Below, in pieces: positions 1 through 64,000 of a stretch of DNA of 64,000 nucleotides. The notes under the pieces were generated by a model, which was not told where the DNA came from, ran no database searches, and worked only from the letters and a program-made list of their open reading frames with translations. This DNA is from a virus (Duplodnaviria; Heunggongvirae; Uroviricota; Caudoviricetes), in the IMG/VR virus record IMGVR_UViG_3300032205_000001, positions 44,218 through 108,217 of that record, one strand, 5' to 3'. Every line of letters begins with the position of its first letter. Position 1 is the first letter of the stretch. The position numbers and the translations under genes were made by a program.

Positions 1-57
1 AACCGCCTCAGCCTGTGGTGCAGTTGGTTATCGAACCGCCTCAGCCTGTGATGCGGT
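1..57 (+). repeat. 22-nt direct repeat (AACCGCCTCAGCCTGTGgTGC / ...GaTGC), 33-nt period
   Basis: Encodes an EPPQPV peptide repeat at the start of ORF 15..458. Confidence 0.5.
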
Positions 58-458
58 CCGAGCCGCTCGTTCAGATTCGTAAGAAGGCCGACATCTCGCC
101 CAATCCGACCGAGGTTGATCCCGACACTGCACGCAAGCTGCGAGTTCGTGTGCGGCTTGGCGGTGATGTCGATGCGGTTGCCAAGGTGAAGCGGCTGGAC
201 TGCGCCTTCTACGGTGCGTGCCTCGATCAGGCCATTGCGGGCTCGTGGGCTGGCTTCAGCTGCAACAGCTGCACGGCCTATGCGTTGCCCGACAAGGACG
301 AGAAAGAGAGCGACATGCTCGCTCTGAGGGCCATGGACAAGGCATCCGAGATGCTGCACGAGTACGGCAAGGTGATGCGCGTCCGTGGTGTGAAGCCCGG
401 CGCCGATGCCAAGCGTACTACCGAAGAAGAGACCGAGGATTTCGCCGAGGCGATGTAG
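15..458 (+). CDS. hypothetical protein (147 aa; may start upstream of the window)
   Basis: ORF track; the N-terminus is encoded by a 22-nt direct repeat (EPPQPV x2); followed by two hairpin terminators. Confidence 0.45.
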   Translation: MVQLVIEPPQPVMRSEPLVQIRKKADISPNPTEVDPDTARKLRVRVRLGGDVDAVAKVKRLDCAFYGACLDQAIAGSWAGFSCNSCTAYALPDKDEKESDMLALRAMDKASEMLHEYGKVMRVRGVKPGADAKRTTEEETEDFAEAM

Positions 459-467
459 AGCGGCAGC

Positions 468-503
468 GCGCAAGCGCTTGCGTTGGAAAACTCAAGAGTT
501 TTC
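468..503. terminator. tandem hairpins between convergent genes: CGCAAGCGCTTGCG palindrome plus GGAAAACTC-AA-GAGTTTTC
   Basis: Perfect inverted repeats. Confidence 0.55.
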
Positions 504-591
504 TAAACAACAGAAGGTCCCGCCGACCTGAGCCTGCTGAACACAACGACGGAATTGCCTTTGTGAGCCCAAGCCGACGGGACATCCCATC

Positions 592-1002
592 CTAGCTACA
601 ATCGATGGGGGTGTACATTCCAGACGAGTAGCGCCCGGACTGATACTCCACGCTCTTGCGCGGCATGGCCACGAGCCGCTCTTCACCGAATTCGCCTTGC
701 ATCTTGCCGATTTCGATGACGTAACCGTAGTCATAGGACTGCGGAGCGCGCGTGCGCAGAAGCTTGTAATCCGCCGTGATGTCTTCGATGAGGTGCGGCG
801 GGTCACCCACAAGCGAGCGCAGATACTGCTCTGCCACGAAGAATTTGGCGCTCGTCGTCGATAGAGGCGGCGAGATGTAGAACCCATCACGACGAGCAAG
901 GTCGCCAGCTTCATCGTAGAACCGACGAGCCGCATCGCTGCTACGTTCGATGAGAGCATCGAATTGCTTGATTGGAATCTTGAATTGGACGATTCGGAAC
1001 AT
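592..1002 (-). CDS. hypothetical protein (136 aa)
   Basis: ORF track; start codon abuts the divergent cassette at 1000-1073; convergent with the 15..458 gene over shared hairpins. Confidence 0.5.
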   Translation of the reverse strand: MFRIVQFKIPIKQFDALIERSSDAARRFYDEAGDLARRDGFYISPPLSTTSAKFFVAEQYLRSLVGDPPHLIEDITADYKLLRTRAPQSYDYGYVIEIGKMQGEFGEERLVAMPRKSVEYQSGRYSSGMYTPIDCS

Positions 1003-1073
1003 GCTCTTACTACCGTCGGCGTGGCCAACGATTTCACGAAAGATTTGAGGTTTGCGGTTGTAGTGAGAGCATG
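1000..1073. promoter_or_regulatory. divergent promoter/operator cassette, copy 1 (CAT-N6-ACTAC...TTCACGAAAGA...GGTTGTAGT-N6-ATG)
   Basis: Shared architecture with copies at 2158, 2806, 3667, 5143, 7234, 8574 and 9478. Confidence 0.5.
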
Positions 1074-1328
1074 CCCAGAACCCTCAAAGAACTTGCGAAG
1101 GAAGCGCTCGATGTCCAGGATGCCTGCAACCTATCGGGTGTGGCCCATGGGTTTGCTCGGGCGATGACAGACCTCGGCGAGCACACGAACGGCACGGACG
1201 CACGCAACAAGCATCCCGTGGCCGTGCTTTGGGCGGATAAGATCGCTCATCTCACGGGCACGCAAGACCTCGGCAACGACGTCACGACGAAGGCCTACTC
1301 GTGGGCCTACGATCTGCTCAAGACCTAG
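1071..1328 (+). CDS. hypothetical protein (85 aa)
   Basis: ATG 6 nt after the GGTTGTAGT cassette half-site; ends before the palindrome at 1393-1413. Confidence 0.45.
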   Translation: MPRTLKELAKEALDVQDACNLSGVAHGFARAMTDLGEHTNGTDARNKHPVAVLWADKIAHLTGTQDLGNDVTTKAYSWAYDLLKT

Positions 1329-1392
1329 ACTTGTGGTCGCCGTGTCTTCGGCGGGCAATCGGGCCACAGAGGTGACCCGGCCACTCATATAA

Positions 1393-1413
1393 GAGAAAAC
1401 TCCAGAGTTTTCC
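1393..1413. terminator. GAGAAAACTC-CA-GAGTTTTCC palindromic hairpin
   Basis: Between convergent genes 1071..1328 (+) and 1543..2160 (-). Confidence 0.55.
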
Positions 1414-1542
1414 GTTTAGGTTCCTGAGGAGTGGTAGCCCTCCTCAGGTTCAAATCGCTGGCCACCCAACGGCGTGTGATGTGCAGCGCTTTGCTATGCA
1501 CACGCTCACAGAGCCCGGTTTTATCACCCGGGGCACGTCAAC

Positions 1543-2160
1543 TTAGGCGGCGTCGCCTTTCGACCACTGGCGAAGCTCGCCGAGCCGCTCACGCTTGCGA
1601 ACCGTCCAACCTTCGAGGATACGGCACGACTCCTCGCAGGCCGAGATGATAGCCAAATCCTTTTCGGACTTGCCCCGGCCGCTCATCTTCGGCAGGTCGC
1701 AGAAGTGAACCGGGGGCCAGTAGCCGAGCGCGATGAATGCCTCGGCGATTTCCCACGAAAGGTCCATCCCTCCGCCCGTGAGTGCGATTCCGGTTTCGCC
1801 GTCGTCGAACTCGACCACGCACAGAGGCAAGTGCGCCAGCTTGAGCGCAGCCTCGGCGCAGTCGTCGATACGCACGGGGTACCAGTACGACATCATCGGG
1901 CCCTCGGGATACATCGTACCCCGGCACGTGTTCGGGACTTCGAGCGTTTCGCCGTCGATTTCCTCTTCGACGTCCGCGAGCATGTCACGGCACTCGCACT
2001 CACCGAAGGACGAGCACACCACGGTGCGCTTGCACTCGGGGCACTCGAACGCTTCGAACACCTGGTAACCGTCGCAGTTCTCGCCGATGCGCTCCTGCCA
2101 GTCGATGGTCTGGGGCTTCATCTCCACCGCATCACAGTTCAGTCGGTCGATGTTCAGCAT
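1543..2160 (-). CDS. Cys-rich hypothetical protein (205 aa, begins MLNIDRL)
   Basis: The track ORF 1543..2250 is trimmed to the ATG at 2160 that abuts the cassette (CAT-N6-ACTACAA); CxxC pairs present. Confidence 0.5.
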   Translation of the reverse strand: MLNIDRLNCDAVEMKPQTIDWQERIGENCDGYQVFEAFECPECKRTVVCSSFGECECRDMLADVEEEIDGETLEVPNTCRGTMYPEGPMMSYWYPVRIDDCAEAALKLAHLPLCVVEFDDGETGIALTGGGMDLSWEIAEAFIALGYWPPVHFCDLPKMSGRGKSEKDLAIISACEESCRILEGWTVRKRERLGELRQWSKGDAA

Positions 2161-2222
2161 GGTTTGACTACAATCCTCGTTGGTGCGTTTTTCAGAAAAA
2201 CAGAGGTTCGATGGTTGTAGTG
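2158..2222. promoter_or_regulatory. divergent cassette, copy 2; the right half drives the tRNA-like element
   Basis: GACTACAAtcc...TTTTCAGAAAAA...GGTTGTAGTG. Confidence 0.5.
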
Positions 2223-2264
2223 TGGGTGTGGCTTGGTGCGTACGAGGCATCAGCCCTCTCGAAG

Positions 2265-2332
2265 TAGTAGACGCTGGCTGGCGTTGAATCTGACAGAGGC
2301 CTCGTATCAGGGTTCGATTCCCTGCTTACTAT
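2265..2332 (+). ncRNA. tRNA-like non-coding element (acceptor-like stem plus perfect T-arm CAGGG-TTCGATT-CCCTG); not a canonical tRNA
   Basis: GGTTCGATTCC T-loop with a 5-bp T-stem; a 6/7-bp acceptor-like pairing TAGTAGA/CTTACTA; no anticodon or D arm can be folded; driven by the right half of the cassette at 2158-2222 and ended by the palindrome at 2334-2352. Confidence 0.25.
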
Positions 2333-2333
2333 A

Positions 2334-2352
2334 GAAAACTCAAGAGTTTTCC
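2334..2352. terminator. GAAAACTC-AA-GAGTTTTCC palindromic hairpin
   Basis: Ends the tRNA-like transcript and the 3' end of the leftward gene 2362..2808. Confidence 0.5.
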
Positions 2353-2361
2353 ACTAAGGGC

Positions 2362-2808
2362 TCACGCCCACGCGATGAGCCTGTCGCCAGCCTTCTCGCA
2401 GACCTTGAGCATCTGCTCGGTGATTTGCCGAAGGCGGCCATCGGGGCGGCCACCCATGATCACGCGCGGACCCGTGGGGCCCTTGAAGTCCTCGAACGAA
2501 GTACCGGCATCATGGTTGCGCGCTTCGTTCCAGAGGCGACGACGGCACAGAGCCGCTAGCTCGGTGGCCTTGATTTGGCCCATGGGCGCAGAGACGAGCC
2601 CAACCCAACGCATCCAATCACCTGCATTCTGACTGTGCAGGTTGACCGAAACGTCCGTGCAGTTCTCGCACGTGAACATCTCGGGCGAGTCCTCACCCTT
2701 TTCCGAAGCGATGTCACAGGCATCGCACCAGCGTTCGCTGCAATCACAGCGATACACGTAGCGCGTTCCACCCTCGACCTCGACTGCGATGTAGAAGTCC
2801 ACGCTCAT
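2362..2808 (-). CDS. Cys-rich hypothetical protein (148 aa)
   Basis: The long track ORF 2362..3396 is trimmed to Met197 (ATG at 2808) directly adjoining the cassette at 2806-2880. Confidence 0.5.
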   Translation of the reverse strand: MSVDFYIAVEVEGGTRYVYRCDCSERWCDACDIASEKGEDSPEMFTCENCTDVSVNLHSQNAGDWMRWVGLVSAPMGQIKATELAALCRRRLWNEARNHDAGTSFEDFKGPTGPRVIMGGRPDGRLRQITEQMLKVCEKAGDRLIAWA

Positions 2809-2880
2809 GCTCGTACTACAAGGAACGAATCTCGGATTTTCAGAGAAAATGCAGGCTGCCTCGGTTGTAGTGCAGGCATG
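2806..2880. promoter_or_regulatory. divergent cassette, copy 3
   Basis: CAT-gctcgt-ACTACAAgg...TTTTCAGAGAAAA...GGTTGTAGT-gcaggc-ATG. Confidence 0.55.
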
Positions 2881-3441
2881 GGCGTCTACATCTACACGAT
2901 GCGCACGAAGACCCTGCCACTCAACGTGCTTGGCACGGGAACGGTCCAGGCGAACCTCTATAGCTTCGCCTACCGTTACACGAGCTATTGGAAGGGAGAC
3001 AGGGGATACAACAGCTACAACCTGATGTGCAGCAACGCTCATCGTCATGCACACGATGCGTTCGCCAAAGATCGGAGCGGCTACGTCATCGTGGGTGACC
3101 TCGACGATGGGAAGCTGAAGCTGGAAGGGCACAACGTCTACAGGAACGTGCGGGAAGCCATCTGGACGGATACAGAGCGCTTTCCCGGTGAACTCGTGGG
3201 ATGGGTCGGGGTGCAAGGAAAAGGCTTGTACCTCGCAAAGCAGACGCCATGGCGCAACGTGCAGACGCTCGAAGGAGACACGTGGATTGCCAAGCGCCAG
3301 CGCAGTGTGATGGATGCGCTCGGACAGGTGACGATCGAGGAGATCGTCGGCGATGATGTTCGGCGTGTGTGCCATTGCTGCGAGAACAATCCACACACCG
3401 AAGGCTGCCCATACAAAGAGTATCTCAACCTGCGGGCGTAG
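2878..3441 (+). CDS. hypothetical protein (187 aa)
   Basis: In frame with track ORF 2575..3441; ATG at 2878 lies 6 nt after GGTTGTAGT; TAG stop, then hairpin 3431-3448 and palindrome 3451-3469. Confidence 0.5.
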   Translation: MGVYIYTMRTKTLPLNVLGTGTVQANLYSFAYRYTSYWKGDRGYNSYNLMCSNAHRHAHDAFAKDRSGYVIVGDLDDGKLKLEGHNVYRNVREAIWTDTERFPGELVGWVGVQGKGLYLAKQTPWRNVQTLEGDTWIAKRQRSVMDALGQVTIEEIVGDDVRRVCHCCENNPHTEGCPYKEYLNLRA

Positions 3442-3469
3442 CCCCGCAAGGGAAAACTCAAGAGTTTTC
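3431..3469. terminator. TGCGGGC-gta-GCCCCGCA hairpin plus GGAAAACTC-AA-GAGTTTTC
   Basis: Between convergent genes. Confidence 0.55.
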
Positions 3470-3480
3470 TACTGCATGCC

Positions 3481-3669
3481 CTAGCGGGCGGTGAACTCAC
3501 CACTCGCTACTTCGGGTGCTGTACGGATGACAGGCTCCGGCATCTCGCCGTCCCATCCCAGATACAGCTGCGCCGCAATCACCAACATGCGAGGCTGCTC
3601 GGTAACCGGCTGCTCGTATGCCAGAAGGTTGGCAACGCGGCGAACATCCTGATTGAATGTGTCCAGCAT
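3481..3669 (-). CDS. hypothetical protein (62 aa)
   Basis: ORF track; start abuts the cassette at 3667-3741. Confidence 0.35.
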   Translation of the reverse strand: MLDTFNQDVRRVANLLAYEQPVTEQPRMLVIAAQLYLGWDGEMPEPVIRTAPEVASGEFTAR

Positions 3670-3741
3670 GGTTCTACTACCGAAGAGAATCCTCTGAATT
3701 TCAGTGAAAAGCCAACGCCCCTAACCTGTAGTGAAGGCATG
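3667..3741. promoter_or_regulatory. divergent cassette, copy 4
   Basis: ACTACcg...AATTTCAGTGAAAA...TGTAGTgaaggcATG. Confidence 0.5.
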
Positions 3742-4158
3742 AGCAACGAAACCCAACAGCCGAAACTGATCAACATCCTGTCCATCGACGCGTGGGCCGA
3801 CGGTGAGGACGGTTGGAACTGGAACATGTGGACGAAGGTCGGCACGTGCGACGTGTCCCTCTGCGACAAGCCCGAGGCTGAAATCCTCGCGTTTCTCGTG
3901 GCGTGGGATTTCCTCACGGAGAAAGCGCTGACCTCGTGCTACGTCGAAGATGATCAGTACAACATGGTCATCTGCGACAAGGAAACGCATCAGCCCCTTT
4001 TCGCGTTGGAGTACGGCGCACTTCAGGATGTGCCCGATAACCAGCCTCCTCCGGGCTCGTGGGCTGATGTGGCTCGGATGATGGCAGCTACCAGCGACGA
4101 TCCCTCGATCGACTGGGATGCGTGGAAAGATGAGATGAAAGAATCTGACCTGGATTAA
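3739..4158 (+). CDS. acidic hypothetical protein (139 aa)
   Basis: ORF track; cassette-driven; followed by a 10-bp hairpin at 4164-4186. Confidence 0.5.
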   Translation: MSNETQQPKLINILSIDAWADGEDGWNWNMWTKVGTCDVSLCDKPEAEILAFLVAWDFLTEKALTSCYVEDDQYNMVICDKETHQPLFALEYGALQDVPDNQPPPGSWADVARMMAATSDDPSIDWDAWKDEMKESDLD

Positions 4159-4163
4159 CCAAG

Positions 4164-4245
4164 GAATCTCACAGCTTGTGAGATTCTTACGATTGCCCGT
4201 GAGTTTTCCTTGGTGCGCCGACATATAAGCCGGTCGCCGGCTAAA
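4164..4245. terminator. 10-bp hairpin GAATCTCACA-gct-TGTGAGATTC, an orphan GAGTTTTCC half-site (4201-4209) and a GCCGG-tcg-CCGGC hairpin
   Basis: Between convergent genes 3739..4158 and 4251..4817. Confidence 0.5.
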
Positions 4246-4250
4246 ACCCG

Positions 4251-4817
4251 CTAGCCTCGGTTGGCCCACGCCGCTTCGAGCGCCTCGTGATACTTCGGGT
4301 CGACGTGCTCTTTCATGCCCTGAAGGTCATCGCCGAAGAAACCAAAGCACGAATCTTCGTGCTCCTCTTCGTGGACCTTCGAGCCACACTCGCCGCAATC
4401 GTGCGTTGACTCGATGGTGAATCCCCACACGTTGCCCGTGAGGAAATCATCGTAGATTTTTACTTCGCTCTTGAGCACAGCCTCGGCAGTCTCGCGAATC
4501 TTCTTTGTGATGCGCTTGACCATGTAGCACTTACGAATCGCCTCGGGCGTGGCCACGATGTAGCCGACCTGCCCTGAATCCCACGGGCAACCAAACGAGC
4601 CCGTGCTCATGGTGATGCCCGAGTGATCGTAGAGATACAGAGGGAGCACGATGCTGCCCTTGGGCGCATTCTCCTTCAGCCACTCTTGCGGGTCTTGCTT
4701 GGGCTGCACGTCACCGAGGTTATAGCGACGGTGCCAGCAAGCCATCACGCCGAGGTTATCCCATTCGCGTGGTGAGCCAGGGTCGGTGTCTTGAATGACT
4801 TTGACGATGATGCTCAT
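4251..4817 (-). CDS. hypothetical protein (188 aa)
   Basis: ORF track; start abuts a half cassette at 4815-4860. Confidence 0.5.
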   Translation of the reverse strand: MSIIVKVIQDTDPGSPREWDNLGVMACWHRRYNLGDVQPKQDPQEWLKENAPKGSIVLPLYLYDHSGITMSTGSFGCPWDSGQVGYIVATPEAIRKCYMVKRITKKIRETAEAVLKSEVKIYDDFLTGNVWGFTIESTHDCGECGSKVHEEEHEDSCFGFFGDDLQGMKEHVDPKYHEALEAAWANRG

Positions 4818-4860
4818 GGTCGTACTACAACTAGCCGAGGTTTGTTTTTCAGGATTTCTG
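4815..4860 (-). promoter_or_regulatory. half cassette (left half plus centre) upstream of gene 4251..4817
   Basis: CAT-ggtcgt-ACTACAAct...TTTTTCAGGATTTC; no right half, palindrome 4879-4899 follows. Confidence 0.45.
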
Positions 4861-4878
4861 AGGTTTGCTGCACACGAA

Positions 4879-4899
4879 TAGAAAACTCAAGAGTTTTCC
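4879..4899. terminator. GAAAACTC-AA-GAGTTTTCC hairpin downstream of the hicA-like gene
   Basis: Perfect inverted repeat. Confidence 0.5.
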
Positions 4900-4935
4900 G
4901 TTCTCTGGACTGGGGCTGCTGAGGACCCCTAGCCT

Positions 4936-5145
4936 CTAGGCAGCGAGGATTGTCTTCAGCATGCGCCGTGCGACGTTACGGCCCATGCGCTTGCCCCCTG
5001 GGATGGTGATCGTCGGCGAGCCCGGTTTGCTCATGACGATGTGAGAACCCTTGCCCCGACCGGGGAGCACTTCGTAGCCGTTCTCTTTTGCGAGATCGAC
5101 TAGATCCCTCGGTGTTGCCGTGTGGACTGAGATCGTTTTGCTCAT
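4936..5145 (-). CDS. HicA-like (YcfA family) putative mRNA-interferase toxin domain protein (69 aa)
   Basis: KGSH..PG..TIP..G..R.ILK pattern typical of the HicA fold; the start abuts the cassette at 5143-5216; no HicB-like partner seen. Confidence 0.45.
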   Translation of the reverse strand: MSKTISVHTATPRDLVDLAKENGYEVLPGRGKGSHIVMSKPGSPTITIPGGKRMGRNVARRMLKTILAA

Positions 5146-5216
5146 GCTCGCACTACAAGATCTCAGCTCGTCGTTTTCATGAAAAACAAAGCGTGCGAGG
5201 TTGTAGTCGAGACATG
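5143..5216. promoter_or_regulatory. divergent cassette, copy 6 (hicA-like gene on the left, 266-aa gene on the right)
   Basis: CAT-gctcgc-ACTACAAga...TTTTCATGAAAAA...GGTTGTAGT-cgagac-ATG. Confidence 0.55.
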
Positions 5217-6014
5217 CTGAATCGAACCATTGCCGGAATGCTCAAAGAGAACACGGGCTCGCATTTCCTCGATTCGGGGAGCGCGTACGGTCGCAATCAC
5301 GAGCGTAACCAGAAACGCACGTTCGAGAATGAGCCGGAGGCAACGGTCGATTTCAAGTATGGGGTTGAGGTGACGATCAACGTCTACCATTTCCTCAAGG
5401 ATCGGCTCACGCTTTCCACGGCGATGGATCGCAAGTTTCAGCGGTTCTGTAACCGCAAGGAGCACGCGAGCGAGACCTACTTTTCTCTCATCGATACGTG
5501 GCTCGCTACGTTCGATGAGGTTAGCGGCCTGTACGGCGAAGGTTCGCCGATGACCGTCAATACCTACAACGGCGAAGATCTGCTTTCCCAGGTCATTCAG
5601 TACACGCTGTTTCGCATCGATGACACCGATTACGTGGCTCTCATGATCCACGGTGGGTGCGATGTCCGTGGTGGCTACACTCGCCCGCGCATCTTCGAAG
5701 TGAACGGCGATGCTGCATGCATGTTCGATAACGCTCGTGCGTCGATCTACTGCACGCGCACGGGCAAGGTTCCCGGCCTGTTTGGTGAGATGGATGCGTG
5801 CGGTGCGTACTGGGACACGGAAAACGGCCACTCGTGGCACCGTGAAGGCAACTACGCCAGCGCTGGCGGTACGCAGCTTCAGGACTACGATCGCACCGAA
5901 GAGGAAAAGGGCGAGACCTGGGAAGCGGGCAAGCTTCACGTCCTGAAGGATGGATCGGCGCTTTGTCCGTGCTGCGGTGCGGCATTGGGCGTGAGCCACA
6001 TGGGCGGATACTGA
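5214..6014 (+). CDS. hypothetical protein (266 aa, begins MLNRTIAG, C-terminal CPCCG)
   Basis: In frame with track ORF 5088..6014 (Met43); ATG lies 6 nt after GGTTGTAGT of the cassette. Confidence 0.5.
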   Translation: MLNRTIAGMLKENTGSHFLDSGSAYGRNHERNQKRTFENEPEATVDFKYGVEVTINVYHFLKDRLTLSTAMDRKFQRFCNRKEHASETYFSLIDTWLATFDEVSGLYGEGSPMTVNTYNGEDLLSQVIQYTLFRIDDTDYVALMIHGGCDVRGGYTRPRIFEVNGDAACMFDNARASIYCTRTGKVPGLFGEMDACGAYWDTENGHSWHREGNYASAGGTQLQDYDRTEEEKGETWEAGKLHVLKDGSALCPCCGAALGVSHMGGY

Positions 6015-6093
6015 AACCTCCAAAGTTCCGAGGATTGTAGTTCTCGGATATTCCTTGGAATTTCAGAAAAGCGCAGCATCGGTGCGTATTTAG

Positions 6094-6131
6094 TTGACTT
6101 TGACAATGCGCTCTGATAGGTTGTGTACATG
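6094..6131 (+). promoter_or_regulatory. sigma-70-type leaderless promoter of the sigma-factor gene (TTGACT-N17-TAGGTT-N6-ATG) with an overlapping TTGACAAT box
   Basis: Same hexamer-N6-start geometry as seven other sites in the window. Confidence 0.45.
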
Positions 6132-6650
6132 CTGAATACGACGCACCAAGAAATCCTCGGGCTCCGCAACGAAATCCGCCGTGTGGTGGCGATGGTGTTG
6201 CGCACGTCGCGCTACTTCGCCGATGACCACATCGAAGAGTGCATGTCCGACGTCATGCTCCAGGCTTTCGACTACGGTGCGCGTACGTTCGATCCGAGCA
6301 AAGGCTCGGCGAAGTCTCATTTCACCACGTTCGCTAAGCACCGTGCCAAGAATTGGCTCAACCGGGCGTGCCGTCGGTTCGAAGTAGCCGACGAGTCTAC
6401 TACCGAGGACGGGGAGACTGTTTCTCACACGGCGAGCGTGCCGGCCGATGGAAACCCGGCGCTATCCCTCATGGCATCGCAAGAGCGTGCCCGGGTGCTC
6501 GCCGCAGTCGAGACCCTAGAAGACCGTGAGCGTGCGCTCGTACATGCGTTCCTTCGGCTGGGCTCGTGGATGCTCGCCGCAAAGGAAATCGGCGTTTCGC
6601 CGGCTACGGCTAGCCGAATGAAGGCCGATATCGTGGCGAAGCTTCGCTAG
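6129..6650 (+). CDS. ECF-like sigma-70 family sigma factor (region 2 + region 4 HTH)
   Basis: HFTTFAKHRAKNWLNR (region 2.x) and ERALVHAFLRLGSWMLAAKEIGVSPATASRMKADIVAKLR (region 4); TTGACT-N17-TAGGTT-N6-ATG promoter at 6094-6131. Confidence 0.7.
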   Translation: MLNTTHQEILGLRNEIRRVVAMVLRTSRYFADDHIEECMSDVMLQAFDYGARTFDPSKGSAKSHFTTFAKHRAKNWLNRACRRFEVADESTTEDGETVSHTASVPADGNPALSLMASQERARVLAAVETLEDRERALVHAFLRLGSWMLAAKEIGVSPATASRMKADIVAKLR

Positions 6651-6658
6651 GTAGGTCG

Positions 6659-6729
6659 GGCGCGCAAGCGCTTGCGCCGCTCACGGCCAACAGAAAACTC
6701 TTATTGAATGGGTCTAAGGGGAGTTTTCC
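6659..6729. terminator. GCGCAAGCGCTTGCGC palindrome plus split GAAAACTC-N20-GAGTTTTCC
   Basis: Between convergent genes 6129..6650 and 6739..7236. Confidence 0.5.
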
Positions 6730-6738
6730 CTTAGGGGC

Positions 6739-7236
6739 TCACAGCCCGAACGCTGCATCATCGAAGGTGCATTGCGAGCACTCGATGTCCGGGATTTCGA
6801 TCTCGAAGTCCCCGTGATCATCGAACCACGAGACACCGTGGCCCATGGCCTGCATTGCGAGGTAGTGGCCGAATTCCTCGGCGTCGAACCCATCCCGATC
6901 ACACTTCGCGCACTTGCTCTTGTGCTCGACGTCGGCTTGCTCGGCACGCTCGGCGAGCACATACACACTGACCTTGTTTGCCGCTTCCAGAGCGGCCCAC
7001 AGTTCGCCAGCGAGCGCGAAAGCAGCCGGCGGGGTCTGGGGTGCGTAGTCACTCCAATTCTCGCCAGCGCCCGGCCTAGGAAGGCTCAAGCGAGCCTTAC
7101 GCTCTGCCTTGGTTAGCTCGTTATCGGTCGAATGACCCTCTTCGACGAAATCGGCGTAAGCCGAAACGAAGAAAGCCTTCGCCGCAGCGAGTAGGAATTC
7201 ATCCTTGAAGATCGAGCTAGAGCCGATGTTCGTCAT
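6739..7236 (-). CDS. hypothetical protein (165 aa, acidic, CxxC pairs)
   Basis: Track ORF 6739..7527 trimmed to Met98 (ATG 7236) abutting the cassette at 7234-7308. Confidence 0.45.
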   Translation of the reverse strand: MTNIGSSSIFKDEFLLAAAKAFFVSAYADFVEEGHSTDNELTKAERKARLSLPRPGAGENWSDYAPQTPPAAFALAGELWAALEAANKVSVYVLAERAEQADVEHKSKCAKCDRDGFDAEEFGHYLAMQAMGHGVSWFDDHGDFEIEIPDIECSQCTFDDAAFGL

Positions 7237-7308
7237 GTTCGTACTACAACCATCGTGCGATTCGTTTTCTCTGAAAATTAGAGGATTGATGCTTGTAGTA
7301 CTGACATG
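7234..7308. promoter_or_regulatory. divergent cassette, copy 8
   Basis: CAT-gttcgt-ACTACAAcc...TTTTCTCTGAAAAT...TTGTAGTAC-tgac-ATG. Confidence 0.55.
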
Positions 7309-7599
7309 AGCAAAGCTGACGAACACATCCAGTACCATCTCACCATCCCCACGGGTCACATCCGACTCTTCACGATCCTCAGCGGCCTCAAGCTGGAGAT
7401 CAAGTTCCCGGGCATGCGCATGACCCGCAAGGCCCCGAAGTGCAGCACGATCCTCCGCCAGGAGTTCGGCCTCAGCGGCAAGCCGCAAAAGCTGTACGAT
7501 CAGTTCCTGGGGCTGCTCGTGAAGCATGGCGTGCCGCTCCCCGGCGAATACGTCAACCCCACGCCGCCGGCACCGACGACCGAGCCCGAGGTGAACTGA
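7306..7599 (+). CDS. hypothetical protein (97 aa)
   Basis: ORF track; cassette-driven; ends before the palindrome at 7631-7657. Confidence 0.4.
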   Translation: MSKADEHIQYHLTIPTGHIRLFTILSGLKLEIKFPGMRMTRKAPKCSTILRQEFGLSGKPQKLYDQFLGLLVKHGVPLPGEYVNPTPPAPTTEPEVN

Positions 7600-7630
7600 G
7601 AGCCCGGCGCTCCGGCGCCACCGGCCAACA

Positions 7631-7672
7631 GAAAACTCTTATGGCCTAGAGTTTTCCTCTATTGGCCTTGCG
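7631..7672. terminator. GAAAACTCT-tatggcct-AGAGTTTTCC hairpin plus GGCC-ttgc-GGCC
   Basis: Between convergent genes; GGCCTTGCGGCC recurs at 11357-11368. Confidence 0.5.
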
Positions 7673-7681
7673 GCCTGCTCC

Positions 7682-7864
7682 TTACTCGTCCCAGTAGTGG
7701 CGCGTTGCCGCGTCGTACTCCTGGTCAAGCTCGTGCTCGTCGAGGAGTTCAGCCTGCACGTTGCGAGCGCCACCCCTGGGCTGATTGCGGTGACGCATGT
7801 AACCGGCGTTGCGGTGCTGTGCCGCTACTGCAACCCCGGACCGTTTGTTGATGTATTTCGCCAT
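7682..7864 (-). CDS. hypothetical protein (60 aa)
   Basis: ORF track; start abuts a half cassette at 7862-7905. Confidence 0.35.
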   Translation of the reverse strand: MAKYINKRSGVAVAAQHRNAGYMRHRNQPRGGARNVQAELLDEHELDQEYDAATRHYWDE

Positions 7865-7905
7865 GGTGACACTACAACCGTGCGCATTGGGTTTTTCAGT
7901 CTACC
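7862..7905 (-). promoter_or_regulatory. half cassette upstream of gene 7682..7864
   Basis: CAT-ggtgac-ACTACAAcc...TTTTTCAGTCTACC. Confidence 0.4.
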
Positions 7906-8257
7906 CGAGCGGATTGGTTTTGCCACCACAACACGGGCCACCAATGGGCCAGTAGTCGCACGTCCAGCCTAGCCGCTCGTGGTCGATGGATGAATGGTGG
8001 CAGTGACCGTGCCCATTGGCTTGGTTTGCCTCGCATTCCTCGTGGTGCGCCTTCAACTTGCGCCGATGGATGATTTCGCAATAGCGATGGTTCACGTACT
8101 GAAGCATCGCAGCGAGGATCCGATCACCCTTTGTGATGGTGCCCGTCCATTGCTTGATCTCCAATTCGCGCAATAGCTCTTCGTACTCTTCGGCTGTGAG
8201 ACAGATCGAAGAGTCGAAGTAGAGCCGGATCAATGGTTCAACTGGCTTATCCGCCAT
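7901..8257 (-). CDS. His/Cys-rich hypothetical protein (118 aa)
   Basis: Track ORF 7901..8443 trimmed to Met63 (MADKPVEP); 11-nt overlap with the upstream gene. Confidence 0.4.
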   Translation of the reverse strand: MADKPVEPLIRLYFDSSICLTAEEYEELLRELEIKQWTGTITKGDRILAAMLQYVNHRYCEIIHRRKLKAHHEECEANQANGHGHCHHSSIDHERLGWTCDYWPIGGPCCGGKTNPLG

Positions 8258-8576
8258 TGGACACCGGCCCGAGCACAGCAAAGCGGTGACGGCTACCACC
8301 GAGGTTGGAGCGGCAGCACGAGCACATGCGCCAGCTGAATTCGTTGATACCGTCGCCGGTTTCGGAGTCGAAGTCCGGCACGAGGTTGGGCCCGAGGCGT
8401 GCGAGACCAGCATCGATCTCAGCAGCGCGCTCCTTGGCGCCATCCCTCAGCTCGCCACGGCCCGGGGACTCACCCTTGCCATAGTGCTCGTCGATACCCG
8501 AGTAATCGCCGTTGACGGCAACGAACAGGCAATCCTGGCACAGTTGGAGGTCATCCATCACGACTTGCATCGCCAT
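8247..8576 (-). CDS. hypothetical protein (109 aa)
   Basis: Track ORF 8247..8843 trimmed to Met90; CAT-N6-ACTACAA at the cassette 8574-8648. Confidence 0.4.
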   Translation of the reverse strand: MAMQVVMDDLQLCQDCLFVAVNGDYSGIDEHYGKGESPGRGELRDGAKERAAEIDAGLARLGPNLVPDFDSETGDGINEFSWRMCSCCRSNLGGSRHRFAVLGPVSNGG

Positions 8577-8648
8577 GCCTGTACTACAACCGAGCAATCT
8601 CCAATTTTCAGAGAAAACGCGGACCGGGTTGGTTGTAGTCGAGGCATG
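8574..8648. promoter_or_regulatory. divergent cassette, copy 10
   Basis: CAT-gcctgt-ACTACAAcc...TTTTCAGAGAAAA...GGTTGTAGT-cgaggc-ATG. Confidence 0.55.
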
Positions 8649-8831
8649 CTGCACACATTCATCATCCTGTTTCTCAACACCCCAGGTCCGCACGTTCCGC
8701 ACAAGGTCGATCACAAGGCCGACATGCGCGTGAGCGAGCACATCATCGACTCGTCCAAGAATGGCGAGAACTCGCGCAAGCGGCAGCTCCACAGCATGTG
8801 GCGCGACGAGTACAAGCTGGCGCGGAAGTAA
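8646..8831 (+). CDS. hypothetical protein (61 aa, begins MLHTFII)
   Basis: In frame with track ORF 8286..8831 (Met121); ATG lies 6 nt after GGTTGTAGT. Confidence 0.35.
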   Translation: MLHTFIILFLNTPGPHVPHKVDHKADMRVSEHIIDSSKNGENSRKRQLHSMWRDEYKLARK

Positions 8832-8835
8832 TCCC

Positions 8836-9036
8836 ATGGCCAAGCGTAGCGATGCTCAAATCCTTCGGGACCTTCAGGGTGTGGAAAACGGGCTGAGTCC
8901 AGAGAACCTCTGGTGTGATGGGGAAGCGAGCCCGGCTTACGTGCGCAAGCGTGGCGCAGAACTGAGGCGCCAGCGTGCAGCTCTGATCAAAGAGCTAGGA
9001 CGTGAGCCCACTACATCCGAGCTGTATGGGTTTTGA
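8836..9036 (+). CDS. hypothetical protein (66 aa)
   Basis: In frame with track ORF 8761..9036 (Met26); followed by hairpin 9039-9058 and palindrome 9092-9111. Confidence 0.35.
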   Translation: MAKRSDAQILRDLQGVENGLSPENLWCDGEASPAYVRKRGAELRRQRAALIKELGREPTTSELYGF

Positions 9037-9038
9037 TC

Positions 9039-9111
9039 CCTGAGCTGAGTCGCTCAGGTAGATCTCGCACCGTGCTGTGAAGCCCTGTGACGGAAAACTC
9101 TAAGAGTTTTC
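9039..9111. terminator. CCTGAGC-tgagt-c-GCTCAGG hairpin plus GGAAAACTC-TAA-GAGTTTTC
   Basis: Between convergent genes 8836..9036 and 9202..9480. Confidence 0.5.
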
Positions 9112-9201
9112 TAAATACAATAGCTGATTGGATCTGGTGATCCTTCCGGCCTTGGTAGGCGGCTCAGCTGGCAGCTCTATATACAGATCGTGAGCCACCC
9201 A

Positions 9202-9480
9202 CTACGGTGCCGTCGCCACACCTTCGCTGCCATCGTCATAGGTGATTTTGTCGTACTCGCCGCACACCTTGAACTTGTCGAGAAACATCAGCTCGCCACG
9301 GTCCATCACCCATGGCTTGTAGGTGATCTCGGTGTCGAGTGGAACGTCGATCGACTCGGTGATCGCATCCAGATGGAGCGTATCGCCGTTCACGGTCAGC
9401 TTGCGCGCGAGGTGTCCCGTGTAAGCGCAGCGAATCTCGCAGCTCTTGTGCCCTGCCATCAGCGTGCGGAAGGTCATCAT
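9202..9480 (-). CDS. hypothetical protein (92 aa)
   Basis: ORF track; start abuts the cassette at 9478-9551. Confidence 0.45.
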   Translation of the reverse strand: MMTFRTLMAGHKSCEIRCAYTGHLARKLTVNGDTLHLDAITESIDVPLDTEITYKPWVMDRGELMFLDKFKVCGEYDKITYDDGSEGVATAP

Positions 9481-9551
9481 GGTCTGACTACAACCATCGA
9501 GCCCGTCGTTTTCACGAAAATCCCGAGGTTCGCGCTTGTAGTACGGACATG
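9478..9551. promoter_or_regulatory. divergent cassette, copy 11
   Basis: CAT-ggtctg-ACTACAAcc...TTTTCACGAAAAT...TTGTAGTAC-ggac-ATG. Confidence 0.55.
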
Positions 9552-9746
9552 CTGCAATTCGTTCTCACCATCAACGTCGAGGGGCTGTCCTACGCTGACG
9601 TGGCGAGTGCGCTACGTGCCACGGCTTCCCATCTCGCAGCTGGCCGCTACAGTGCGCTCATCGCCGAAGGCGGCGACTCTGGCCGCATCATGGCCGAGGA
9701 CAAAGAGACTCGCATTGGTGGCTGGCACATCACCGAGGACAAGTAG
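9549..9746 (+). CDS. hypothetical protein (65 aa, begins MLQFVLT)
   Basis: ORF track; cassette-driven. Confidence 0.4.
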   Translation: MLQFVLTINVEGLSYADVASALRATASHLAAGRYSALIAEGGDSGRIMAEDKETRIGGWHITEDK

Positions 9747-9748
9747 CC

Positions 9749-9928
9749 ATGTATCGCACGTTCAAGCGCAGCTGTACGGACTGGCAAAGCTTCGCCAGCG
9801 CTCGCAAGATGACGGTTGATACCCATCTCAGCTACGCGCAAGCGCTCGAAGCCTGCGAGCAATTCAACAACAATCGGACCCCGCGCCAGATTCGCAAGGG
9901 GACTAAGCTCGAATTCGAGCGCATGTAA
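9749..9928 (+). CDS. hypothetical protein (59 aa; below the ORF-track size cut-off)
   Basis: Manual ORF MYRTFKRSCTDWQSF...EFERM; starts 3 nt after the previous stop; followed by a 12-bp long-range hairpin and the perfect palindrome at 10012-10029. Confidence 0.35.
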   Translation: MYRTFKRSCTDWQSFASARKMTVDTHLSYAQALEACEQFNNNRTPRQIRKGTKLEFERM

Positions 9929-9933
9929 GTTAC

Positions 9934-10068
9934 GCCAGGCACGGGGCACGAACACACTGGAACGTCGATCGTGCGGCGCCCAGTGATGCCCGTGCCTGGC
10001 TCTATATAACGGAAAACTCTAGAGTTTTCTTTCTACTAATCAACTACTAGTTCCTACTAAATTAGTAG
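9934..10068. terminator. 12-bp long-range hairpin (GCCAGGCACGGG ... CCCGTGCCTGGC), perfect 18-nt palindrome GAAAACTCTAGAGTTTTC (10012-10029) and CTACTAA-a-TTAGTAG
   Basis: Between convergent genes 9749..9928 and 10073..10522. Confidence 0.55.
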
Positions 10069-10072
10069 CAGC

Positions 10073-10522
10073 CTACGAGTACAGCACCGTGATCGATGCG
10101 GCGTAGGGGTTCGGGCTGAACTCCAGCCGGAGGCTCTTGATCGAGCAGTGCTCCAGCTTCTGCAGGCGAGCGATAAGCCGCTCGGCGGCATGCTGCGCCA
10201 GTAGCTCGCACGAGAGCGTAGTGGGCTCGCTGGCGATGCGATCCATGAACACCCCGAGCATGGCCTGGTCGAAGAGAAAGCCCCGGGAATCGAGCTTAGG
10301 CTCGCACTCCACGCTGACGTTCCAGCGGACGGGAATTGCCTTGCGGCCACCGTCGACCCGAACGAGCTGATCAGCCGGACCACAGTGATTGGTGCCCGGG
10401 GTCACGATGAAATTCGACAGCCCAGCGCGCTGGATCGTCATCGTGCGGAGGGAGAGGGAGATCGTGCGCACGGGCGCAGCAACCGGCTTAACAACCTTCG
10501 TCGTCGTGTGTTGGTTCAGCAT
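10073..10522 (-). CDS. hypothetical protein (149 aa, begins MLNQHTT)
   Basis: ORF track; preceded on the minus strand by TTGACA-N17-TAAAAC-N8-ATG (10523-10559). Confidence 0.5.
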   Translation of the reverse strand: MLNQHTTTKVVKPVAAPVRTISLSLRTMTIQRAGLSNFIVTPGTNHCGPADQLVRVDGGRKAIPVRWNVSVECEPKLDSRGFLFDQAMLGVFMDRIASEPTTLSCELLAQHAAERLIARLQKLEHCSIKSLRLEFSPNPYAASITVLYS

Positions 10523-10559
10523 GACAACCGTTTTATCAGGTCATGCGGCGATTGTCAAG
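10523..10559 (-). promoter_or_regulatory. leaderless promoter CCTTGACAATCG-N17-TAAAAC-N8-ATG
   Basis: Reverse complement read of 10523-10562. Confidence 0.5.
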
Positions 10560-10566
10560 GTATCAT

Positions 10567-10791
10567 TTACTTGGAATCCCGAGGTTTCCTGATCATCCGT
10601 TTGGCGCTTGCGAGCCCGCACTCGAAGCATCGCCGGCATGGGTAGAGACTACAGATCGGCAGCACGGGAATTTCAGCCTGGAAAACTCTTCCACGTCGAT
10701 CTTCAGATCGGTAGTTAAACCAGGTGATCTCGAAGAGCGCCATCCACTCGGGATCGATCTTTAGCTCAAGCTTCTGTGAGGAGTTTTCCAT
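10567..10791 (-). CDS. possible small protein (74 aa)
   Basis: ORF track; its start overlaps a GAGTTTTCC half-site; sits inside a split palindrome (10689-10789); weak. Confidence 0.2.
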   Translation of the reverse strand: MENSSQKLELKIDPEWMALFEITWFNYRSEDRRGRVFQAEIPVLPICSLYPCRRCFECGLASAKRMIRKPRDSK

Positions 10792-10799
10792 AACGGGCC

Positions 10800-11225
10800 C
10801 TAGGCCGCGATGCCCTCGGCCGGTTCGTCCACGTCAGAGAGTGAGGTTCCGCTTTGCGCGGCAAGCCACACCTCGCGGGAGAGCTGTCCCTCGTCGATGA
10901 TCTCCCAGTAACGATAGCCCGATTCGGCTTCCCACTCCACGGCGATCATGCGCCCGGTGTAGCTCGACGGGGGCTCCGGGCGATACGCGTGGCTCGCTTC
11001 CCAGGCCGCACGATGCTCAGCCTCTTGAGCCCAGAAACGGGCCTCCTCGCCGCACTCGTCGCACGTGACGAGCATGCAACAGCACGGCGCATCCATCCAA
11101 AACGGTTGTAGATCGACGTCCCGGCCATTGTCGACCACGAGCGAAGCCTTACGGGCTGCGATCTCTGCGAGATACAGCTTGTGACCGACGTAGCGGCGGA
11201 AGCGCTTTCCGAAGGTGCGAGCCAT
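10800..11225 (-). CDS. hypothetical protein (141 aa)
   Basis: ORF track; start abuts a half cassette at 11223-11268. Confidence 0.45.
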   Translation of the reverse strand: MARTFGKRFRRYVGHKLYLAEIAARKASLVVDNGRDVDLQPFWMDAPCCCMLVTCDECGEEARFWAQEAEHRAAWEASHAYRPEPPSSYTGRMIAVEWEAESGYRYWEIIDEGQLSREVWLAAQSGTSLSDVDEPAEGIAA

Positions 11226-11268
11226 GCCTGTACTACAAGCCAGGGAGAAACGTTTTTCAGGGATTCGA
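11223..11268 (-). promoter_or_regulatory. half cassette upstream of gene 10800..11225
   Basis: CAT-gcctgt-ACTACAAgcc...TTTTTCAGGGATTC. Confidence 0.4.
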
Positions 11269-11305
11269 AGGATTCACAGATCGTGATCACGCCACAGGGG
11301 AAGAA

Positions 11306-11368
11306 GAAAACTCTAGAGTTTTCCACTCCCCAAAGCGCGCAAGCGCTTGCCCCGTAGGGCCTTGCGGC
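11306..11368. terminator. GAAAACTCTAGAGTTTTCC palindrome, GCAAGCGCTTGC palindrome and GGCCTTGCGGCC, downstream of the leftward sigma gene
   Basis: Perfect inverted repeats. Confidence 0.55.
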
Positions 11369-11905
11369 CTAGGCCTCGTCGGCGAGATCCGCCACGATGG
11401 CTTTCATCCGGCGGGTTGCCGTGGCAGGCGACCATCCGACGAGCGCTCCGGCCTCGGTCTGTCCCATGCCGTCCAGCATGGCGCCCACGAACGTACGAGC
11501 GTCCGAGTCGAGCGTATCGAGCGCAGTGGCAAGCCAAGCCATCTCCGACCGACGCTCGACATCGAGGCGACCATCGGGGCCCACGAACGAACCACACTCG
11601 GCCACGTTCGTGCCGAGGGTATCGACGAGCATGCTCGTGTTCCCCTCGTCGTCGGAAGCTTCCGACACGTGGCCATTGTTGGCGCTCGCCTTGCGCCAGT
11701 TACGAGCGGTATTGCTGGCGATACGGAGCGCCCACGACTCGAACGAACCACGGGACTCGTCGAAGGTTTCGACGGCCGACAGGATGCGCACAACCGCATC
11801 CGACACGATGTCATCGGTGGCCGACGTGGGGCCAATGGCCCGCTCGACGGCGCGCGACATGGACTTGAGTAGCTTCGCGTTCAGTGCAGCGTTGATGTTC
11901 AGCAT
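11369..11905 (-). CDS. ECF-like sigma-70 family sigma factor (paralogue of 6129..6650)
   Basis: FESWALRIASNTARNWRK (region 2) and ARTFVGAMLDGMGQTEAGALVGWSPATATRRMKAIVADL (region 4); promoter TTGACA-N17-GATAGT-N6-ATG at 11906-11940 on the minus strand. Confidence 0.7.
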   Translation of the reverse strand: MLNINAALNAKLLKSMSRAVERAIGPTSATDDIVSDAVVRILSAVETFDESRGSFESWALRIASNTARNWRKASANNGHVSEASDDEGNTSMLVDTLGTNVAECGSFVGPDGRLDVERRSEMAWLATALDTLDSDARTFVGAMLDGMGQTEAGALVGWSPATATRRMKAIVADLADEA

Positions 11906-12043
11906 GTAGAGACTATCTCATATCATCGCCCGATTGTCAAGCATTCCGAGCATACTCAAATACGCCATATTGCTCGAGAATCTAAGATTGTCGAGGTATC
12001 GACGGACCTTGACAATCGAGCGGGACCGTGCTACCTTCTGTCT
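11906..12043. promoter_or_regulatory. divergent control region: leftward TTGACA-N17-GATAGT-N6-ATG and rightward CCTTGACAATCG-N17-TACCTT-N6-ATG, with the imperfect inverted repeat GATTGTCgAGG-N10-CCtTGACAATC
   Basis: Read directly from the sequence; the inverted repeat overlaps the rightward -35. Confidence 0.55.
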
Positions 12044-12307
12044 ATGCTGAACCACAACGATTCCCTGGTGAAGATGGCTTCCGAGCGCTACGAGCAAGCT
12101 GCGGCCGATCTGGAAAAGGCCTGCAAGGCTTACCGTAAGCATGCCTCGGGCCCGATGGCCGATTTCTACGATCTCCGTATGGAGGAGGCGTTCACGGCAT
12201 TGGAGATCGCAGCGGACGATCTGAGGGAGATCCGCGATGGCTACCGCCACACCTACCCCCATCCCGTGGCCATGGCGCCGCATGGCTCACGCTACCCGGT
12301 ACGCTAA
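12044..12307 (+). CDS. hypothetical protein (87 aa, begins MLNHNDS)
   Basis: ORF track; promoter TTGACA-N17-TACCTT-N6-ATG at 12009-12046. Confidence 0.5.
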   Translation: MLNHNDSLVKMASERYEQAAADLEKACKAYRKHASGPMADFYDLRMEEAFTALEIAADDLREIRDGYRHTYPHPVAMAPHGSRYPVR

Positions 12308-12699
12308 GCAGGCCTAGATCCTAGCAGATCTGGCATGCATTGTCAAGATCTCGCGTATGCATAGGAAAACTCTAATGTATACACGGCATATAGCGTGCCA
12401 ATATAGGAGTTTTCCATGGCTATGCATGCAACACATTGATATCATTGGCGCGAAAACTCTCCGCGCATAGGGATTTCAGCCTATTGGAGGGCGTGCCGGT
12501 CCCCACGTCTAATCACGACACCTTTTCACCCTCTAATAGGTCATTCCGCGATTGTCAATTTTCGTTTCAAAGGGGACCCTATTTCCATTTCCAATAGGAA
12601 ATCGAAAATATTGGAGAACTATTTTTCACCTGGAACACCTATTAACGCATTGTCAATGGCGCTCTTGACAATGAAGCCCGCCCCAACGAACCTCTTCCC
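12308..12699. promoter_or_regulatory. AT-rich repeat-dense intergenic region (candidate origin or regulatory switch)
   Basis: Five CCAATAGG/CCTATTGG-type boxes; the split palindrome GGAAAACTC (12364-12372) ... GAGTTTTCC (12407-12415) flanked by TATGCATA; a GCGCG-AAAACTCT-CGCGC hairpin; CATTGTCAA-N9-TTGACAATG (12647-12673); an A/T-rich stretch at 12580-12625. Confidence 0.4.
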
Positions 12700-12939
12700 A
12701 TGATGGAGACGCTCTTTATCCAGTTGGGCGATTTGATGGTGAACATCGCCAAAGTGAACTACTTCAAGCCCGCCGTGGTCCCGCACAAGTGCTACATGTT
12801 CCTCCACGGGACGCAGAACCCCGTAGAGCTGGACATCGGGCTCGATGGAGTGAAGTCCGCCCTCGCCGAGACCTACCAGCAGATGGCGATGATGCAGGCC
12901 GCTGCCAACAAGGCGTATGGCTCGAAAGGCAGCTCGTGA
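12700..12939 (+). CDS. hypothetical protein (79 aa)
   Basis: ORF track; CATTGTCAA-N9-TTGACAATG inverted repeat lies just upstream. Confidence 0.45.
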   Translation: MMETLFIQLGDLMVNIAKVNYFKPAVVPHKCYMFLHGTQNPVELDIGLDGVKSALAETYQQMAMMQAAANKAYGSKGSS

Positions 12940-13133
12940 TTGAAATCGCCGTCATCGAGTGCGCTCCAGGCCATCCCCAGCATCAGGTCGTCCTGAACGT
13001 GAACGGTGTGATTTTCTGGCTGCAAACGCCCTCCCCTGACAAAGCCAGCGCTCATGCGGTCGCTGACCAGGTGAAGTCCAACATCTCGACGCAGGTGGCT
13101 CGCCTCAAAAAGGACGAGGGTGGCAATGGGTGA
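12936..13133 (+). CDS. hypothetical protein (65 aa, GTG start overlapping the previous TGA)
   Basis: In frame with track ORF 12789..13133; GTGA overlap suggests translational coupling. Confidence 0.3.
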   Translation: MIEIAVIECAPGHPQHQVVLNVNGVIFWLQTPSPDKASAHAVADQVKSNISTQVARLKKDEGGNG

Positions 13134-13359
13134 TGTCCACTATGCCCTCGTAGGCCGCTCGCACCTCATCAACTTGGATAAGGTCATCCATATCGAATAC
13201 GACACGGAGGAAGACCGAGACGACGGGGATATCCACTTCTACTTCGAGAACGGCAAGCAGGTCATCATCACCGAGGTCTCGTGGAAGGAGTTCATTGCGA
13301 ACCTAACCAGCGCTCAAGGTGAGAAACGCCCGCCATCGTCCGTTGAAGGTACACCATGA
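13126..13359 (+). CDS. hypothetical protein (77 aa)
   Basis: Track ORF 13120; ATG 13126 after GAGGGTGG; overlaps the previous stop. Confidence 0.4.
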   Translation: MGDVHYALVGRSHLINLDKVIHIEYDTEEDRDDGDIHFYFENGKQVIITEVSWKEFIANLTSAQGEKRPPSSVEGTP

Positions 13360-13544
13360 CTATGCCTGGCCACGCCCGTCTCCTTCGCCTCGTCGAGCTG
13401 ACCAAGAAGGGTCACATGGAGGAGTTCACGATGGAGGACATGGAGACCATCAAGTCGGATGTTAGCGCGTTGTTCACGCACGAGGTCCGCGACCTGGTGT
13501 CCGTCCTCATGGACCAGATTCTTGTTCTGAAATCACGTACCTGA
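13356..13544 (+). CDS. hypothetical protein (62 aa)
   Basis: ORF track; ATGA overlap. Confidence 0.4.
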   Translation: MTMPGHARLLRLVELTKKGHMEEFTMEDMETIKSDVSALFTHEVRDLVSVLMDQILVLKSRT

Positions 13545-13650
13545 ACAATTCCTCCATCACCTATGAAAGTCCAACGTCAGACGCTTGTAGTACGACTATC
13601 ACTGCCAACCGGGACCCACTTCGGAATCCCTACCGGCACTGGAGTCAACG

Positions 13651-14037
13651 ATGACGGATAAGATGGACCCCAAGAAGACCACGAGCGCCAACCCGCCTCT
13701 GTTTGTGCCCAAGCAAGAGGACCCGAACAAGGTCGAGCTGACCCTGGACGAAACGCTGCTCAAGCTGGCCGACCTCTATCGGCAGTTCGCTCCGCTGAAG
13801 AAGCAGCTGGAGAACCTGAAGGGCGTTGCTAAGGCGCACCTCAAGGCTCAGGGCAAGACGAGCTACCAGATGGAGAACGGCATCAAGGCCCAGTTCTACG
13901 ACTCGCAGAAGTCGCAGCTCAACAAGGAGCTAGCCAAGGAAATCTGCGGTCCGCGTTGGGCCGAGGTCGAGAAGTTCGTGACCACCACGAGTTTCAAGGT
14001 CACGGTGCCCGGCGTGAAGAGCCCGGACGCCGATTAG
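13651..14037 (+). CDS. hypothetical protein (128 aa, coiled-coil-like)
   Basis: ORF track; a TTGTAGTAC half-site at about 13586-13597 lies upstream. Confidence 0.5.
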   Translation: MTDKMDPKKTTSANPPLFVPKQEDPNKVELTLDETLLKLADLYRQFAPLKKQLENLKGVAKAHLKAQGKTSYQMENGIKAQFYDSQKSQLNKELAKEICGPRWAEVEKFVTTTSFKVTVPGVKSPDAD

Positions 14038-14303
14038 TTCAACCCATCCTGCTACGTCAATACGAAGGAAGCGTACGGACCGTAAGAGGCAGGTCGAGAT
14101 AATACTCGACGTATGCAACCAGTCGGTCCAGGATGGCCATCTCTGGAGCTGATGGGAGTACGACCCTTGGACGCAAATACTTTCCTTCCACCCGGGAAAG
14201 TAGTCCTTGCTAGGCCCATCGGTAATTAGCAGCAGGCCCGCTCCGCCTGGGGAGGCAAGAGAGCAATCGTGTCGGGCGCCGGCCACGCTAACGAGGCGCA
14301 CTT

Positions 14304-14389
14304 GGATTTACCCCGGAAGGATACTGCTCTCCTGGCTTCGGCCGAACCAGTGAAATGTCCGGCAGGCGTGGAAGACGCCAGGTAAATCC
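14304..14389 (+). ncRNA. candidate structured small RNA
   Basis: Closing stem GGATTTACC/GGTAAATCC encloses a GGC-UUCG-GCC tetraloop hairpin (nested in a CTGG/CCAG stem) and a GGCG-N7-CGCC hairpin; it lies in a 449-nt ORF-free, lower-GC gap (14038-14486) in an otherwise gap-free operon. Confidence 0.3.
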
Positions 14390-14486
14390 GCTACTTGTAA
14401 AATAGTTGAAGTTTTTTCGGCAAAAGGGTTCCGGCTTGTAGTTCCCACGACGATTGACCCCGTGAAACACAGGAGGTCTACGCGTC

Positions 14487-14729
14487 ATGGAGAACGACTA
14501 CGAAATTCCGACGAGCCCGATGGTTGCCCGCGCGATGCTCCGCTTCTATCGCCTGATGGAAAAGCAGGAGCCGGGGCGCTGGGCCAAGTACATCGAGTTC
14601 TACGAGGCACTGGTGGAGGCGCTAGGCTCGCCCGCCATCAGCCCGCAGGAACGGCTGCTCAGGCACATCTTCGACCATCGGCAGGAAATTCTCGACGAGC
14701 TAGACGACGAGGACGACCTGGACAATTGA
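14487..14729 (+). CDS. hypothetical protein (80 aa)
   Basis: ORF track; AGGAGG Shine-Dalgarno at 14471-14476. Confidence 0.5.
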   Translation: MENDYEIPTSPMVARAMLRFYRLMEKQEPGRWAKYIEFYEALVEALGSPAISPQERLLRHIFDHRQEILDELDDEDDLDN

Positions 14730-14753
14730 GCAAATATTTGCGACGACAACGCC

Positions 14754-15101
14754 GTGTCCTGTAAGGCCGCACAGACCCCGTACGACCGGATTTGCTGGGA
14801 GGGAGATTGGCGCGAACTGCCGACCCACTGCCCTGGCCAGCCGGAGGTATGGGACCAGACGATTGGCTGCCCGGTCTGCGGCATGAACATCTGGTACCTG
14901 CCGGCGTTTGGTCAGTGGCCCGAATGGGATAAAGCAAACGAGCCGCCGGCTGATTGGTGGCAGGGTTGGAAGGGCACGGAGCGCAACCCCTACGACCCGT
15001 ATGTGAACCTGTTCGACCGCATTCACCCATTTGCCTGGGCGGACTGCCATGATCCGGGGGATGAGGACCGAGACGAAGAACCGTGGAATCAAGGTCCGTA
15101 G
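14754..15101 (+). CDS. hypothetical protein (115 aa, Trp/Pro-rich, CxxC)
   Basis: ORF track. Confidence 0.45.
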   Translation: MSCKAAQTPYDRICWEGDWRELPTHCPGQPEVWDQTIGCPVCGMNIWYLPAFGQWPEWDKANEPPADWWQGWKGTERNPYDPYVNLFDRIHPFAWADCHDPGDEDRDEEPWNQGP

Positions 15102-15107
15102 GGCCCA

Positions 15108-15140
15108 TGTAGGATGTCGGATAAATTTCAAAAATTCGGG
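15108..15140 (+). repeat. 33-bp dispersed repeat TGTAGGATGTCGGATAAAtTTCAAAAATTCGgG, copy 1 (second copy at 16931-16965)
   Basis: About 85% identity; copy 1 encodes the 9-codon ORF MSDKFQKFG*, copy 2 supplies the start of gene 16937. Confidence 0.5.
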
Positions 15141-15152
15141 TGATGAAAAGAC

Positions 15153-15305
15153 ATGCTGGATTTGGACGCGATGGAAAAGGACCGGCTGGCTGCTCAAATC
15201 GACAAGAGCGACTTGTTCGATTTCTACAACCACTACTACTTCGAGCTGTTGGAGGAGGTGCAGGAACTTCGTCAAAAGCTCAAGAAGCCGCAGGGGAAGA
15301 AATGA
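15153..15305 (+). CDS. hypothetical protein (50 aa; below the ORF-track size cut-off)
   Basis: Manual ORF MLDLDAMEKDRL...; its stop overlaps the next ATG (ATGA); the alternative long frame 15140..15508 looks over-extended. Confidence 0.3.
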   Translation: MLDLDAMEKDRLAAQIDKSDLFDFYNHYYFELLEEVQELRQKLKKPQGKK

Positions 15306-15508
15306 AGGTAGACCTCAACAAGCTCGCCAGTTACATCGACCAGGAATTCACCGGGGAAGCGCATCTGACCTCGGATGAAATGCGGTCCATCATTGCCGAG
15401 CTGCGCGCATCCCGACAGCAAGTTGCAAAGATTTGCGATTGGCTTCGTGGGTGGGGCCTCCACGACGAAATCATCCACGGCGTCGAGACGGGAAAGTACC
15501 TCGGATGA
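15302..15508 (+). CDS. hypothetical protein (68 aa)
   Basis: Met55 of track ORF 15140..15508; ATGA coupling. Confidence 0.35.
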   Translation: MKVDLNKLASYIDQEFTGEAHLTSDEMRSIIAELRASRQQVAKICDWLRGWGLHDEIIHGVETGKYLG

Positions 15509-15696
15509 TCAAGCACCACACCGGCTTCTTCGTGTCCGTCTGGCACGACGCCGACGAGACCCCGATGAAGTTCATCGTCAACGCCACCTGTGGTCGGTGC
15601 GGCAAGGCCGTGGCGCCGGAGAAGTACACGTCCGAGACGCTGACCACGGCGATGATGGATCACCACATGGACTGCTTCATCACGAGCGACAAATGA
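15505..15696 (+). CDS. hypothetical protein (63 aa, CGRCG zinc motif)
   Basis: In frame with track ORF 15433..15696; ATGA overlap. Confidence 0.4.
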   Translation: MIKHHTGFFVSVWHDADETPMKFIVNATCGRCGKAVAPEKYTSETLTTAMMDHHMDCFITSDK

Positions 15697-15875
15697 TTCC
15701 ACGACTCAAAGACCCAACCATCCAGCACCACGACCCCGGCGACGAAAACGATTGGAACCCAGCCGATTCCATTCTGGTCGACACCCTCGTGTATATGAAC
15801 CCACTCGGCAAACAGCCACCGTGGAAAATCGACCTGATGTTGAAAACATTTGCGCGAATGTGTGCGAGGCCGTGA
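15693..15875 (+). CDS. hypothetical protein (60 aa)
   Basis: In frame with track ORF 15375..15875; ATGA overlap. Confidence 0.35.
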   Translation: MIPRLKDPTIQHHDPGDENDWNPADSILVDTLVYMNPLGKQPPWKIDLMLKTFARMCARP

Positions 15876-16181
15876 GTGACCGCTGCTACTGCAACGAGCT
15901 TGGACCCCTCAGTCTCCGAAGCGGGGATATCTGCGGATTCTGCGAGCGAGCCGCTCAACATTACGATCTTGAACGAGCCGGCCAGGGAGTATCGCCGGTA
16001 CTACGAGACGCCCAATCGCATCCGGGTGGTGATGACCCAAAACCTGGCGATGTGGAGCTACATCATTCACGTCGAGACGCTGCCGCCCAAGCCACCAAAA
16101 CCGCCCAAGGATTTTCCGGTAGCGAAAGTCCTGCCCCGCTCGACTGTAGGAAGGATATGGACGAGGCTCCTGACCCGCTAG
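15876..16181 (+). CDS. possible protein (about 100 aa, GTG start; start uncertain)
   Basis: Track ORF; a competing frame exists. Confidence 0.25.
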   Translation: MTAATATSLDPSVSEAGISADSASEPLNITILNEPAREYRRYYETPNRIRVVMTQNLAMWSYIIHVETLPPKPPKPPKDFPVAKVLPRSTVGRIWTRLLTR

Positions 16182-16465
16182 AGATGCCCATCGGCGACGA
16201 GGACATCAGCGACCTCCAGAAGCTGGCCGATAAGTGGTACCGGCATCACTGGGGCGCAACGATGCAGCCATCGACGTCACGGGGAATGGCCAAGGATGCG
16301 GCCCGGCTGGTTCGTCAGTATCGGGCGCTGGAGAGGGAAAACGCAGCGCTCAAGGAGCAGCTTGAAGCGGCGTTTGCCACGGGGACGAACACCAGGGAAG
16401 AGTTCGAGAACAACCCCTGCACCATCTGCGGATCGCCTCCAGGAGTTCATTGCCCCCATGACTAA
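16155..16465 (+). CDS. hypothetical protein (103 aa)
   Basis: ATG after AGGAAGGA Shine-Dalgarno; in frame with track ORF 15752..16465. Confidence 0.4.
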
Positions 16466-16733
16466 CAAGCAGTTCGTACGAAAGCGGCTGCAGGAGATGC
16501 ACGACCGGCCAGGGATGTGGGCGTCGACGCAGGAGGCCTTTGGCCTTCAGCTGGCACTCTTGGTGGAGGTTTACGAGCTGGATATTGAGCCTTCGTCGAA
16601 GATGCCGCAGCACGTGATCATGCAGCGCATCTTTGGACCGGGAAATTCAGTCTCGGTCGAGCCGCTGGAGGAGAGCTGGGCGCAGTCAACCGCTGCCATG
16701 ATTATGGCGATGATCAAGGTGGAACTCGCATGA
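16458..16733 (+). CDS. hypothetical protein (91 aa)
   Basis: In frame with track ORF 16296..16733; overlaps the previous stop. Confidence 0.4.
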   Translation: MTNKQFVRKRLQEMHDRPGMWASTQEAFGLQLALLVEVYELDIEPSSKMPQHVIMQRIFGPGNSVSVEPLEESWAQSTAAMIMAMIKVELA

Positions 16734-16930
16734 TTCACCCCTGCATCTGGGTCTCTTCGAGCTGGGTCCTCATCAACGGGGAAGTTCAGGCCGCCGAGTG
16801 CTTCACGTGCGGGGAAGAATTGCCAGGCGCCAGGTACGTCGTGAGCACCAGGTCGGGAAATCCGATGTACTGCTTCATTTGCCACGCCTGCCAGGAACGA
16901 CGGATGTATTTCAACAACAATCCACCGTGA
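16730..16930 (+). CDS. Cys-rich small protein (66 aa)
   Basis: ORF track; ATGA overlap. Confidence 0.4.
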   Translation: MIHPCIWVSSSWVLINGEVQAAECFTCGEELPGARYVVSTRSGNPMYCFICHACQERRMYFNNNPP

Positions 16931-16965
16931 TGTAGGATGTCGGATAAAATCAAAAAATTCGAGGG
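16931..16965 (+). repeat. 33-bp dispersed repeat, copy 2
   Basis: See copy 1. Confidence 0.5.
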
Positions 16966-17164
16966 CAAGACTCTACAGGACATGCTGGCCGTATCCGACA
17001 CGGATGACGTCGTTCTCGTCATGGCCAAGCTCGCCTTCAAGAACCACCAGGACGGTCATCTGACTCGTGACCAGCTTCTCTACATTCTCAAGAAGTGCGT
17101 CAACGCGCGGGCCCTTGAGAATGGCTACACCGAACGGCATGGCCTTCCATTCGGTGGTCTATGA
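16937..17164 (+). CDS. hypothetical protein (75 aa)
   Basis: ORF track; its start lies inside the 33-bp repeat that also occurs at 15108-15140. Confidence 0.45.
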   Translation: MSDKIKKFEGKTLQDMLAVSDTDDVVLVMAKLAFKNHQDGHLTRDQLLYILKKCVNARALENGYTERHGLPFGGL

Positions 17165-17328
17165 AGATCCAAATCGAACACGATAACGAGCCATCGGAAT
17201 TCACCGAAGAAGAAATCATCGAGGAATTCTCTTGGCATAACATGCGGGACAGTAATCACTCGCGTGTCGTTCGGCGGAAGATCTTCGAGGCGGTTCTCAA
17301 GGCCGCCAAGGCAAGTCAGGAACGATGA
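17161..17328 (+). CDS. hypothetical protein (55 aa; below the ORF-track size cut-off)
   Basis: Manual ORF MKIQIEHDNEP...; ATGA overlaps on both sides. Confidence 0.35.
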   Translation: MKIQIEHDNEPSEFTEEEIIEEFSWHNMRDSNHSRVVRRKIFEAVLKAAKASQER

Positions 17329-17492
17329 AGATCACCGAACAGCATCACAAGCAGCTGCCCTACCTGAAGCGTCTGACTAAGTCGCTTGATACGGAACAGA
17401 TGGCCGTGCTCGAAAGCCTGCTGGACCTGGTTTATCGAGAAGGCCAGAGCTGCGGCTATCGCCAGGGCAACCCGAACTGGGACGAGGACTAA
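17325..17492 (+). CDS. hypothetical protein (55 aa; below the ORF-track size cut-off)
   Basis: Manual ORF MKITEQHHKQLPYL... Confidence 0.35.
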   Translation: MKITEQHHKQLPYLKRLTKSLDTEQMAVLESLLDLVYREGQSCGYRQGNPNWDED

Positions 17493-17788
17493 TGGGGATG
17501 TACGACACCGTCAACGTTCCGTGCCCGAAGTGCGGCGAGGTGCAGGGATTCCAGAGTAAGAGCGGGCAGTGTCTGCTGCAGGAGTTCGATCTGGATAATT
17601 GTCCTCCAGATGTGCTTCAGGACGTCAACCGTCACTCGCCTGCGACCTGCACCAAGTGCAACACCAAGTTCTGGGTCGGCGAGAAGAAGGTCCCGGCGTC
17701 GGTCGTGTGGGTCGAGCGGAAGTGCCTGGGCTGCGGCGACCTGGTCACCGGCTCGTTCGACTGGTGCAAATGCATGGAGAAGCGCTGA
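17492..17788 (+). CDS. zinc-ribbon protein (98 aa)
   Basis: ORF track; CPKCG...CTKCN...CLGCG. Confidence 0.45.
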   Translation: MGMYDTVNVPCPKCGEVQGFQSKSGQCLLQEFDLDNCPPDVLQDVNRHSPATCTKCNTKFWVGEKKVPASVVWVERKCLGCGDLVTGSFDWCKCMEKR

Positions 17789-18081
17789 TGCACACGACGC
17801 ATGATCATATGACCAAGGAGCCCAAGCTGTGGCTGATCCACAACTCGGACTTCTCCGGCGAGGTTGAGGTTCACTGGACCATCAAAGGCTCCGAGAAGGA
17901 TTTCTCGTACGTGTGGCGGGTGCCGATGGGCGAGGATTTGCTCACCGGCAACATCATCGGTACGCAGATCGAGGACAATACCTGCGCGCCGGTTCCGGCC
18001 TGGGTGATCGCTCGGGCGGTGGCGACGGCACTTCATCACCATCTGACGATGAAGATCGTCTCGTTTGTCGAGGGTCTATGA
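17785..18081 (+). CDS. hypothetical protein (98 aa)
   Basis: In frame with track ORF 17599..18081; ATGA overlap. Confidence 0.4.
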   Translation: MMHTTHDHMTKEPKLWLIHNSDFSGEVEVHWTIKGSEKDFSYVWRVPMGEDLLTGNIIGTQIEDNTCAPVPAWVIARAVATALHHHLTMKIVSFVEGL

Positions 18082-18500
18082 ACTACGTGCTTTGGATCTT
18101 TCTCGCCGTTGCCTGGGCAGCCATCTATGAGGGCATCAAGCACATTTACACCCTCCGCAAGGAGAAGATTCTCAAGGCGCAGGAGGTCCGGGAATCTATC
18201 GAGGCCGATGGTCACTACGTGCAGGTCGATTGCTCCGAGTGCGGGAAGATGAACCGGATCGCCGCCGTCAATATTCGGCGCCGGCCCATCTGTGGTGGCT
18301 GCAAGAAGAAGCTTCTGCCCAAGAAGCGGATTTCCATCCTGCGGGTTCGCAACCTGCCGTTCGACCAGAAGCTCGATGCTGCTCTAGATAGCTCGACGAT
18401 CAAGGACTACGACAAGTTCTGGGCGGTGATTGCCGCGCACTTCCGGGACCGCAGCTTCGAGAAGAACGAGCCCATCAACCCGAAGGACTTGCCCAATTGA
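18078..18500 (+). CDS. membrane protein with zinc ribbon (140 aa)
   Basis: Hydrophobic N-terminus; CSECG..CGGC. Confidence 0.45.
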   Translation: MNYVLWIFLAVAWAAIYEGIKHIYTLRKEKILKAQEVRESIEADGHYVQVDCSECGKMNRIAAVNIRRRPICGGCKKKLLPKKRISILRVRNLPFDQKLDAALDSSTIKDYDKFWAVIAAHFRDRSFEKNEPINPKDLPN

Positions 18501-18772
18501 AGGAACGCAAAGAAACGTTCGAGGTCATCTCCTATCTCGACGAGACGATGTCGGCTGGGCGGTTTCCAGAGGTCGACAAGTTTCTCGCGGAGATGGATGT
18601 CGACAAAATCGACAACGCTTCCTACCTCTTGGGTGTCGTGAACTACGTGTACCTCGCCAAGCGCAACGGCGACATTCTTGTCAATGGGGCTGCTTTCAGG
18701 GAGAAAGCATTTGCGCGGATGCGCCAGCTCGTCGGCGATGAACGAGCCGAGAACCTGTTCAAGCATCGATGA
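18497..18772 (+). CDS. hypothetical protein (91 aa, TTG start?)
   Basis: ORF track. Confidence 0.35.
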   Translation: MKERKETFEVISYLDETMSAGRFPEVDKFLAEMDVDKIDNASYLLGVVNYVYLAKRNGDILVNGAAFREKAFARMRQLVGDERAENLFKHR

Positions 18773-18951
18773 TGGTCCAAGTCCCTCCCAGGAACGACGA
18801 AAGCCCTTGCGTGGTTCAGTGCAACGGGCAGTACAGCGAGATTTTGCCCTTCAAGGAGGCAAACGAGCTGGCGATGTTCTACGCCGCCAAGGGACAGAAG
18901 GCCTACGTCTTCCGGCTCATTCAAGAGACGATGTATGGAGGGCGCTGATGG
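18769..18951 (+). CDS. hypothetical protein (60 aa)
   Basis: Manual ORF; ATGA overlap. Confidence 0.35.
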
Positions 18952-19463
18952 AGGAGATCGCCTTCACCAAGGTCAAGCTGCCGTACGGCTGGCTGGGCAA
19001 CATGGCTCCGTACCCCATCGTCTACCAGAAGCAGGTCTGGAAGACGTCGGAGGCGCTGTTTCAAGCTCTCCGCTTCGCCGACGAGAGTGCCTCTGAAACC
19101 TCGGAAAGGCGCGCAAAGATTCGCGCAGAAATTATGCTGCTCGGATCGCCCATGGCCGCCAAGATGGCTGCCAAGAAGAACCTCAGCCTGATGACGATCA
19201 CGCCTCGCTCGCCCGAGGACGTCAACAACATGCGCCGGGTGCTTTGCATCAAGCTCAACCAGCACATCGAGCTGGTGAAGCGGCTGCTCGACACCAAGGA
19301 CGCGAACATCGTCGAGGACTGCACGGCACGTCAGAACGAATCAGGCCTGTTCTGGGGCGCTGCCAAGGTCGATGGCAAATGGACCGGACAGAACATGCTC
19401 GGGAAGCTCTGGATGGAAATTCGCTACGAAATGACCAGGGAACTACCAAACGGGGAAGAATGA
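18948..19463 (+). CDS. NADAR (YbiA-like, DUF1768) domain protein
   Basis: YGWLGNMAPYPI...W.TSEALFQALRF matches the NADAR signature; in frame with track ORF 18678..19463. Confidence 0.6.
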   Translation: MEEIAFTKVKLPYGWLGNMAPYPIVYQKQVWKTSEALFQALRFADESASETSERRAKIRAEIMLLGSPMAAKMAAKKNLSLMTITPRSPEDVNNMRRVLCIKLNQHIELVKRLLDTKDANIVEDCTARQNESGLFWGAAKVDGKWTGQNMLGKLWMEIRYEMTRELPNGEE

Positions 19464-19714
19464 ACGACGAAATCGAAGATAGAGCTGAAGATACCGGCTA
19501 CGCCAGAGCAATCAACGACGTCATTAAGTGGCACACCGACCAGATCGAACAGCTGACGACCAAGGCCAAAGAAGCGTGGGCGCCTGGTGGTATTCACATT
19601 GGAGCCATCTGGGAAGGCAAGCACGTCTCGGCAACGCAGCTGATGGACCTCGCCATCTTTCACACGGGAATCCTCAAGGCACTCGACGAGAAATTCGTCA
19701 AGGCGGTCAAATGA
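19460..19714 (+). CDS. hypothetical protein (84 aa)
   Basis: In frame with track ORF 19244..19714; ATGA overlap. Confidence 0.4.
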   Translation: MNDEIEDRAEDTGYARAINDVIKWHTDQIEQLTTKAKEAWAPGGIHIGAIWEGKHVSATQLMDLAIFHTGILKALDEKFVKAVK

Positions 19715-19869
19715 AGATCAGCGACCTCATCAAGCAATTGGAGAAGCTCAAGGAGGAGCACGGCGACATTCAAGTCATCGTGCAGACGCTCTCGCATGCG
19801 TGGGCGCCCGAGCCTGAGGTTCGTCCGCATGCGCCCAAGAAAGCCGAATTCGTCCTTCTGAACCCATGA
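19711..19869 (+). CDS. hypothetical protein (52 aa; below the ORF-track size cut-off)
   Basis: Manual ORF MKISDLIKQLEKLKEEHG. Confidence 0.35.
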   Translation: MKISDLIKQLEKLKEEHGDIQVIVQTLSHAWAPEPEVRPHAPKKAEFVLLNP

Positions 19870-20069
19870 GCAAGGACGACAAATTCTACGCGGTGATCTA
19901 TGAATCCGCTGGCCGGATGTATCCGTGCAAATGCGGCCACGAGACGCCGGAGAGCGCATTCGAGTGCGTAAAGGCGAAGAAGGGCCTATCCATCATGGAA
20001 TGGGTCAAGAATCGCAATCCGCAGTTCCAAGAGTTCTGGCGCAGCGACAAAGTGGCCGAGCCGTCGTGA
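19866..20069 (+). CDS. hypothetical protein (67 aa)
   Basis: ORF track. Confidence 0.4.
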   Translation: MSKDDKFYAVIYESAGRMYPCKCGHETPESAFECVKAKKGLSIMEWVKNRNPQFQEFWRSDKVAEPS

Positions 20070-20272
20070 GCGACGTCTCCTACGAATGGATCTGGATGAC
20101 GTTCAAGGCGCAATTCCCGGGCAAGTATCTCTCGATGACCGTCGTCGGGCGGGAGATCTCTATCCACGATTCGAAATACCTCCAGAAGGGCGAAACGATG
20201 CAGCGCCCTCGCGGTGCGTTCATTATGTACGTCGCCGAAGAGCCTGGTCCCGATGAGGAAGACGGCAAGTGA
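20066..20272 (+). CDS. hypothetical protein (68 aa, GTG start)
   Basis: In frame with track ORF 19925..20272; GTGA overlap. Confidence 0.35.
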   Translation: MSDVSYEWIWMTFKAQFPGKYLSMTVVGREISIHDSKYLQKGETMQRPRGAFIMYVAEEPGPDEEDGK

Positions 20273-20315
20273 GCTGCAGGCGTGGCGTCCATGATTTCCC
20301 GGACCCCACGTATCG

Positions 20316-20510
20316 ATGCGTGTGTGGAAGATTCGTCCTACTGATCTGGCCTCCGATCAACCCGACGAGCTGGGAGTTAAAGAGATGGCGGACCAAGCGC
20401 TCATTGAAGCCGTTGCGCTCATCAACAAGCTGCAACGCCAACACAGAATCGAAAGGTTCTGCTACTCCGTGATCCTCATCATCGCCGTAGCGCTGGCGAG
20501 GGCCCTATGA
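20316..20510 (+). CDS. small membrane protein (start uncertain)
   Basis: ORF track; C-terminal hydrophobic helix. Confidence 0.3.
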   Translation: MRVWKIRPTDLASDQPDELGVKEMADQALIEAVALINKLQRQHRIERFCYSVILIIAVALARAL

Positions 20511-21076
20511 AGAAGGAAGAAGCGAGCGTCGGCGACTGGGTCTCGTGGACTGGGTGGAGACAGTTCGGAACTATTCCGCATCGCTGCACAGGGACCATCG
20601 AGAGCCTTGAATGCGGAGTTCCCTATTATACCGACCCGCCAGAGTACACGACCGATGGCTTCCACAAGGAAGCCGGGCGATATCCTGCAGCGCTGATCAA
20701 AACAGACCGAGTTCAGCAGCCCGGCGAAGCGCCGCTTGTGATCAAATTCGACGACCTGACGCTCATCATGAACACTAAACAGATGCTGGGAGTTGAGCCA
20801 GCCGAGTACCTACGCGGAAATTCGCCTATTGAGGCGATTCGGTGGCATGGTCACAACTACAGCGAGGTCTACACCTGGGTCATGAAATGGGGCCTTGCAG
20901 ATCCAGGGATCGATCAGCTTGGTGACGGGAACCTGCGGGTTTCTGTTCTACAAGTCGAAATGTGGGCGAAACCAGGGCAGTGGATTGTTCGCGACATCGC
21001 CAACGAATTCTTCTATCCATGCGACGACGACACTTTCTCGAAAATCTTCGAGCCCACGGATGTAGATAGGACATGA
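20507..21076 (+). CDS. hypothetical protein (189 aa)
   Basis: ORF track. Confidence 0.5.
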   Translation: MKKEEASVGDWVSWTGWRQFGTIPHRCTGTIESLECGVPYYTDPPEYTTDGFHKEAGRYPAALIKTDRVQQPGEAPLVIKFDDLTLIMNTKQMLGVEPAEYLRGNSPIEAIRWHGHNYSEVYTWVMKWGLADPGIDQLGDGNLRVSVLQVEMWAKPGQWIVRDIANEFFYPCDDDTFSKIFEPTDVDRT

Positions 21077-21375
21077 GCATGCGCAAGGGATTCGTTCAGG
21101 AGCTGGTCAATCTCGGGCAAGAGCTGTCCGACGAGCAGGATAAGGCTCACGATTTGTGGACCTGGCTGCCGTCATATCAGGTCGCTCAAAAAAACCACGG
21201 CGACTACGCCTCCGAGTTCAGCCCGACGCCGAAGGACATCATGATCGAGGCGTCGATGTACATCTCGTATCTGAAGGATTGCACAGGACCAAACAGCGCC
21301 AATCGTCAATACACGCCCGAGGAGACGGAGTGGTTCACGAAGTGCTCGTGCGGTGATGACCATGTCGGCGAGTAA
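21073..21375 (+). CDS. hypothetical protein (100 aa)
   Basis: ORF track. Confidence 0.45.
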   Translation: MSMRKGFVQELVNLGQELSDEQDKAHDLWTWLPSYQVAQKNHGDYASEFSPTPKDIMIEASMYISYLKDCTGPNSANRQYTPEETEWFTKCSCGDDHVGE

Positions 21376-21378
21376 TCA

Positions 21379-21777
21379 GTGATCGGTCTCCTTCGCAGAC
21401 TGTTTCGTCGGAAACCACCGTTCAAGAAGCTGACCGACGAGGAACTATCGGCAGCTCTCCGGCGGGGCGAGGAGAGGCTGCCGTGCTGTCGAGGAATGCG
21501 CCGTGTGCATGTAAGCTACCGCTCCGGCGCGCTGAAGTGCCCGAATATGTGGCGGACGCCTGAGGGTTACATCGTCGAAGTCAGGCAGAAGCTAGATCTC
21601 CGCTACAATCCGCTAGAGACCGACGAATGCTTCTATCCGCCATGGGGCGAGCTACATTTCAAGTGCGACCGTTGTGGTTGCCCACGCGGTCTTCACGCAT
21701 ATCGTGAAGATGGCAAACGTGGAGACTGCACCGACCCGGATTGCCCTGGGTGCCCTGGAGGTTTACTTTGGCGATGA
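21379..21777 (+). CDS. Cys-rich hypothetical protein (start uncertain)
   Basis: ORF track; CDRCGC...CPGCPGG. Confidence 0.35.
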   Translation: MIGLLRRLFRRKPPFKKLTDEELSAALRRGEERLPCCRGMRRVHVSYRSGALKCPNMWRTPEGYIVEVRQKLDLRYNPLETDECFYPPWGELHFKCDRCGCPRGLHAYREDGKRGDCTDPDCPGCPGGLLWR

Positions 21778-21989
21778 ACGGCAATAACCAAATCGATGCG
21801 TCCGATTGGACCGAAGAAGACAAGCACTGGTATAGGTGCCTGTCGACGTTGTTCGATCGCAGGCGTATGGCAGACGGCGTCTACCAAACCGAAGACTGGC
21901 GCCGAGCCCGTATTGACTGCCGGCCCAGGTGGCGACGGTGGATGAGCATGCTACGCAAGGACTTTTGGCGCACCATTAGCGGTTGGTGA
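21774..21989 (+). CDS. hypothetical protein (71 aa, Trp/Arg-rich)
   Basis: In frame with track ORF 21741..21989. Confidence 0.35.
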   Translation: MNGNNQIDASDWTEEDKHWYRCLSTLFDRRRMADGVYQTEDWRRARIDCRPRWRRWMSMLRKDFWRTISGW

Positions 21990-22020
21990 AAGTTAAGTTC
22001 ATGTGGATTGTAGGTAAGAG

Positions 22021-22725
22021 ATGCGTTTTTACGAAGTTGGCGGCTGTGTTCGTGACCAGCTGATGGGGCTCACGTCGAAGGACGTGGACTTTGCCGTCGA
22101 GGCCGAGTCGTTCGAGGCCATGGAAGCGGAGCTGCGCAAGCGTGGCTTCAAGATTTTTCTGTCGACGCCAGAGTTTCTGACGATTCGCGCACAAGTGCCT
22201 GCACACGAGGAGAAGCTGCGCGCCCGGTCCAAGGATGCCGACTTCGTGCTCTGTCGGAAGGACAGCGCCACCGGGGATGGTCGGCGGCCGGACTTTGTCG
22301 AGCCAGGGACCATCCTGGACGACCTGGCTCGTCGTGACTTCACGATGAACGCCATCGCCGTGGACGTGGAGACGGGCGATATGATCGATCCGCACAACGG
22401 CCGGCACGACATCAAGCAGAACCTCCTCCGGTTCGTCGGTGACCCGTACAAGCGGATCAACGAGGACGGCCTGCGCGTTCTTCGTGGGCTGCGGTTCCTC
22501 ATCACCAAGGGACTGCAGGCCGAGATGGAGACCGGCGATGCCCTCATCAGCTTCGATTCACACAAGATGCTGATGAAGGTGTCGATCGAGCGGGTGCGCG
22601 AGGAGCTGGAGAAGATGTTCAACTACGACACCATCGCGTCGTTGGAGCTTCTCCACGGCTATCCGAACCTGCTTCCGGCCATCTTCCGAGAAGGTCTACG
22701 TCTGGCGCCGACGCTGCGCCAATAG
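22021..22725 (+). CDS. minimal class-II CCA-adding/poly(A)-polymerase-type nucleotidyltransferase (head domain only, 234 aa)
   Basis: GGCVRDQLMG..DVDFAV (GGxVRD, DxD), RRDFTMNA (RRD) and LRVLRGLRFLITKG (RxLRxxRF) motifs; no tRNA-binding body/tail domain. Confidence 0.65.
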   Translation: MRFYEVGGCVRDQLMGLTSKDVDFAVEAESFEAMEAELRKRGFKIFLSTPEFLTIRAQVPAHEEKLRARSKDADFVLCRKDSATGDGRRPDFVEPGTILDDLARRDFTMNAIAVDVETGDMIDPHNGRHDIKQNLLRFVGDPYKRINEDGLRVLRGLRFLITKGLQAEMETGDALISFDSHKMLMKVSIERVREELEKMFNYDTIASLELLHGYPNLLPAIFREGLRLAPTLRQ

Positions 22726-22757
22726 ACAATAGGGCTATTTCGGCGGAGGCTTGGCCT

Positions 22758-23357
22758 ATGAACGAACAGAGCCTGGCCGAACCCATCGCGCTCCACGACC
22801 TGGACGGCAATCTTGCCGACTTCGACAAGAGCATGGCCCATCATCTCGCCGAGCTTCGTGGTCCAACGGAAGATCCGAAGCACGACGAGACGGCCTATGA
22901 GGGTGCGCCGCACATGCGTGCCCGTCGCCGGCTCATCAAGAAGATGCCTGGTTTCTGGCGCAAGCTGGAGCGGCTTAAGGCTGGTTTCGAGCTGCTCCAG
23001 CTCTGTGAGGAGCTGAAGTTCAGCAATCACATTCTCTCGAAGTCTCCGCGCAAGATGCCGCAGGCTGCGGGCGAGAAAATCGAATGGTGCGTCGAGAACG
23101 TTCCACACCTTCCGATCATTCTGTCCGAGGACAAGGGTCTGGTCTACGGCAAGGTGCTCTGCGATGACTGGCCCGAGTACGTGGAGCGTTGGATTCAGTG
23201 GCGTCCTCGTGGCCTGGTGATCTCTGTTGCTCAGCGCTGGAACGAGGGCATCGAGAAGCTCTCACCTGCGGGCAACGTCATTCGCTACACAGGCCCGGAG
23301 ATGCTGCCGGACATCAAGGCTCGCCTGCAGGAGATTCGAGCGAAGTGCCGCCCGTAA
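22758..23357 (+). CDS. HAD-superfamily 5'(3')-deoxyribonucleotidase-like (NT5C family) protein
   Basis: N-terminal LHDLDGNLADFD resembles the NT5C motif MDGVLADFE. Confidence 0.5.
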   Translation: MNEQSLAEPIALHDLDGNLADFDKSMAHHLAELRGPTEDPKHDETAYEGAPHMRARRRLIKKMPGFWRKLERLKAGFELLQLCEELKFSNHILSKSPRKMPQAAGEKIEWCVENVPHLPIILSEDKGLVYGKVLCDDWPEYVERWIQWRPRGLVISVAQRWNEGIEKLSPAGNVIRYTGPEMLPDIKARLQEIRAKCRP

Positions 23358-23470
23358 AGAAGCCAAAGAAGCGCCGGGTCATGTGCTTCAGCTGCGGCAA
23401 GCGGCGCATCAAGTATGTTGACGGCCTCTGTGTGACCTGCCACAAGATCGCAATCTCGGTCTATCCGTAA
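23349..23470 (+). CDS. tiny zinc-ribbon protein (40 aa, GTG start?)
   Basis: CFSCG...CVTCH; in frame with track ORF 23189..23470. Confidence 0.25.
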
Positions 23471-23658
23471 TGTTTGGCGACCCAGTCGAGAATCTTCAAT
23501 ACGACCTCGCAGCTGCGCGGACGGAAGTGGAGAAGTTGCGTCGACTCGTTCACGAGGCCTGCAAGCTGGCGTTCGAGCACGGCGGAGCCAGGTGTGATCC
23601 TCACATCGCCCGCATCCTTCGCGAAGCCGGGCTCATGCATTCAGGAGAACGTATATGA
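23470..23658 (+). CDS. hypothetical protein (62 aa)
   Basis: ORF track. Confidence 0.4.
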   Translation: MFGDPVENLQYDLAAARTEVEKLRRLVHEACKLAFEHGGARCDPHIARILREAGLMHSGERI

Positions 23659-23948
23659 TCACTGCAAATCTGAAAAGAATTGTTCCGCTCGAACCAAACG
23701 CCCAGCTCGATATCAAGACGCAGGACGGTGAGGCCAAATCGTTCGACGTCATTGAATTCCAGCCTGGACCCAGCAAGCGCTACATGGTCTCGATCGAAGT
23801 CGGCAACATGCCACCGAAAGAGGCCGTTTCGTATCTGAACAAGATGCGCGAGCATCTCAAGAACTTCTTCCCTGAGGGAACGCTTCTGGTGTCTCCAATG
23901 CGAAATGGCCATCCGACGGCCGGCATCTACGAGATCGACATCCAATGA
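23655..23948 (+). CDS. hypothetical protein (97 aa)
   Basis: ORF track. Confidence 0.45.
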   Translation: MITANLKRIVPLEPNAQLDIKTQDGEAKSFDVIEFQPGPSKRYMVSIEVGNMPPKEAVSYLNKMREHLKNFFPEGTLLVSPMRNGHPTAGIYEIDIQ

Positions 23949-24172
23949 GCGAGAAGCTCGTTGCGTGCCCATCATGCTCAGGCGAGGGCTGCGAGGGTCA
24001 CGCTATCGCTTCAGATCCTGAAGGAAGGTGCGACGGTGGCGGCGAGGTGACCGAGAAGCGACGAATCGAAATCATTGCCTGGCACAATTCCGATGCTTAC
24101 AAAGAGCGGTGGCATAGGCGTGATCTTGGTCTTGATGATGAAAACGACTGGGACCCCATGGAGTGCGACTAA
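23945..24172 (+). CDS. hypothetical protein (75 aa, CPSCSGEGCEG)
   Basis: ORF track. Confidence 0.4.
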   Translation: MSEKLVACPSCSGEGCEGHAIASDPEGRCDGGGEVTEKRRIEIIAWHNSDAYKERWHRRDLGLDDENDWDPMECD

Positions 24173-24402
24173 TGACCGTCGAAGAAGCAATTGCCCTGGC
24201 ATCTGAGACGATTCGCAACAAGAAGTGCGACTGCCTTGACTGCCAAGCCATCAAGCTCCTCATGAACGAAATTTGGAACCTTAACGAAAAGGTTCGTATC
24301 GCAGAATCCGTTCGGGACGATGCTCGTTCCGCTAGCCAGAGATACCTGGACGAAAAACGTGCGCTCGCTGCGGAGCTGAACGAGCTGCGCAGCAAAAGCT
24401 AG
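24172..24402 (+). CDS. hypothetical protein (76 aa)
   Basis: In frame with track ORF 24163..24402. Confidence 0.4.
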   Translation: MTVEEAIALASETIRNKKCDCLDCQAIKLLMNEIWNLNEKVRIAESVRDDARSASQRYLDEKRALAAELNELRSKS

Positions 24403-24446
24403 CCAATTCGGTGAGGCGCCGCTAATATGCGCGGCGGAGGTGGATT

Positions 24447-24680
24447 ATGGGGCTGTATCCAAGGCTTTGGACGTACAGAACAATCACAGACCATGTCGTG
24501 GCCGGTCAAAGGTTCCGCATTGAAGAGGCGATGAACCAGCACGGCGTGGGCGGCTATGGCTACGAGCACTTCGTCGATGAGGTTGAGGTGACGCCTGGCG
24601 TGTTCGAGCGAGCGCTGCAGCTGGCGAAGCTCAAAATCGAGGAGCAGGCTGTCAGGGAACCGAAGCGAAAGGTTGCTTGA
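24447..24680 (+). CDS. hypothetical protein (77 aa)
   Basis: ORF track. Confidence 0.4.
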   Translation: MGLYPRLWTYRTITDHVVAGQRFRIEEAMNQHGVGGYGYEHFVDEVEVTPGVFERALQLAKLKIEEQAVREPKRKVA

Positions 24681-24716
24681 GGTTGATAATAGAGCCAGGC
24701 GTTGATAGAGGGCCTC

Positions 24717-25055
24717 ATGCCGAAATACCGCAAGAAGCCAGTCGTGATCGACGCAATTCAGTGGACCGGGATCAACGTCCAGGAGATGTTGAAGTGGTTT
24801 GCTCATGTCTCATCGGCGGAAGATCCTGCCAAGCTGGCGTCCGAGGATGGCGCCGCTGAGCTGGTCGTCGAGATGGAAGTCGCCAAGTGCAAGGTGACGT
24901 TCGACATGACGAAGAAACCGGCCATCCAGCTACTGATCAAAACGCTGGAGGGAACCCACGAAGCCTCGCATGGCGACTTCGTGATTTGCGGTGTCCAGGG
25001 CGAGATTTATCCCTGTAAACCGGACATCTTCGAGAAGACGTACGAGCCGGCGTGA
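24717..25055 (+). CDS. conserved phage protein (KKPVVIDAIQW motif, 112 aa)
   Basis: In frame with track ORF 24702; ATG 24717 chosen. Confidence 0.45.
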   Translation: MPKYRKKPVVIDAIQWTGINVQEMLKWFAHVSSAEDPAKLASEDGAAELVVEMEVAKCKVTFDMTKKPAIQLLIKTLEGTHEASHGDFVICGVQGEIYPCKPDIFEKTYEPA

Positions 25056-25086
25056 AATTCTGCCCTGCCTAGTCTGTAGGTAGGGC

Positions 25087-25377
25087 ATGGAACTAGAGCC
25101 GCGCGAACACGACAACGTCACCGACAAGAGCACGCAAGTGCTTGCGCCATTCGGCACCGACCAGCCGAACAGCGTCATGTTCGTGTGGGAATTCTACGAG
25201 GCTCCCAAGCACGTCCGTGAGCACTCCACGCACGGCGGCGACGAGGACGGCGTTATCTGGATTCCCACAGGTGTCCATCAGCCGTACTGGCTGGAGCGCC
25301 TTTGGATGACCTTTGGCCCTGGCCAGGACTTCATCCAGTTCAAGGACGGCCTTCTGATTATCTGGGCTCACGCGTGA
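25087..25377 (+). CDS. hypothetical protein (96 aa)
   Basis: ORF track. Confidence 0.45.
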   Translation: MELEPREHDNVTDKSTQVLAPFGTDQPNSVMFVWEFYEAPKHVREHSTHGGDEDGVIWIPTGVHQPYWLERLWMTFGPGQDFIQFKDGLLIIWAHA

Positions 25378-25634
25378 GCGACTTCCGCATCAAGGTGGAC
25401 TTCGTGCGTGGGTGGGCCGCAATGACGCTCCCAGAGCGATACCAGGACGTCGTGGGGCCTACCTATATCACGGCCGACGAGTTCATGCGGCTCGCCTACG
25501 ACTACGACGCGGCGATCATGCACCACCCGCAGACCCAGCCTACGCGGAAGGAGCGTGGTCAGGGTGCGCAGCCGGTTCCTGACAAGATCGGTCTCTGGCT
25601 TGACGTCAAGGGTAAGCACTTCAGCCAGAGATGA
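25374..25634 (+). CDS. hypothetical protein (86 aa, GTG start)
   Basis: In frame with track ORF 25302..25634; GTGA overlap. Confidence 0.35.
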   Translation: MSDFRIKVDFVRGWAAMTLPERYQDVVGPTYITADEFMRLAYDYDAAIMHHPQTQPTRKERGQGAQPVPDKIGLWLDVKGKHFSQR

Positions 25635-25749
25635 TCATGTCGAGAATTCTCATCAGTCCGAAGATCACGAACGCTACAGCCAGGAACAATCCAATAGCTA
25701 TCGGCACGACGAGAAAGAAGTCGAATTTGGTCCGCTTTGGTTTTTCCAT
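25621..25749 (-). CDS. minus-strand micro-protein (42 aa, single transmembrane helix)
   Basis: Manual ORF: AGGAG-N6-ATG then MEKPKRTKFDFFLVVPIAIGLFLAVAFVIFGLMRILDMIISG; it is the only leftward gene inside the rightward operon. Confidence 0.4.
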   Translation of the reverse strand: MEKPKRTKFDFFLVVPIAIGLFLAVAFVIFGLMRILDMIISG

Positions 25750-25827
25750 GGAATTCTCCTATCGGCGTGAGCGACATCGAGAACATCCAGGTTCGGAAAT
25801 CCTAGCCGTCTAAGAGGACACGCGCAA

Positions 25828-26226
25828 ATGACCCACGAAGAGGCACTCAATCAGCTGAATACGCTCAAGGAAGCACTTCTTGAGGCACACAAGGTGGAGA
25901 TCTCAAAGCACCGCTGTGAGTTCCATATCCCCACAAGCGATCCAACGATCTCCCCAAAAGACCTTCCGACGTGTCGGTGTACCGTCACCTGCATTGGCGA
26001 GACGCCAAACAAGCGCAACCAGTACTGGCTGTGCGAGGAGCACGGCAAGGAGTGGACGGAGCTGTGCAAAGACACCGAAGGCGTCAAGCCAGGTCGCGAG
26101 GGTCGAGTCATCGAGCCCTGGACCCGTTTCATCTCTATCCTCTCAGAAATAGACGATACTCTTGTCTTTGACAATGGCGCCGTCACCCGTAAGGATGCGA
26201 CTGAATGCGCGACGCCTTCGACCTAA
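25828..26226 (+). CDS. hypothetical protein (132 aa)
   Basis: ORF track. Confidence 0.45.
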   Translation: MTHEEALNQLNTLKEALLEAHKVEISKHRCEFHIPTSDPTISPKDLPTCRCTVTCIGETPNKRNQYWLCEEHGKEWTELCKDTEGVKPGREGRVIEPWTRFISILSEIDDTLVFDNGAVTRKDATECATPST

Positions 26227-26528
26227 TGGAACCCCGCAAGATTGCCGATGAGGTCTCTCACGGCAAGCTGCGCGTTGGCCGTCGTGACCTGACGTTGCTG
26301 GCGGAAGGATTCCAGCTCTGTGACAAGCTGCGATCGGAAGCCGTCCAGCAGGTTCAGGACATCGAGCTGTGGTTCCGTGAGGGGAATGTCGCCGCCGAGA
26401 TGGAGAAGTCTTCGATTTCACCGTACGGGGAAGGCACGCTTGCGAACCACTGGTGGACGCGCGGCTACTCGTACGTCATCCGTTTGATGCGAGCGCATGT
26501 ATCAGAGGCTGCGCTCAAGGGGAAGTGA
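26205..26528 (+). CDS. hypothetical protein (107 aa)
   Basis: ORF track. Confidence 0.4.
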   Translation: MRDAFDLMEPRKIADEVSHGKLRVGRRDLTLLAEGFQLCDKLRSEAVQQVQDIELWFREGNVAAEMEKSSISPYGEGTLANHWWTRGYSYVIRLMRAHVSEAALKGK

Positions 26529-26923
26529 TGGAGGATTCAGCTCTAGCGTTTTGCAACAAGTGCGGAATGGGCCTTCGCTGCGAGGGCTGTTCGTCGATGG
26601 CGAAGGAGCTTGGGCTTGCCAAGGCTCACATCGAGGAGATGTCCGGTCATATGCGAAGCGTCGAAAAAGAGCGAGACCTCGCTATCGCCCACGACCGACA
26701 GCCGTATCCTACCGCTGCAGCCTACGAGGCGGTTTGTCTGGCCAACGAGGCGAAGGACAAAGAACTGATCAAGTCGCACAACAGCCTAGCCAGGGCTGTG
26801 AACCAGCGTGCCCATCTTATCCAGGCGCTGAGGAATATTTTGAAGAGCACAGGTGGCACTTGGCGCGAAATTGCGCGTGACACGCTTGATGCTCTCGAAG
26901 CCGAGATGAAAGCGAAGGATTAA
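26528..26923 (+). CDS. hypothetical protein (131 aa)
   Basis: In frame with track ORF 26453..26923. Confidence 0.4.
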   Translation: MEDSALAFCNKCGMGLRCEGCSSMAKELGLAKAHIEEMSGHMRSVEKERDLAIAHDRQPYPTAAAYEAVCLANEAKDKELIKSHNSLARAVNQRAHLIQALRNILKSTGGTWREIARDTLDALEAEMKAKD

Positions 26924-26925
26924 AG

Positions 26926-27396
26926 ATGGGCGTTTCGACTGATGCAATGTTGTTCTACGGATACTGCTGGGACGAGGAGACGAACACCCCGTGGACGATC
27001 GGCAGGGATGACGAAGACGATGAAGCTTCGGGTTCCGATGACGAAGAAGACTGGGAGGAGCGCTACGCACGTCTCAAAGGCGGCTTGGTGAAGCCGGACA
27101 CGGGTGACGGGTACGATCAGAAGGCGTACAGCGACTACCTGAACAAGAAGATGGAAATCGTCAAGGACTGCCCATGCGAGGTCGGAACGCATTGCCACAG
27201 CGATGCGCCGATGCCGTATGTCTGCATCAAGGCAACGTATACCTGCAATTCGCGCGGCGATATGACGCGCTTGAATCCAGCAGATTTCGAAGTCGACGAA
27301 GACTGGGATATCAAGCTGAAGCAATTCTGCAAGCTGATGGGAATCACGCCGCCGGCCGAAGGGCCTGGCTGGTACATGGTCAGCTACTGGGGATAA
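26926..27396 (+). CDS. acidic hypothetical protein (156 aa)
   Basis: ORF track. Confidence 0.45.
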   Translation: MGVSTDAMLFYGYCWDEETNTPWTIGRDDEDDEASGSDDEEDWEERYARLKGGLVKPDTGDGYDQKAYSDYLNKKMEIVKDCPCEVGTHCHSDAPMPYVCIKATYTCNSRGDMTRLNPADFEVDEDWDIKLKQFCKLMGITPPAEGPGWYMVSYWG

Positions 27397-27398
27397 TC

Positions 27399-27554
27399 AT
27401 GGCGAAGAAGTTCAAGCTAGATCGCGCAGCCGTTGAGGCTGCCAAAGAGATGGTCAGGATGCCGAACACGAACTGGGACGAGCCCAGGCGGCGTGACGAG
27501 GTTCTGGCCGTAGCTCGGAATTACCTGGCGCTGATCGAGTCGCTCAAGAGCTAG
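27399..27554 (+). CDS. hypothetical protein (51 aa)
   Basis: Manual ORF MAKKFKLDRAAVEAAKEM... Confidence 0.3.
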   Translation: MAKKFKLDRAAVEAAKEMVRMPNTNWDEPRRRDEVLAVARNYLALIESLKS

Positions 27555-27736
27555 CGCAGCAGCGGCCCGGAGTATCCAAGCGCCTTCATCAGGTCGCTCA
27601 CGATCCCACTGAAGGCGAGATCGAAGTTGCACCAGTCTCGCTTCATGTACTCGCCGTCCTTTGCCTGGCCCCACAGCTTGTGCATCAGGTTGTGGGCGTT
27701 CTTGTAAGCTGCTAGGATTTCATCTGTATTGTTCAT
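27551..27736 (-). CDS. minus-strand small protein (61 aa)
   Basis: ORF track; start faces the AT-rich palindrome CATGTAG-N9-CTACATG at 27734-27760. Confidence 0.4.
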   Translation of the reverse strand: MNNTDEILAAYKNAHNLMHKLWGQAKDGEYMKRDWCNFDLAFSGIVSDLMKALGYSGPLLR

Positions 27737-27770
27737 GTAGGATATATACTACATGTAGGTGTTGAAGTCA

Positions 27771-27953
27771 ATGTCCGATTACACTAGCGAATTTTTTGCC
27801 CGGCTGCGCAAGGCATTGGAGGATGTTCGCGAGGAGTGCCGGCGACGTGGATGGGCGGATTACATTTACACGCCCTACGTTCCGCTGGTAATTACCCAGG
27901 TGTTCGATGAGCGAAAAGAAGAGAGAGATCGTCTGCCATCTGATCAAGGCTGA
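27771..27953 (+). CDS. hypothetical protein (60 aa)
   Basis: In frame with track ORF 27759. Confidence 0.35.
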   Translation: MSDYTSEFFARLRKALEDVREECRRRGWADYIYTPYVPLVITQVFDERKEERDRLPSDQG

Positions 27954-28314
27954 CGTACCGACGCAGAACGGTCGCATCTACTCCCAGCACGCCCTGGAAA
28001 AGATGGCCTACGAATCGAACAAAGCTTCCAAGCGAGGCACGAATTTCGTGGTGAAGGACTGCCCGCCCGATGGGAGAGTCCTTCTTGCGAACGTGGTTGG
28101 GAAAGTTCACGAAACTACGGTCCGAGACGGACAGCTCGTGTGTCAGGTCGAGATGCTCGATACTCCAGTCGGCAAGGAAATCAAAAGAGCGATGCTTTGG
28201 GAGACGGCGTCGATTGAGCCAGTCGCCTACGGTACGGTTAAAGATGGCAGGGTCGTCGAAGAAGACCTGAAGATTGTCGGATTTAGCTTCGTTTACAATA
28301 AGCCGGAAAAGTAG
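27907..28314 (+). CDS. hypothetical protein (135 aa)
   Basis: ORF track. Confidence 0.45.
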   Translation: MSEKKREIVCHLIKADVPTQNGRIYSQHALEKMAYESNKASKRGTNFVVKDCPPDGRVLLANVVGKVHETTVRDGQLVCQVEMLDTPVGKEIKRAMLWETASIEPVAYGTVKDGRVVEEDLKIVGFSFVYNKPEK

Positions 28315-28337
28315 GACGGTGCGCCTGTAGATAGGTC

Positions 28338-28583
28338 ATGAGAGCAGACCTCCAGGCGCAAATCGATGCCACCAAGAATCTCGTGCGGCGCGCAGTTCAG
28401 GCTGCCACCGACGGCATGATTCACGCTTTTCTGTGGGGCACCGTCGAGGTGAAGCTCAAGAACAAGAAGAGCAAGTACTACCGTTGCCACTTCGGTAGCG
28501 TGCGTGTTCGCGACCTGAACGAGGTCATGAAGCTCGCTGGCTCGGTTCCAGGCGTCTCGCAGGTCTACTACAACCTGGACTGA
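28338..28583 (+). CDS. hypothetical protein (81 aa)
   Basis: ORF track. Confidence 0.4.
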   Translation: MRADLQAQIDATKNLVRRAVQAATDGMIHAFLWGTVEVKLKNKKSKYYRCHFGSVRVRDLNEVMKLAGSVPGVSQVYYNLD

Positions 28584-28586
28584 GAG

Positions 28587-28772
28587 ATGGTCGTCCACAA
28601 AGGTAATCCGCCCAAGTGCCCTACGTGGAACATCTGCCACTGCCTCGTGGTCGAGGAGACCAATTTCTTCCAGTGCTGCGGGCATTACCACACGGCCTGT
28701 CGTGGTCGCGTGAACGACGAGCGCAAGTACAAGGACCCGAAACTAAAAGTCCACTGGGACAACCACGTCTGA
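28587..28772 (+). CDS. Cys/His-rich small protein (61 aa)
   Basis: ORF track. Confidence 0.4.
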   Translation: MVVHKGNPPKCPTWNICHCLVVEETNFFQCCGHYHTACRGRVNDERKYKDPKLKVHWDNHV

Positions 28773-28779
28773 GGAGAAT

Positions 28780-29025
28780 ATGACTGACCGCATCCGGCAT
28801 CTAACCGTCGTGCTTGACCGTGATTATCGAGACGACGACCTCCAGGAGATCATCTCGGCCATCAAGCACATTCGCCCCGTCGCGTCTGTGAAGGCACACG
28901 TCGTAGAAGGCGGGGACATCATCGCCCGTGAGGTCGCCAGATCGGAGATGGAATTGAGGCTATATGAGGCCATCAGGGAAGTCTTTGATGACGTCAAGAA
29001 CGGGAAGAAGAAGCGAGAACGATAA
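28780..29025 (+). CDS. hypothetical protein (81 aa)
   Basis: ORF track. Confidence 0.4.
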   Translation: MTDRIRHLTVVLDRDYRDDDLQEIISAIKHIRPVASVKAHVVEGGDIIAREVARSEMELRLYEAIREVFDDVKNGKKKRER

Positions 29026-29261
29026 TGGGTTGCTCCGTCTGCAGAGGCCACGCGCACCAGGTCTGTAGCGCACCTGGCTGCCATGACGAAAACGAAGACC
29101 TCCGGGCGGAGGAGCGGGAGTCGATGCGGCTTTCGAACATGTGGCAGCGCTTGCCGAACATCATCGCCTGCACCAAGTGTCGGGTGAAGCCGGCGCTTTA
29201 CTATAACGGCTTTGGCGGGTATCGCTGTGATACATGCCCTCGCGACGGAAGCTATGACTAA
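29025..29261 (+). CDS. zinc-ribbon protein (78 aa)
   Basis: ORF track; CSVCRGH..CTKCR..CDTC. Confidence 0.4.
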   Translation: MGCSVCRGHAHQVCSAPGCHDENEDLRAEERESMRLSNMWQRLPNIIACTKCRVKPALYYNGFGGYRCDTCPRDGSYD

Positions 29262-29754
29262 GCTGTCGGCGCTTCTTGCGTGGCGCCAGAGATTGCTCCC
29301 CAACGGTCTGAACGGAAGTGAGTCGAGCTTCGCCAAGCAGCTCGCCAACCATCTGTCCGTCGAGAACGTAGAGAAGGCAGGAATCAAGGTTCCCAAGCAG
29401 CTCTACGAAGTACTCGTGGCGTTCAGGCATCTTCGGCAGGACGCGAGGGTAGCCGCCATCAGTCGTGCGCTCGATGGGAAGCCGGTCGCCTCCAAAAAGA
29501 AGTCGACAATCATTGCTGTTTGCGGCTATGTGTCCCAGGAATTCGAATCGGTGACAGACGCAAAGGAGTGGGTACGGTATCGCCTGGAACGGGCACTTTA
29601 TCCACGTGGCTTTGTCGTCGAAGGCAAGGTCACCGCCATCGAGAAGAACTTCAAGCAGCCGCTCAAAGGACGCAATGACGGACAAGAACAAAGGCGAAAG
29701 CCCAATGGAAGGTCGATTCAGCGTCGACCTCAGCGAGCTTCGCCGCCCGGTTGA
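29258..29754 (+). CDS. hypothetical protein (about 165 aa)
   Basis: Met16 of track ORF 29212..29754. Confidence 0.4.
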
Positions 29755-29992
29755 CGACATCTTCCCGGGTGCAAATCGCCAGGTCTCTATAGCCACTGCG
29801 CACTGTGTTTCTCCGCCATTCGGCTGCGGAAACCCGATCACCGGGTTCAACGACTCGCTCTCGGCGAAGGAATACAAGATCACCGGCATGTGTCAGGCCT
29901 GCCAGGACAAGATGTTCGCAGAGCCCGAGGAAGGCGAGTTCGACCGATTCCTCGATCCAGACGCTAAAGGCGACACTGGTGGCGAAGCCTGA
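29675..29992 (+). CDS. hypothetical protein (about 105 aa)
   Basis: Internal Met of track ORF 29606..29992. Confidence 0.35.
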   Translation: MTDKNKGESPMEGRFSVDLSELRRPVDDIFPGANRQVSIATAHCVSPPFGCGNPITGFNDSLSAKEYKITGMCQACQDKMFAEPEEGEFDRFLDPDAKGDTGGEA

Positions 29993-30035
29993 GCTGACTG
30001 TCCGCTGGAGCAAACGCGAAAAGGCTTTGATCTAC

Positions 30036-30263
30036 GATGGGTCGAAGCCGACTGGCGGCTGGCTCTCCGGCATTTTCGAGCGCATCACGATAGCCGAGAT
30101 GAACGGCTATCTGTGCAGCCACGAATGCAAGCAGAACGGTCTTATCGCTCGCATTCACCGGCCCGAGGAAAGCGACAAGCGGACGGTAGCTCAAGAGCTA
30201 GACGCCCGTGGTTACGACCTGACGACGCTCAGGTTCTCAATCAGGAAGAAGCAAGATGCCTAA
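30036..30263 (+). CDS. possible protein (start uncertain, TTG?)
   Basis: C-terminal part of track ORF 29805..30263. Confidence 0.25.
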   Translation, partial: DGSKPTGGWLSGIFERITIAEMNGYLCSHECKQNGLIARIHRPEESDKRTVAQELDARGYDLTTLRFSIRKKQDA

Positions 30264-30516
30264 GTACAACGTATGGCAGTCGTACATGGAGCAGTGGGAC
30301 AAGGACAACATTGACCCACCGGATCTGGTCGTTGAAGCGCGAGATCCCTCGGCTGCGGCCATCGAGTTCGCCACCAAGAGACACGTCTCCCCTGGCGATG
30401 CCGCCATGATCGTTCAGGAGGTCGACACCACAAAGTACTTCGAGATCGAACTGGAGCGCGAGTGGGTGGTTGACCAGTACAAGCCAACCACACTCGAAGA
30501 GCTGTGCTCGCCATGA
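30256..30516 (+). CDS. hypothetical protein (86 aa)
   Basis: ORF track. Confidence 0.45.
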   Translation: MPKYNVWQSYMEQWDKDNIDPPDLVVEARDPSAAAIEFATKRHVSPGDAAMIVQEVDTTKYFEIELEREWVVDQYKPTTLEELCSP

Positions 30517-30680
30517 CCTACGACACCTGGGTTCTACAGTTGAAGCTGTACCTGATGCTCAACGGTTTCATGTCGTGGGATGACGCAACCAGGTTTCTGT
30601 CGATGTTCGACCTCAAGAAGACCTGGAGTGGTCACGAGACGGCCAGGAACTTCTTCGACAAGTACGCGAGGGTCTAATGC
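30513..30680 (+). CDS. hypothetical protein (55 aa)
   Basis: Manual ORF MTYDTWVLQLKLYLML... Confidence 0.35.
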
Positions 30681-31015
30681 ACTTCGTTTCAGTATCGGCC
30701 GGCGGCGAAATCTGCTCCATGTGCAACAAGCCGGCAACGCACAAAGTAGGCGAGGAGATCATGCACGACGAACCGTGCATGTCATGCGGCGAGCGGTTCA
30801 TCTCCGATGTGATTGACCCGGACGGCGCAAAGGCCGCTAAGGCGAAGTGCAACAGCTTCTTTCACATCAGCGGCCCACACGCTCAGCGTCACAACCTGAC
30901 TGCCTACGTCTGCTGCGGATGCTTTACTAAGATTTTGGGACCAGCCACTGGCTGTCCCTCGGAACCAACAACCCCGACTGTTCAAGCACCCTGGAGACCA
31001 AATGACGCTCAATAA
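30677..31015 (+). CDS. Cys-rich hypothetical protein (112 aa)
   Basis: ORF track. Confidence 0.45.
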   Translation: MHFVSVSAGGEICSMCNKPATHKVGEEIMHDEPCMSCGERFISDVIDPDGAKAAKAKCNSFFHISGPHAQRHNLTAYVCCGCFTKILGPATGCPSEPTTPTVQAPWRPNDAQ

Positions 31016-31223
31016 GGATAAGGCAGTGTTCTGGCTCAACCGCAGAATTCGTGAGCTGGAAGCGAAAACGTCCCCGCCCGATCAGGAGGAAATGGCGAGG
31101 TCCGGGCTCTCCTACGCGGACCGCCAAACCCTGATGGAGAAGAAGGCGAAGGAAAGCGAGAACGTTCATGGCGAACTATCGAGCCTTCGCGAGGTTGTGA
31201 ACTTCATCAATGAGAAGGCCTAG
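31002..31223 (+). CDS. hypothetical protein (73 aa)
   Basis: ORF track. Confidence 0.4.
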   Translation: MTLNKDKAVFWLNRRIRELEAKTSPPDQEEMARSGLSYADRQTLMEKKAKESENVHGELSSLREVVNFINEKA

Positions 31224-31284
31224 TTCAGGGCCATTGACAGTGGCTGCGTAGTCCCTACGTTGGCCGCGCATTGAGGGTGAAGCG

Positions 31285-31575
31285 TTGCTAGGCATTGATA
31301 TCGCCGTTGGCCTCGCTGTGGTGAGCTTCGTGGCAGTTGGGATTTCCATTATCCGCGCTGCGAGGAAAAAACAGCAAGCGTCTGATCCAGACGCCCAGGC
31401 GAAGTCTGCCCGAAATCAGGGCGCTGAGAATCTCCACCGCATGGAAATCAAAGAGAAGATGCGGTGTGTAAGCTGTGAGGAATTCGTCGATCCTAAGACG
31501 GATTTGTTTGTAAATGGACGGACGTGGTGGCACGAGAGCTGTTACAGAAAGCACGTAATAGGAGATCTAAAATGA
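31285..31575 (+). CDS. membrane protein with C-terminal Cys cluster (96 aa, TTG start)
   Basis: ORF track; hydrophobic N-terminus; overlaps the SPFH gene start (ATGA). Confidence 0.4.
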   Translation: MLGIDIAVGLAVVSFVAVGISIIRAARKKQQASDPDAQAKSARNQGAENLHRMEIKEKMRCVSCEEFVDPKTDLFVNGRTWWHESCYRKHVIGDLK

Positions 31576-32507
31576 GAAATTCTCAGCGCGGCAGCGCAGC
31601 ACCAGCAGTAATTGGGACAATCGTCGGAGTCGTGGCTCTGTCTATCGGCATGGTCACGTGCGCGAAGCTGGAAAAGGTTCACCCAGGACACGTTGGTGTA
31701 TCCGTCAAGAAGTGCAGCGGGGGTGGTGTTTCGCCAGACCCGATTCCGACCGGCTACTACTGGCGTGAGTTGTTCTGTGAGGACGTCGTCGAGTACCCCA
31801 TCTCGATGCAGAGTCTCATCCTCACCAAGAACCCGCATGAAGGAACCGGCGGCACGAGCGGCAACGAGACAGATCAGTCCATCACCGTGACGTCGTCGGA
31901 GGGTCTCGGCATCGAAGTCGATGTGGCGCTGAATTTCACGCTCGACGCCAAGAAGGTTCCAGAGATCTACTCGAAGTGGCGCGACAACATCGAGAATATC
32001 GAACACAAGTACATCCGCCAGACCATCCGCGAGGGCCTGCAGGACATCTTCGCCAAGTACACGGCCGAGGAACTGTACTCGACGAAGAAAGAGACGGCTC
32101 GTGCTGAGGTCCAGACGTTCCTGGAAGGCAAGTTGACGCCGTTCGGGTTCATCATCTCTCAGTTCACGATCAATCGCATTGAGCCGCCAGCTCAGGTCAT
32201 TCAGGCCATCAACGCCAAGGTTGCGATGGTGCAGCAGGCCCAGCAGAGCGCTCAAGAGGTCAAGAAGAAGGAAGCGGAGGCGAACCAGCAGGTTGCTGTC
32301 GCAAAGGGCAAGGCTGACGCGATGAAGGCCGAAGCCGAGGGCGAGGCAGCTGCTATTACTCTCAGAGCCGATGCGCAGGCGAAGGCCAACAGGATCTTGG
32401 CCGAGTCAGTAACGCCGCAGCTGATCCAGTACCAGCAGGCGCTCAAGTGGGACGGCAAGCTACCGACGATGACCGGCGGTGCTGTTCCAATGATTCAAAT
32501 GAAGTAG
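31572..32507 (+). CDS. SPFH/Band-7 (HflK/C, stomatin-like) membrane protein
   Basis: TM helix followed by a Band-7 core and an Ala/Gln/Lys-rich coiled-coil tail; Met17 of track ORF 31524..32507. Confidence 0.65.
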   Translation: MRNSQRGSAAPAVIGTIVGVVALSIGMVTCAKLEKVHPGHVGVSVKKCSGGGVSPDPIPTGYYWRELFCEDVVEYPISMQSLILTKNPHEGTGGTSGNETDQSITVTSSEGLGIEVDVALNFTLDAKKVPEIYSKWRDNIENIEHKYIRQTIREGLQDIFAKYTAEELYSTKKETARAEVQTFLEGKLTPFGFIISQFTINRIEPPAQVIQAINAKVAMVQQAQQSAQEVKKKEAEANQQVAVAKGKADAMKAEAEGEAAAITLRADAQAKANRILAESVTPQLIQYQQALKWDGKLPTMTGGAVPMIQMK

Positions 32508-32631
32508 CGGCAACGTGCTACCTTGGGTGCATGCGGGGCCATTCTTTCATGTGCCTTCGTTGTATCGTGGACTGGTTGCTCAGCTGGTGGTTTCATAGGG
32601 CTCCGCTTCCTCGCGCTCAGGTCAATCGGAA

Positions 32632-33009
32632 ATGAAAGTCTTAGACCCTGGCCACCACTACGAGTTGGCTAGCCTCGACGAGGCGCAGCCGCCCAACGGC
32701 GTTTTGCTCCCTAATCGCCTGTTCTTCGTGAAGCGCGAGGGCCCTGGTTACCCCGGGAACATCGGGCACCATGCAGGAACAAATCTTCAAGAAGTTCTTA
32801 GGGTTCTGATCGATCGGGTCCAGTACCTGGACTGGCAGATTCCAGATCCGGCGAACCAGGCGGTTATCAAAAACCTACGTGAATGCATTCTTCAACTCGA
32901 ACTTCGAGCCGCAGAACGTCATGGTCGCGTGCTACCTGATACTAGGCTCGACATCGAGCGCGAGCCGGTTTGCAACGTATGCGGTCACATCGGATGCAAT
33001 CAGCATTGA
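32632..33009 (+). CDS. hypothetical protein (125 aa)
   Basis: ORF track. Confidence 0.5.
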   Translation: MKVLDPGHHYELASLDEAQPPNGVLLPNRLFFVKREGPGYPGNIGHHAGTNLQEVLRVLIDRVQYLDWQIPDPANQAVIKNLRECILQLELRAAERHGRVLPDTRLDIEREPVCNVCGHIGCNQH

Positions 33010-33059
33010 TTGACAATCGTGGGTAGCACCCCTACGGTGGCCGCACTGAGGTAAAGGAC
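33010..33059 (+). promoter_or_regulatory. promoter TTGACAATCG-N17-TACGGT with a 21-nt leader and GAGGTAAAGG Shine-Dalgarno for the ParB-like gene
   Basis: Same extended -35 as the other TTGACAATCG sites. Confidence 0.45.
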
Positions 33060-34028
33060 ATGTCCTTGAAGCTGGTGAAGCCACAAACGGCTGCCGAAAA
33101 GGCAACCCGTACCGTTACGGACACCGTCGTGGTGACGCCCGACGATGTGAAGCTTTGGAAAAAGCCACCGTTTCAGCGTCAGTTCACGAACAACGATAAG
33201 GTTCAGGAAGTCTCCGAGGAGATCGCCGAAACCGAGGTCATCCCTGGCGTTATCACATTGGGCTGGCTCAGTGGCGAAAAATACCTCATCGATGGCCAGC
33301 ATCGTGTCGAAGCCTTCCTGTTGAGTGGTCTACCCAAGGGTTACGTCGACACGCGAACCGCGCACTACAAGACGATGGCCGAAATGTCTGCGGAGTTCGA
33401 CCGACTCAACTCCAGCATTTCGAAGATGAAGCCGGACGACCGACTGCGGGCGTTGGAGTACAACGAGGACAACCACCTCGCCAAATTTCGCAAGCAGTGT
33501 CCATTCGTCGGCTACAACAAGAGCGGCAAGGGCGAAGACGGCGGAAGCGTTATTCTCTCGATGGGAAGCACGATTCGCTGCTGGAATATGTCCTCTAAGG
33601 AGGTCCCGATTTCCGGCGGTGGCGCTTCGGCAGGTGGCATCGTCGAAATCGCCAAGCGATTCACCGCCGAGGATGCCGACCTGCTCTCGGAGTTCCTGAA
33701 CACGGCGTACGACGCTTGGGGAACCGACAAGGAGTATCGGGGTCTCTGGAAGAACCTGAACCTGACCATCTGCATGTGGCTGTACCGTCGCCTGGTCATT
33801 ACCGGCCATTCCGCCAAGAGCGTCAGGATCTCCAAGACGCTTTTCCAGAAGTGCCTCATGTCGCTCTCGGCGAACGAATCGTACTTGGCCTGGCTCGTGG
33901 GTCGGAACAGCTCGGACCGCACCCGCTCGCCGGCCTACAAGAAGATCAAGGACATCTTCTCGAAGCGCATCAACGAGGAGTCTGGCTCCAAGCCGAAGCT
34001 GCCGCAGCCCAAGTGGAGTGCGAGCTGA
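33060..34028 (+). CDS. ParB-like nuclease domain protein with DGQHR motif
   Basis: YLIDGQHRVEAF motif (DGQHR / ParB N-terminal-domain family); own promoter TTGACAATCG-N17-TACGGT plus GAGGTAAAGG Shine-Dalgarno. Confidence 0.6.
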   Translation: MSLKLVKPQTAAEKATRTVTDTVVVTPDDVKLWKKPPFQRQFTNNDKVQEVSEEIAETEVIPGVITLGWLSGEKYLIDGQHRVEAFLLSGLPKGYVDTRTAHYKTMAEMSAEFDRLNSSISKMKPDDRLRALEYNEDNHLAKFRKQCPFVGYNKSGKGEDGGSVILSMGSTIRCWNMSSKEVPISGGGASAGGIVEIAKRFTAEDADLLSEFLNTAYDAWGTDKEYRGLWKNLNLTICMWLYRRLVITGHSAKSVRISKTLFQKCLMSLSANESYLAWLVGRNSSDRTRSPAYKKIKDIFSKRINEESGSKPKLPQPKWSAS

Positions 34029-34399
34029 TGGCGGACTGGAAGGAAGTTCTCCGCGTTCTTGTGCTCGAAGAAGGCGCAATCGACCGCAAGGTCTACGTTG
34101 CGCAGGCGCTCGAACAAGACATGGCTACCCAGGTATCGCCCGGAGAATCGCTACAAGGCGTCATCGAGGCTCTTGGTTTCATGTTCGATGCTAGCGACAA
34201 GATTCGCGCTGAGCATCCAGATGCCGAGCCAATTCCGAGGACGCCTCAGGCCTACTGGGACGGCTGGCAGAACAACTCGTTCAGGATCGGACTCTTCGAT
34301 CTTGGTGCCAAGAGAATGGCCGATGTTCGTCTTCTGCGCGACAGCTATGCCATCGCAGTTGGCGGCAGAAAGCCTCCTGAGTTATTGAAGCGGACATGA
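34028..34399 (+). CDS. hypothetical protein (123 aa)
   Basis: Met105 of track ORF 33716..34399; TGATG overlap. Confidence 0.4.
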   Translation: MADWKEVLRVLVLEEGAIDRKVYVAQALEQDMATQVSPGESLQGVIEALGFMFDASDKIRAEHPDAEPIPRTPQAYWDGWQNNSFRIGLFDLGAKRMADVRLLRDSYAIAVGGRKPPELLKRT

Positions 34400-34761
34400 A
34401 TATGGAAGACGAAGACACGCCAGTTGTGCCGTTAGATCACCGTATGGAGGTCGAGCAGCTCAAGGCACAGATCGATTCCCTTCGTGTCGAGCGCGATAAG
34501 CTCGCCAAGCGAGACGGCCTCCTCAAGATGTACGAGGTTGCGCTCAAGGTCCCGATTGGTCACATCGTCGAGTTGGTCAAGGCCGGCATCGAATGGCGCC
34601 ACAATCAAGGCGACAAGCTCGCCAACGAGCGTCTTTGTGCTGCCATCGATCATGCGGCACGAGAAGAAGCAGACCGTGGAAAGCCCACGAAGTGCCAGAA
34701 GACCGGCGTTCACGAGTTCGTCAACGATGTCTGCCGTCACTGCGGAATCGTCGATGACTGA
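34396..34761 (+). CDS. hypothetical protein (121 aa, coiled-coil plus C-terminal CxxC)
   Basis: ORF track. Confidence 0.45.
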   Translation: MNMEDEDTPVVPLDHRMEVEQLKAQIDSLRVERDKLAKRDGLLKMYEVALKVPIGHIVELVKAGIEWRHNQGDKLANERLCAAIDHAAREEADRGKPTKCQKTGVHEFVNDVCRHCGIVDD

Positions 34762-35044
34762 ACGCAAGCTTGGTCCTCACATGAAGAGCCTCATCGCCCA
34801 ATTCATGGCGAATCTCGCGATTCCGCCGGGCGGCGGCTTTCATGACGGCATCAAGGCAATCATGACGCCGGGCAAGCTTGGAGAGCATTTCAAGATTGCA
34901 ATGACGCAAGCGTTTGCGTCGGTTGACGCCGTGAAGGCCACGCACGACAACCCATATGGAAACGACGACGAGAAAATTGCCGAGGCTCTGATCAAGATGG
35001 TCAAGCAGCGCCAAGAAGAACGGATGGCGCGTCTTCGCAAATGA
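34754..35044 (+). CDS. hypothetical protein (96 aa)
   Basis: Met91 of track ORF 34484..35044. Confidence 0.4.
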   Translation: MTERKLGPHMKSLIAQFMANLAIPPGGGFHDGIKAIMTPGKLGEHFKIAMTQAFASVDAVKATHDNPYGNDDEKIAEALIKMVKQRQEERMARLRK

Positions 35045-35646
35045 CGGCGAGCAAGGCCCATCGAAGACGTAAACGAAAGGGCTGCTGGGTCTGCGGCATC
35101 CGGTTCGAGCGTGACCACACGCTTCCGACGGCACAGCGAAATACGTGCGGAGGATGCTTCTATGATCGAACGCTTCTGGATTACTGCACGACTCGTCTCG
35201 ACGAGACCTATTTTCTCATCGTCGATGGTTCATTTCTGACGTTTAGCGGCGAACGAAACGTCTCTGAACCTGGCTTCGGTGGTGCTGGTTTGGTTTTGAT
35301 CAATGCGGAAGGAAAGGTCATAGCCACGAAGTCTTGTGGTTTCGAGGCCGAGCACAGTGCTGACGCAGAATTTGAAGCGATTCGCAGGGGTGGTCGATGG
35401 ATGCCGATCGTAACCATCTATTCGGACAGCCAGAGCCATGTTGAGCGGATGCGCGGCGAGATGTCTCGCGATGTTCGGTACCTCAAAAAGAAACAGCGAT
35501 TCGAAGCGTTCGAGTTGGCCCATAAGCTCAGCGTTGAAGGCCGGCTTCGATTCCAACAATGGTTTTTAGCGCAGACGGAGGAAAAGGATGACGCGGCAGG
35601 AGAAAATCGAGGACATCAAGAAGAATCCGCACCTGCACGAACATGA
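35041..35646 (+). CDS. RNase H-like protein with N-terminal zinc ribbon
   Basis: CWVCG...CGGC followed by FLIVDGS..GGAGLVLINAEGK..AEHSADAEFEAI..IYSDS, an RNase HI-like pattern. Confidence 0.5.
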   Translation: MTASKAHRRRKRKGCWVCGIRFERDHTLPTAQRNTCGGCFYDRTLLDYCTTRLDETYFLIVDGSFLTFSGERNVSEPGFGGAGLVLINAEGKVIATKSCGFEAEHSADAEFEAIRRGGRWMPIVTIYSDSQSHVERMRGEMSRDVRYLKKKQRFEAFELAHKLSVEGRLRFQQWFLAQTEEKDDAAGENRGHQEESAPART

Positions 35647-35797
35647 CTTCGCTGGCCTTCAGCGTTGCTGTTTCATCAACGGTGCGATGGATCTAGGCGT
35701 GATGGACGCCCACTCTCAGTACGTCAATATGGGAACGAACGGCGGAACGCGCTGCGACGTGCGCAGTGGCCCTTGTGCGTGCGGAGCCTGGCATTGA
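35588..35797 (+). CDS. Cys-rich hypothetical protein (69 aa)
   Basis: ORF track; GGAGGAAAAGG Shine-Dalgarno. Confidence 0.4.
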   Translation: MTRQEKIEDIKKNPHLHEHDFAGLQRCCFINGAMDLGVMDAHSQYVNMGTNGGTRCDVRSGPCACGAWH

Positions 35798-36012
35798 AGC
35801 CAGAGGCAATCGCTGAAGACTTTGATGCGGTATGTCCTGAGTGCGGGTCGTCGCAGGTGAAGCTCGTATCCGTAGGAGATCCTTCGAAGGCTGGGTCAAC
35901 GAATACGACCAAGGCCGTGGATATTTCGATCACAGTCATGGAGTTTCTGCAGTTTCTGTCCTGTCGTGGCTGTGGCCATTCATGGAATCTTCCTCTAAGA
36001 GGGAGTGCATGA
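35794..36012 (+). CDS. zinc-ribbon protein (72 aa, TTG start?)
   Basis: In frame with track ORF 35665..36012. Confidence 0.3.
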   Translation: MKPEAIAEDFDAVCPECGSSQVKLVSVGDPSKAGSTNTTKAVDISITVMEFLQFLSCRGCGHSWNLPLRGSA

Positions 36013-36284
36013 CGGTCGATCGCTACAAACTTGAGGACAGATCGCACGAGCTAGCAGCTCAATGCCGCTGCTACAGCTACAACGGACCCTGTCGTTTTTG
36101 TCGTGAGCTGGAGAAAGTTCACCGTCAGCTCGACAGGATGGACGCCGAGGAAGACGTGATCAAGGAGATCACAGCCTGGATTACCAGCGCGAAGTTCCAG
36201 GCGATAAGCACCAGAGAGTTCGTCGATGCGGTGAGTTACGGGCTCGCCACGCGGGCGTGGAAGAAGACTGAAGGTGAACTGTAG
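36009..36284 (+). CDS. hypothetical protein (91 aa)
   Basis: Met57 of track ORF 35841..36284. Confidence 0.4.
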   Translation: MTVDRYKLEDRSHELAAQCRCYSYNGPCRFCRELEKVHRQLDRMDAEEDVIKEITAWITSAKFQAISTREFVDAVSYGLATRAWKKTEGEL

Positions 36285-36291
36285 ATAGGGC

Positions 36292-36522
36292 ATGCCCTGC
36301 TACATCCGCTATAGCAGTCCAACTCGACAAGGTTTCGTGAAGCGCCTCCATGGGCTGGCCAACGAGGTCTTCCTATCCGAGCATGCCGGAAGCGGCGAGA
36401 TGTTCGATACCCGTGAGGCGGCGGTAGCTTGGGTGCTCCACTACTTGGACGCTCGCATCGTGAAGAATGCCAGCGACCTCAGCACGCTCGAACCGACTTG
36501 CTTCATCCAGGAAATTAGGTGA
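36292..36522 (+). CDS. hypothetical protein (76 aa)
   Basis: ORF track. Confidence 0.4.
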   Translation: MPCYIRYSSPTRQGFVKRLHGLANEVFLSEHAGSGEMFDTREAAVAWVLHYLDARIVKNASDLSTLEPTCFIQEIR

Positions 36523-36531
36523 AGGAAGGGG

Positions 36532-36801
36532 ATGCACATCAACACCCCAGATGCTGCCAACCAGTTTCGCTCGTTCATTCAGGGCTGGAAGGACGGCGCC
36601 AGTAGCAAGGCAATGCAGCCGAAGTTCACGGAGCACACCAACAAGCTCATCGTGGCCGCTTACAACGCTGGCTATGGGCGAGGTCGGCAAGATCTCAACG
36701 CTGTAGCTCAGACGGCAGCAGAGGCCTACGGCTATACAATCTCCGTTCTTCGTCTTATGGATGGAGACCATGGAGAAGTCAGGACCGACGATCTTTCTTG
36801 A
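36532..36801 (+). CDS. hypothetical protein (89 aa)
   Basis: ORF track. Confidence 0.4.
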   Translation: MHINTPDAANQFRSFIQGWKDGASSKAMQPKFTEHTNKLIVAAYNAGYGRGRQDLNAVAQTAAEAYGYTISVLRLMDGDHGEVRTDDLS

Positions 36802-36991
36802 TTACGCTGAGCAACAGGGTGGTTTCGAGAAGCCGCCGGATGGTCTCAATCAGGAAAAATGCCCAAAGTGCGGTGACGAGACGATCGCAGGATTCGGCCT
36901 GCTAGGCGGTGGATACGGGCCGTATATCTGCTGCAACAGCTGCGACTGGTTCTACAAACGGCAAGAGGAAATCAAAAAGGGACCCGACTAA
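36761..36991 (+). CDS. zinc-ribbon protein (76 aa)
   Basis: ORF track. Confidence 0.35.
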   Translation: METMEKSGPTIFLDYAEQQGGFEKPPDGLNQEKCPKCGDETIAGFGLLGGGYGPYICCNSCDWFYKRQEEIKKGPD

Positions 36992-37221
36992 TGGAGCTGT
37001 CTGAGATTTGGACTTGCGGCTGCGGCGCTGAAAATACCGGCGACGTCTTCTACGGGACGTGCTGGAAGTGCGGCGTATCGTGGGCCAAAGAACCGCTCAA
37101 GATAGAAACCGCTGAAGAGCTGAATATGTGCCCGGAGTGCAAGTCGACGGATGGCTTCCACACGATGAACTGCACGAAGGCCGAATGGCCAGACTGGTAC
37201 AAAGAACAGCTCAAGAAGTGA
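36991..37221 (+). CDS. zinc-ribbon protein (76 aa)
   Basis: ORF track. Confidence 0.4.
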   Translation: MELSEIWTCGCGAENTGDVFYGTCWKCGVSWAKEPLKIETAEELNMCPECKSTDGFHTMNCTKAEWPDWYKEQLKK

Positions 37222-37258
37222 CCTAGACAATTCGGGTTATCGGTGGGATGGTCGGCGG

Positions 37259-37732
37259 GTGATTTACGAAATCGTCAATCCGTCGGATGCAGTGACCATC
37301 GAAGCCGAGGATAGTTTCCTGGCTTCTGTAGCCGTCATCGTCCTCGGCCATGGCGCGTACGGGTTGTACGACGAAGACGACAGGATGGTTCTTCCGCTGT
37401 TCCGCTTCGAGAACGGCGAGAAGCTCGTCGCCTGGCTTCATGAGAACGGCGTCAACCCCGACGAGATGAAGCAGTTCTACGTCAAGCACGGGGAAGAACT
37501 GGCGACCATCATGGAGTCGGTCGTCTACGGCAAGATTGCCGACCGGAAGGCCATCCTGGCGATGACCGAGAAGATGACGAAGGCAGACAAAATCAAGGCG
37601 TTGGCCAGATATAACGACGAGAAGCGTAGCTCGACGAACGATATCGGTGCCGCTGCGCTGGAACTTGCTAAATTCTTTCGCAAGGCGGCAGCTGTAGAAG
37701 CTCCGACGCCTCCGCCCACGAAAGTGGCGTGA
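37259..37732 (+). CDS. hypothetical protein (157 aa, GTG start)
   Basis: ORF track. Confidence 0.45.
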   Translation: MIYEIVNPSDAVTIEAEDSFLASVAVIVLGHGAYGLYDEDDRMVLPLFRFENGEKLVAWLHENGVNPDEMKQFYVKHGEELATIMESVVYGKIADRKAILAMTEKMTKADKIKALARYNDEKRSSTNDIGAAALELAKFFRKAAAVEAPTPPPTKVA

Positions 37733-37763
37733 AACAACCACGACTCTCAACTGTAGGTACGCG

Positions 37764-38537
37764 ATGGCTCTTTCTAACTGGGATACGCTCGCCGTAGACG
37801 AAAACGGCGAATCCACCAACGGCATTTTCACTTCGCCTAACGGCGTTTCAGTCGAGTTCTACAAGAACTGGCTGTACGTTCGAGACAAGAAGGGCTGGCA
37901 GGAGGGCGGCCGGTTTGTCGAGCCGACCGTGATGCAGGTCGACAACGGGACCCTCTCGTACAAGGACGTCAGCATCTGTGCCATCCGTGGCCCGCAGAAC
38001 GGCGTCTATGCCGTCGTGGAGAGCACGATCTATCCGCCGCACCTCACCGAGGACTGCGCGAAGTGCAAGGCCAAGGCGAAGTCATACTGGCACGAGAAGA
38101 ACTGCGCAGACTTCGTCGACACCAAGCATCTGGTGATGATCGGATGCGGCGTCTACGGCTACGACGGCGAGGAGTGGGTTGGAGTCGATGACGAGAGCAA
38201 GAAGTTCCTCGCCAGCTGGATTCAGAAGGCCGATCAAGATGAACTGGCGATGCCTCGTTCGCTGTTCAACAAGCTTTCTGGCGAAGCGGAAATCAAGGCG
38301 CACTTCGCCACCAAGGGTCAGACCGTGACCAGGGTGACCGAGGAGAACGTCTTCATCGCCTACGAGAGCTTCGGTTTCGAGGAACACGTTCGCAAGATCG
38401 ACCTCTCGAAGGCGCTCCGGTTCAACCAGGGTGATGCATTCTTCGCAAACAAGGTCGGAACCGACATCCCGGCTACGCCGACCGGCACGGCCGAGGAGCC
38501 TTGGCTGACGAAGATGCTCAAGAACGATGCACCCTGA
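37764..38537 (+). CDS. hypothetical protein (257 aa)
   Basis: ORF track. Confidence 0.5.
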   Translation: MALSNWDTLAVDENGESTNGIFTSPNGVSVEFYKNWLYVRDKKGWQEGGRFVEPTVMQVDNGTLSYKDVSICAIRGPQNGVYAVVESTIYPPHLTEDCAKCKAKAKSYWHEKNCADFVDTKHLVMIGCGVYGYDGEEWVGVDDESKKFLASWIQKADQDELAMPRSLFNKLSGEAEIKAHFATKGQTVTRVTEENVFIAYESFGFEEHVRKIDLSKALRFNQGDAFFANKVGTDIPATPTGTAEEPWLTKMLKNDAP

Positions 38538-38790
38538 TCCGAAAGTCACGCACGCCTACCTGGGCTTCCTGCGCTGCGGCCACCTGAATTGGATGGGCGT
38601 CGACGAACGTGATCCAGAAGAGGCTGACAGCCTCGCTGACGACGTTGCGGAGGTTATCCGTGGTGGCGGGTGGGTCACACGGGTGACGCTGGAAGATGCC
38701 CGTGCGACGCCGTTCGGGTGCCCGGACGACTGTCCTCTTTCAATTAAGAACAGCCTGGCGTACAGAGCCAAGAGTGCTGATAAACGCTGA
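38527..38790 (+). CDS. hypothetical protein (87 aa)
   Basis: ORF track. Confidence 0.4.
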   Translation: MHPDPKVTHAYLGFLRCGHLNWMGVDERDPEEADSLADDVAEVIRGGGWVTRVTLEDARATPFGCPDDCPLSIKNSLAYRAKSADKR

Positions 38791-39163
38791 CCAGCTGCTG
38801 GCTCACGCCGTAGGCGACTACATCATCCAATCGGACTGGATGGCGACCGAGAAGACCAAGAAGTCTCTTGCGGCAATCGTCCACGTGGTGACCTACACGT
38901 TGCCGTTCCTGCTGCTCACGACGCAAGTGCTTGCGCTGGCCGTTATCTGCGTGACGCATTTTGTGATCGATCGTTGGCGACTCGCCAGATACGTCATCTG
39001 GCTCAGGAACGGCATCTGGTCTCGACAGAAGCCGTGGAGCGAATGTCAGAAGTTCGGGACACCGCCGACGACGCCGGATTGGCTGGCTGGTTGGCTTTTG
39101 ATCTTCACAGACAACATCATGCACGTGCTTATCAACGGCGCTGCCCTGAAGTGGCTCACATGA
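38774..39163 (+). CDS. multi-pass membrane protein (DUF3307-like, GTG start)
   Basis: DYIIQSDWMATEKTK plus three hydrophobic helices; in frame with track ORF 38696. Confidence 0.4.
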   Translation: MLINADQLLAHAVGDYIIQSDWMATEKTKKSLAAIVHVVTYTLPFLLLTTQVLALAVICVTHFVIDRWRLARYVIWLRNGIWSRQKPWSECQKFGTPPTTPDWLAGWLLIFTDNIMHVLINGAALKWLT

Positions 39164-39552
39164 CCGTCGACCCCGCCAAGCTGAAAGCGATACTTTACAG
39201 CGCAACACGCTTTCCGTGGAAATACACGTATGCGTACAACAACGGCGGGATGCCGACAGCCGATTTCTACATCCCTGGCCACAACGGCAATGCCACAGTC
39301 GAAATATTGGCCGACGATGCCGCACTGATTGTTGAAGGCTTGCCGATGCTGCAGGAGCTGCTGGAGCTGTACGAGGCGGCGATCAAATTCAAGCAGGCGC
39401 ATCTCAGCGGTGAAGAAATTGAACTGCTGGACGAGGTAGATCGACAGCTTGCCAGTGGCAAGGTGTTCGCTAGACGAGACGATTTGCTCGACATCGTCAA
39501 CCGCATGTTGCCGGAGGCAGAGGATGACACTGGTGCCGAAGAAGAAACCTAA
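39160..39552 (+). CDS. hypothetical protein (130 aa)
   Basis: Met63 of track ORF 38974..39552. Confidence 0.4.
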   Translation: MTVDPAKLKAILYSATRFPWKYTYAYNNGGMPTADFYIPGHNGNATVEILADDAALIVEGLPMLQELLELYEAAIKFKQAHLSGEEIELLDEVDRQLASGKVFARRDDLLDIVNRMLPEAEDDTGAEEET

Positions 39553-39784
39553 GCACATCGTGGAATACGTGAAGCAGACGGGTGGCTTCACTGATCAGTT
39601 CAAGTGCAGCTGCGGATGGCTGAGCAACGGTTACTGGGACCTTCCAGAAGCCGCCTGGGACGAATGGCTGGTTCATGCCTTCGATACCAAAACCGAAGTC
39701 CGTGAAGTCGATAAGGCCTCACAGGCGCGAGCCGTCAAAGAACGAGACGACCACGCCGAATTTCGCAAGAGGTTCGTACGATGA
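39524..39784 (+). CDS. hypothetical protein (86 aa)
   Basis: Met26 of track ORF 39449..39784. Confidence 0.35.
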   Translation: MTLVPKKKPKHIVEYVKQTGGFTDQFKCSCGWLSNGYWDLPEAAWDEWLVHAFDTKTEVREVDKASQARAVKERDDHAEFRKRFVR

Positions 39785-40083
39785 AACCGTTGCCAGCAGG
39801 AATCTACAAGCACTACAAGGGTCACTTTTATCAGGTCATCGGGTATGGTCATGACGCCAACTACGAGGACCGGATCACGGTGATCTATATCGGGCTCCAA
39901 CTGATCGATGCCCACACGGGACCCAGGTTTGCCACCAGGACCGCCGAGAGCGACGACCCGACGGTGGATGCCTGGTTCGACTACGTTCATGCCGATGGGT
40001 CGAAGTGCGTCCACACTGAAATCGACGACTGCTCGGACCGCAAACAGCGCTTTGCGTACGTCGGTCCAGCATGGAACCCATGA
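39781..40083 (+). CDS. DUF1653-like protein
   Basis: GIYKHYKGHFYQVIG matches the DUF1653 signature. Confidence 0.5.
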   Translation: MKPLPAGIYKHYKGHFYQVIGYGHDANYEDRITVIYIGLQLIDAHTGPRFATRTAESDDPTVDAWFDYVHADGSKCVHTEIDDCSDRKQRFAYVGPAWNP

Positions 40084-40310
40084 GCCAGAAGCCAAATCCA
40101 CGGCGTGGCCAGAAGCGACACCAGGACAACGGTCCCACCTGGGAGGGTGGGCCTCCAAATTCTGGAAGTAACAGCACCCATGTCGCGCGTGCGCGGAAGA
40201 AGTGGAAGCGCAGGGCGAACCGCAGCTTGCGCCGTACGGGGACAGTAACGCCGAAGTTCATGTCGATGGCCGGCAGCAGTGCTCGTCGACCTAAGCCGCC
40301 GGAGGAGTAG
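40080..40310 (+). CDS. very basic small protein (76 aa)
   Basis: Met4 of track ORF 40071; Lys/Arg-rich. Confidence 0.35.
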   Translation: MSQKPNPRRGQKRHQDNGPTWEGGPPNSGSNSTHVARARKKWKRRANRSLRRTGTVTPKFMSMAGSSARRPKPPEE

Positions 40311-40712
40311 ATGGGCTACACAGATATCTTCAAAACGATCGATCCAGAAGAGATCGAGAAGAAACGTCCTGAGGTCCCTAATGCAGCTCTGATCGCCAAC
40401 ACCAGGAATGGCGGCGTCGTTCTTCATGCGAGACCAGGCTGCACCCTGTTCTACGAGATGCACGAGGTCGGATCATCACGGGTTGACGACTACGGCTTCG
40501 ACGACGCGCCTGAGGGGCTGACGGTCTGGGAGGGTACTGCCGCCTGGCAGCCTGGCGGTTACGAGACGCCACAGGACGGGATGACTATCTATGAGGGTAC
40601 CTACCGTCGTCTGACCGACGAGGAAATCGCCAAGGTCCAAAAAGGCGAGCAGCTCTGGCCACCACTAACGGAGTACATCGATGGCGACGAAGACGAAGGA
40701 ACGGAAGTCTAA
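40311..40712 (+). CDS. hypothetical protein (133 aa)
   Basis: ORF track. Confidence 0.45.
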   Translation: MGYTDIFKTIDPEEIEKKRPEVPNAALIANTRNGGVVLHARPGCTLFYEMHEVGSSRVDDYGFDDAPEGLTVWEGTAAWQPGGYETPQDGMTIYEGTYRRLTDEEIAKVQKGEQLWPPLTEYIDGDEDEGTEV

Positions 40713-40977
40713 GGAGACCTACCGTCAGTGCGAGATGGTTTCAGTCCCCGGTGGCAAGCGCTATGTCGCCTGGCTTCCAACCAAGGAAGTCAAAATTGGG
40801 CGCGTCATCCGCATCGATGATGTTGAAGGTATCTGGAAAATCGTTGACGCTGGCACGCCACGTCCCGATTACATCGTTGAGGCGTACGCAGAAAACGGTC
40901 GCAAGGGGCTTCCAGATGGCTCAGGCCCAAGCACGCCCATGAGGGATGCTGATGAGCAGCGACGAAAAGGAACGTAA
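40681..40977 (+). CDS. hypothetical protein (98 aa)
   Basis: ORF track. Confidence 0.35.
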   Translation: MATKTKERKSKETYRQCEMVSVPGGKRYVAWLPTKEVKIGRVIRIDDVEGIWKIVDAGTPRPDYIVEAYAENGRKGLPDGSGPSTPMRDADEQRRKGT

Positions 40978-41158
40978 GATCCTGCTGCCTACCCGCGAAG
41001 AAATACTCGCGGCGGTGCTCCCAGTAGAGCGTCATGGCTGGTCTCGTGTTGGAGATCAGATTCTTGGTCGTGTTGTTTATCGGTACGCCACCGAAGAAGA
41101 TGCGGACAACCATCTCAAAGAAGAAGCTCGTGTTCTGGCGGAGGGACGAAAGAGATGA
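40946..41158 (+). CDS. hypothetical protein (70 aa)
   Basis: ORF track. Confidence 0.35.
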   Translation: MLMSSDEKERKILLPTREEILAAVLPVERHGWSRVGDQILGRVVYRYATEEDADNHLKEEARVLAEGRKR

Positions 41159-41442
41159 AGTGCGACCACGGGTGCGAGATGGAATCAACGCAGTTGCCAT
41201 CAGGTGGCTGGATGGGCGGCGTTGGCCACTGTCGGTGTTGCCGTTCCAGCTACGGCTACATCAATTCTTCTACGTACGGAGAAGAGGGTCTGATCCAGTC
41301 GAAAACGTACCCGTCTGATCTGTGCCAGGCGTGCGGCGGAAATCGAATTGACTATGTCCATCCAGACTACGAGCGTATCGAAGAAGAGAGCGCCGAACTT
41401 CCAGGATGGACGGTGGTCCGTTTTCAAAAGAAGGCTAACTGA
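41155..41442 (+). CDS. Cys-rich hypothetical protein (95 aa)
   Basis: ORF track. Confidence 0.4.
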   Translation: MKCDHGCEMESTQLPSGGWMGGVGHCRCCRSSYGYINSSTYGEEGLIQSKTYPSDLCQACGGNRIDYVHPDYERIEEESAELPGWTVVRFQKKAN

Positions 41443-41726
41443 TGCCGAAGTATCGATATTGGCTTCTCGTCGACGAGGAAGACGACAACTGCGACACCGT
41501 CCGGGCCGATGATTCCGCCGAGGCTGCCGAGATTGCAGCTTCTGAAATCTACTCCGATGATGGTCAGCCGCCGAAGGCGACGACGATCGAGCTTGCTGTT
41601 CGAATGGTCGGCGAGAACGGATTTCCCGAGGGCCCGGTTCAGATGTTCGAGGTGTACATTGACTGGGAGGTCCACTACAACGCTGCCTACCGTGGCATCA
41701 AGGGATCCGAGCATCACGAAACCTGA
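41442..41726 (+). CDS. acidic hypothetical protein (94 aa)
   Basis: ORF track. Confidence 0.45.
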   Translation: MPKYRYWLLVDEEDDNCDTVRADDSAEAAEIAASEIYSDDGQPPKATTIELAVRMVGENGFPEGPVQMFEVYIDWEVHYNAAYRGIKGSEHHET

Positions 41727-41912
41727 AGACCTGTTCCGTCGCATCGACGAGTTCCGTATCCGTGCGGAGGTCGAAGAGCGAACCGAGAAGCAGACCATCT
41801 ATCTCATCGCATGCTGGCTTCGGATTCTCGATCATGAAGAGCTGGCCAAGCGTGTCGAAGCGAAAGAGTGGTACCCTAGCGAATGGCGCGATGCCGATGG
41901 TAATCCTCGTCC

Positions 41913-42278
41913 ATGAGGATTTTCGTCTTTGGATCAAACCTGGCCGGTCGTCACGGCAAGGGTGCGGCTCTCGACGCCAAAGAGCTGTGGGGCGCTGAAT
42001 ACGGCGTTGGCGAGGGGCCCACGGGTCGTGCGTATGCGATCCCAACCAAAGATGAGAAGCTGAAGCGCAGGACGCTCTTCCAAATTGGTGCCTCGGTAAA
42101 GAAGTTCATCGAGTACGCAAAGGGACACCCGGAGCACGAGTTCTTCGTGACCAGGATCGGATGCGGCCTCGCCGGCTACACCGACAAGGACATTGGTCCG
42201 ATGTTCGAGGGCGCTCCGACGAATTGCGAGCTGCCACCTGGCTGGGGCAAGCCCGTGGAGTCGGGGTACTATGGATAA
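41913..42278 (+). CDS. hypothetical protein (121 aa; possible Rossmann/SLOG-like FVFGSNLAGRHGKGAA)
   Basis: ORF track. Confidence 0.45.
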   Translation: MRIFVFGSNLAGRHGKGAALDAKELWGAEYGVGEGPTGRAYAIPTKDEKLKRRTLFQIGASVKKFIEYAKGHPEHEFFVTRIGCGLAGYTDKDIGPMFEGAPTNCELPPGWGKPVESGYYG

Positions 42279-42537
42279 GACAGACTTCTCGAAGATTTGT
42301 GGCGTCGCAGTCTACGTAACCTGCTCGTACTGCAAGGGAAAAAGGCGCTTTCCTGGCGGCAAGTACAAGGATCAGGGCGAGGTGATCAACTGCCCGATCT
42401 GTAACGGAACTGGGGCCGAGCGAGAATTCCTGGACCTTGATGGCTTTCAGCGGCTGGTGACAATCGTGATGAACAAGTCTAGATCTCGTTTACGATGGAA
42501 ACCGAAGCAAAGCCCAAAGCGGAAGAGTCGCATCTAG
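42271..42537 (+). CDS. zinc-ribbon protein (88 aa)
   Basis: Met27 of track ORF 42193..42537; CSYCKG...CPICNG. Confidence 0.4.
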   Translation: MDKTDFSKICGVAVYVTCSYCKGKRRFPGGKYKDQGEVINCPICNGTGAEREFLDLDGFQRLVTIVMNKSRSRLRWKPKQSPKRKSRI

Positions 42538-42992
42538 ATCGTCTTGATTTCTGTCCCGGATGTTTCGCCACAAACGAGGACGGTTCCTGGGGCTCTACGG
42601 TCCTTGGCGATTACTGCATGAATTGCGGCGCCGGAGGGACGGTCAACATCCCTCGGTGGGCTGTTAAATCGATTCGCCGGCAAGCGAGCTGGGTCGGCAA
42701 GCGTTACTACCCACACGAAGAAGACTTCGAGAAGCACGAGGAGATGAAGGCCCTCAGGTCGCTTCCAAAGGCCTTCCCTGGAAGGACGGCAGAGCCGTGC
42801 AACAACGAACACAATCGGTTCTGGGTTAAGCAGCAGCTGACCGAGAACAAGAGCGTGACGGTCTCGGTGACCGCTTCATCAGTCGAAGAAGCGATCGAGG
42901 CATCTCGCTACTCGCTTCCGTACGTCCCTGAGTACCCTCCCAAGGATGAGAAGAAGGCAGATTCTATTGCCATCACGGAGACGAAGAACTGA
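42495..42992 (+). CDS. hypothetical protein (165 aa, N-terminal Cys cluster)
   Basis: ORF track. Confidence 0.45.
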   Translation: METEAKPKAEESHLDRLDFCPGCFATNEDGSWGSTVLGDYCMNCGAGGTVNIPRWAVKSIRRQASWVGKRYYPHEEDFEKHEEMKALRSLPKAFPGRTAEPCNNEHNRFWVKQQLTENKSVTVSVTASSVEEAIEASRYSLPYVPEYPPKDEKKADSIAITETKN

Positions 42993-43201
42993 TGGAAGAC
43001 CGCCACTGGCAACAGTCCGCCGAGCAATGGGAATCCGCCTACAAGATGGTGAAGGCGGATCGTGATAAGCTCCTGGCTAAGATCGAAAAGATCAAAGCTC
43101 TGGCAGACGAATGTCGGCGCGGGTGCGAATGTGACTACGACTTCAGGTGCCGATCTTGTTCGGCGCTCATACGTCTAAAAACCGAGATCTTTGAGGAGTA
43201 A
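42992..43201 (+). CDS. hypothetical protein (69 aa)
   Basis: ORF track. Confidence 0.4.
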   Translation: MEDRHWQQSAEQWESAYKMVKADRDKLLAKIEKIKALADECRRGCECDYDFRCRSCSALIRLKTEIFEE

Positions 43202-43204
43202 ACG

Positions 43205-44188
43205 ATGATTCTAAGGCCGGGTGACAAGGGTCCAGAAGTTGAGCAACTCCAGCTGAAGCTCAAGGCTGCTGGCTATGATCCGGGTGATATCGATGGCGAT
43301 TATGGCCCCAAGACCACAGCCGCCGTGCTCGCTTTCCAGATGGATCGCCCAGATATCGATGATGACGGTGTAGCTGGCCCTCAAACGATGGGCTCTCTCA
43401 ATGCTGCCATCTCGAAGATGAACCAGCCGTCGCCGCCACCACCGAGCGACGTTGTTCATTGCGACGACGACACGTGGAAGAAATTCCAGGTACTCGTGGA
43501 TGCGATCACAACCCGTCCCGTACGGTACGGTCCTGGTCGCGGTCTGTGGGTCAACGACAAGTTCGTGGTGACCTACGGTGCTGGGACGATGGGTGGAACG
43601 GTAGCGCAGTGGCCGAACGTGCTTGGGAAGCCATATCCGAGCTTCCACTGCACGTCTTGGTGCAACTTCTTCATGAGCTGGCTCTGCAGGCGCAACCAGG
43701 ACTACACGCACGCCGGCAACTGCCCTGAGATCTGGGAGCTGCTCCTCAGCAGCCCAGATGTGCATCAGAACCCAGGCGCCGGTCCATATCGCGGCTTCGG
43801 CGACGTCTGCTACCAGATCCCGCCGGATGGCCATGCCGTCAAGCGGAGCGGCGTGCCGAAGGTCATGGACGCACGAGAGCTGTACGACCGTCGTGGTGAC
43901 CTTCCGACGTTCATGGTGTTCGGTCAATCCACGAGAACGGCCGGCGGATGGAATTGGTGGCACCACACGGGCGTGTACGTGACGCGCGATAACAGGCTGT
44001 TCCGAATCGCTGCTGATGGGTGGCGTGGTGCGAGCGGCTATTCAGCGAGCCCGATGAAGTACATCGAGATCACGCCCAGCAATGTGAGCGCGTTCGACAA
44101 CTGCATCTATCGCATGTACGGCGTCAAAACGGCGGATGGCACCTACGGAGACAAGAGTCGGCCATACGCGATGGTGACCTTCGAGTGA
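43205..44188 (+). CDS. endolysin-like cell-wall hydrolase (N-terminal peptidoglycan-binding domain plus C-terminal putative Cys/His peptidase)
   Basis: GDKGPEVEQLQLKLKAAGYDPGDIDGDYGPKTTAAVLAFQ is a PG_binding_1-type repeat; the C-terminal half has conserved Cys (FHCTSWC) and His (WWHHTG). Confidence 0.55.
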   Translation: MILRPGDKGPEVEQLQLKLKAAGYDPGDIDGDYGPKTTAAVLAFQMDRPDIDDDGVAGPQTMGSLNAAISKMNQPSPPPPSDVVHCDDDTWKKFQVLVDAITTRPVRYGPGRGLWVNDKFVVTYGAGTMGGTVAQWPNVLGKPYPSFHCTSWCNFFMSWLCRRNQDYTHAGNCPEIWELLLSSPDVHQNPGAGPYRGFGDVCYQIPPDGHAVKRSGVPKVMDARELYDRRGDLPTFMVFGQSTRTAGGWNWWHHTGVYVTRDNRLFRIAADGWRGASGYSASPMKYIEITPSNVSAFDNCIYRMYGVKTADGTYGDKSRPYAMVTFE

Positions 44189-44445
44189 CCGTCGGTGACT
44201 TGCTCAACGAATGCGATCGGGCCCGTAAACAGGGACTGAAGTACGTCGTTCTCCGCATCGAACGTCACGGTGGTGCGTGGATGCAGGTCATGAAGGGTCT
44301 GTTGGGAAACGTCATTGGCTCAGACAAAACCGGCTCCTTCGTATCTGTCGACATTCTGAAGGCAGAATCGAAGGCGGTCGGAATTGATCCAGCCACAGAG
44401 ATTCCGAAGGTGTCAGCACATCGGTCTAAGGTGACAATGGGCTGA
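44185..44445 (+). CDS. hypothetical protein (86 aa, GTG start)
   Basis: In frame with track ORF 44020..44445. Confidence 0.35.
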   Translation: MTVGDLLNECDRARKQGLKYVVLRIERHGGAWMQVMKGLLGNVIGSDKTGSFVSVDILKAESKAVGIDPATEIPKVSAHRSKVTMG

Positions 44446-44457
44446 TGACATGGTCCT

Positions 44458-44649
44458 GTGCCAGCCATGAAAGCATCCATCGTCTACAACACCAAAGAAG
44501 AGCCACGAGTTCTCATCGAGCTGGAGTCGGCCGAGGAGCGCAGAATTCTCACCGACAAGGTTGATGCGCTCAAGCTCATCAGGGTTGGCTACAACAACGA
44601 GGTCGTCTCAGACCTAGCGTTCGAGGTGATTCAGGAGTCAGATGCGTAG
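44458..44649 (+). CDS. hypothetical protein (63 aa)
   Basis: ORF track. Confidence 0.35.
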   Translation: MPAMKASIVYNTKEEPRVLIELESAEERRILTDKVDALKLIRVGYNNEVVSDLAFEVIQESDA

Positions 44650-44890
44650 CTCGTGGGCGATAGGATTCAACGGATTCATCGAGGTCCACACGGACCAGTT
44701 CGCGCGCAAGTTCGATGACAACGGCAATAAGCGCCTGTTCCAGTGGAACCCGTACAAACAGGCTGTCCACGTCCACCCAGATTACTGGGATGAGTTCTGC
44801 GAGCGCTTCGAGGCCTTATCGGCTCCGATTGGCGAGACCGCCGCTCCAAATGGCGAAGCTGCCGGTGACGAAGGGATGAACAACCCATAA
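44642..44890 (+). CDS. hypothetical protein (82 aa)
   Basis: ORF track. Confidence 0.4.
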   Translation: MRSSWAIGFNGFIEVHTDQFARKFDDNGNKRLFQWNPYKQAVHVHPDYWDEFCERFEALSAPIGETAAPNGEAAGDEGMNNP

Positions 44891-44925
44891 GATGCCGAAC
44901 TTACGTGTCTTGACCATCGGCATGC

Positions 44926-45165
44926 GTGTTGCTGATGGTCACCTGCATGATGCGCTTAGAGCTTCGGCTCTCTCAGGTCTGCAAGGTGTGCGAGCTTGAA
45001 ATTGACCCCATTCCGATTCGGCCGCATGACCCGCTGACCGGAAAGATCAACATCGGCTTCTGTATCGCGATGGGGGTCTGCCCGTGCTGCCTGACGTCGA
45101 TCGAGTATTATCCCATCGACTGGAAGAAGTTGATGCGTCGATACAGGCGAGTCAGAAAGAAGTAG
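44926..45165 (+). CDS. Cys-rich hypothetical protein (79 aa)
   Basis: ORF track; last gene of the rightward operon. Confidence 0.35.
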   Translation: MLLMVTCMMRLELRLSQVCKVCELEIDPIPIRPHDPLTGKINIGFCIAMGVCPCCLTSIEYYPIDWKKLMRRYRRVRKK

Positions 45166-45220
45166 ATGTTCTCCTGCTCCTCACGTTCGACCGTATGCGA
45201 CCGGACCTGCGAGAGCTGTC

Positions 45221-45547
45221 CTAGGAAGCGCGCTTCTTTGCTAGCCACAGCTTCCGACCAAGCTTCGGAAACCCGTGGTCGTCAGCTACTACTTCGTATG
45301 CCTTTACCTGCCACTCGGGACCAGCCCTCGGATCGTCCAGCGGCTCCAAGGCGGCGGTCTCGGCGTCCTTAGCGTGTTCAGCGCAGGCAGGCCAGCCGTC
45401 ACCGTGGTAAGTGATGCCAGAGAAGATTCTGATCACCGCACGAACCCGCCGACCTTGCCGCCGGCAGACGTAGCAGCACATTCGGCTGCCCCAGTACTTT
45501 ATCGTGGGGTCTTCGGCTTTCTCGGCGGTCTCGTCTGAGGCTGGCAT
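45221..45547 (-). CDS. Cys-rich hypothetical protein (108 aa)
   Basis: ORF track. Confidence 0.4.
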   Translation of the reverse strand: MPASDETAEKAEDPTIKYWGSRMCCYVCRRQGRRVRAVIRIFSGITYHGDGWPACAEHAKDAETAALEPLDDPRAGPEWQVKAYEVVADDHGFPKLGRKLWLAKKRAS

Positions 45548-46146
45548 GACGCTTCATTTCTGTGCCAAACGCCGGCCGGTAGAGCAACCGGCGCAGTATT
45601 GGGAGGCGGTTTTGGCTTAGGCGGTTGAGGACGCCTGTTGATGAGGTCTTCGGCGAACTTGACTTTCCTTCTGTGCTCTCTCTGTTGGAGTATTTGCAAC
45701 AGTCGGAGGTCGGCATCTGACATGCCGGAGAATTCCTCGGCAGTCGTTGGCGGTCTTCGATTTCTCAGTTCGGCGATGATCGCTTCGAGCCTACTGTCCC
45801 TTTTGTAGAAGCCGAACGGGTCGAAATCATCCGCTCCCATCTGCGTTCTGCTGCGTTCTGGCCCTCGATAACGAGACTCAAGAAACGAATCATGGACAGA
45901 TCGTAGGCGCTTGAAGCGTTCTTCTTTTGCTTTGAGTTCATTGGGAGGAAGGTGCTGGTTCTGATCAGGGTGATACCTGCCGGCGATGGCCCTGAAGCCC
46001 TTGCGGCAAGTTTCCTTGGCTTCTGCCAAGAGCTTTTCCCCGTCCGTGTGGTTACTGGCGGACTTGACCTTGGCGAGCACCTCGTCGGTGACACCCATCT
46101 CAGCGAGGCACTCGCGCACCTCGCTGGTCATGCCGGTCTTCCGCAT
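45499..46146 (-). CDS. J-domain (DnaJ-like) protein
   Basis: GFRAIAGRYHPDQNQ...FKRLRSVHDSF carries the HPD tripeptide in a J-domain context; Pro/Lys-rich C-terminus. Confidence 0.55.
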   Translation of the reverse strand: MRKTGMTSEVRECLAEMGVTDEVLAKVKSASNHTDGEKLLAEAKETCRKGFRAIAGRYHPDQNQHLPPNELKAKEERFKRLRSVHDSFLESRYRGPERSRTQMGADDFDPFGFYKRDSRLEAIIAELRNRRPPTTAEEFSGMSDADLRLLQILQQREHRRKVKFAEDLINRRPQPPKPKPPPNTAPVALPAGVWHRNEASCQPQTRPPRKPKTPR

Positions 46147-46149
46147 CAG

Positions 46150-46389
46150 TTAGAAGAAATCCTTCGGCCATGGCGACTTGTCAACTTCGATGTTGACGGC
46201 CTTGCGGAACTGCTCCTCCTGCTCAGGCGTGAGCGGGCAAACGCCTTTGGCACTACGCATAGCAAGCGAGATGCAGTCGCCCGAAGGATGGTTGCGGATC
46301 AGCGCTCTGGTAAAGGCGATGAGGAATTCGACCGGAGCCGCAGCTTGACCAGCATCTCTCTCCGATCGCTGTTCAGGGAGCTGCAGCAT
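46150..46389 (-). CDS. hypothetical protein (79 aa)
   Basis: Internal Met of track ORF 46150..46461. Confidence 0.3.
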   Translation of the reverse strand: MLQLPEQRSERDAGQAAAPVEFLIAFTRALIRNHPSGDCISLAMRSAKGVCPLTPEQEEQFRKAVNIEVDKSPWPKDFF

Positions 46390-46604
46390 CCCGCTCCGAT
46401 GTGCAGGTCGTGCTTCAGCTCCTCTTTTTGCGAGCCCTCTGCTTTCAGTACTTCTCCGCACCAGTGACGCTCCCCATCGAAAACGAGGCTAGGACAAGGC
46501 CCAGGCATTGTGCCGTGAACCCGCAAGCCGACCCAGCAAAGGGACTTCTTGCAGCAATATCCGCTTCCGATACACGGAGCGATGGGCCACGGCAGCTCAT
46601 CCAT
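46299..46604 (-). CDS. Cys-rich hypothetical protein (about 101 aa)
   Basis: ATG 46604; leaderless promoter TTGACA-N17-TTGTAT-N5-ATG at 46605-46638 on the minus strand. Confidence 0.4.
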   Translation of the reverse strand: MDELPWPIAPCIGSGYCCKKSLCWVGLRVHGTMPGPCPSLVFDGERHWCGEVLKAEGSQKEELKHDLHIGAGCCSSLNSDRREMLVKLRLRSNSSSPLPER

Positions 46605-46638
46605 GGCTAATACAATCACCTCATAAAGCGATTGTCAA
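46605..46638 (-). promoter_or_regulatory. leaderless promoter CCTTGACAATCG-N17-TTGTAT-N5-ATG
   Basis: Reverse complement read. Confidence 0.45.
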
Positions 46639-46642
46639 GGAA

Positions 46643-47089
46643 TCACTTCTTGAGGGAAAACGGCAAGACGAAATCCAACGGCATGACCCAGACATGGGCG
46701 AGGTTTGCTTGGTCTACCAGATCTTCCTCCTTCGGGAAGACCTCAAGCCCGATACGGTTGTCACCGATGAGTTCGTTCTTGATGCGCTGCATGTCGGACC
46801 ACGAGCGAACCATTTCACCGTCGTGGCGCCTGATCCAAAGGTGGATGACCAGGCCCCATTCAGTTGGCTCGTCTGAGATCTGAACCGAATAGCGGTTGTT
46901 TAGAAAGCCGTAGGGCCGGAAGTTCGACTCGGTCCGGCTCCAGTCCTTCATCTGCTGCGGGGTCGTCGCTCTCTTCTCCCACGGCTGCCATGGCTGCCTG
47001 GAAAGTCGACGCAGGGCCATCTTGTTCATCGCCTTGCCAATGCCCTGTTTTGGCGCGATTGTCCAGCCGATGCTGGAGATGAAGACCAC
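46643..47089 (-). CDS. hypothetical protein (148 aa or shorter)
   Basis: ORF track. Confidence 0.4.
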   Translation of the reverse strand: MVFISSIGWTIAPKQGIGKAMNKMALRRLSRQPWQPWEKRATTPQQMKDWSRTESNFRPYGFLNNRYSVQISDEPTEWGLVIHLWIRRHDGEMVRSWSDMQRIKNELIGDNRIGLEVFPKEEDLVDQANLAHVWVMPLDFVLPFSLKK

Positions 47090-47303
47090 CCAATGCGAGT
47101 ACGAACTTGCCGATGCCTCTGGCTACAAGTTCAAGATCACTGCCAAGCAGCACCAGGATGGCAGCTGGAAGGGCGGTTGGTATGCCGACGTGACGTTCTC
47201 GGCCGATGGAATGAATTCGGCCGAAGCCGCCGTGATGAGGCTCCTGTCGGCCGCCGAGCAATTCGTTAGGATGCTCAAGGAGGCCCGAGATGGACAACCC
47301 TAG
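47070..47303 (+). CDS. hypothetical protein (77 aa)
   Basis: Met17 of track ORF 47022..47303. Confidence 0.3.
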   Translation: MLEMKTTQCEYELADASGYKFKITAKQHQDGSWKGGWYADVTFSADGMNSAEAAVMRLLSAAEQFVRMLKEARDGQP

Positions 47304-47508
47304 AAAAGATCCGATCAATCTGCAGCACGTCGCATATGGTCAGCATGCCATCAGTCTCGGTCCCCAGAAGCTCGGACAGATCTTGTCTAAGTGTCTGACT
47401 GAGATCAGCCTCATCATGAGCATTCCGCCTGGACCACAATCCCAGAACGTGATGGCGATCTTGAAGGACAATCTTCAGAAAGCCACCGGCATTTCACAAG
47501 ACGACTAA
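47290..47508 (+). CDS. hypothetical protein (72 aa)
   Basis: ORF track. Confidence 0.4.
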   Translation: MDNPRKDPINLQHVAYGQHAISLGPQKLGQILSKCLTEISLIMSIPPGPQSQNVMAILKDNLQKATGISQDD

Positions 47509-47518
47509 GGGCCGTCTA

Positions 47519-48448
47519 CTACAAAGTCGTTCGATCTACTGCGAAATCGCAGAAGATGTAGTCGACAAACACATCAACCGTTTGTCCAGTCGCAACCCAC
47601 ATGTTCATGCTTGGCAGCAAAGATCCGAACTGCGCGGTTGAGTCTGTTGCCACGAGCGTTCCGTCGATATACCACTGCGTAAGCGGTCCGGCTGGATCGC
47701 ATACAACTTTGAATACGTGCGGATGAAAATTGAGATTGTCGATAGCGACGCCCGTATCGTGCTGAATCAGGCTATCAACCCCTCCGCCTGCGTTGCCTGT
47801 GAGAGCCCACCAATGATTATTGCCGAAGGCATCCTTGTTGATGCCAAACCCAAGTAGATTCCATCGGCTGGAGAAACCAGAAGCTGGTTGGGTATATTGT
47901 CCAAACGCAAGACCTACGTGCGGAGGACTTCCGCTTGCTTCATCGTCGCCTTGCCATGAGAGACGAAATTCGAGTGTGAGTACGCCTTGCGTGATGTCGT
48001 TAGCGATCTCGCCAAGAATTGGGCCAGCAGGGTCTACGTGACCAGTGACCGGCGCGATGTCAACATACACTTCAACAGCGCCACCGGCTGAATCGACGCG
48101 AAAACGCAAAACGCCGATCGGGGTTTTCGCCCAACCGTTTGGGCCAGAAAAAGATGAATCGACAAGTTTGACTTCAGTTGACGACCCAGGCGTGATCACC
48201 TGCATATTCGACGTCGCGTTATTGATGAAGTCTTCCATCCATGTGAAGCGAGCTGGCGTTGTTCCGCCGCCTCCTCCACTGGCGCCAGTGAGCTGGTCGA
48301 TAGTCCCATCGCTTCGTCGTGCAAACAGATGCGTGACGCCAGATGCTAACTTGGCATAGAGCTGTACCTGATCCACGATCGCGGCTGGATCTGTAGTTTG
48401 TCGCAGGAACTTTGCGATTCCAGCGCCAGCTCGACGAAATAAGCTCAC
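47519..48448 (-). CDS. tail-fibre/receptor-binding protein with ConA-like lectin (LamG-type) C-terminal domain
   Basis: N-terminal Gly-rich stretch (GASGGGGG); C-terminal W..G/LAFG/WWALTG/WYIDG/VDYIF jelly-roll pattern. Confidence 0.5.
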   Translation of the reverse strand: MSLFRRAGAGIAKFLRQTTDPAAIVDQVQLYAKLASGVTHLFARRSDGTIDQLTGASGGGGGTTPARFTWMEDFINNATSNMQVITPGSSTEVKLVDSSFSGPNGWAKTPIGVLRFRVDSAGGAVEVYVDIAPVTGHVDPAGPILGEIANDITQGVLTLEFRLSWQGDDEASGSPPHVGLAFGQYTQPASGFSSRWNLLGFGINKDAFGNNHWWALTGNAGGGVDSLIQHDTGVAIDNLNFHPHVFKVVCDPAGPLTQWYIDGTLVATDSTAQFGSLLPSMNMWVATGQTVDVFVDYIFCDFAVDRTTL

Positions 48449-49053
48449 GGTCCCTCCAGCATTTCAAGCCACGCTTCGAGATCGGTGGTGTTTGGCAAAA
48501 AGCCAGACGTGGTTGTTAGCTGAACTCCGATTAGATCCCCGGCAATGTACGTATCGATACCAGGAGCCTGTGTAGCGTTGCCACCAGTGCCAGTGGTGTG
48601 GACGACCGACAGCGTTCCTGGTGAACCGTTTTTAGTAACCCTCACCGTCAGCGTGCCAGCGGTAATTGCCTGAGTGAGCCTGGTGCCGAGGCCGGTGATT
48701 GATCCGGCCCTGATCATCTTCACTGTATCGAAGCTGGTAGAAACCAAGGCTGACAGAGCCACGCCGGTTTGATTAGCGGCAACATTTGCTTGCGCCCATA
48801 GCTCAGGCATGGTCTCGACTCCTTGAACTTCAACAGGAACAGTGATGATGATCTCCTGTCCAATGACATTTGAGACGACGATGTCCGTGAGTGGCCCAGG
48901 TCCAAGGTATGCCACGCCGGCTGCATCCACAAATGCTGTGCTCCAATAGACAACCCGAGCCAACGTTGTGTCGTTAGCTCGCATCCGGTAAGTGACGCCA
49001 CTTACTGGTCCGAGGTCGATGCCCTCGGTTGTTAATGGAACAGCACTGCTCAT
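48445..49053 (-). CDS. tail-fibre-associated structural protein (202 aa)
   Basis: Thr/Gly/Ser-rich beta-type composition; overlaps its neighbours by 4 nt. Confidence 0.45.
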   Translation of the reverse strand: MSSAVPLTTEGIDLGPVSGVTYRMRANDTTLARVVYWSTAFVDAAGVAYLGPGPLTDIVVSNVIGQEIIITVPVEVQGVETMPELWAQANVAANQTGVALSALVSTSFDTVKMIRAGSITGLGTRLTQAITAGTLTVRVTKNGSPGTLSVVHTTGTGGNATQAPGIDTYIAGDLIGVQLTTTSGFLPNTTDLEAWLEMLEGP

Positions 49054-50468
49054 AGCTCTTTGGCGTATTCGTATGTTTTGAGCGTTCCGTCCGTGTTGTA
49101 CGTGGCGGTAACGCGGAAGCGCTCAACCTCTCCGTGGGCTCCGTCGGCATCACTATCCGAAGCTGTGTCTGCCGTCGCTTTGTTGGCGAAGACGCGCATA
49201 CGGCAGCTCGTCATCTTTCCGGTCACATCGTAGACGTACTTGTCGTTAAACGAGTTGGCCTTGATCTGACCGCCCGGACCTTGGCCAACGGCTGTGATGA
49301 CGGCAAGTCCGCCAACTGCGCCAGCGACACCTGTAGCGCCAGCTGGAATTGTGGCTACGCCAGTTAGGACCTGATAAACGGTCGTGCCGTCTGGGATGGC
49401 GCCTGTCGCCCACGGCACGTAGAACGTTGCGATCTTCGTGGTGCCGTTGTAGGTCTTGCATTGCCTGCTCTGACCCGAGCCGGCGCCTGCGCTCAGCTGG
49501 AACCATACATCTTTGTAGATGTCGTCGGTCGACGAGTCATTTGCCCGAAGGGTCATTGTATTAGAGCCGCCAGCCTGTGCGAGGCCTTCATCAAGCAGGC
49601 TGTTGGACGCCCCAACGATCTCAAAGACCGACGTACCGTCTGGTTGTGTGCCCCAGTTACGGTTGACCGTAGCCATCTTGTTGGAACCCGCGTACGAGGC
49701 GATGAACCTAGATTGGTTAGATCCTGTGCCACCAATGATGGAGATTAGAGAACGAGAATAGGTGCCATCTACGGATGAGGCGCCTGCATCGAGCTGGATC
49801 TGGTTGATGCCGTTTCCAGCGCCTTGTGCTGTTCCAGTTCTGATTGCGTTGGTCGCAAGACCGCCCATGCTGCCAGCGTTGACATTCGGCAAGGCCGTTA
49901 GGCCAGCACGAACCGAATCTGTGAACTTATTGAGTGCAATCACGTCGAGAACGAGATCGTCTCGCGTCAATGCATTCGTCGCAGCGATTTCCATCGGAGC
50001 CTTGCCAAAGGTATCCGTATGCGAAGCTGTGATGGCAAGGTCATACCAGCCAAGGCCAGTATCAGTTACGGTTGGCGTGATCGTGGAAAAGACGACCTGG
50101 TTGGACTTCTTCAGCTTGATCGTAAACGCCGATGGGGCGATGCCTGGAAACCCAAGTCCGGTCGCACCATCGCGCATGAACACGCTGACGGTTGTGGCGG
50201 TGTTCTGCAGGACTTGAACGACAGTCATAGGGGTCTCCAGATCGGGCAGAAACCCGGAATTGAACGTGCGTGACCAGGCGCCTTGGCGGTTTTGAGAGAA
50301 TGGAAAGAAGTAAGGGTTACCGGAGCTGACAAGCGACGCAAAGCTCGCTTTCGAAAACGATCCAAAATAGACGGTCTCGACTGGCATCAACGATGCGAAG
50401 CTCGCATGGGAGAAGTTGCCGAAGAACGGACCAGAGACCGTCGTAAGACTGCCAGTACGTGCCGTCAT
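49050..50468 (-). CDS. tail-fibre protein (472 aa, Gly/Thr/Ala-rich)
   Basis: Low-complexity G/T/A/S-rich composition typical of fibre shafts. Confidence 0.5.
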   Translation of the reverse strand: MTARTGSLTTVSGPFFGNFSHASFASLMPVETVYFGSFSKASFASLVSSGNPYFFPFSQNRQGAWSRTFNSGFLPDLETPMTVVQVLQNTATTVSVFMRDGATGLGFPGIAPSAFTIKLKKSNQVVFSTITPTVTDTGLGWYDLAITASHTDTFGKAPMEIAATNALTRDDLVLDVIALNKFTDSVRAGLTALPNVNAGSMGGLATNAIRTGTAQGAGNGINQIQLDAGASSVDGTYSRSLISIIGGTGSNQSRFIASYAGSNKMATVNRNWGTQPDGTSVFEIVGASNSLLDEGLAQAGGSNTMTLRANDSSTDDIYKDVWFQLSAGAGSGQSRQCKTYNGTTKIATFYVPWATGAIPDGTTVYQVLTGVATIPAGATGVAGAVGGLAVITAVGQGPGGQIKANSFNDKYVYDVTGKMTSCRMRVFANKATADTASDSDADGAHGEVERFRVTATYNTDGTLKTYEYAKEL

Positions 50469-51451
50469 GCGACCGCCGGCCAGGTAACGCCATCCCAGGG
50501 ATGGATTCCGGTGCCCATGAATACATGGGTGAAGTCTCCGAGTGCGTCGCCCTGCGACGGGATCACATTCCAGAAGCCATACCAGCAGTCGATTCGATTT
50601 CCGACCTTGCCGGCAGCGTTATTTGTTGAGGAAGCCCATCCAACAGGAACGATGATTGCTCCCATTCCTTGCAGATCGTTGGCGTACGGGTTGCTGAAGC
50701 TGTTCAGATACCCTTCGCCACAACCGCCAACGGCAACCGAGTTGATACCGTTGATGCGGGCAACTCCACCGTTAACTCCTGGGCTCGATCCTCCGACGAC
50801 GCTGCCTACACTTGCTGTTGAAATCGTCGAATTGCTTGCACCCCATCCCACCACAGTCGGAGAAAAACCGACGCCAGGCGTCAGAACGCCTACGGTGTTA
50901 CAGAATTCCAGCCCCCATGAGAATGACATTGTGGTGGCTCGGTAGACAAAAACACGGAATAGTTTCTTGTCTGTTGTGGCCATCGCATGCCAGACGCGAT
51001 CGAGCGACGCTGTGGCGTTGATCAGCGACTGAGCTGAGGCCATCACCTGTTCATCAGTTGCAGTCGGTTGCTGGTTTGATGTGCCAGCTGGCGTGAATAA
51101 TCCGCCCGGAGAGAACGAGATGCGTGCGACGTCATCCGTGTTGCCCTGATAGGTCAACAGGAGATCGCAGCCGTTGCCATCGGTCAGTACTGCGAAAGAC
51201 TGAGCTGCGCCAGCGATCGATGCTCTGGTCGTGACATTGGAGAATGTTGTCCATCGATCTGTATGATCAGATCCGCTGGTTGGACCCGTCGTGCCGTTGC
51301 ACGTGTACTTGACCGTGTACCCCATCGTCGCAACGAGGAAGTTCTTCACGCCGAATAGCAAACGCGCCATCGTGTCATTCAGCGACACAAATGAGATCCG
51401 ATTGTTCGGACTGAACAACCACGAATGCGTGACAGGCGGTAGATGCTGCAT
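50465..51451 (-). CDS. tail-fibre/receptor-binding paralogue A (328 aa)
   Basis: Shares an N-terminal 70-aa module (W.FS.NNRISFVSLNDTMARLLFG.KNFLV.T.GYTVKY.C.GTTGPTS..DHTDRW) and C-terminal module with the 51458 and 52830 genes. Confidence 0.5.
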   Translation of the reverse strand: MQHLPPVTHSWLFSPNNRISFVSLNDTMARLLFGVKNFLVATMGYTVKYTCNGTTGPTSGSDHTDRWTTFSNVTTRASIAGAAQSFAVLTDGNGCDLLLTYQGNTDDVARISFSPGGLFTPAGTSNQQPTATDEQVMASAQSLINATASLDRVWHAMATTDKKLFRVFVYRATTMSFSWGLEFCNTVGVLTPGVGFSPTVVGWGASNSTISTASVGSVVGGSSPGVNGGVARINGINSVAVGGCGEGYLNSFSNPYANDLQGMGAIIVPVGWASSTNNAAGKVGNRIDCWYGFWNVIPSQGDALGDFTHVFMGTGIHPWDGVTWPAVA

Positions 51452-51457
51452 CTTGAT

Positions 51458-52825
51458 CTACGAAAGGATAACAGGACCGCCATTCCACGGATGGATGGCC
51501 GTTGCAAGCAACACCCATTGAGAAGTGCCGAAAACGTTTCCTTGCCCGGCGCCGAATGCCCAGGCGGCGTAGCAATCGATTCGATCTCCGATTTTGCCCT
51601 GAAAGTTGGTGGTGCTTGAATAGAGACCTAACTGGGTAATTGGTGTGGCAGCTTCTAGATCTAGATTGGCCTCAGCCCAGATACCAATGAGGTTGGTTGA
51701 GTTTCCGAAATTATATCCACCACCGTTGGCGGGGATGTTTGAGCCAGAGAGACGTATACATCCTCCGGCTCCGTTGCCGACGCCGCCACTAATGATCAAC
51801 ACATGGCCGTTGGTGCCGCTGCTCAGGGTGGAGTTATTCGTTGCCCAGCCATACACCTTGGAAAGCCAAGTAAATGCAGTAATCGAGGAGTTGCATGCCT
51901 CAAGACCACCCCATCCGATCATCGCGTTTTGACGGTAGACAAAGAACCGGAATCCTTGTTTGTCTGTCGTGGCCATGATGTGCCAGATACGATCGCCGCT
52001 AGTCGTGGCGTTGATGACGGTACCTGTATTGCCAAAGCCTGACGAAGCCACGAAAATATCCGTAGAGTCGGTAGCGGTTGGCTGGTTGGTTGGCGTTCCA
52101 GCAGGTACGTATTTGGCTCCGTCGGAGAACGCAAAATAACATTTGTCGTCTGTGGTTCCCTGGTATGCGAGCAGAATGTCGACGCCAGATCCGCCGGTCA
52201 GCGTTGCTGTAGCAAACGATGCGTTTGCAGCTGTCTCCGTTGTCGCGATCGTATTGCCGTTGGGGCCACCTGTAATCGCAGTAAGACTGAGCGTGCTGGC
52301 GCCAGACGTTGCCGTGACGAACGTATTCGCCGTGGTAGCTGCCGCGTAGACCGTTCCAGATCCAGCGCCGAGGATGATTGCGTTGGCGAGGTTCGCCAAC
52401 GAGTTGGCAGCCGTAGCTCCGATGAGCACATTTCCATCGACGTTCGTGAGAACGGTTTGGAACGTGTACGTCTTTGTTCCTGTGGTGACCGTTTCGCCGT
52501 TGCTAAAGTTCGCCGTGGTGGTCAGCGTGCCGGTCGCTTGAACTGCGGTGTTCGAATCTGTGAGCACTATAAAAGACTGTGGGTTACCTGCGGCTGCTCC
52601 ACGTGTGGTGCAAGATGAGAAGCTCAACCAGCGATCTGTGTGATCGTTTGCTGACGTTGGACCCGTTGTGCCGTCACAGGAATATTTCACCGTGTAGCCA
52701 ACCGTGCCAACGAGGAAGTTTTTGATTCCGAAAAGCAACCTCGCCATCGTATCGTTCAACGACACGAACGAGATCCGGTTGTTTGTCGAGAACAGCCATG
52801 ACTTTTGGAGTGCTGGTAGGGTCAT
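51458..52825 (-). CDS. tail-fibre/receptor-binding paralogue B (455 aa, expanded central region)
   Basis: Same conserved termini; about 130 aa of extra Thr/Ala/Gly-rich central repeats. Confidence 0.5.
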   Translation of the reverse strand: MTLPALQKSWLFSTNNRISFVSLNDTMARLLFGIKNFLVGTVGYTVKYSCDGTTGPTSANDHTDRWLSFSSCTTRGAAAGNPQSFIVLTDSNTAVQATGTLTTTANFSNGETVTTGTKTYTFQTVLTNVDGNVLIGATAANSLANLANAIILGAGSGTVYAAATTANTFVTATSGASTLSLTAITGGPNGNTIATTETAANASFATATLTGGSGVDILLAYQGTTDDKCYFAFSDGAKYVPAGTPTNQPTATDSTDIFVASSGFGNTGTVINATTSGDRIWHIMATTDKQGFRFFVYRQNAMIGWGGLEACNSSITAFTWLSKVYGWATNNSTLSSGTNGHVLIISGGVGNGAGGCIRLSGSNIPANGGGYNFGNSTNLIGIWAEANLDLEAATPITQLGLYSSTTNFQGKIGDRIDCYAAWAFGAGQGNVFGTSQWVLLATAIHPWNGGPVILS

Positions 52826-52829
52826 ATGT

Positions 52830-53795
52830 TCACGCGATTACCGGTGTTGTGGTGCCGTCCCACGGTAGAATGTAAGAGCCGAGCCAAGCGAACTGAAGCG
52901 ATCCAAAGGTATCGCCCTGTCCAAAGTTGTTCCCAGCTGGACTGCCCCAACAGTCAATTCGATCGCATACACGACCAAACAGATTGGCTGTGTTGTTGTT
53001 GAAATACCCAGTAGGCACAATCGGCGAAAATGCCTGAAGCTCAGGTTGAGCAACGCTGATGTTCCAGGTTCCCTCGCCGCATCCAGTCATTTCGACGTTA
53101 GTTGCCGAGATGCGGGCGAAGCCTCGCTGGTTGGAGGCTGAATTTCCGAGCGGGCCACCGTTAGAGGTAAAGGTAGTTCCGCTTGATGCCCAGCCAACTA
53201 CAGTCGGAGACCACACGAAGCTCGCAAGCATGTTTGGCTCGCGCACAACTTGTTCCACGCCAAAGCCGTAAAGGAATGTGCTGCTGCGGAAGATTTGGGT
53301 TCGGAAGATCTTCTTGTCGGTCGACGCCTGGATGCTCCAAACACGGTCGAGCGTTGCTGTGGCGTTGATGATCGTGATCGCGCTCAGAATGATCGCTTCA
53401 TCAGTGGCTGTTGGCTGTTGGTTCGATGTGCCGGCTGGCGTGAACAGACCGCCGTTCGAAAACGAAATGCGTGCGATGTCATCAGAGGCGCCTTGGTACG
53501 TAAGCATGATGTCAACGCCGTTTCCGTCTGTGAGCACGGCGAATGACTGAGCAGTGGTTGCGTTGGCTCCTCGTGTGGTGGCGTTCGAGAAGGTTGACCA
53601 ACGATCGGTATGGTCGGCGCCACTCGTAGGCCCGGTCGTACCATCGCACGTGTACTTGACCGTGTACCCCATCGTTGCGACCAAGAAGTTTTTGATGCCG
53701 AAGAGGTACCTCGCCATCGTGTCGTTCAGCGACACGAATGAAATCCGGTTGTTGTTGCTGAAGCTGTAGGTTTTGACAAGTGTCGGTAGAGGCAT
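52830..53795 (-). CDS. tail-fibre/receptor-binding paralogue C (321 aa)
   Basis: Same conserved termini. Confidence 0.5.
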   Translation of the reverse strand: MPLPTLVKTYSFSNNNRISFVSLNDTMARYLFGIKNFLVATMGYTVKYTCDGTTGPTSGADHTDRWSTFSNATTRGANATTAQSFAVLTDGNGVDIMLTYQGASDDIARISFSNGGLFTPAGTSNQQPTATDEAIILSAITIINATATLDRVWSIQASTDKKIFRTQIFRSSTFLYGFGVEQVVREPNMLASFVWSPTVVGWASSGTTFTSNGGPLGNSASNQRGFARISATNVEMTGCGEGTWNISVAQPELQAFSPIVPTGYFNNNTANLFGRVCDRIDCWGSPAGNNFGQGDTFGSLQFAWLGSYILPWDGTTTPVIA

Positions 53796-54047
53796 CGTGC
53801 TCCCCAGATCTTCAGATCACGTAGGCAGATCTGGTTATGGCACGTAAGCCCTGAATTGATCAAGCGACCATAACCCCAGCTAGGGATGTGATCAGCCGAT
53901 CAACGGCCTCCAGTGGAGAAGTTGTGGAAGGCTGTGAAAAAGCTGTGACTACGCGAAATCGTTTGACAAGGAGGTGGTCGGGCAGTTAAGTGGCGCCCTC
54001 GTTATCAAATTCGCACGGCTGACTCGGGTGGGTCGGCCAAAGGATGA

Positions 54048-54377
54048 ATGAAGATGCTTGCTACGATGACTGAACCAGCCGAATTCACTGACCAGGCCCC
54101 AGCAGTTGTAGGCCTCCAAAGCAACAGTGCGCAAACGCTTGCGTCCAAGATTGCCGACCACTTCGGCGAGGCGCTGACGAGTCTCTTCGGCCACGACCCG
54201 GTGTGCGACTTCCTGATCAACTCGATCAGGGACCACATCGAGGAGTGTGGCGTCGACGTCGACTACAACGCTGCTGAGCTTCGCGAGAAGCTCGCTGACG
54301 TCTCGAACCTCTGCATGAAGCTCCACAACGTCGCGGGCAACATCAACCCACGTCGGTCAAATCAAAGCGTGGCTTGA
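54048..54377 (+). CDS. hypothetical protein (109 aa)
   Basis: ORF track; TTGACA-N17-TTAAGT promoter at 53963-53991; its 3' end overlaps the DHFR 3' end. Confidence 0.4.
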   Translation: MKMLATMTEPAEFTDQAPAVVGLQSNSAQTLASKIADHFGEALTSLFGHDPVCDFLINSIRDHIEECGVDVDYNAAELREKLADVSNLCMKLHNVAGNINPRRSNQSVA

Positions 54378-54891
54378 CGAAGAATTCGTCCTGGTCCTTC
54401 AGGGTCCAGCGCTCCATGCGGAAGTCGATTCCATCTTCGCTTCCAGTCTTGAGCACAGAGTCCAACTTGAATCTGTGTTCGTACGGTGGGAAAAATACAT
54501 CGCAGGTGTAGACGCCACTGACCTTCGTGATGATCAATTCTGAGCACTGGGGATGCTCGACGGCCATTGCGTAGACTTCGCCACCACCGATGACGAACGC
54601 CTTGCCAGCAGGCCACTGCAGGGCTTCGTCAAGGTTTGCCGCTGGTGTTGTTCCAGAGAAATTTACGCCGCTGCGGGATAGGACGATGTTGATCCTGTTC
54701 GGCAGCGGCCTGAACTTGGGCGGAATCGAGTCCCAGGTTTTTCTGCCCATGATGACGGTGTTCAGCTCTGAACCCTCCGTCGTCAGCTCGCGGAAGTGCT
54801 TCATGTCCTCTTTGAGGCGCCATGAAAGGCCGTTGGCCTTGCCGATGCCACGCGCCTCATCGTGTGCGACGACGATCGTGAACCGCTGCAT
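54343..54891 (-). CDS. folA: dihydrofolate reductase
   Basis: IVAHDEARGIGKANGLSWRL...VIMGRKTWDSIP...PLPNRINIVLSR...VIGGGEVY is the classic DHFR signature. Confidence 0.8.
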   Translation of the reverse strand: MQRFTIVVAHDEARGIGKANGLSWRLKEDMKHFRELTTEGSELNTVIMGRKTWDSIPPKFRPLPNRINIVLSRSGVNFSGTTPAANLDEALQWPAGKAFVIGGGEVYAMAVEHPQCSELIITKVSGVYTCDVFFPPYEHRFKLDSVLKTGSEDGIDFRMERWTLKDQDEFFVKPRFDLTDVG

Positions 54892-55569
54892 GGGCGCATT
54901 GGGGACGAGTCAGACCGATTTGTCAACGGGCACACGGGTCAAATCTGCAGTAGTATCAGGGCCGTGTATCCGATCGAGCAAGACGGACAATACTTCGTGC
55001 GATACGGAGTGGAGTCGTGGCTTGGCGGTCCCGAAGATGACCCCCTGACCATTCAGATCGAGGGTGTGATCTTGCACGCCTCTGAGGGAAATGAAGACGG
55101 TGACATCTGCGGGCGCATCAGGGCCCACGTCATGCTTGCAGAAACCAGAATGGATTCCGATGAATTCGACCGGAGCGCCTGGTCGGATGATGACGAACTG
55201 GACGATATTGCTCGGGCTGTGTTCTCACCGTCTGGCGCTTGGTCAGATTCGCTCAAATCTCTTTGGAGTGACATCAACAACATGGATGTCTTCGTAATTG
55301 AAGAGATATTCCTGGAGCGGCAATACCGTGGCGGAGGCTTAGGTCTGGCCATCGCCGAGCGAACGCTCTCGTTGTTCTCTAGGGGATGCGGGCTGGCGGT
55401 AGTAAGTCCATGGCCAACAGAGGTGAAGAATCCCGGTGACGAAGATGAGATGCGATCTGCTCACCGCAAGATTGGCAAATACTCCGAACGACTAGGATTT
55501 CGCCATCTACCCAATACTGATCTGTGGGCTAGATCGCTTGAGCATTCGATGATGCGGGACAGCAACTGA
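54862..55569 (+). CDS. GNAT-like acetyltransferase-fold protein (start uncertain)
   Basis: FLERQYRGGGLGLAIAE resembles GNAT motif A (Q/R-x-x-G-x-G/A); the long N-terminal extension overlaps the folA start. Confidence 0.4.
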   Translation: MCDDDREPLHGRIGDESDRFVNGHTGQICSSIRAVYPIEQDGQYFVRYGVESWLGGPEDDPLTIQIEGVILHASEGNEDGDICGRIRAHVMLAETRMDSDEFDRSAWSDDDELDDIARAVFSPSGAWSDSLKSLWSDINNMDVFVIEEIFLERQYRGGGLGLAIAERTLSLFSRGCGLAVVSPWPTEVKNPGDEDEMRSAHRKIGKYSERLGFRHLPNTDLWARSLEHSMMRDSN

Positions 55570-55600
55570 CTATCAACTCCCTGGAATTCGAAACGTTTCC

Positions 55601-55870
55601 ATGGAGAAGTCAGAACCATTGATGGAGGTCCAGATGAAAGAAGAGATTCTGGCGCAAATCAGGTCGTTCGTGTTCCCGGACGTCTGTAGCAAGGTCTCAG
55701 CGATGATTGATCAATATCAACGCGAAAGACATGCGCTTCTCAAAGATCAAATCGAGCACCTTACGAAGGCGCTCTCAATGATCAAAGAGGTGCCTGCTTC
55801 TGTTGAAGGGGCTAAGATGGCTCGTGGACTTGCCGAGGAAGCAATCTCGGTAATTTCTGCTGAGCAATGA
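55601..55870 (+). CDS. hypothetical protein (89 aa)
   Basis: ORF track. Confidence 0.4.
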   Translation: MEKSEPLMEVQMKEEILAQIRSFVFPDVCSKVSAMIDQYQRERHALLKDQIEHLTKALSMIKEVPASVEGAKMARGLAEEAISVISAEQ

Positions 55871-56055
55871 GCGATCCAGAGATCAAAGCGCTTCTGGGCG
55901 ACATTCTTCTCCAGATGAACCGTTTAGCTACGGCCATCGAGAGACAAAACACCTTGGCGGAGAGAGCCAACAAGTGTCCCAACTGTTCCGGCGACGGCAA
56001 AGGGTACGACGGTCTTCGTTGTATTCGATGTGGCGGGACCGGCGTTCGAAAATAG
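55867..56055 (+). CDS. zinc-ribbon protein (62 aa)
   Basis: CPNCSGDG...CIRCGGTG. Confidence 0.4.
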   Translation: MSDPEIKALLGDILLQMNRLATAIERQNTLAERANKCPNCSGDGKGYDGLRCIRCGGTGVRK

Positions 56056-56073
56056 ACGCAAGATGTAGCGATC

Positions 56074-56361
56074 ATGGGTATCTGCGTGGGATACATCGGC
56101 TGGAGAACACCGAGGATTATGATGGACCTTCCAGCTGATGCCCAAAGCGATGAACAGGTCATTTGGCCAAAGCCAAGTACAAAGCAGAGACTGATCTGCA
56201 CTGGCTCGCGCACCGATCAGGACCCGGCGTTCATCACGTGTCACGGGTCATGCGGGAAACCGACCATCCGCTGGACGATGCATCACGGGATTGGCTCGTC
56301 GATGTACAAGTGCGCCGATTGTGGGAACACCAGGCGTTGGGGATTCAAATTTTCGTTCTGA
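56074..56361 (+). CDS. Cys-rich hypothetical protein (95 aa)
   Basis: ORF track. Confidence 0.35.
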   Translation: MGICVGYIGWRTPRIMMDLPADAQSDEQVIWPKPSTKQRLICTGSRTDQDPAFITCHGSCGKPTIRWTMHHGIGSSMYKCADCGNTRRWGFKFSF

Positions 56362-56374
56362 TACGATCTCGTCC

Positions 56375-56698
56375 ATGGACGAAGTCAGAACGCCGCCGAG
56401 GAAGCTGACCGATCTGCATCCAATTTGGATGGGTGTTCACGGAAGCGATCGAAAGGGTGTAGCCCTTGCCTTCCAGTGTCCGTGCCTGGACCCTCAGTGC
56501 GCATGGGGCGGCCAAATCGTCGTCGACCTTGAGAACCCACTCGATGGCGGCGAACGAATGAGCTGGCGTGGTGTCGAGGCCAAGACCTACTGGCAGCGAA
56601 CCGGAGAAACGTTCGAAACGTTGACCCTATCGCCATCCATCCATGCGGTTGGCCATTGGCATGGTTGGGTTCGGGACGGTCAGGTCATCTCCGTGTGA
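56375..56698 (+). CDS. hypothetical protein (107 aa)
   Basis: Met29 of track ORF 56291..56698. Confidence 0.4.
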   Translation: MDEVRTPPRKLTDLHPIWMGVHGSDRKGVALAFQCPCLDPQCAWGGQIVVDLENPLDGGERMSWRGVEAKTYWQRTGETFETLTLSPSIHAVGHWHGWVRDGQVISV

Positions 56699-56702
56699 AC
56701 GT

Positions 56703-56740
56703 TTGACAATTTACTAATCCCCGTATATCGCAACAGAATG
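56703..56740 (+). promoter_or_regulatory. TTGACAAT promoter (TTTGACAATT-N15-TATATC-N8-ATG)
   Basis: Read from the sequence. Confidence 0.4.
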
Positions 56741-57052
56741 GTTGATGTCCCGGATGATGAGGAGCTGCGCGGGGAATCTGAGATCTTCGACCTCTGGTTA
56801 GACCTCGAAAAACGCGTCGTTGAATTGGTCGACAGCATGGAACTGACCGACGAAGAGCTGCACCGCATCGAGGTTAGGTGGCTCAGGATTGGCCGAGAAC
56901 AGCATTCGGAAGGCCACGCAATGCACGCGCTCGTCAAACACGCGCTGGTCATCCGCAACCTTCGCAAAATGACCAGCATGATGAGACCAGGGGAAGAGAT
57001 GGTCCCGCTGGTTGAATTGGCCGCGAGAATGCGCGGTAAGGGCGACGCCTAA
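56738..57052 (+). CDS. acidic hypothetical protein (104 aa)
   Basis: ORF track; TTGACAAT promoter at 56703. Confidence 0.45.
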   Translation: MVDVPDDEELRGESEIFDLWLDLEKRVVELVDSMELTDEELHRIEVRWLRIGREQHSEGHAMHALVKHALVIRNLRKMTSMMRPGEEMVPLVELAARMRGKGDA

Positions 57053-57060
57053 GCCCTTGT

Positions 57061-57162
57061 GACCTTATCGGATTTTCTGATAAGCGACCTATATCCGATT
57101 TCCTGATATTGCGGTAAGTTCATGCAGTCGGCTGGGCTTTTTATAAAAACCCAGTCTTGACA
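57061..57162 (+). promoter_or_regulatory. iteron-like control region: two 27-nt direct repeats (gACCTtATcgGATTTtCTGATAaGCG / ACCTaTATccGATTTcCTGATAtTGCG), a 23-nt near-perfect palindrome CTGGGCTTTTTATAAAAACCCAG, then the TTGACAAT -35
   Basis: Read from the sequence; lies upstream of the basic Zn-ribbon gene 57220..57630. Confidence 0.45.
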
Positions 57163-57219
57163 ATCCGGTCCACTGATTGTTTGATGGGCCCTGGCGCCGT
57201 GACTACGGCCAGAGGCTCC

Positions 57220-57630
57220 ATGGCAGACAAGACGGAAAAGAAAGAATGCAAGGGCTGTCATCAGCCCAAGCCCCTTAAGGACTTTGTTAAGTCGAAGGTC
57301 GCGAAGAGCGGACGCCTCGGGTACTGCTACGAGTGCTGGTCGGGAATGGTCTCGCACAAGAAGGGCGGCCCGAAGAAGCACAAGCCCAAAATCAAGGGCA
57401 AGCACCGTGCGACGAAGAACAGCAAGCTCGTCGACATCGCCAACGATGCTCTAGCGGCTGCGAACAAGGGCAAGGAGCAGTTTCTGGTTCGAGCTGACGA
57501 CCAAGAGGTGATCGTCTTCAAGAACGAACAGAAGGCGCTTCGTCAGGCCATGGAGTGGAAGATGAAAGGCCACGCCGTCAGTGTTTGGCGGCAGTGCGAA
57601 TTCGAGATGGTTCTCAGGATCATCGGGTAA
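57220..57630 (+). CDS. basic zinc-ribbon protein (136 aa), possible DNA-binding regulator
   Basis: CKGCH...CYECW plus a Lys-rich stretch; AGAGG Shine-Dalgarno; upstream iteron-like repeats and TTGACAAT promoter. Confidence 0.45.
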   Translation: MADKTEKKECKGCHQPKPLKDFVKSKVAKSGRLGYCYECWSGMVSHKKGGPKKHKPKIKGKHRATKNSKLVDIANDALAAANKGKEQFLVRADDQEVIVFKNEQKALRQAMEWKMKGHAVSVWRQCEFEMVLRIIG

Positions 57631-57636
57631 GGAAAA

Positions 57637-58053
57637 ATGCGCGAAATCAGGCTCAAGGCATTTGCTCACGTGAACTTCAACAAGTCGGAGAAGACTCACT
57701 TCGCCGAGTTCATCAAGACGAAGTACGGGTCGACCATCCAGAAGGGCGAGGGCGTCCTCTTCATCAGCCTCGGTGAGACCATGTATCAGTTCGTCGAGCC
57801 CCCGGAGGAGTGGGACTCGCGCAACGGCAACAACAAGAAGGTCCGAGTCAAGGTCATCGCCTCGCAGCGGTTCCGAATCGAGGGCACCAAGTGGAGCGTG
57901 CAGACGTTGCAGTACTGGGCGGAAAGAGCTGGCTATCGCATCATCGGGATCAAGCGCTTCGAGTGGTACCTCAAGGAGCGCATCCTCGAAGCCGCCAAGG
58001 AAGTGAAAAAGGAGTCCAGGGAAACCCGGCGCGATGTGAAAAAGGCTGCGTAA
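57637..58053 (+). CDS. hypothetical protein (138 aa)
   Basis: ORF track. Confidence 0.5.
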   Translation: MREIRLKAFAHVNFNKSEKTHFAEFIKTKYGSTIQKGEGVLFISLGETMYQFVEPPEEWDSRNGNNKKVRVKVIASQRFRIEGTKWSVQTLQYWAERAGYRIIGIKRFEWYLKERILEAAKEVKKESRETRRDVKKAA

Positions 58054-58075
58054 GCGCTTGCGTGGATCCTGACCG

Positions 58076-58104
58076 TTGACAATCAGCGCTTGAGAGATGA
58101 GTAT
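58076..58104 (+). promoter_or_regulatory. TTGACAATC-N17-GAGTAT promoter
   Basis: Follows the near-palindrome CGTAAGCGCTTGCG at 58049-58062. Confidence 0.35.
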
Positions 58105-58144
58105 TTCCGGGCTATTCCACCGAAGATGGAAGCGATGGTGATGA

Positions 58145-58660
58145 ATGCCAGGTGCTGACTTTGATCCATTTCAGGGTCTAGACGAAGAAGAGAAGGCCTA
58201 TCTCAACGGCCAAAAACAGGCTTTTGCGAAGCAGAAGGCTGTCCACGACGCTCACAACGCCGCAACCATGGGCGACGACGACCGACGCAGGGCAGCCGAA
58301 GAGCACATGCGCGCGACTCAGATTGCGGCTGGGATGACCCCAACCGACCCGGCCAAGCTGCCGCCTACCCCAAGAGCGGCTGCGACACCTGGAAACATCT
58401 CAATCTTGATTGCCAGGCCGGATTCGGCGCCAAACAGTCTGCCGTCAACGACTGAGAAGTTTGCGCCTGACTGGGCGGCAATGAAGGAAATCATCGCCAA
58501 ATACGACGGGACCTGGGTCGTCGCCCAACACGAATTCCTTGGCAACGTTTCGAACATTCTCGGCTTCTTTGGAAAGGAAGGCTGGGAGAAGCCGGCCGAA
58601 TCCGAGAAACAGAAGTTCGAGGTCATCGTCAAGAATGGTCGGGTCTTTAGAACCGACTAG
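58145..58660 (+). CDS. hypothetical protein (171 aa)
   Basis: ORF track; TTGACAAT promoter at 58076. Confidence 0.45.
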   Translation: MPGADFDPFQGLDEEEKAYLNGQKQAFAKQKAVHDAHNAATMGDDDRRRAAEEHMRATQIAAGMTPTDPAKLPPTPRAAATPGNISILIARPDSAPNSLPSTTEKFAPDWAAMKEIIAKYDGTWVVAQHEFLGNVSNILGFFGKEGWEKPAESEKQKFEVIVKNGRVFRTD

Positions 58661-58716
58661 GCTGAGTCGTACATCTGTAGACTCTGTGGTCAGTTCAGCT
58701 ATAAGATCTGCCATTG

Positions 58717-59061
58717 ATGAGACCAAGCGATGCGTTGAGAAAAGTTGCCGAGACGATCTCAAGGAAAAAGAACGCCGCTGCGGTTGTTGTTCCCAGAAAG
58801 ATCGCTGTCGTTCTTGCTGATGAGATGTACCAGCCGATGTACGACGGATTCGATAACGTCATCGACCGAGCCCGAGCAAAGTACATGCAGCTCGTAGAGC
58901 AAGGCGGTTACATAGGCACCATCATGCAGATGCCGATGGTGGTCGCCGATGACGTCGTCATCTGCTCGTTGACTGAGCAGGAGCTACGGGAATCTGCCTC
59001 AAGGCTCGGAGTCGACATGGCCGAGCTACAACGTGATCTCATGCGAGTTGGAGCTGCCTGA
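58717..59061 (+). CDS. hypothetical protein (114 aa)
   Basis: ORF track. Confidence 0.4.
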   Translation: MRPSDALRKVAETISRKKNAAAVVVPRKIAVVLADEMYQPMYDGFDNVIDRARAKYMQLVEQGGYIGTIMQMPMVVADDVVICSLTEQELRESASRLGVDMAELQRDLMRVGAA

Positions 59062-59534
59062 TGTGGTCTAGGCCTGGTTGCATCAAAGATCCCATCCAGC
59101 CGACCGAACGCCTCCTGCCGACACGCGGCAGCGACCATCACGCGTTTGTGGACATGCTGTTCCTATGGGGGGATCCCAACCAGGACGACCAGAACTTCCG
59201 GGCCGTGGTTCTCCCACACGGGTTCTCGCTGACCAAGGTGTCGGATGGTCAATGGGATGTCAGGGACGTTTCCGATTTTACTAGAGCATCGGTCAGCGTT
59301 CCTGGTGGAAAATTGATTCCATCGATCGTGCCACTCAAGCGATTTTCGTATAATTCTCACGCCGTAGACCGATTTTTCATCGGAACAGTGACCGATTGGT
59401 CTGCGATCGTCTACCGGACGCAAAGGCTGTCTACGCAGACGGAAGCAATAGCAGCTGCAAAGAAATGGCTTGATGACCACAAGCCAAAATGGGATAGCTA
59501 CATATCTGCAGTCAATTTCGAGAGACGCCCTTAG
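59061..59534 (+). CDS. hypothetical protein (157 aa)
   Basis: ORF track. Confidence 0.45.
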   Translation: MWSRPGCIKDPIQPTERLLPTRGSDHHAFVDMLFLWGDPNQDDQNFRAVVLPHGFSLTKVSDGQWDVRDVSDFTRASVSVPGGKLIPSIVPLKRFSYNSHAVDRFFIGTVTDWSAIVYRTQRLSTQTEAIAAAKKWLDDHKPKWDSYISAVNFERRP

Positions 59535-59565
59535 ATCTTAGACAGGCGACTCTCTTTTCTTCCAA

Positions 59566-59931
59566 ATGAGAGTTGCTATTGTAGGCTCAAGAGGTTACTC
59601 AGACCTGGACGCTGTGGTCGATTACGTTAATTCCTTGCCCGAAGACACCGTGGTGATCTCGGGCGGCGCAAAAGGAGTAGACCAAGCCGCAGAGACTGCG
59701 GCCAGGCGTCGAGGTCTTGAGATGGTCGTCCATTTGGCCGACTGGGAGGCTTTTGGCAAAGCGGCAGGCCAAATTCGCAACCAAAAGGTCGTTGATGACT
59801 GTGAGAAATTGGTGGCCTTTTGGGATGGCGTAAGTCCTGGCACAAAAGGAGCAATTTCGATGGCTTCTAAGGCTGGGAAGCTGGAAAAGGTCTTCAGAGA
59901 GAAGAACCCAAACCAAGGGTCGCTCTTTTAG
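59566..59931 (+). CDS. DUF2493 / SLOG-family Rossmann-fold protein
   Basis: RVAIVGSRGYSD...VVISGGAKGVDQAAETAARRRG...AGQIRNQKVVDDCEKLVAFWDGVSPGTKG matches the DUF2493 (SLOG) pattern. Confidence 0.5.
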   Translation: MRVAIVGSRGYSDLDAVVDYVNSLPEDTVVISGGAKGVDQAAETAARRRGLEMVVHLADWEAFGKAAGQIRNQKVVDDCEKLVAFWDGVSPGTKGAISMASKAGKLEKVFREKNPNQGSLF

Positions 59932-59935
59932 AGTA

Positions 59936-59973
59936 TTGACAATTCTTTTGTTAAGAAAAATAATCCAACTGTG
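59936..59973 (+). promoter_or_regulatory. leaderless promoter TTGACAAT-N17-AATAAT-N6-GTG
   Basis: Best match to sigma-70 consensus in the window. Confidence 0.5.
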
Positions 59974-60189
59974 AGCTACTCTCAGAGAGACATGAAATGG
60001 ATGGCGCTAGGCGAAATCGGCGCCTTCGTTGTAGGTCTCGCAGTTGCCATCTTCGCCGTGATGTTCTTCAGCGATCTAATCACGCCCATGAAGATTGCGG
60101 TTTTTCTGGCTGCCTGGTTTCAGGCGACCAAGCTTGGCCTCTGGTTCATTCACCTCGGCTATGACCCGAAGGCGAACCAGACCTCATGA
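59971..60189 (+). CDS. small membrane protein (72 aa, leaderless GTG start)
   Basis: TTGACA-N17-AATAAT-N6-GTG; two hydrophobic helices. Confidence 0.4.
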   Translation: MSYSQRDMKWMALGEIGAFVVGLAVAIFAVMFFSDLITPMKIAVFLAAWFQATKLGLWFIHLGYDPKANQTS

Positions 60190-60257
60190 TTTGAGTTACC
60201 GTTGGCAACTTTGACCAACGGATGATTACGTGGTAACGCAACAGAGGAGACAGAGCT

Positions 60258-60722
60258 ATGAAGAAGAAAGACGAAGTCGAGGTTATTCTGGACGGGCTGC
60301 GCCCGGCAATCACGCTTCAGCTGGAGAAGATCCGGCATGACGCAGCTGTCAAGGCGCACAGCAATGTGGTTTCTCAGCTGCAGAAGGCTGGCGTCAACCT
60401 GACCGGCAAGGCAACCGCAGCAGCTCCGGTCAAGCGTGGCCCTGGTCGGCCCCGCAAGAACCCGCAGCCCGAGGCCGTCGCAGCTCCGGTCAAGCGGAAG
60501 CCTGGTCGCCCCCGCAAGAACCCGCTCCCAGAGACGGTGGCTGCGTCTGCCGACAAGCCCAAGAAGAAGGCCAAGGCGAAGCGTGTTCTCTCCGAGGACG
60601 CGCGCAAGAAGCTGGCTGCGAATCTGGCCAAGGCTCGTGAGGCCAAGGCTGCCAAGGCGAAGCCGGCGAAGCGGAAGACCAAGGAGTCGTCCGAGGCTGC
60701 CGCAGCTCCTGCCCAGGCTTAA
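60258..60722 (+). CDS. AT-hook DNA-binding protein (two PGRPRKNP motifs, Lys/Ala-rich tail)
   Basis: KRGPGRPRKNPQPE and KRKPGRPRKNPLPE are encoded by a 60-nt tandem repeat; histone-H1-like AKAKPAKRK tail. Confidence 0.5.
   Translation: MKKKDEVEVILDGLRPAITLQLEKIRHDAAVKAHSNVVSQLQKAGVNLTGKATAAAPVKRGPGRPRKNPQPEAVAAPVKRKPGRPRKNPLPETVAASADKPKKKAKAKRVLSEDARKKLAANLAKAREAKAAKAKPAKRKTKESSEAAAAPAQA
60418..60537 (+). repeat. 60-nt tandem direct repeat x2 inside the AT-hook gene
   Basis: CAGCTCCGGTCAAGCG(T/G)...CCCCGCAAGAACCCGC repeated in phase. Confidence 0.6.
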
Positions 60723-60725
60723 CGC

Positions 60726-60911
60726 ATGGGACGCAGGCCAGCGGCAGACGTCGAGGAGAACCTGACGTATCGCCAGGTGGAGGAGTTCGTCTCCGGTATC
60801 GGAAAACGAATTCCAGGACTCAAGACCCTTAAGGTCGACGTCTCCGAGGACGGTTCTGTCTCCTTCGAATTCGAAGTCATTCGAGTCATCGGCGGCAAGG
60901 GCAAGGTCTAG
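60726..60911 (+). CDS. hypothetical protein (61 aa)
   Basis: ORF track; followed by a bidirectional terminator. Confidence 0.35.
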   Translation: MGRRPAADVEENLTYRQVEEFVSGIGKRIPGLKTLKVDVSEDGSVSFEFEVIRVIGGKGKV

Positions 60912-60933
60912 CCACCAAGTTGGCCGAAAACGA

Positions 60934-60962
60934 AAAGGCCCTAGCGATTTGCTAGGGCCTTT
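60934..60962. terminator. bidirectional intrinsic terminator AAAGGCCCTAGC-gattt-GCTAGGGCCTTT
   Basis: 12-bp perfect stem flanked by A and T tracts, between convergent genes. Confidence 0.65.
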
Positions 60963-61746
60963 AGTCGTTGCCGGCGTTGTTGCGTGCCCACGGGTAGTAC
61001 TCGCGCTTGGCTTGGACCTGCGCAAACGTTGGCGCAGATCGATCGACAAGAACGAGCGCCGTCAAACGGCCACCGAACACGCATCCCGTGTCGATTCCAT
61101 AACAGCCGTAGCCGTCATGGAGGTCGACGCGGGGATCTTCTCGGCTGTGAACAGCATGGCCGTAGATGACATTCTCTGGACCGCTCCAGCGCGTTCCCCA
61201 CGGCACGGCGCCGGGCACCGACTCCAGGGGGTTCTTGTGGTTCGAGGCCATCTTCCCGGTGACCGGATCGACATCACGAACACGACAGACCGTATCTTTG
61301 GCTTGGCCGTCTGGCCGAGTGCCATCGCATTCGAATCCAGCGTGAACGACGAGCCACGTCGGACTGTCGTGCCCCAAACCGATGGTCTTGGGCATTGCTC
61401 GAAGGAAGTTGATGTCTTCGTCCGAGAGGGCCATGTGCTCTTGCATGCGCTGCTCATCGAACCGCCGCATGGGGTTCTTCTTTGCCTCGCCTGACTTGAT
61501 ACGGTCCTCCCAGTTGCGCCAGCGGATGTGCTTCTCCTCGTGGTTGCCCATGACGCAGGAAGCTCCCAGCTCGCGCGCACGACGAACGCAGCCGACAGGG
61601 TCGGGGCCCCGATCGACAAGGTCTCCTGCGAAGACGAGGCAATCCTTCATGCCGTCCTCGCGGTATTCTACGACCTTGAGCAGCTCGTTCAGCTCCTCAA
61701 GGCATCCGTGGACGTCTCCAACTACTATGTACCTTTCGTAATTCAC
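60961..61746 (-). CDS. PPP-family Ser/Thr protein phosphatase (calcineurin-like metallophosphoesterase)
   Basis: GDVHG...GDLVDRGPD...GNHE metallophosphatase motifs I-III. Confidence 0.75.
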   Translation of the reverse strand: MNYERYIVVGDVHGCLEELNELLKVVEYREDGMKDCLVFAGDLVDRGPDPVGCVRRARELGASCVMGNHEEKHIRWRNWEDRIKSGEAKKNPMRRFDEQRMQEHMALSDEDINFLRAMPKTIGLGHDSPTWLVVHAGFECDGTRPDGQAKDTVCRVRDVDPVTGKMASNHKNPLESVPGAVPWGTRWSGPENVIYGHAVHSREDPRVDLHDGYGCYGIDTGCVFGGRLTALVLVDRSAPTFAQVQAKREYYPWARNNAGND

Positions 61747-61880
61747 TTTCGTTCTCTTCTCTAGCTACAGCTAGTTCGTTGAAAAATTTCATTTTGCTCC
61801 CGAAAAAACTGAAGCCGCCAGGTGTTACCCTGACGGCCCCGGAACGCTCTTCTACCCTTGGTAGATGCGCAGGTCTTGTT

Positions 61881-62234
61881 CTAACCGATGAAGCGGTAGA
61901 TAGCAACGGTCACGTTGGATGGAACGATTGGGGCGCCGTCCGGGTTGACGATCATCAGCTCGTTATTGCTGTCGAGATAGTCGACCGCTACTTCGTCGTT
62001 CCGGTGAAGCATCAGGAGCGCGTCCTTCACGACCTGGGATGCCGGGTAGTAGTTGCCGGAATCCTTACCGGGCTCGCCGTGATCGGTCACCAGGCGAGTC
62101 CTGGTTGCGCTGTGGAGGCGAGTGAAAACCTGGATCGCAGTGACCCAAGCAGGCGTCTTGCGCTTGCCGTGGAATGCCTGGCTGATGACGGTACGAACTT
62201 CGTCGAGAATTGCTTCGGCGGTGATCTTTGACAT
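61881..62234 (-). CDS. hypothetical protein (117 aa)
   Basis: ORF track. Confidence 0.4.
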   Translation of the reverse strand: MSKITAEAILDEVRTVISQAFHGKRKTPAWVTAIQVFTRLHSATRTRLVTDHGEPGKDSGNYYPASQVVKDALLMLHRNDEVAVDYLDSNNELMIVNPDGAPIVPSNVTVAIYRFIG

Positions 62235-62246
62235 TGGTCTCCCTTG

Positions 62247-62480
62247 TTAGTCGCTCAGGTCAATTCCAAGAGGATTTTCTCTGAGGCTGAACCCGAGGCT
62301 GGCGATTTCGCCGCCCTTGATGCCGTGAAGTGCAATGTAGTGACGCGGAACGTTGTAGGTTTTGTTGCCGACGGTCACGGCGATGAATTCGCCGAGCTTT
62401 TTGATCATGCGCTCGACTTGCTCTTGAGCCGCCGGATCACTGTAGTGGAGCGGTTTCCCGCAGTGGCACATCTTGGTCAT
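62247..62480 (-). CDS. hypothetical protein (77 aa, HCGKPLHY zinc motif?)
   Basis: ORF track. Confidence 0.4.
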   Translation of the reverse strand: MTKMCHCGKPLHYSDPAAQEQVERMIKKLGEFIAVTVGNKTYNVPRHYIALHGIKGGEIASLGFSLRENPLGIDLSD

Positions 62481-63589
62481 GCAGCGCGCAGCTGAGTCAT
62501 GTTGGCGATGCGCAGGAAGTCCTGTTCGTTCGCTTCCAGAAGGAGCTTCTGTGCCAGCATCTGGTCCTCGTACGGCAGCCGGCTGTCGGCGTGGATGCAG
62601 TAGCGGCGGACCGGCTGGCCGTCAGCTCCGAGGAGCTTCACGTTGCCGGCGTAGCCGTGCTCGATGCGGTACGTCTTCTGCGAACCATCCTGGCTGTGGA
62701 CAGTCAGGTCGAAGTAATTCTTCTCGTCGAGCTGCTTCTGCTGCATCGGGTTCAGCATCGAGAACAGGAGACGACGGGCCCTGCTCTTGGCGGTGTCCGT
62801 GAAGACCTTCCGCTCTGCGGCCTCACGCTCGCGCTGCTGACGAGCCAGCTCTTCCCTGGCCCTGCGCTCGACCAACTGCTCTGGCGTCTCCTTAGCGACC
62901 ACAGAGGGCGTCCAGCGGACCTTGTGGTGGTTGCATTGCTGCCAGCCCGAGGTCCGCCACACAGCGTTTGCCGCCGCTGTGCATTGGTCGGCAATCCAAC
63001 CGTAGGTGTTGGTCGTCGACGAATTCGTCACCGCCCAGCTGTCGCTTGGGATGGTTAGGACATTCGTCGTGCCTGACGTCCCGGTTGTTACCCAGGTTCG
63101 GAAGACGCGATCTTGCATGATCTTCATTGCGACCTGCTGCGCCCAGTGCTGAACCTCGGCGTTCATGGTCGTTCCTGTTGTTGAAGTGGTTGTGACTCGA
63201 ACGTTCTGAACGAGACCGTAGTAGTCGTCTTCTTCGATCTCGTATTCGACCGATTCGACGCCGGCAGGTGCTGGCGGAATTGACGACACGGGCCCGCGAT
63301 CTAGTCCATCGTAGATGGGTGCCGCGATGTTCTCGATGAAGGTTCCAGGTTGGAGGAGCTGGGATCGTTCCAGGCTCGCACGTTGAGCATCGAGGTTTGC
63401 TTCGCCTGCAGCAAGTCGTTGTAGCTCGACGTCAGGAGAAACTGGCTCTACTTGTGGAAGCTGGTCTGTAACGGTGACAGACCTAAGGTTTCTGACCGGA
63501 CCTCCGTCAGAGACATCGTTGTCCACGAATTCTAGATCGACGGCCGGCAGCGGCTGTGGCTGCGCCCGAGCTAGACCGAAGGTTGGCAT
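62477..63589 (-). CDS. hypothetical protein (370 aa, Thr-rich central region, Arg/Glu coiled-coil)
   Basis: ORF track. Confidence 0.5.
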   Translation of the reverse strand: MPTFGLARAQPQPLPAVDLEFVDNDVSDGGPVRNLRSVTVTDQLPQVEPVSPDVELQRLAAGEANLDAQRASLERSQLLQPGTFIENIAAPIYDGLDRGPVSSIPPAPAGVESVEYEIEEDDYYGLVQNVRVTTTSTTGTTMNAEVQHWAQQVAMKIMQDRVFRTWVTTGTSGTTNVLTIPSDSWAVTNSSTTNTYGWIADQCTAAANAVWRTSGWQQCNHHKVRWTPSVVAKETPEQLVERRAREELARQQREREAAERKVFTDTAKSRARRLLFSMLNPMQQKQLDEKNYFDLTVHSQDGSQKTYRIEHGYAGNVKLLGADGQPVRRYCIHADSRLPYEDQMLAQKLLLEANEQDFLRIANMTQLRAA

Positions 63590-63590
63590 C

Positions 63591-63890
63591 TCAGCCTCCG
63601 GCGACCGGCGGCACGAGAATCATCTTCCCGGCTTCCGGGTTGAATTCCCGAATCTGCTCGCCCTTGTCACCAGAGTCGGTGACTTTGAATGCCAGATACT
63701 TCTTCTTCTTGACCAGGTCGTCGAAGGAACGACGCGCGTCCTCCACCTCGTCCCTGTTTGCGGCGTTCCACACCTTCTTGATGTCGCCGTAGCCACTGAG
63801 GACCGAAATCATGATTTGACCAGGCTCAGGCTGGTCAGGGAGGTCAGGTGACCAGCCGTCCTTGGTCAGGTCAGTACCGAGCGTTTCCAT
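63591..63890 (-). CDS. hypothetical protein (99 aa)
   Basis: ORF track; CGATTGTCAAGG (-35-like) at 63961-63972 on the minus strand. Confidence 0.45.
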   Translation of the reverse strand: METLGTDLTKDGWSPDLPDQPEPGQIMISVLSGYGDIKKVWNAANRDEVEDARRSFDDLVKKKKYLAFKVTDSGDKGEQIREFNPEAGKMILVPPVAGG

Positions 63891-64000
63891 CTTGTCTCCA
63901 TCGTTGGGCGGTCAGCGCGCCCGCATCAAGGTTGAGGTGCCACTCCGCCAGAGTGGCCAGCGATTGTCAAGGTTCTTTGAGGCGCTTGACGTACTCATCT

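Follow-up and report, generated by a model that had tools for sequence, protein, structure and literature searches.

What does a phage do with a short palindrome that recurs at one gene junction after another? The question is raised by a 64-kb stretch of phage DNA (here called the window), in which an A/T-rich palindrome of the form GGAAAACTC..GAGTTTTCC was noticed in an initial annotation as a possible recognition site or repeated element.

The palindrome and its place among the genes

Exact copies of the two 8-mers, GAAAACTC (n = 14) and GAGTTTTC (n = 13), all lie between positions 486 and 12459 of the window, the other 51 kb containing none, and together they form 12 inverted pairs and two half-sites. 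Copy numbers were far above chance: GGAAAACTCNNGAGTTTTCC, allowing up to two mismatches, matched 7 times (0.01 expected) and GAGTTTTCC 15 times (0.61 expected). The motif is real, and nearly all coordinates in the initial annotation were right. The arms described there as 9 bp long do recur, but the conserved part is 8 bp, since one outermost position is non-complementary (GG..CT or AG..CC) in all eight copies with a 2- or 3-nt spacer.

About 27 small genes, most of them orphans, make up a module in the first 12.5 kb of the window and are laid out as divergent pairs. Divergent junctions are filled by back-to-back ECF-type promoter pairs of the type ACTACAA-N-TTTTC-N3-GAAAA-N-TTGTAGT, for example at 2167-2221, with further pairs at 2815-2871, 5152-5207, 7243-7299, 8583-8639 and 9487-9542. 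Single ECF-type promoters were found at 3706-3732 (+), 4824-4850 (-), 7871-7897 (-) and 11232-11258 (-). The promoter has the leaderless form TGAAAAy-N13-TTGTAGT-N5-ATG, with TGTAGT 5-6 nt ahead of the ATG, and occurs in 16 exact copies against 0 expected. Its presumed reader is g26 (11369-11905, - strand), which encodes an ECF-like sigma factor (Sigma70_r2, 1.8e-11); another sigma-like gene, a weaker one, is located at 6129-6650 (+). A minority of the module genes have sigma-70-like TTGACAAT promoters instead.

At convergent junctions, tight palindromes with a 2-nt spacer were observed between g1(+) and g2(-) (485-504, GGAAAACTC-AA-GAGTTTTCT, starting 26 nt past the g1 stop), g3(+) and g4(-) (1394-1413, AGAAAACTC-CA-GAGTTTTCC), g6(+) and g7(-) (3451-3470, both stop codons 9-10 nt away) and g22(+) and g23(-) (10011-10030, whose inner 18-mer at 10012-10029 is, as annotated, a perfect palindrome). 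The copy between g19(+) and g20(-) (9092-9112) has a 3-nt spacer. Wider spacers occur between the sigma gene g12(+) and g13(-) (6692-6729, 20 nt) and between g14(+) and g15(-) (7630-7657, 10 nt), the latter with a stem lengthened by flanking GGCCAA/TTGGCC and a predicted fold of -19.1 kcal/mol (z -4.7). The junction of g8(+) and g9(-) carries a variant (4159-4213), in which a different 10-bp hairpin (4163-4186) is followed by a half-site GAGTTTTCC (4201-4209); this variant is bracketed as a whole by CCAAGGAA/TTCCTTGG.

On the - strand, further tight copies with a 2-nt spacer follow a stop codon and precede the next promoter: at 2333-2352 (9 nt past the g5 stop, before the g4 promoter) and, in head-to-tail arrangement, at 4880-4899 (past the g10 stop, before the g9 promoter) and 11305-11324 (past the stop of sigma gene g26, before the g25 promoter; -17.7 kcal/mol including flanks). 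The copy at 2333-2352 also closes a short + strand unit fired from the promoter at 2195-2221. In two copies the arms are split. At 10680-10789 they stand 92 nt apart, not 83 as first reported, and the left half-site is at 10680-10688, not at 10689; on the - strand, the g25 stop is followed after 10 nt by the first arm. An ECF-type promoter-like site (TGTAGT, 10648-10653) follows the second arm after 4 nt, and the ORF that spans this split copy (10567-10791, - strand) has weak coding statistics (GC3 0.63). The other split copy, at 12364-12415, is interrupted by a structured 34-nt insert (z -3.6) and lies 56 nt past the g27(+) stop in a 390-nt non-coding control region. A lone GAAAACTC (12447-12466, half-site 12452-12459) sits within the loop of a GC hairpin, GCGCG..CGCGC.

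A second palindrome, GCGCAAGCGCTTGCG(T), was found at 468-483, just upstream of the 485-504 element, and again at 6662-6677, 11337-11352 and 58048-58063. As GCGCAAGCGCTTGCGC, it matches exactly at 6662, with one mismatch at 468 and 11337 and with two at 58048, in agreement with the sites annotated before; phages of the same clade conserve it too, adjoining or within the A/T palindrome. The motif GGCCTTGCGGCC occurs at 7664 and 11358. Gene g2 has its own hairpin with a U-rich tail at 515-529.

In a census based on a hand-curated gene map, a pair or half-site was present at 8/8 convergent junctions (counting the variant hairpin with half-site), at 5/7 head-to-tail junctions and at 0/9 divergent, promoter-bearing junctions; two head-to-tail junctions of the window lack it. 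By our own arithmetic, convergent and divergent junctions differ with p about 4e-5 (Fisher's exact test). The convergent location proposed earlier is thus borne out, but it is not exclusive. The elements of the window lie 9-129 nt past stop codons, and none of the 27 half-sites falls within a confident coding region. In many genes the stop codon is followed, ahead of the palindrome, by a GC-rich hairpin that in some cases carries a U-tail.

Conservation in related phages

The same arms were recovered from at least eight related metagenomic phage contigs with a G+C content of 51-62%. They belong to a clade of uncultivated phages with genomes of roughly 200 kb, whose sigma factor orthologues share only 44-56% identity. 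In the window and related contigs taken together (167.5 kb, G+C 0.51-0.625), 82 pairs were counted. In all of these the inner 8 bp are the same and compensatory changes are absent, and one decayed copy was found. Spacers range from 2 to 92 nt, inserts of 10-92 nt being common in the relatives; the split copies of the window are genuine. Helical phasing was absent from the spacer lengths. The order of the arms is nearly always A-arm then U-arm (about 80 cases versus one conserved reversed site). No pairs were detected in 80 other large phage contigs (1.53 Mb).

Comparison of orthologous junctions between the window and one relative (L243) revealed arms kept at 100%, with diverged flanks and spacers. 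The 20-mer at 4880-4899 is identical there within diverged flanks; the copy corresponding to 9092-9112 keeps its arms around a different spacer, and the junction corresponding to 7630-7657 retains the GAGTTTTCC arm only. Within the window, the sequence shared between copies is limited to 20 bp and does not extend into the flanks.

In these phages nearly every small early gene has the palindrome past its end. In the relatives, the element punctuates long head-to-tail gene arrays, typically 30-50 nt past a stop and 65-97 nt ahead of the next start, as judged with a rough gene-calling script. Lone GAGTTTTCC arms in three contigs (L009, L010 and L203) mostly share their strand with the adjacent promoter downstream and, by eye rather than by folding, mostly lie 0-11 nt downstream of a G+C-rich inverted repeat. 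In at least one case a divergent promoter region also holds a lone arm (L010, position 3666). In another contig, L024, the palindrome is part of intergenic cassettes of 86-185 bp, each repeated 4-7 times at 60-88% identity, which combine the palindrome, a TTGACAAT promoter and a leaderless start (about 90-185 bp).

At -5 to -10 kcal/mol the core hairpin is weak, and it has neither an extended stem nor a regular U-tail. Flanking complementarity did not extend the stem in 45 copies (mean z 0.06); in long-spacer copies extension was slightly above chance (0.90 vs 0.39 bp, mean z -1.0). The U-run is located within the stem, as had been pointed out. Tight copies oriented GG..CT are followed by four bases that are 67-69% A/T and T-rich, and of the mismatched tight copies whose direction is set by a downstream promoter, 8/9 read GG..CU in sense. 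This ninth-position bias is reversed in the long-spacer copies of L024 (A..C 5, G..T 1). A consensus terminator scan called none of the palindrome elements as terminators. The arms are conserved by sequence and not by structure, in line with the earlier view that these are not generic terminators.

A candidate boundary element of transcription units

We propose, with about as much doubt as conviction, that the palindrome serves the transcription units of this phage clade as a specific boundary (3'-end) element. Judging from its position, its most likely effect is to stop polymerases arriving from either side, and it probably works as a hairpin in the nascent RNA. Divergent gene pairs would be fired from a shared back-to-back ECF-type promoter, a few genes from the sigma-70-like one, and the palindrome would stand where transcripts are expected to end, that is at every convergent junction and, head-to-tail, in the gaps between stop codon and next promoter. 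Once transcribed, the two arms would pair with each other as a short A:U-rich hairpin, whose commonest form (GGAAAACUC-nn-GAGUUUUCU-WUUU) has a U-richer tail on the sense side. This hairpin may pause or terminate host RNA polymerase in either direction, which would insulate adjacent units and fix the meeting point of converging polymerases. Since divergent phages keep the 8-nt arms unchanged despite the weak hairpin, we infer that the arm sequence itself is read, either by the polymerase as a pause/release signal or by a dedicated phage factor. The variable spacer combined with a nearly constant arm order fits pairing within one transcript rather than binding of a dimer to duplex DNA. Precedents are the PeSL cassettes of T4-type phages, in which a stem-loop terminator that has been tested is joined to an early promoter among orphan genes (PMC2839356), and the bidirectional terminators of E. 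coli discussed below. With the U-run inside the stem, the canonical termination mechanism does not apply.

The main rival explanation places recognition on duplex DNA. Sequence-specific reading of an RNA stem is unusual, and a protein on a duplex 8-bp half-site explains the invariance, the lone half-sites and the indifference to spacing at least as naturally. Each 8-9-bp arm would then be the half-site of a monomeric phage DNA-binding protein that halts RNA polymerase from one side as a polar roadblock, and inverted pairs would block both directions in a stoperator-like manner. Because the arm GGAAAACTC resembles the phage promoter -35 element TGAAAATCC (identical at 6/9 positions, the other three being T/G, T/C and C/T), this protein could be related to sigma region 4. 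A roadblock is consistent with arms that never show compensatory change and remain intact even at 20-90 nt separation, with no sign of selection for hairpin stability or stem extension, with A/T-rich flanks and with lone arms mostly oriented with transcription; a precedent is a repressor that acts as a monomer and ends elongation at many asymmetric sites (PMC9283540). However, independent half-sites leave the arm order unexplained, a second arm is unnecessary in one-directional arrays and yet usually there, spacers lack helical phasing, and no candidate DNA-binding protein was found among the scanned module proteins, which are orphans. We consider a roadblock possible, but on the unlikely side.

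Since many genes already have a GC-rich hairpin before the palindrome, its role may be other than termination. Transcription could end elsewhere, at the GC hairpins or further downstream, and the palindrome could be recognized by an endoribonuclease or by a protective RNA-binding protein, which would set or stabilize the 3' ends of the leaderless mRNAs. The consistent 3'UTR position, the conserved stem with a free loop, the A/U-rich single-stranded flanks and a HicA-like RNA-interferase gene in the module would all suit such a processing or stability determinant, as would the REP precedent, in which 3' palindromes attenuate transcription and stabilize upstream mRNA (10.64898/2026.03.23.713779). 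A hairpin of this stability is nonetheless a poor barrier to exonucleases, for which the adjacent GC hairpins are better suited; the symmetry of the element in one-directional arrays is not accounted for, and no nuclease or binding protein could be linked to it. This role appears quite unlikely.

Improbable, too, are ordinary intrinsic terminators kept identical by recombination copying, that is by concerted evolution of intergenic cassettes instead of selection on sequence. The main evolutionary role of the palindromes might then be to provide homology patches for shuffling of orphan-gene cassettes, as proposed for PeSLs. The L024 cassettes, orthologous genes with differing promoter classes in different phages, a gene order near the sigma gene that is only partly conserved and the similar conservation of GCGCAAGCGCTTGCGC point in this direction. 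Yet copying within a genome cannot give 100% arm identity between phages whose proteins are about 50% identical, whose G+C contents lie 11 points apart and whose cassettes have diverged; window copies share 20 bp but not their flanks, and canonical terminator features are missing.

A REP/BIME-like element, the other suggestion of the initial annotation, or a miniature mobile palindrome that has invaded intergenic regions is very improbable and already largely refuted: the copies are short, extragenic, palindromic and multiple, and 8-9-nt direct repeats flank one orthologous junction in three relatives, but target-site duplications are not general (longest flanking direct repeat, mean 4.1 nt vs 3.9 nt in shuffles), no copy occurs at divergent junctions or in the remaining 51 kb of the window, none of 185,579 species representatives carries it in multiple or clustered copies, the scanned ORFs gave no transposase or RAYT-type match, and it is present at orthologous junctions of diverged phages. 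With its weak hairpin, and because multi-copy genomes, general target-site duplications and a transposase are all absent from these searches, the element is neither REP/MITE-like nor a canonical intrinsic terminator. That it is phage-specific points to the recognition site suggested alongside.

Known systems and a proposed promoter/terminator architecture

Close parallels exist with PeSLs, which likewise form repeated intergenic cassettes of a stem-loop transcript-end element and a host-type early promoter in a region of small orphan genes (PMC2839356, PMC4122927). PeSL stems, however, are stable and G/C-rich (polyG/polyC), with termination shown experimentally, whereas the stem described here is A:U-rich and weak, invariant across distant phages, tolerant of 2-92-nt inserts and usually preceded by a separate GC hairpin. 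Recombination at the cassettes is here a candidate process only. Bidirectional terminators of E. coli (Ju et al. 2019), described as hairpin-encoded pause sites that program polymerase collisions (10.1101/2022.10.23.513370), are also symmetric, lie between convergent genes, differ from intrinsic terminators and are proposed to make polymerases collide at a fixed place; their sequence is not conserved. Our element also occurs in one-directional arrays and as lone arms.

Canonical Rho-independent terminators, including A-tract/U-tract bidirectional ones, share the location downstream of genes and the A-run 5' and U-run 3' of the dyad, so that the element is the same read from both strands. In contrast to them, it lacks a G/C-rich stem, pairs its U-run within the stem, has a short W-U-U-U tail on one side only and conserves sequence without covariation. 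The stoperators of Cluster A mycobacteriophages (PMC9283540) are, similarly, dozens of short conserved intergenic sites oriented to transcription and linked to stopped elongation, but they are asymmetric sites of 13-14 bp, not inverted pairs, and are bound by the immunity repressor of temperate phages. REP/BIME elements are also extragenic palindromes of 3' regions, reported as both terminator and stabilizer (10.64898/2026.03.23.713779); REPs are host-chromosomal, imperfect palindromes of 20-40 nt tied to RAYT transposases, whereas the element is carried by phages, lacks a counterpart in all genomes scanned and is linked to a promoter architecture.

This architecture differs from that of the PeSL regions in that the window keeps putative terminators (convergent) and promoters (divergent) at separate junctions and has promoters of two classes, of which one is presumably served by a phage ECF-type sigma factor. 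The palindrome is one half of it; the conserved leaderless promoters, which the initial annotation had not noticed, are the other.

The inverted pair and its place at gene ends

The 9-mer GAGTTTTCC was found 15 times on the two strands of the window (0.6 expected), and the 20-mer pattern with up to two mismatches 7 times (0.01 expected). The exact 8-mers GAAAACTC (n = 14) and GAGTTTTC (n = 13) are confined to 486-12459, and the other 51 kb of the window contains no convincing 8-mer copy even with one mismatch. These 8-mers form 12 inverted pairs, in every one of which the A-rich arm comes first. The arms are separated by 2 nt at 485-504, 1394-1413, 2333-2352, 3451-3470, 4880-4899, 10011-10030 and 11305-11324, by 3 nt at 9092-9112, by 10 nt at 7630-7657, by 20 nt at 6692-6729, by 34 nt at 12364-12415 and by 92 nt at 10680-10789; two further arms stand alone (4201-4209 and 12452-12459). 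Since the outermost position is non-complementary (GG..CT or AG..CC) in all tight copies of the window, that is, those with arms 2-3 nt apart, the conserved arm is 8 bp long. The coordinates of the initial annotation were essentially right, all copies falling within 485-12466; the split that it put at 83 nt is the spacer of 92 nt. The companion palindromes it described are real, GCGCAAGCGCTTGCGC lying at four sites (468-483, 6662-6677, 11337-11352 and 58048-58063) and GGCCTTGCGGCC at two (7664 and 11358). Throughout this clade the sequence of the G/C palindrome GCGCAAGCGCTTGCGC is conserved (positions 55, 9438 and 8797 of the phage-like loci L009, L243 and L024, among others). It lies either beside the A/T palindrome or within its spacer, and resembles another standard component of the gene-end module.

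For the gene map the sequence was read directly and reading frames were checked; the junction census is our own count. A module of about 27 small genes occupies the first 12.5 kb. Informative family matches (Pfam, PHROG) were limited to two ECF-like sigma factors (6129-6650, + strand; 11369-11905, - strand) and a HicA-like protein, the matches being otherwise to unnamed phage families. The palindrome, or a variant hairpin together with a lone arm, is present at 8/8 convergent junctions. The palindrome also occurs at 5/7 head-to-tail junctions with a real gap and at 0/9 divergent junctions, and in the window it lies 9-129 nt from the nearest stop codon. The palindrome marks gene 3' ends. As head-to-tail junctions carry it too, it is not specific to convergent junctions, to which it had initially been assigned.

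Outside the module, the window encodes a NADAR-domain protein (18684-19463), a CCA-adding tRNA nucleotidyltransferase (22021-22725), an NT5C nucleotidase (22758-23357), an SPFH/band-7 protein (31572-32507), a ParB/GmrSD_N-like protein (33060-34028), a peptidoglycan-binding domain protein (43205-44188), a dihydrofolate reductase (54343-54891) and a metallophosphatase (60961-61650). Although a CCA-adding enzyme is encoded, a tRNA scan of the window found no tRNA gene. A phage promoter of its own serves the HicA-like mRNA-interferase toxin gene (4936-5145, - strand; Pfam 1.2e-8), next to which no HicB antitoxin could be recognised.

Promoters and control regions of the module

Divergent junctions carry a back-to-back promoter, CAT-N5-ACTACAA-N13-TTTTC-N3-GAAAA-N13-TTGTAGT-N5-ATG, for example at 2167-2221, 2815-2871, 5152-5207, 7243-7299, 8583-8639 and 9487-9542. 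The ECF-type consensus is TGAAAAy-N13-TTGTAGT, which is also present in all sigma-bearing relatives; in most cases two such promoters diverge from a common palindromic core, TTTTC-N3-GAAAA. GAAAA-N15-YTGTAGT has 16 exact copies (0 expected), all in 2167-11258. TGTAGT stands 5-6 nt from the ATG, which points to leaderless mRNAs.

A second promoter type has the form TTGACAAT-N16/17-TAnnnn-N6/7-ATG. TTGACAAT has 16 matches in the window (1.9 expected), at 6100, 10551, 11933, 12009, 12339, 12551, 12649, 12665, 26168, 33010, 46631, 56703, 57157, 58076, 59936 and 63963, and serves leaderless genes, both sigma genes among them, as an extended -35 element of sigma-70-like type. In the relatives it forms inverted pairs (GCATTGTCAAG ... 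CCTTGACAATG) within repeated cassettes and, for this reason, may also be an operator.

A 390-nt non-coding control region (12308-12699) contains five TTGACAAT copies over both strands, including an inverted pair ATTGTCAA-N8-TTGACAAT at 12649-12672. Also in it are three palindrome arms arranged L-R-L and, near 12580-12630, an inverted repeat rich in A/T. Six relatives have conserved a comparable region in which the arm order is reversed (GAGTTTTCC-N8-GGAAAACTC). An SD-plus-ATG reading of GGAGTTTTCCATG was rejected, as it yields only a 7-codon ORF at 12415. The motif CATGCTGAA has 6 matches (0.9 expected; 2153, 5213, 6128, 10515, 11898 and 4955) and coincides with a called gene start (MLN...) in 5/6, the copy at 4955, inside module gene g10, being probably incidental. 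The same ATGCTGAA start is found in relatives, and CATGCTGAA may act downstream as a signal for translating leaderless mRNAs.

Two transcribed regions next to palindromes were also inspected. Downstream of a full-consensus phage promoter at 2195-2221 (+ strand) there is nothing but a 19-codon GTG ORF, or else an RNA of about 105 nt; this short unit (2195-2352) ends at palindrome 2333 and has a T-loop-like GGTTCGATTCC inside, with a similar GGTTCAAATC near 1447. A tRNA-like RNA at 2228-2352 was rejected (fold z -0.8; ARAGORN and Rfam negative). The 3' UTR of module gene g4 (1414-1545, - strand), ahead of palindrome 1394, contains several hairpins (z -3.2) and is far more structured than the palindrome.

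Promoter class can differ between orthologues. The module gene g25, neighbour of a sigma gene, has an ECF-type promoter in the window (11232-11258) and a TTGACAAT cassette in L024 (~10560-10640), and its upstream palindrome is retained in both. The window encodes two sigma factors and L024 at least four paralogues in 20 kb (9902-10486, 12246-12803, 16528-17031 and 17675-18196), numbers unusual in a phage that suggest a sigma cascade.

Conservation within one phage clade

An IMG/VR scan with the tight form returned 23 stretches, all but four of them single matches in unrelated contigs. Motif-bearing were L006, L009 and L010 (two contigs, ~198 kb), L010 having one match. Contigs of 197-199 kb are IMGVR_UViG_3300037042_004723 and IMGVR_UViG_3300033407_000001. 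One of the motif-bearing contigs, IMGVR_UViG_3300037042_004723 (G+C 0.61), has both TTGTAGT and TTGACAAT promoters, a sigma orthologue 53% identical to that of the window, and at least three further paralogues. A metagenome protein scan with the sigma alignment added 10 loci from groundwater, sediment and freshwater (identity 44-56%, G+C 0.51-0.625), all of which carry the element. A search for related loci by means of the second sigma-like protein yielded none, and the window sigma protein has no exact database record.

Pair statistics were taken from a pooled set of 167.5 kb with 82 pairs: GGAAAACTC / GAGTTTTCC (31 pairs), GGAAAACTC / GAGTTTTCT (29), AGAAAACTC / GAGTTTTCC (18) and AGAAAACTC / GAGTTTTCT (4). 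The inner 8 bp are invariant over all 82, with 0 compensatory substitutions; one additional copy is decayed. At junctions orthologous between the window and L243, a syntenic locus with 70-80% nucleotide identity, the arms have kept 100% identity, and their spacers and flanks have diverged. The full palindrome 7630-7657 corresponds in L243 to a lone GAGTTTTCC arm after a GC hairpin. Synteny with the relatives is partial, with shuffled gene order and with promoters of different classes on orthologous genes. L024 has a head-to-tail array punctuated by about 25 copies, in the order stop codon, GC-rich hairpin, ~10 nt, palindrome (3-32-nt spacer), TTGACAAT or ECF-type promoter and leaderless ATG. 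There the palindrome is embedded in repeated intergenic cassettes (families D1-D5, 86-185 nt, 3-7 copies); family D6 (41 nt) is separate.

Most lone arms of L009, L010 and L203 read GAGTTTTCC on the same strand as the neighbouring promoter downstream, one exception being L010 3666, in a divergent region; those of L243 were examined at three orthologous junctions only. By eye, a G+C-rich inverted repeat lies 0-11 nt upstream of most lone arms.

Beyond the clade the element was not recovered in multiple copies. The control set, 80 other large phage contigs (1.53 Mb) found via the CCA-adding enzyme, contained 0 pairs and 50 half-sites, about the chance number. In 185,579 species-representative genomes (596 Gb) there were no clustered copies, and the 98 single matches compare with ~35 expected at uniform base composition by our own arithmetic. 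The one related genome match is L203 (CAZPUJ010000278.1, 4570 bp), a phage-like contig binned with an uncultured Planctomycetaceae MAG and 78-95% identical to IMGVR_UViG_3300037042_004723; Planctomycetaceae are a weak lead to the host. In Gastranaerophilales/Melainabacteria the 20-mer occurs exactly once in each of ~30 MAGs (~30 loci, L145-L216), presumably as a single orthologous site that has been conserved there and has no relation to the phage element. Neither megablast of 1-12500 nor tblastn of the sigma factor gave a match in 50,697 phage records, and no cultured phage matched the module or the sigma factor. Rfam returned nothing at the gathering threshold and one sub-threshold chance match at E<=1. 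The palindrome is a genuine feature, with overwhelming statistical support and with conservation across the clade.

Transcript hairpin or duplex site

The stem has 8-9 bp with 4 consecutive A:U pairs, and in tight copies the core amounts to -5 to -10 kcal/mol in a genome of 57% G+C. Flanks do not lengthen it (mean z 0.06 over 45 tight copies), with a few exceptions such as 11305 and 7630, and a flank-extended stem in copies with 2- or 3-nt spacers was rejected on this value. Long spacers are modestly structured (mean z -1.0; stem-extending pairs 0.90 vs 0.39 in shuffles). Tight copies set as GG..CT are followed by four T-rich bases with 67-69% A/T, and the three preceding bases are also A/T-rich. 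In mismatched tight copies with a direction given by a downstream promoter, 8/9 read GG..CU in sense. However, the tendency is reversed where L024 has long spacers, and the ninth-position bias is therefore too weak and inconsistent to separate RNA- from DNA-level action.

A canonical intrinsic terminator has a stable G/C-rich stem-loop with a U-tract of ~7-9 nt right after the stem, and covaries with free sequence. In the junction census the window element lies downstream of coding regions. Its stem is weak and A:U-rich, only ~4 A/T-rich bases follow on one side, and its inner 8 bp are fixed with zero compensatory changes. An intrinsic-terminator consensus scan did not call the palindromes. 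Given the weak stem, the U4 run paired within it and the lack of covariation, the element is not a canonical intrinsic terminator. The initial annotation had placed the U-tract inside the stem and set the palindromes apart from generic terminators, and both statements hold; its proposal that something reads the sequence is supported by the invariance of the arms over 82 pairs.

In its symmetric hairpin and its presence at convergent junctions (8/8), the element resembles collision-type bidirectional terminators and is unlike an intrinsic terminator. E. coli bidirectional terminators are not intrinsic-like, their hairpin-encoded pause sites programming polymerase collisions (10.1101/2022.10.23.513370), and they are a good mechanistic analogue for the convergent junctions. 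Collisions would not be the sole mode, because the element also occurs in one-directional arrays. The closest described system is the T4-type PeSL cassette, in which a tested stem-loop terminator and an early promoter flank orphan genes and modular shuffling has been proposed (PMC2839356, PMC4122927). The PeSL layout (stem-loop plus sigma-70-like promoter in a repeated cassette of ~100 bp) is present in L024; the window has it at two head-to-tail junctions only (4880 and 11305), with a promoter of ECF type. As in PeSL, copies are concentrated (485-12466) among small orphan genes of a plastic region. Unlike PeSL, the stem is A:U-rich rather than G/C-rich, the element is invariant across phages with ~50% identical proteins, inserts between the arms are tolerated, two promoter classes are used, and no T4-type sequence match was found in the 50,697 phage records. 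Phage regulatory terminator/promoter cassettes are already known; the present variant belongs to an uncharacterised clade of ~200-kb phages.

Gene-end position, absence from promoter junctions and conserved promoter partnership are firm, and because of these three features a transcription-unit boundary element is the best-supported function. Of the mechanisms considered, termination or pausing at the RNA level is the likeliest, at about even odds. The arms would pair within one transcript as a hairpin, stopping or pausing RNA polymerase. Arm order is nearly fixed over spacers of 2 to 92 nt, and both arms are kept in one-directional arrays; these observations favour pairing in one transcript over a roadblock on DNA, which we consider rather unlikely. 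Such a roadblock would be a protein reading the 8-bp half-site on duplex DNA, by analogy with the mycobacteriophage stoperator repressor, and is favoured by absolutely invariant arms, a hairpin stability that is not selected, the existence of oriented lone arms and the resemblance of the arm to the phage -35 (GGAAAACTC vs TGAAAATCC). Stoperators are bound by a monomeric repressor (PMC9283540) and are short, many-copy, transcription-oriented sites; the lone arms here are mostly sense, one of them lying in a divergent region, but inverted pairs make up the majority of sites. The arm was rejected as a real -35, as no TGTAGT or other conserved motif lies downstream at promoter spacing. A dimeric operator does not agree with spacers of 2-92 nt without helical phasing, nor do parS-like sites for the ParB-like protein (33060-34028) agree with the arm order and the absence from divergent junctions.

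Hairpin pairing and duplex recognition could be reconciled if GAGUUUUC(U/C) itself signalled pausing or release in transcripts of either strand; the other arm would then be fixed simply as the same signal for the reverse direction. Less probably than not, the 8-bp arms are the code of a dedicated clade-wide system for sequence-specific termination or insulation, in which a putative phage factor recognises either the duplex half-site or the GAAAACUC/GAGUUUUC helix and stops host RNA polymerase, ending every early/middle unit. As the arm resembles a -35 element, this factor might be related to sigma region 4. Pfam and PHROG searches of the module proteins gave no nameable candidate binding protein, and PDB sequence searches with the two best-conserved ones gave nothing meaningful.

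A role in 3'-end processing or stability is improbable, and plain terminators homogenised by recombination are slightly more so. A mobile repeat is very improbable. REP/BIME elements have hundreds of copies per bacterial chromosome and an associated RAYT (Y1 transposase). The REP/BIME-like reading of the initial annotation does not hold: the 596 Gb contain no multi-copy genome, the 98 single matches are unclustered and no RAYT or other transposase was found by Pfam in the 40 window ORFs scanned. A MITE-like element is likewise rejected, as the palindrome is retained at orthologous junctions and there is no general target-site duplication; flanking direct repeats, which the annotation had proposed to inspect, are at shuffle level save at one orthologous junction. 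At this junction a tight palindrome has 8-9-nt direct repeats (L240 12825, L243 4210 and L244 4283; CCCTGTGTG, CTCTGTGTG and TGTAGATC), the downstream copy of which overlaps a motif upstream of the next promoter's -35. In integron attC sites, RYYYAAC and GTTRRRY cores bracket a variable centre; these sites mark the 3' ends of cassettes that lack promoters, and an integrase is encoded nearby. The palindrome likewise has one arm ending in AAC and one beginning with GTT, but GGAAAAC misfits RYYYAAC and the cassettes have their own promoters; no integrase was found among the scanned ORFs.

If the element is an ordinary terminator, identical only through cassette copying, its value is smaller, as a second independent PeSL-like example outside the T4 group. 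If it is a sequence-specific transcript-end signal, dense bidirectional leaderless genes would be punctuated without reliance on hairpin stability, and with its matching compact ECF-type promoters it could be a ready-made orthogonal promoter/terminator toolkit. The 18-20-mer together with TGAAAAy-N13-TTGTAGT is a DNA signature of the clade in freshwater, groundwater and sediment metagenomes, and delimits its early-gene module. With a dedicated reader, the element would be a phage-wide punctuation mark, orthogonal to host terminators and possibly switchable during infection.

Follow-up and report, generated by a model that had tools for sequence, protein, structure and literature searches.

Unrelated small genes fill the first 12 kb of the window (the whole 64,000-nucleotide stretch analysed), each with a common type of promoter and a common short end signal, and the question is what these uniform flanks represent. 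The source is an uncultivated giant phage, with a contig of 175 kb and relatives on contigs of up to 295 kb. In our preferred explanation, which taken as a whole we consider probable, this is a delayed-early or 'middle' accessory-gene zone made of autonomous single-gene units that have promoters for a phage sigma factor, end in palindromes, and recombine at these common ends.

Organization of the array

The array of promoters and palindromes in the first ~12 kb is confirmed, and motif enrichment, position and geometry all bear out the original prediction of repeated promoters and 3′-end elements around unrelated genes. There are 16 exact copies of TTGTAGT-N6-ATG, all within positions 1000–11300, and 23 copies with no more than one mismatch, compared with 1.7 expected; none of 100 shuffled sequences reached this count. 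The TTTTCAGAGAAAA sequence has six matches in the window (0.9 expected), and a search anchored solely on TGAAAA and an ATG at a fixed distance found TGTAGT at −12 to −7 in all eleven of its matches. The window contains 19 promoters of the form TGAAAA-N16-TGTAGT-N6-ATG, arranged as eight back-to-back pairs and three single copies (Table 1). The eight full divergent units were correctly counted at the outset, but only three of the four proposed halves are clear; the site near 592 is degenerate (TGGAAT-N16-TGTAGC) and at the wrong distance from an ATG. The approximately 25 small ORFs were said to lack recognizable domains apart from a HicA-like protein and two sigma factors, and Pfam searches of the zone ORFs match just those three, the sigma factors through Sigma70_r2. 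The family matches of the cargo speak neither for nor against the possible anti-defence role suggested for it.

Table 1. Features of the array and its surroundings (window positions)
Positions	Strand	Feature	Remarks
468..483		GC hairpin GCGCAAGCGCTTGCG	Between stop codon and A/T palindrome
485..504		Compact palindrome GGAAAACTC-aa-GAGTTTTCT	Convergent junction
592..1002	-	Cargo ORF, 136 aa	No family match; conserved in 6 relatives
1000..1073		Divergent unit 1	Left TGAAAT-N16-GGTAGT-N6-ATG; right CGAAAG-N16-TGTAGT-N6-ATG
1071..1328	+	Cargo ORF, 85 aa	
1394..1413		Compact palindrome	RNA fold -5.0 (+), -6.2 (-) kcal/mol
1543..2160	-	Cargo ORF, 205 aa	Begins ATGCTGAAC
2158..2230		Divergent unit 2	Left half to ORF 1543-2160; right half to tRNA-like RNA
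2228..2333	+	Structured tRNA-like RNA	Begins at predicted +1 of cassette promoter
2333..2352		Compact palindrome	Between tRNA-like RNA and ORF 2362-2808
2362..2808	-	Cargo ORF, 148 aa	
2806..2880		Divergent unit 3	Centre TTTTCAGAGAAAA
2878..3441	+	Cargo ORF, 187 aa	Other position in L119, L122-L124
3451..3470		Compact palindrome	Sole structured element of 39-nt convergent gap
3481..3669	-	Cargo ORF, 62 aa	
3667..3741		Divergent unit 4	Left -10 is GGTAGT
3739..4158	+	Cargo ORF, 139 aa	
4201..4209	+	Half-site GAGTTTTCC	Follows gene-specific hairpin, 3′ of ORF 3739-4158
4251..4817	-	Cargo ORF, 188 aa	phrog_6186 (function unknown); flipped in L121, L122, R2
4815..4851	-	Half (single) promoter	For ORF 4251-4817
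4880..4899		Compact palindrome	Between two minus-strand units
4936..5145	-	HicA-like protein, 69 aa	One gene from sigma A in every relative covering the region
5143..5216		Divergent unit 5	Between HicA-like gene and ORF 5214
5214..6014	+	Cargo ORF, 266 aa	phrog_11344 (function unknown); homologue absent in L117, L119, L124, where the gene called is shorter
6094..6131	+	Predicted host-type leaderless promoter of sigma A	TTGACT-N17-TAGGTT-N6-ATG
6129..6650	+	Sigma A, ECF-like, 173 aa	
6662..6677		GC hairpin GCGCAAGCGCTTGCG, same	3′ of sigma A
6692..6729		Palindrome, 20-nt insert	3′ of sigma A
6739..7236	-	Cargo ORF, 165 aa	
7234..7308		Divergent unit 6	
7306..7599	+	Cargo ORF, 97 aa	Flipped in L117, R2
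7630..7657		Palindrome, 10-nt insert	-10.3 kcal/mol, z = -3.0
7682..7864	-	Cargo ORF, 60 aa	In some relatives only; flipped in L117, R2
7862..7898	-	Half (single) promoter	For ORF 7682-7864; adjoins upstream gene's stop codon, hence internal
7901..8257	-	ORF, 118 aa	Second in two-gene operon; variable slot
8247..8576	-	Cargo ORF, 109 aa	phrog_3034 (function unknown)
8574..8648		Divergent unit 7	
8646..9036	+	Two-gene unit	61 aa (8646-8831), 66 aa (8836-9036)
9092..9112		Compact palindrome	3-nt centre
9202..9480	-	Cargo ORF, 92 aa	
9478..9551		Divergent unit 8	
9549..9928	+	Two-gene unit	65 aa (9549-9746), 59 aa (9749-9928); largely missing in relatives
10011..10030		Compact perfect palindrome	GAAAACTCTAGAGTTTTC
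10073..10522	-	ORF, 149 aa	Host-type promoter; begins ATGCTGAAC
10520..10558	-	Host-type promoter of ORF 10073-10522	TTGACA-N17-TAAAAC-N7-ATG
10639..10675	-	Atypical promoter-like site	TGAAAT-N16-TGTAGT, 8 nt to ATG of 23-codon ORF; absent from original prediction
10680..10789		Palindrome, arms 92 nt apart	3′ of ORF 10800-11225
10800..11225	-	Cargo ORF, 141 aa	
11223..11259	-	Half (single) promoter	For ORF 10800-11225
11305..11324		Compact palindrome	Between promoter 11223-11259 and 3′ end of sigma B
11337..11352		GC hairpin GCGCAAGCGCTTGCG, 1 mismatch	3′ of sigma B
11369..11905	-	Sigma B, ECF-like, 178 aa	
11903..11940	-	Predicted host-type leaderless promoter of sigma B	TTGACA-N17-GATAGT-N6-ATG
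12009..12046	+	Host-type promoter of ORF 12044-12307	TTGACA-N17-TACCTT-N6-ATG
12364..12415		Palindrome, 34-nt insert	-20.9 kcal/mol, z = -4.2; 3′ of ORF 12044-12307
13564..13600	+	Cassette-type promoter	TGAAAG-N16-TGTAGT; ~50-nt leader, ATG ~13651; beyond the span of the original prediction and absent from it

Promoters and sigma factors

The symmetric centre of the divergent units (TTTTC-NNN-GAAAA with inverted arms) had been said to look like the operator of a dimeric regulator, which would control both genes, and its sequence symmetry invites this. It is instead two adjacent −35 boxes. Each half has the −10 and the ATG of its own side at exactly 16 and 28 nt, respectively, the gap between halves varies by 0–2 nt while the distance from half to −10 is constant, and single units keep one TTTTTCAG half alone; an operator is thus very unlikely. 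The symmetric 67–69-nt spacer noted originally is accounted for by the back-to-back −35 hexamers of diverging units. In the preferred explanation nearly every gene or short two-gene operon is an autonomous transcription unit, and the promoter at its head, TGAAAA-N16-TGTAGT, is specific to the phage and of the ECF class.

The fixed 6 nt between motif and start codon, also noted in the original prediction, is an invariant −10-to-ATG distance, the geometry expected of leaderless messages, and because the −10 ends exactly 6 nt before the ATG, its A is the predicted first base of the transcript. Support for the predicted +1 comes from the right half of unit 2 (2194–2230), which precedes not an ORF but a structured RNA that is itself supported by covariation. 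This RNA, present in eight genomes, starts 6 nt past the −10 in most of them; five genomes had their flanks read directly, and in L124 the start is offset by 2 nt.

Approximately 240–250 copies of the promoter are present in 11 related metagenomic loci, nearly all with the 16-nt spacer, 6-nt leader and ATG. The −10 is uniform within each genome and specific to each lineage, with TGTAGT in most, TGTATT in L119 (22 of 26 copies) and ACTAGT in L121 (9 of 11), a pattern that co-evolution of the promoters with a specificity factor carried by the phage would be expected to produce. ECF promoters have been described as tgaAAC with CGTA or CGTC (PMC5758882), and the cassette promoter (TGAAAA...TGTA) is close to the tgaAAC/CGTA type.

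Two to three ECF-like sigma factors adjoin the array in each phage. The best solved-structure matches to the profiles of both families are ECF sigmas (RpoE 2q1z, E = 1.4e-5; CnrH 4cxf, E = 2.3e-7), and both proteins match Pfam Sigma70_r2 (sigma A slightly under the curated cut-off) and PHROG 1740. Ordinary TTGACA-N17-TAnnnT promoters precede the sigma genes in the window and in relatives. Given this arrangement and the ECF-like cassette motif, a cascade is likely in which the host holoenzyme would transcribe a phage sigma gene, and host core RNA polymerase with one of the two phage sigmas, most likely the reader of the cassette promoters, would then transcribe the cassette genes.

Sigma A region 4.2 is nearly invariant (43 homologue clusters), which fits the invariant −35. 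Comparison of loop and −10 variants among the relatives found no match that assigns either sigma A or sigma B to the cassette promoter. The sole sigma A with an altered loop beside an altered −10 is that of L121 (GSVRTHF, with ACTAGT); the loop variant GSIKSHF of L126 nevertheless accompanies a TGTAGT −10, and the sigma B paralogues likewise vary. That the −10 variants are not tied to any phage sigma would also suit a scheme in which a host sigma, ECF or primary, reads the cassettes, leaving the phage sigmas for other (late) genes. So would the ECF-like motif, together with the several ECF sigmas that many bacteria encode (PMC5758882). We consider this unlikely, however. The same phages place their sigma genes behind canonical TTGACA-N17-TAnnnT promoters, so the host primary sigma consensus differs from the cassette motif; the −10 boxes of a phage lineage change together, with no change in the −35, and the ECF-like sigma genes lie beside the array in every phage.

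The unit-end palindrome

Each unit appears to end in a conserved 8-mer, GAGTTTTC(C/T), usually as a GGAAAACTC..GAGTTTTCC palindrome common to the converging neighbour, which may act as a 3′ boundary or terminator. The window has twelve such palindromes and one half-site, all in the first 12.5 kb; GGAAAACTC arms are confined to the first 16.4 kb, and exact 8-mer arms to no more than 12.5 kb. The 8-mer is present at all 32 convergent gene junctions examined in three genomes, with both arms at 24 of them, and 111 intergenic pairs were counted over 12 loci. Among 185,579 genomes of bacteria and archaea the palindrome is not more frequent than expected by chance, which marks it as a phage element.

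The original prediction called the palindrome a terminator hairpin, and its position fits; hairpin termination is, however, a doubtful mechanism for the compact copies, whose RNA folds weakly (−5 to −6.2 kcal/mol, z = −1.3 to −1.9) and has no U tail. In some copies the 9-mer sits in a hairpin loop, and of the 55 lone arms only 31 are oriented in the sense direction. It is possible, albeit not the reading we favour, that the element is recognized by a protein, either as DNA (a roadblock, insulator or regulator site) or as an RNA signal for 3′-end processing or stability. Besides the weak hairpins, this would suit an 8-mer that is invariant among phages with almost no other common sequence, including L006 (51% GC) and L125 (48% GC), the perfect 18-bp palindromes centred on CTAG in 40 of 89 short copies, the lone and everted arms in the early control region, and the mostly non-complementary bases that flank the arms (A..C 50, G..T 22, G..C 41, A..T 6). 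However, the arms lie anywhere from 2 to 111 nt apart, beyond the span of a rigid dimer, and no candidate binding protein was identified for the element. Many of the long inserts are GC hairpins, so that A-tract, hairpin and U-tract follow one another, and same-strand tandem units have only the sense half after a GC hairpin; both observations count against a recognition site.

Exchange of genes among relatives

The modularity proposed originally is seen in the relatives: cassettes are present in the 11 related loci, and their cargo has been swapped, flipped or moved. One example is a pair of loci, L117 and L118, that are 96.6% identical; the ORFs that occupy the stretch from palindrome to start codon are unrelated in the two, the replacement being bounded exactly by promoter and palindrome. 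A second swap has a half-site as its boundary. In other relatives single units are flipped or relocated, so that order and orientation are shuffled. Recombination inside the common 5′ and 3′ ends would replace, invert and relocate single genes, and with ends common to all units the array may evolve as interchangeable modules. Across relatives, roughly the same order is kept for about 15 of the 25 cargo genes, and this conservation indicates moderate turnover and an array that is not purely 'accessory'.

The array is not an integron, to which it had been likened. Palindromes with variable centres do lie at the unit boundaries, and ORF replacement does stop at them, but a site-specific recombinase acting on these palindromes is extremely improbable: a Pfam search of the zone's 20 larger ORFs found none, the swaps have a promoter or start codon, and no second palindrome, as their other boundary, the units have their own promoters and face both directions, and gene order is largely conserved. 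The promoter/terminator cassettes described here are a variant of the PeSL type of T4-like phages.

Promoter architecture of the cassette zone

The promoter motif proposed to recur across the left end of the window is a genuine array. TTGTAGT-N6-ATG is present in 16 exact copies, all between 1000 and 11300, and with up to one mismatch there are 23 copies where 1.7 are expected, a count that no shuffle reaches; the central 13-mer and GGAAAACTC arm are likewise over-represented, and occur only at the window's left end. Alignment of every TGTAGT in the window gives a single architecture of TGAAAA, 16 nt, TGTAGT, 6 nt and ATG, placing TGTAGT at −12 to −7 relative to the A of the ATG and TGAAAA at the −35 position. 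When TGAAAA and an ATG 28 nt further on are the only fixed elements, a search yields 11 sites, each with TGTAGT as the free hexamer. A relaxed scan identifies 19 promoters in the zone, arranged as eight divergent pairs and three singles, and these share 12.5 kb with 12 A/T palindromes and one half-site (see below); one atypical and one leadered promoter-like site lie beyond the 19 (table). The original prediction counted eight full and four half cassettes, and all of these are recovered with the exception of the half cassette near 592, which is a degenerate match.

The symmetric centre of the divergent units had been proposed as an operator for a dimeric regulator. It is composed of two −35 hexamers on opposite strands, abutting or overlapping by 0–2 nt (TTTTCA/g/AGAAAA; TTTTCA/TGAAAA), and single promoters keep one half only (TTTTTCAG). 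Because each half has its own exact distance to a −10 and singles manage with one, a dimeric operator is unneeded. Same-strand tandem units have the composite form GAGTTTTCC-N11–13-TGAAAA-N16-TGTAGT.

Table. Coordinates of features in the window and in related phage loci
Feature	Locus	Coordinates	Strand	Remark
Structured RNA, ~106 nt	window	2228–2333	+	from cassette promoter
Structured RNA copies	L094	2834–2942		
	L117	4752–4859		
	L119	5179–5287		
	L121	5671–5781		
	L122	6303–6412		
	L124	5092–5201		
ATGCTGAAY start sites	window	2152–2160, 5214–5222, 6129–6137, 10514–10522, 11897–11905, 12044–12052		
Atypical promoter-like site	window	10639–10675		beyond the 19
Leadered promoter-like site	window	13564–13600		beyond the 19
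HicA-like protein gene	window	4936–5145	−	GSH motif kept
TTGACAAT/ATTGTCAA boxes	window	11932, 12009, 12339, 12551, 12649, 12665	both	within 11900–12700
Host-type promoter	window	12346–12318	−	would read antisense into ORF 12044–12307
CCTATTGG/CCAATAGG motifs	window	12480–12640		repeated
Exact 17-mer GTAGGATGTCGGATAAA	window	15109–15125, 16932–16948		part of 32-nt repeat
Three adjacent ORFs (328, 455, 321 aa)	window	50465–53795	−	common repeated DNA segments
Second palindrome GCGCAAGCGCTTGCG(C)	window	468–483, 6662–6677, 11337–11352		
Second palindrome, weaker copies	window	25133, 38922, 54129, 58048		
ORF starts ATGGAAAACTCC	window	10789–10791, 12415–12417	−	abut a palindrome arm

Phage sigma factors and predicted leaderless starts

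The two sigma factors encoded in the window, sigma A (6129–6650, 173 aa) and sigma B (11369–11905, 178 aa), are within the ECF size range of about 170–200 aa. Pfam Sigma70_r2 matches sigma B at 44.1 bits, above the cut-off of 24, and sigma A at 22.6 bits, just below it. In profile searches with both sigma families the best structures are ECF sigmas (RpoE 2q1z, 1.4e-5, and CnrH 4cxf, 2.3e-7), and the matches span both the sigma-2 and sigma-4 domains. The spacing in ECF promoters is 16–17 nt, and N16 in those of the sigma W type. ECF promoters combine a tgaAAC −35 with a CGTA or CGTC −10, with TGAAAC and CGTA for B. subtilis sigma W (PMC5758882), and the cassette motif TGAAAA-N16-TGTA is near these, yet not identical to them. 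The cassette promoter is predicted to be of the ECF class, which it resembles in a GAAA(C/A)-rich −35, a (C/T)GTA −10, a rigid 16-nt spacer and a two-domain sigma of ~175 aa, whereas the phage −35 ends in A rather than C, the phage −10 is TGTAGT, and the sigma is phage-encoded. A further departure from ECF regulons is that the phage sigma genes are not autoregulated and are under host-type promoters; an anti-sigma factor was not seen, and Pfam finds no anti-sigma domain among the zone ORFs tested. Autoregulation of sigma A through a TGTAGT at 6036 was considered and rejected, as the spacer is 18 nt rather than 16 and the site is within a hairpin (6027–6048).

Sigma A, sigma B and two other genes have canonical TTGACA-N17-TAnnnT promoters, which are also predicted to be leaderless, with 6–7 nt to the ATG, and the sigma genes have host-type promoters in relatives as well. 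These canonical promoters indicate that the host primary sigma has the usual consensus, and the cassette promoters therefore need another specificity factor. Across relatives the −35 is constant and the −10 is uniform within a genome and variable between lineages: TGTAGT in most, TGTATT in 22 of 26 copies in L119, ACTAGT in nine of 11 in L121, and TGTAGN in L122 and L123. A change made in concert by two dozen promoters points to probable co-evolution of the −10 boxes with a phage-borne factor. Across 43 homologue clusters, region 4.2 of sigma A hardly varies. In the ACTAGT genome sigma A (cluster P0013) has a unique loop, GSVRTHF in place of GSAKSHF, although another loop variant (GSIKSHF, cluster P0002) is still paired with a TGTAGT −10, and sigma B paralogues vary as well; the contig of cluster P0011 does not extend far enough to include a cassette promoter. 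The cassette promoters are probably read by a phage sigma, and which of the two reads them is one of the two least certain steps in the explanation. In the proposed cascade, host holoenzyme would express the phage sigma(s), which would in turn direct transcription of the cassette genes. Phage sigma cascades include those of SPO1 (gp28 and gp33/34), T4 (gp55) and phiEco32 (gp36), and the likeness is that a phage sigma would redirect host RNA polymerase to phage-specific promoters after an early host-dependent phase; the difference is that the sigma-dependent class here would consist of dozens of monocistronic leaderless units, divergently arranged.

The −10 ends 6 nt before the ATG in all 18 protein-coding units of the window, leaving no space for a Shine-Dalgarno sequence, and by this geometry the cassette messages appear compatible with leaderless transcripts whose 5′ end is the A of the start codon. 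Operon-internal genes do carry Shine-Dalgarno sequences (e.g. AGGAGG ahead of the ATG at 14487). Downstream of the right half of unit 2 there is no ORF; this promoter half instead precedes a 106-nt RNA, which has a T-arm of tRNA type (GGTTCGAnTCC), a composite arm of considerable length and a closing helix that is short and covaries (GCGG/CCGC, GUUG/CGAC). A covariance model built from four copies has matches in eight genomes, and in the alignment 99.5% of cells are paired, 14 pairs have changes on both sides, and the observed covariation is reached by none of 500 shuffles. The upstream flank was read directly at base resolution in five of the eight genomes, and the first base of the RNA is 6 nt past the −10 hexamer in four of these and 8 nt past it in L124. 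That a non-coding gene starts at the same position gives independent support for the predicted start point. Rfam at gathering thresholds has no match across the whole window, and Rfam matches to the RNA itself are all sub-threshold; of those over the full length, tRNA-Sec scores highest (13.5 bits, cut-off 47). ARAGORN reports no tRNA in the window or in the relative, and does not call the structured RNA.

We note that one relative encodes a PolyA_pol family protein (PF01743, at L120 12484), a family that includes CCA-adding enzymes. The sequence ATGCTGAAY has seven sites in the window where 1.06 are expected, and six of them are start codons of predicted leaderless genes, covering four of the five genes with host-type promoters; the encoded proteins begin Met-Leu-Asn, and the sequence may be a start-site or leaderless-translation signal.

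As originally predicted, the cargo has few recognisable domains: Pfam identifies the HicA-like protein and two Sigma70_r2 proteins only, PHROGs adds four families of unknown function, and neither assigns a function beyond HicA and the sigmas. The HicA-like protein has no recognisable HicB partner, and its gene is near sigma A, with one gene between, in every relative covering the region; speculatively, the protein could be a factor that binds or cleaves RNA. Several other features are in or beyond the right end of the zone. The 11900–12700 region, with its boxes in both orientations, several host-type promoters and repeated motifs, looks like a putative early control region. The repeat containing GTAGGATGTCGGATAAA is just upstream of two rightward genes and may represent another promoter class. 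Further to the right, three adjacent ORFs sharing DNA segments at 70–74% identity look like probable tandem paralogues, and have no Pfam or PHROG match.

An A/T palindrome at gene 3′ ends

The second recurrent element is a pair of facing A/T-rich 8-mer arms. In the window together with the relatives L117 and L119 the 8-mer is present in all 32 convergent junctions, with both arms in 24, and across 12 loci there are 111 intergenic arm pairs, while about 57 arms stand alone. Where units follow each other on one strand, the sense half, GAGTTTTCC, is 3′ of a gene-specific GC hairpin and 11–13 nt before the next −35. This positioning argues strongly for a role in ending or insulating transcripts.

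The original prediction described this element as a terminator hairpin, and its position at convergent junctions agrees, but the compact copies do not fit the definition of an intrinsic terminator: their folding energies are only −5 to −6.2 kcal/mol (z = −1.3 to −1.9), and a U tail is lacking. In the 39-nt gap at 3442–3480 such a palindrome is the sole element. The arms are separated by 2 nt in 66 copies, 3 nt in 23, and 9–111 nt in 32, and the long inserts are often a conserved GC hairpin, GCGCAAGCGCTTGCGC, which creates a classical A-tract/hairpin/U-tract terminator; such copies do fit the definition (e.g. L120 7000–7050, −20.6 kcal/mol). A generic terminator scan flagged just one of the listed elements, the half-site at 4201 (hairpin 4186–4203 followed by TTTTCC). 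Bidirectional intrinsic terminators between convergent bacterial genes consist of A-tract, hairpin and U-tract. The phage element resembles them in its convergent position and, in long copies, in these same three parts, but differs in that compact copies have neither GC stem nor U tail, and in the conservation of the sequence itself between lineages. L006 and L125, phages that otherwise share almost nothing, have the identical 8-mer, and the bases flanking the arms (before GAAAACTC and after GAGTTTTC; 121 pairs, 15 loci) are mostly non-complementary and do not covary as pairs (A..C 50, G..C 41, G..T 22, A..T 6). Lone arms are sense-oriented in 31 of 55 cases, as judged against rough gene calls made in the analysis. 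One alternative is that the palindrome belongs to host genomes, for example as an uptake sequence or REP element. It has seven single matches in 185,579 bacterial and archaeal genomes, which is the chance level, and is therefore a phage element.

By its placement the palindrome likely functions as a terminator. Since it is at every convergent junction in a compact form without intrinsic-terminator features, it is a candidate for a non-canonical termination or 3′-end signal, and the candidate modes are an unusual intrinsic terminator, a factor-dependent one and a protein-binding site. The way in which it ends transcripts is the other of the least certain steps, and the most interesting point. 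A more specific proposal, which we regard as rather doubtful, is that GAGUUUUCC and the palindromic doublet are a sequence-specific, factor-dependent signal for termination or 3′-end formation, recognised by a conserved phage or host protein rather than through hairpin strength; if true, this signal together with an orthogonal phage ECF sigma and leaderless starts would make up an insulated 'plug-and-play' expression grammar that lets the lineage swap single genes freely.

GAGTTTTCC is usually read on one strand only and GAGTTTTCT on the other, a hint that the imperfect palindrome ends may reflect polarity. The window has a second conserved palindrome, GCGCAAGCGCTTGCG(C), which recurs in 14 related loci, L006 among them; within the cassette zone it is always between the stop codon and the A/T palindrome. 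Two short leftward ORFs have a start codon that abuts a palindrome arm (table); in several relatives the palindrome extends to ATGGAAAACTC..GAGTTTTCCAT, and the abutment is thus probably coincidental.

Modularity of the array and comparison with known gene-exchange systems

The phage is an uncultivated one. Megablast of positions 1–12000 against 50,697 phage records gave no match, and tblastn in isolate phage databases gave none for sigma B and one weak match for a 472-aa protein. Besides one 197-kb IMG/VR contig, many metagenomic contigs, with lengths of up to 295 kb, have the system; in a scan of IMG/VR with the pattern, a single contig of the lineage had multiple promoter matches. The relatives L117 and L118 are 96.6% identical, yet in one unit have unrelated ORFs of similar size (MDKFAG... 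versus MDALSL...) between the palindrome and the start codon, with identity returning precisely at the ATG and −10; another replacement ends at a GAGTTTTCC half-site. The IMG/VR relative has homologues of 13 of 25 window proteins with order and orientation shuffled; one example is w2362 and w2878 (window ORFs named by their left coordinate), which are divergent in the window and tandem in the relative. Six other relatives keep about 15 genes in roughly conserved order with several variable slots, and within them single units are flipped (w4251, w7306, w7682 and w3481) or moved (w2878). The modular units originally proposed are thus borne out, and exchange takes place at the shared ends. Even so, the array is a semi-conserved set of genes and no free-for-all. 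We consider the overall explanation of the array probable.

There are observations on two further loci. L132 (CAZPUJ010000278.1, 4570 bp), binned in an uncultured Planctomycetaceae MAG, has seven cassette promoters and five arms; it is a fragment of a related phage, and is the sole, weak hint of a Planctomycetaceae host. L006 (IMGVR_UViG_3300033407_000001, 199.6 kb) is a distant giant phage with 51% GC. With the relative L009 it shares an ATPase gene, in whose sequence a Walker-A motif is visible, as well as ATTGTCAA boxes, the GC hairpin and the A/T palindrome; TGAAAA/TGTAGT promoters are absent from the 7.7 kb of L006 examined.

Given the rigid grammar of the array, gene starts and transcription units can be annotated with confidence in a phage group that otherwise defies annotation. 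The lineage also represents a natural series of sigma/promoter variants (TGTAGT, TGTATT, ACTAGT) for ECF −10 recognition, and possibly a source of orthogonal expression parts.

An integron-like insertion zone had been suggested. Integrons have an IntI tyrosine recombinase with attI, and co-oriented cassettes that lack promoters and end in attC. The array does not match this description on any point: Pfam finds no recombinase domain among the 20 larger zone ORFs tested, each unit has its own promoter, and the strands alternate. Morons (Hendrix) are reportedly lone genes inserted into phage genomes together with a promoter and terminator of their own, and the array resembles them in that every gene is an autonomous transcription unit. 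It differs in having uniform promoters and terminators that are specific to the phage, in lacking a prophage context, and in that relatives conserve most of the genes.

Among described systems the nearest is that of the promoter-early stem-loop (PeSL) cassettes, which occur in hyperplastic regions of T4-type phage genomes (Arbiol et al. 2010, PMC2839356; Comeau et al. 2014, PMC4122927). There, small promoter/stem-loop motifs surround ORFans that are replaced via recombination, and mini-circles arise when the motifs recombine. Short conserved promoter and stem-loop motifs likewise recur around small ORFan genes in the array, and it is in the motifs that indels and replacements between close relatives have their boundaries (as in L117 and L118), the inferred mechanism in both being homologous recombination between copies. 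There are departures of several types. PeSLs have a strong sigma-70-like early promoter, whereas the array's is ECF-like and probably read by a phage sigma, with TTGACA/TAnnnT promoters forming a separate class in the same genome; the array's messages appear leaderless and its promoters are fused back-to-back into bidirectional units; and its 3′ element, an A/T palindrome of invariant sequence, stands apart from the promoter, unlike the promoter-linked GC stem-loop of PeSLs. The array shows that the PeSL principle, by which uniform promoter and terminator ends render small genes interchangeable, reaches beyond T4-like phages. Here it has arisen from quite different components, namely a phage sigma of ECF type, messages that appear leaderless, bidirectional promoters formed by fusion and an end signal of invariant sequence.
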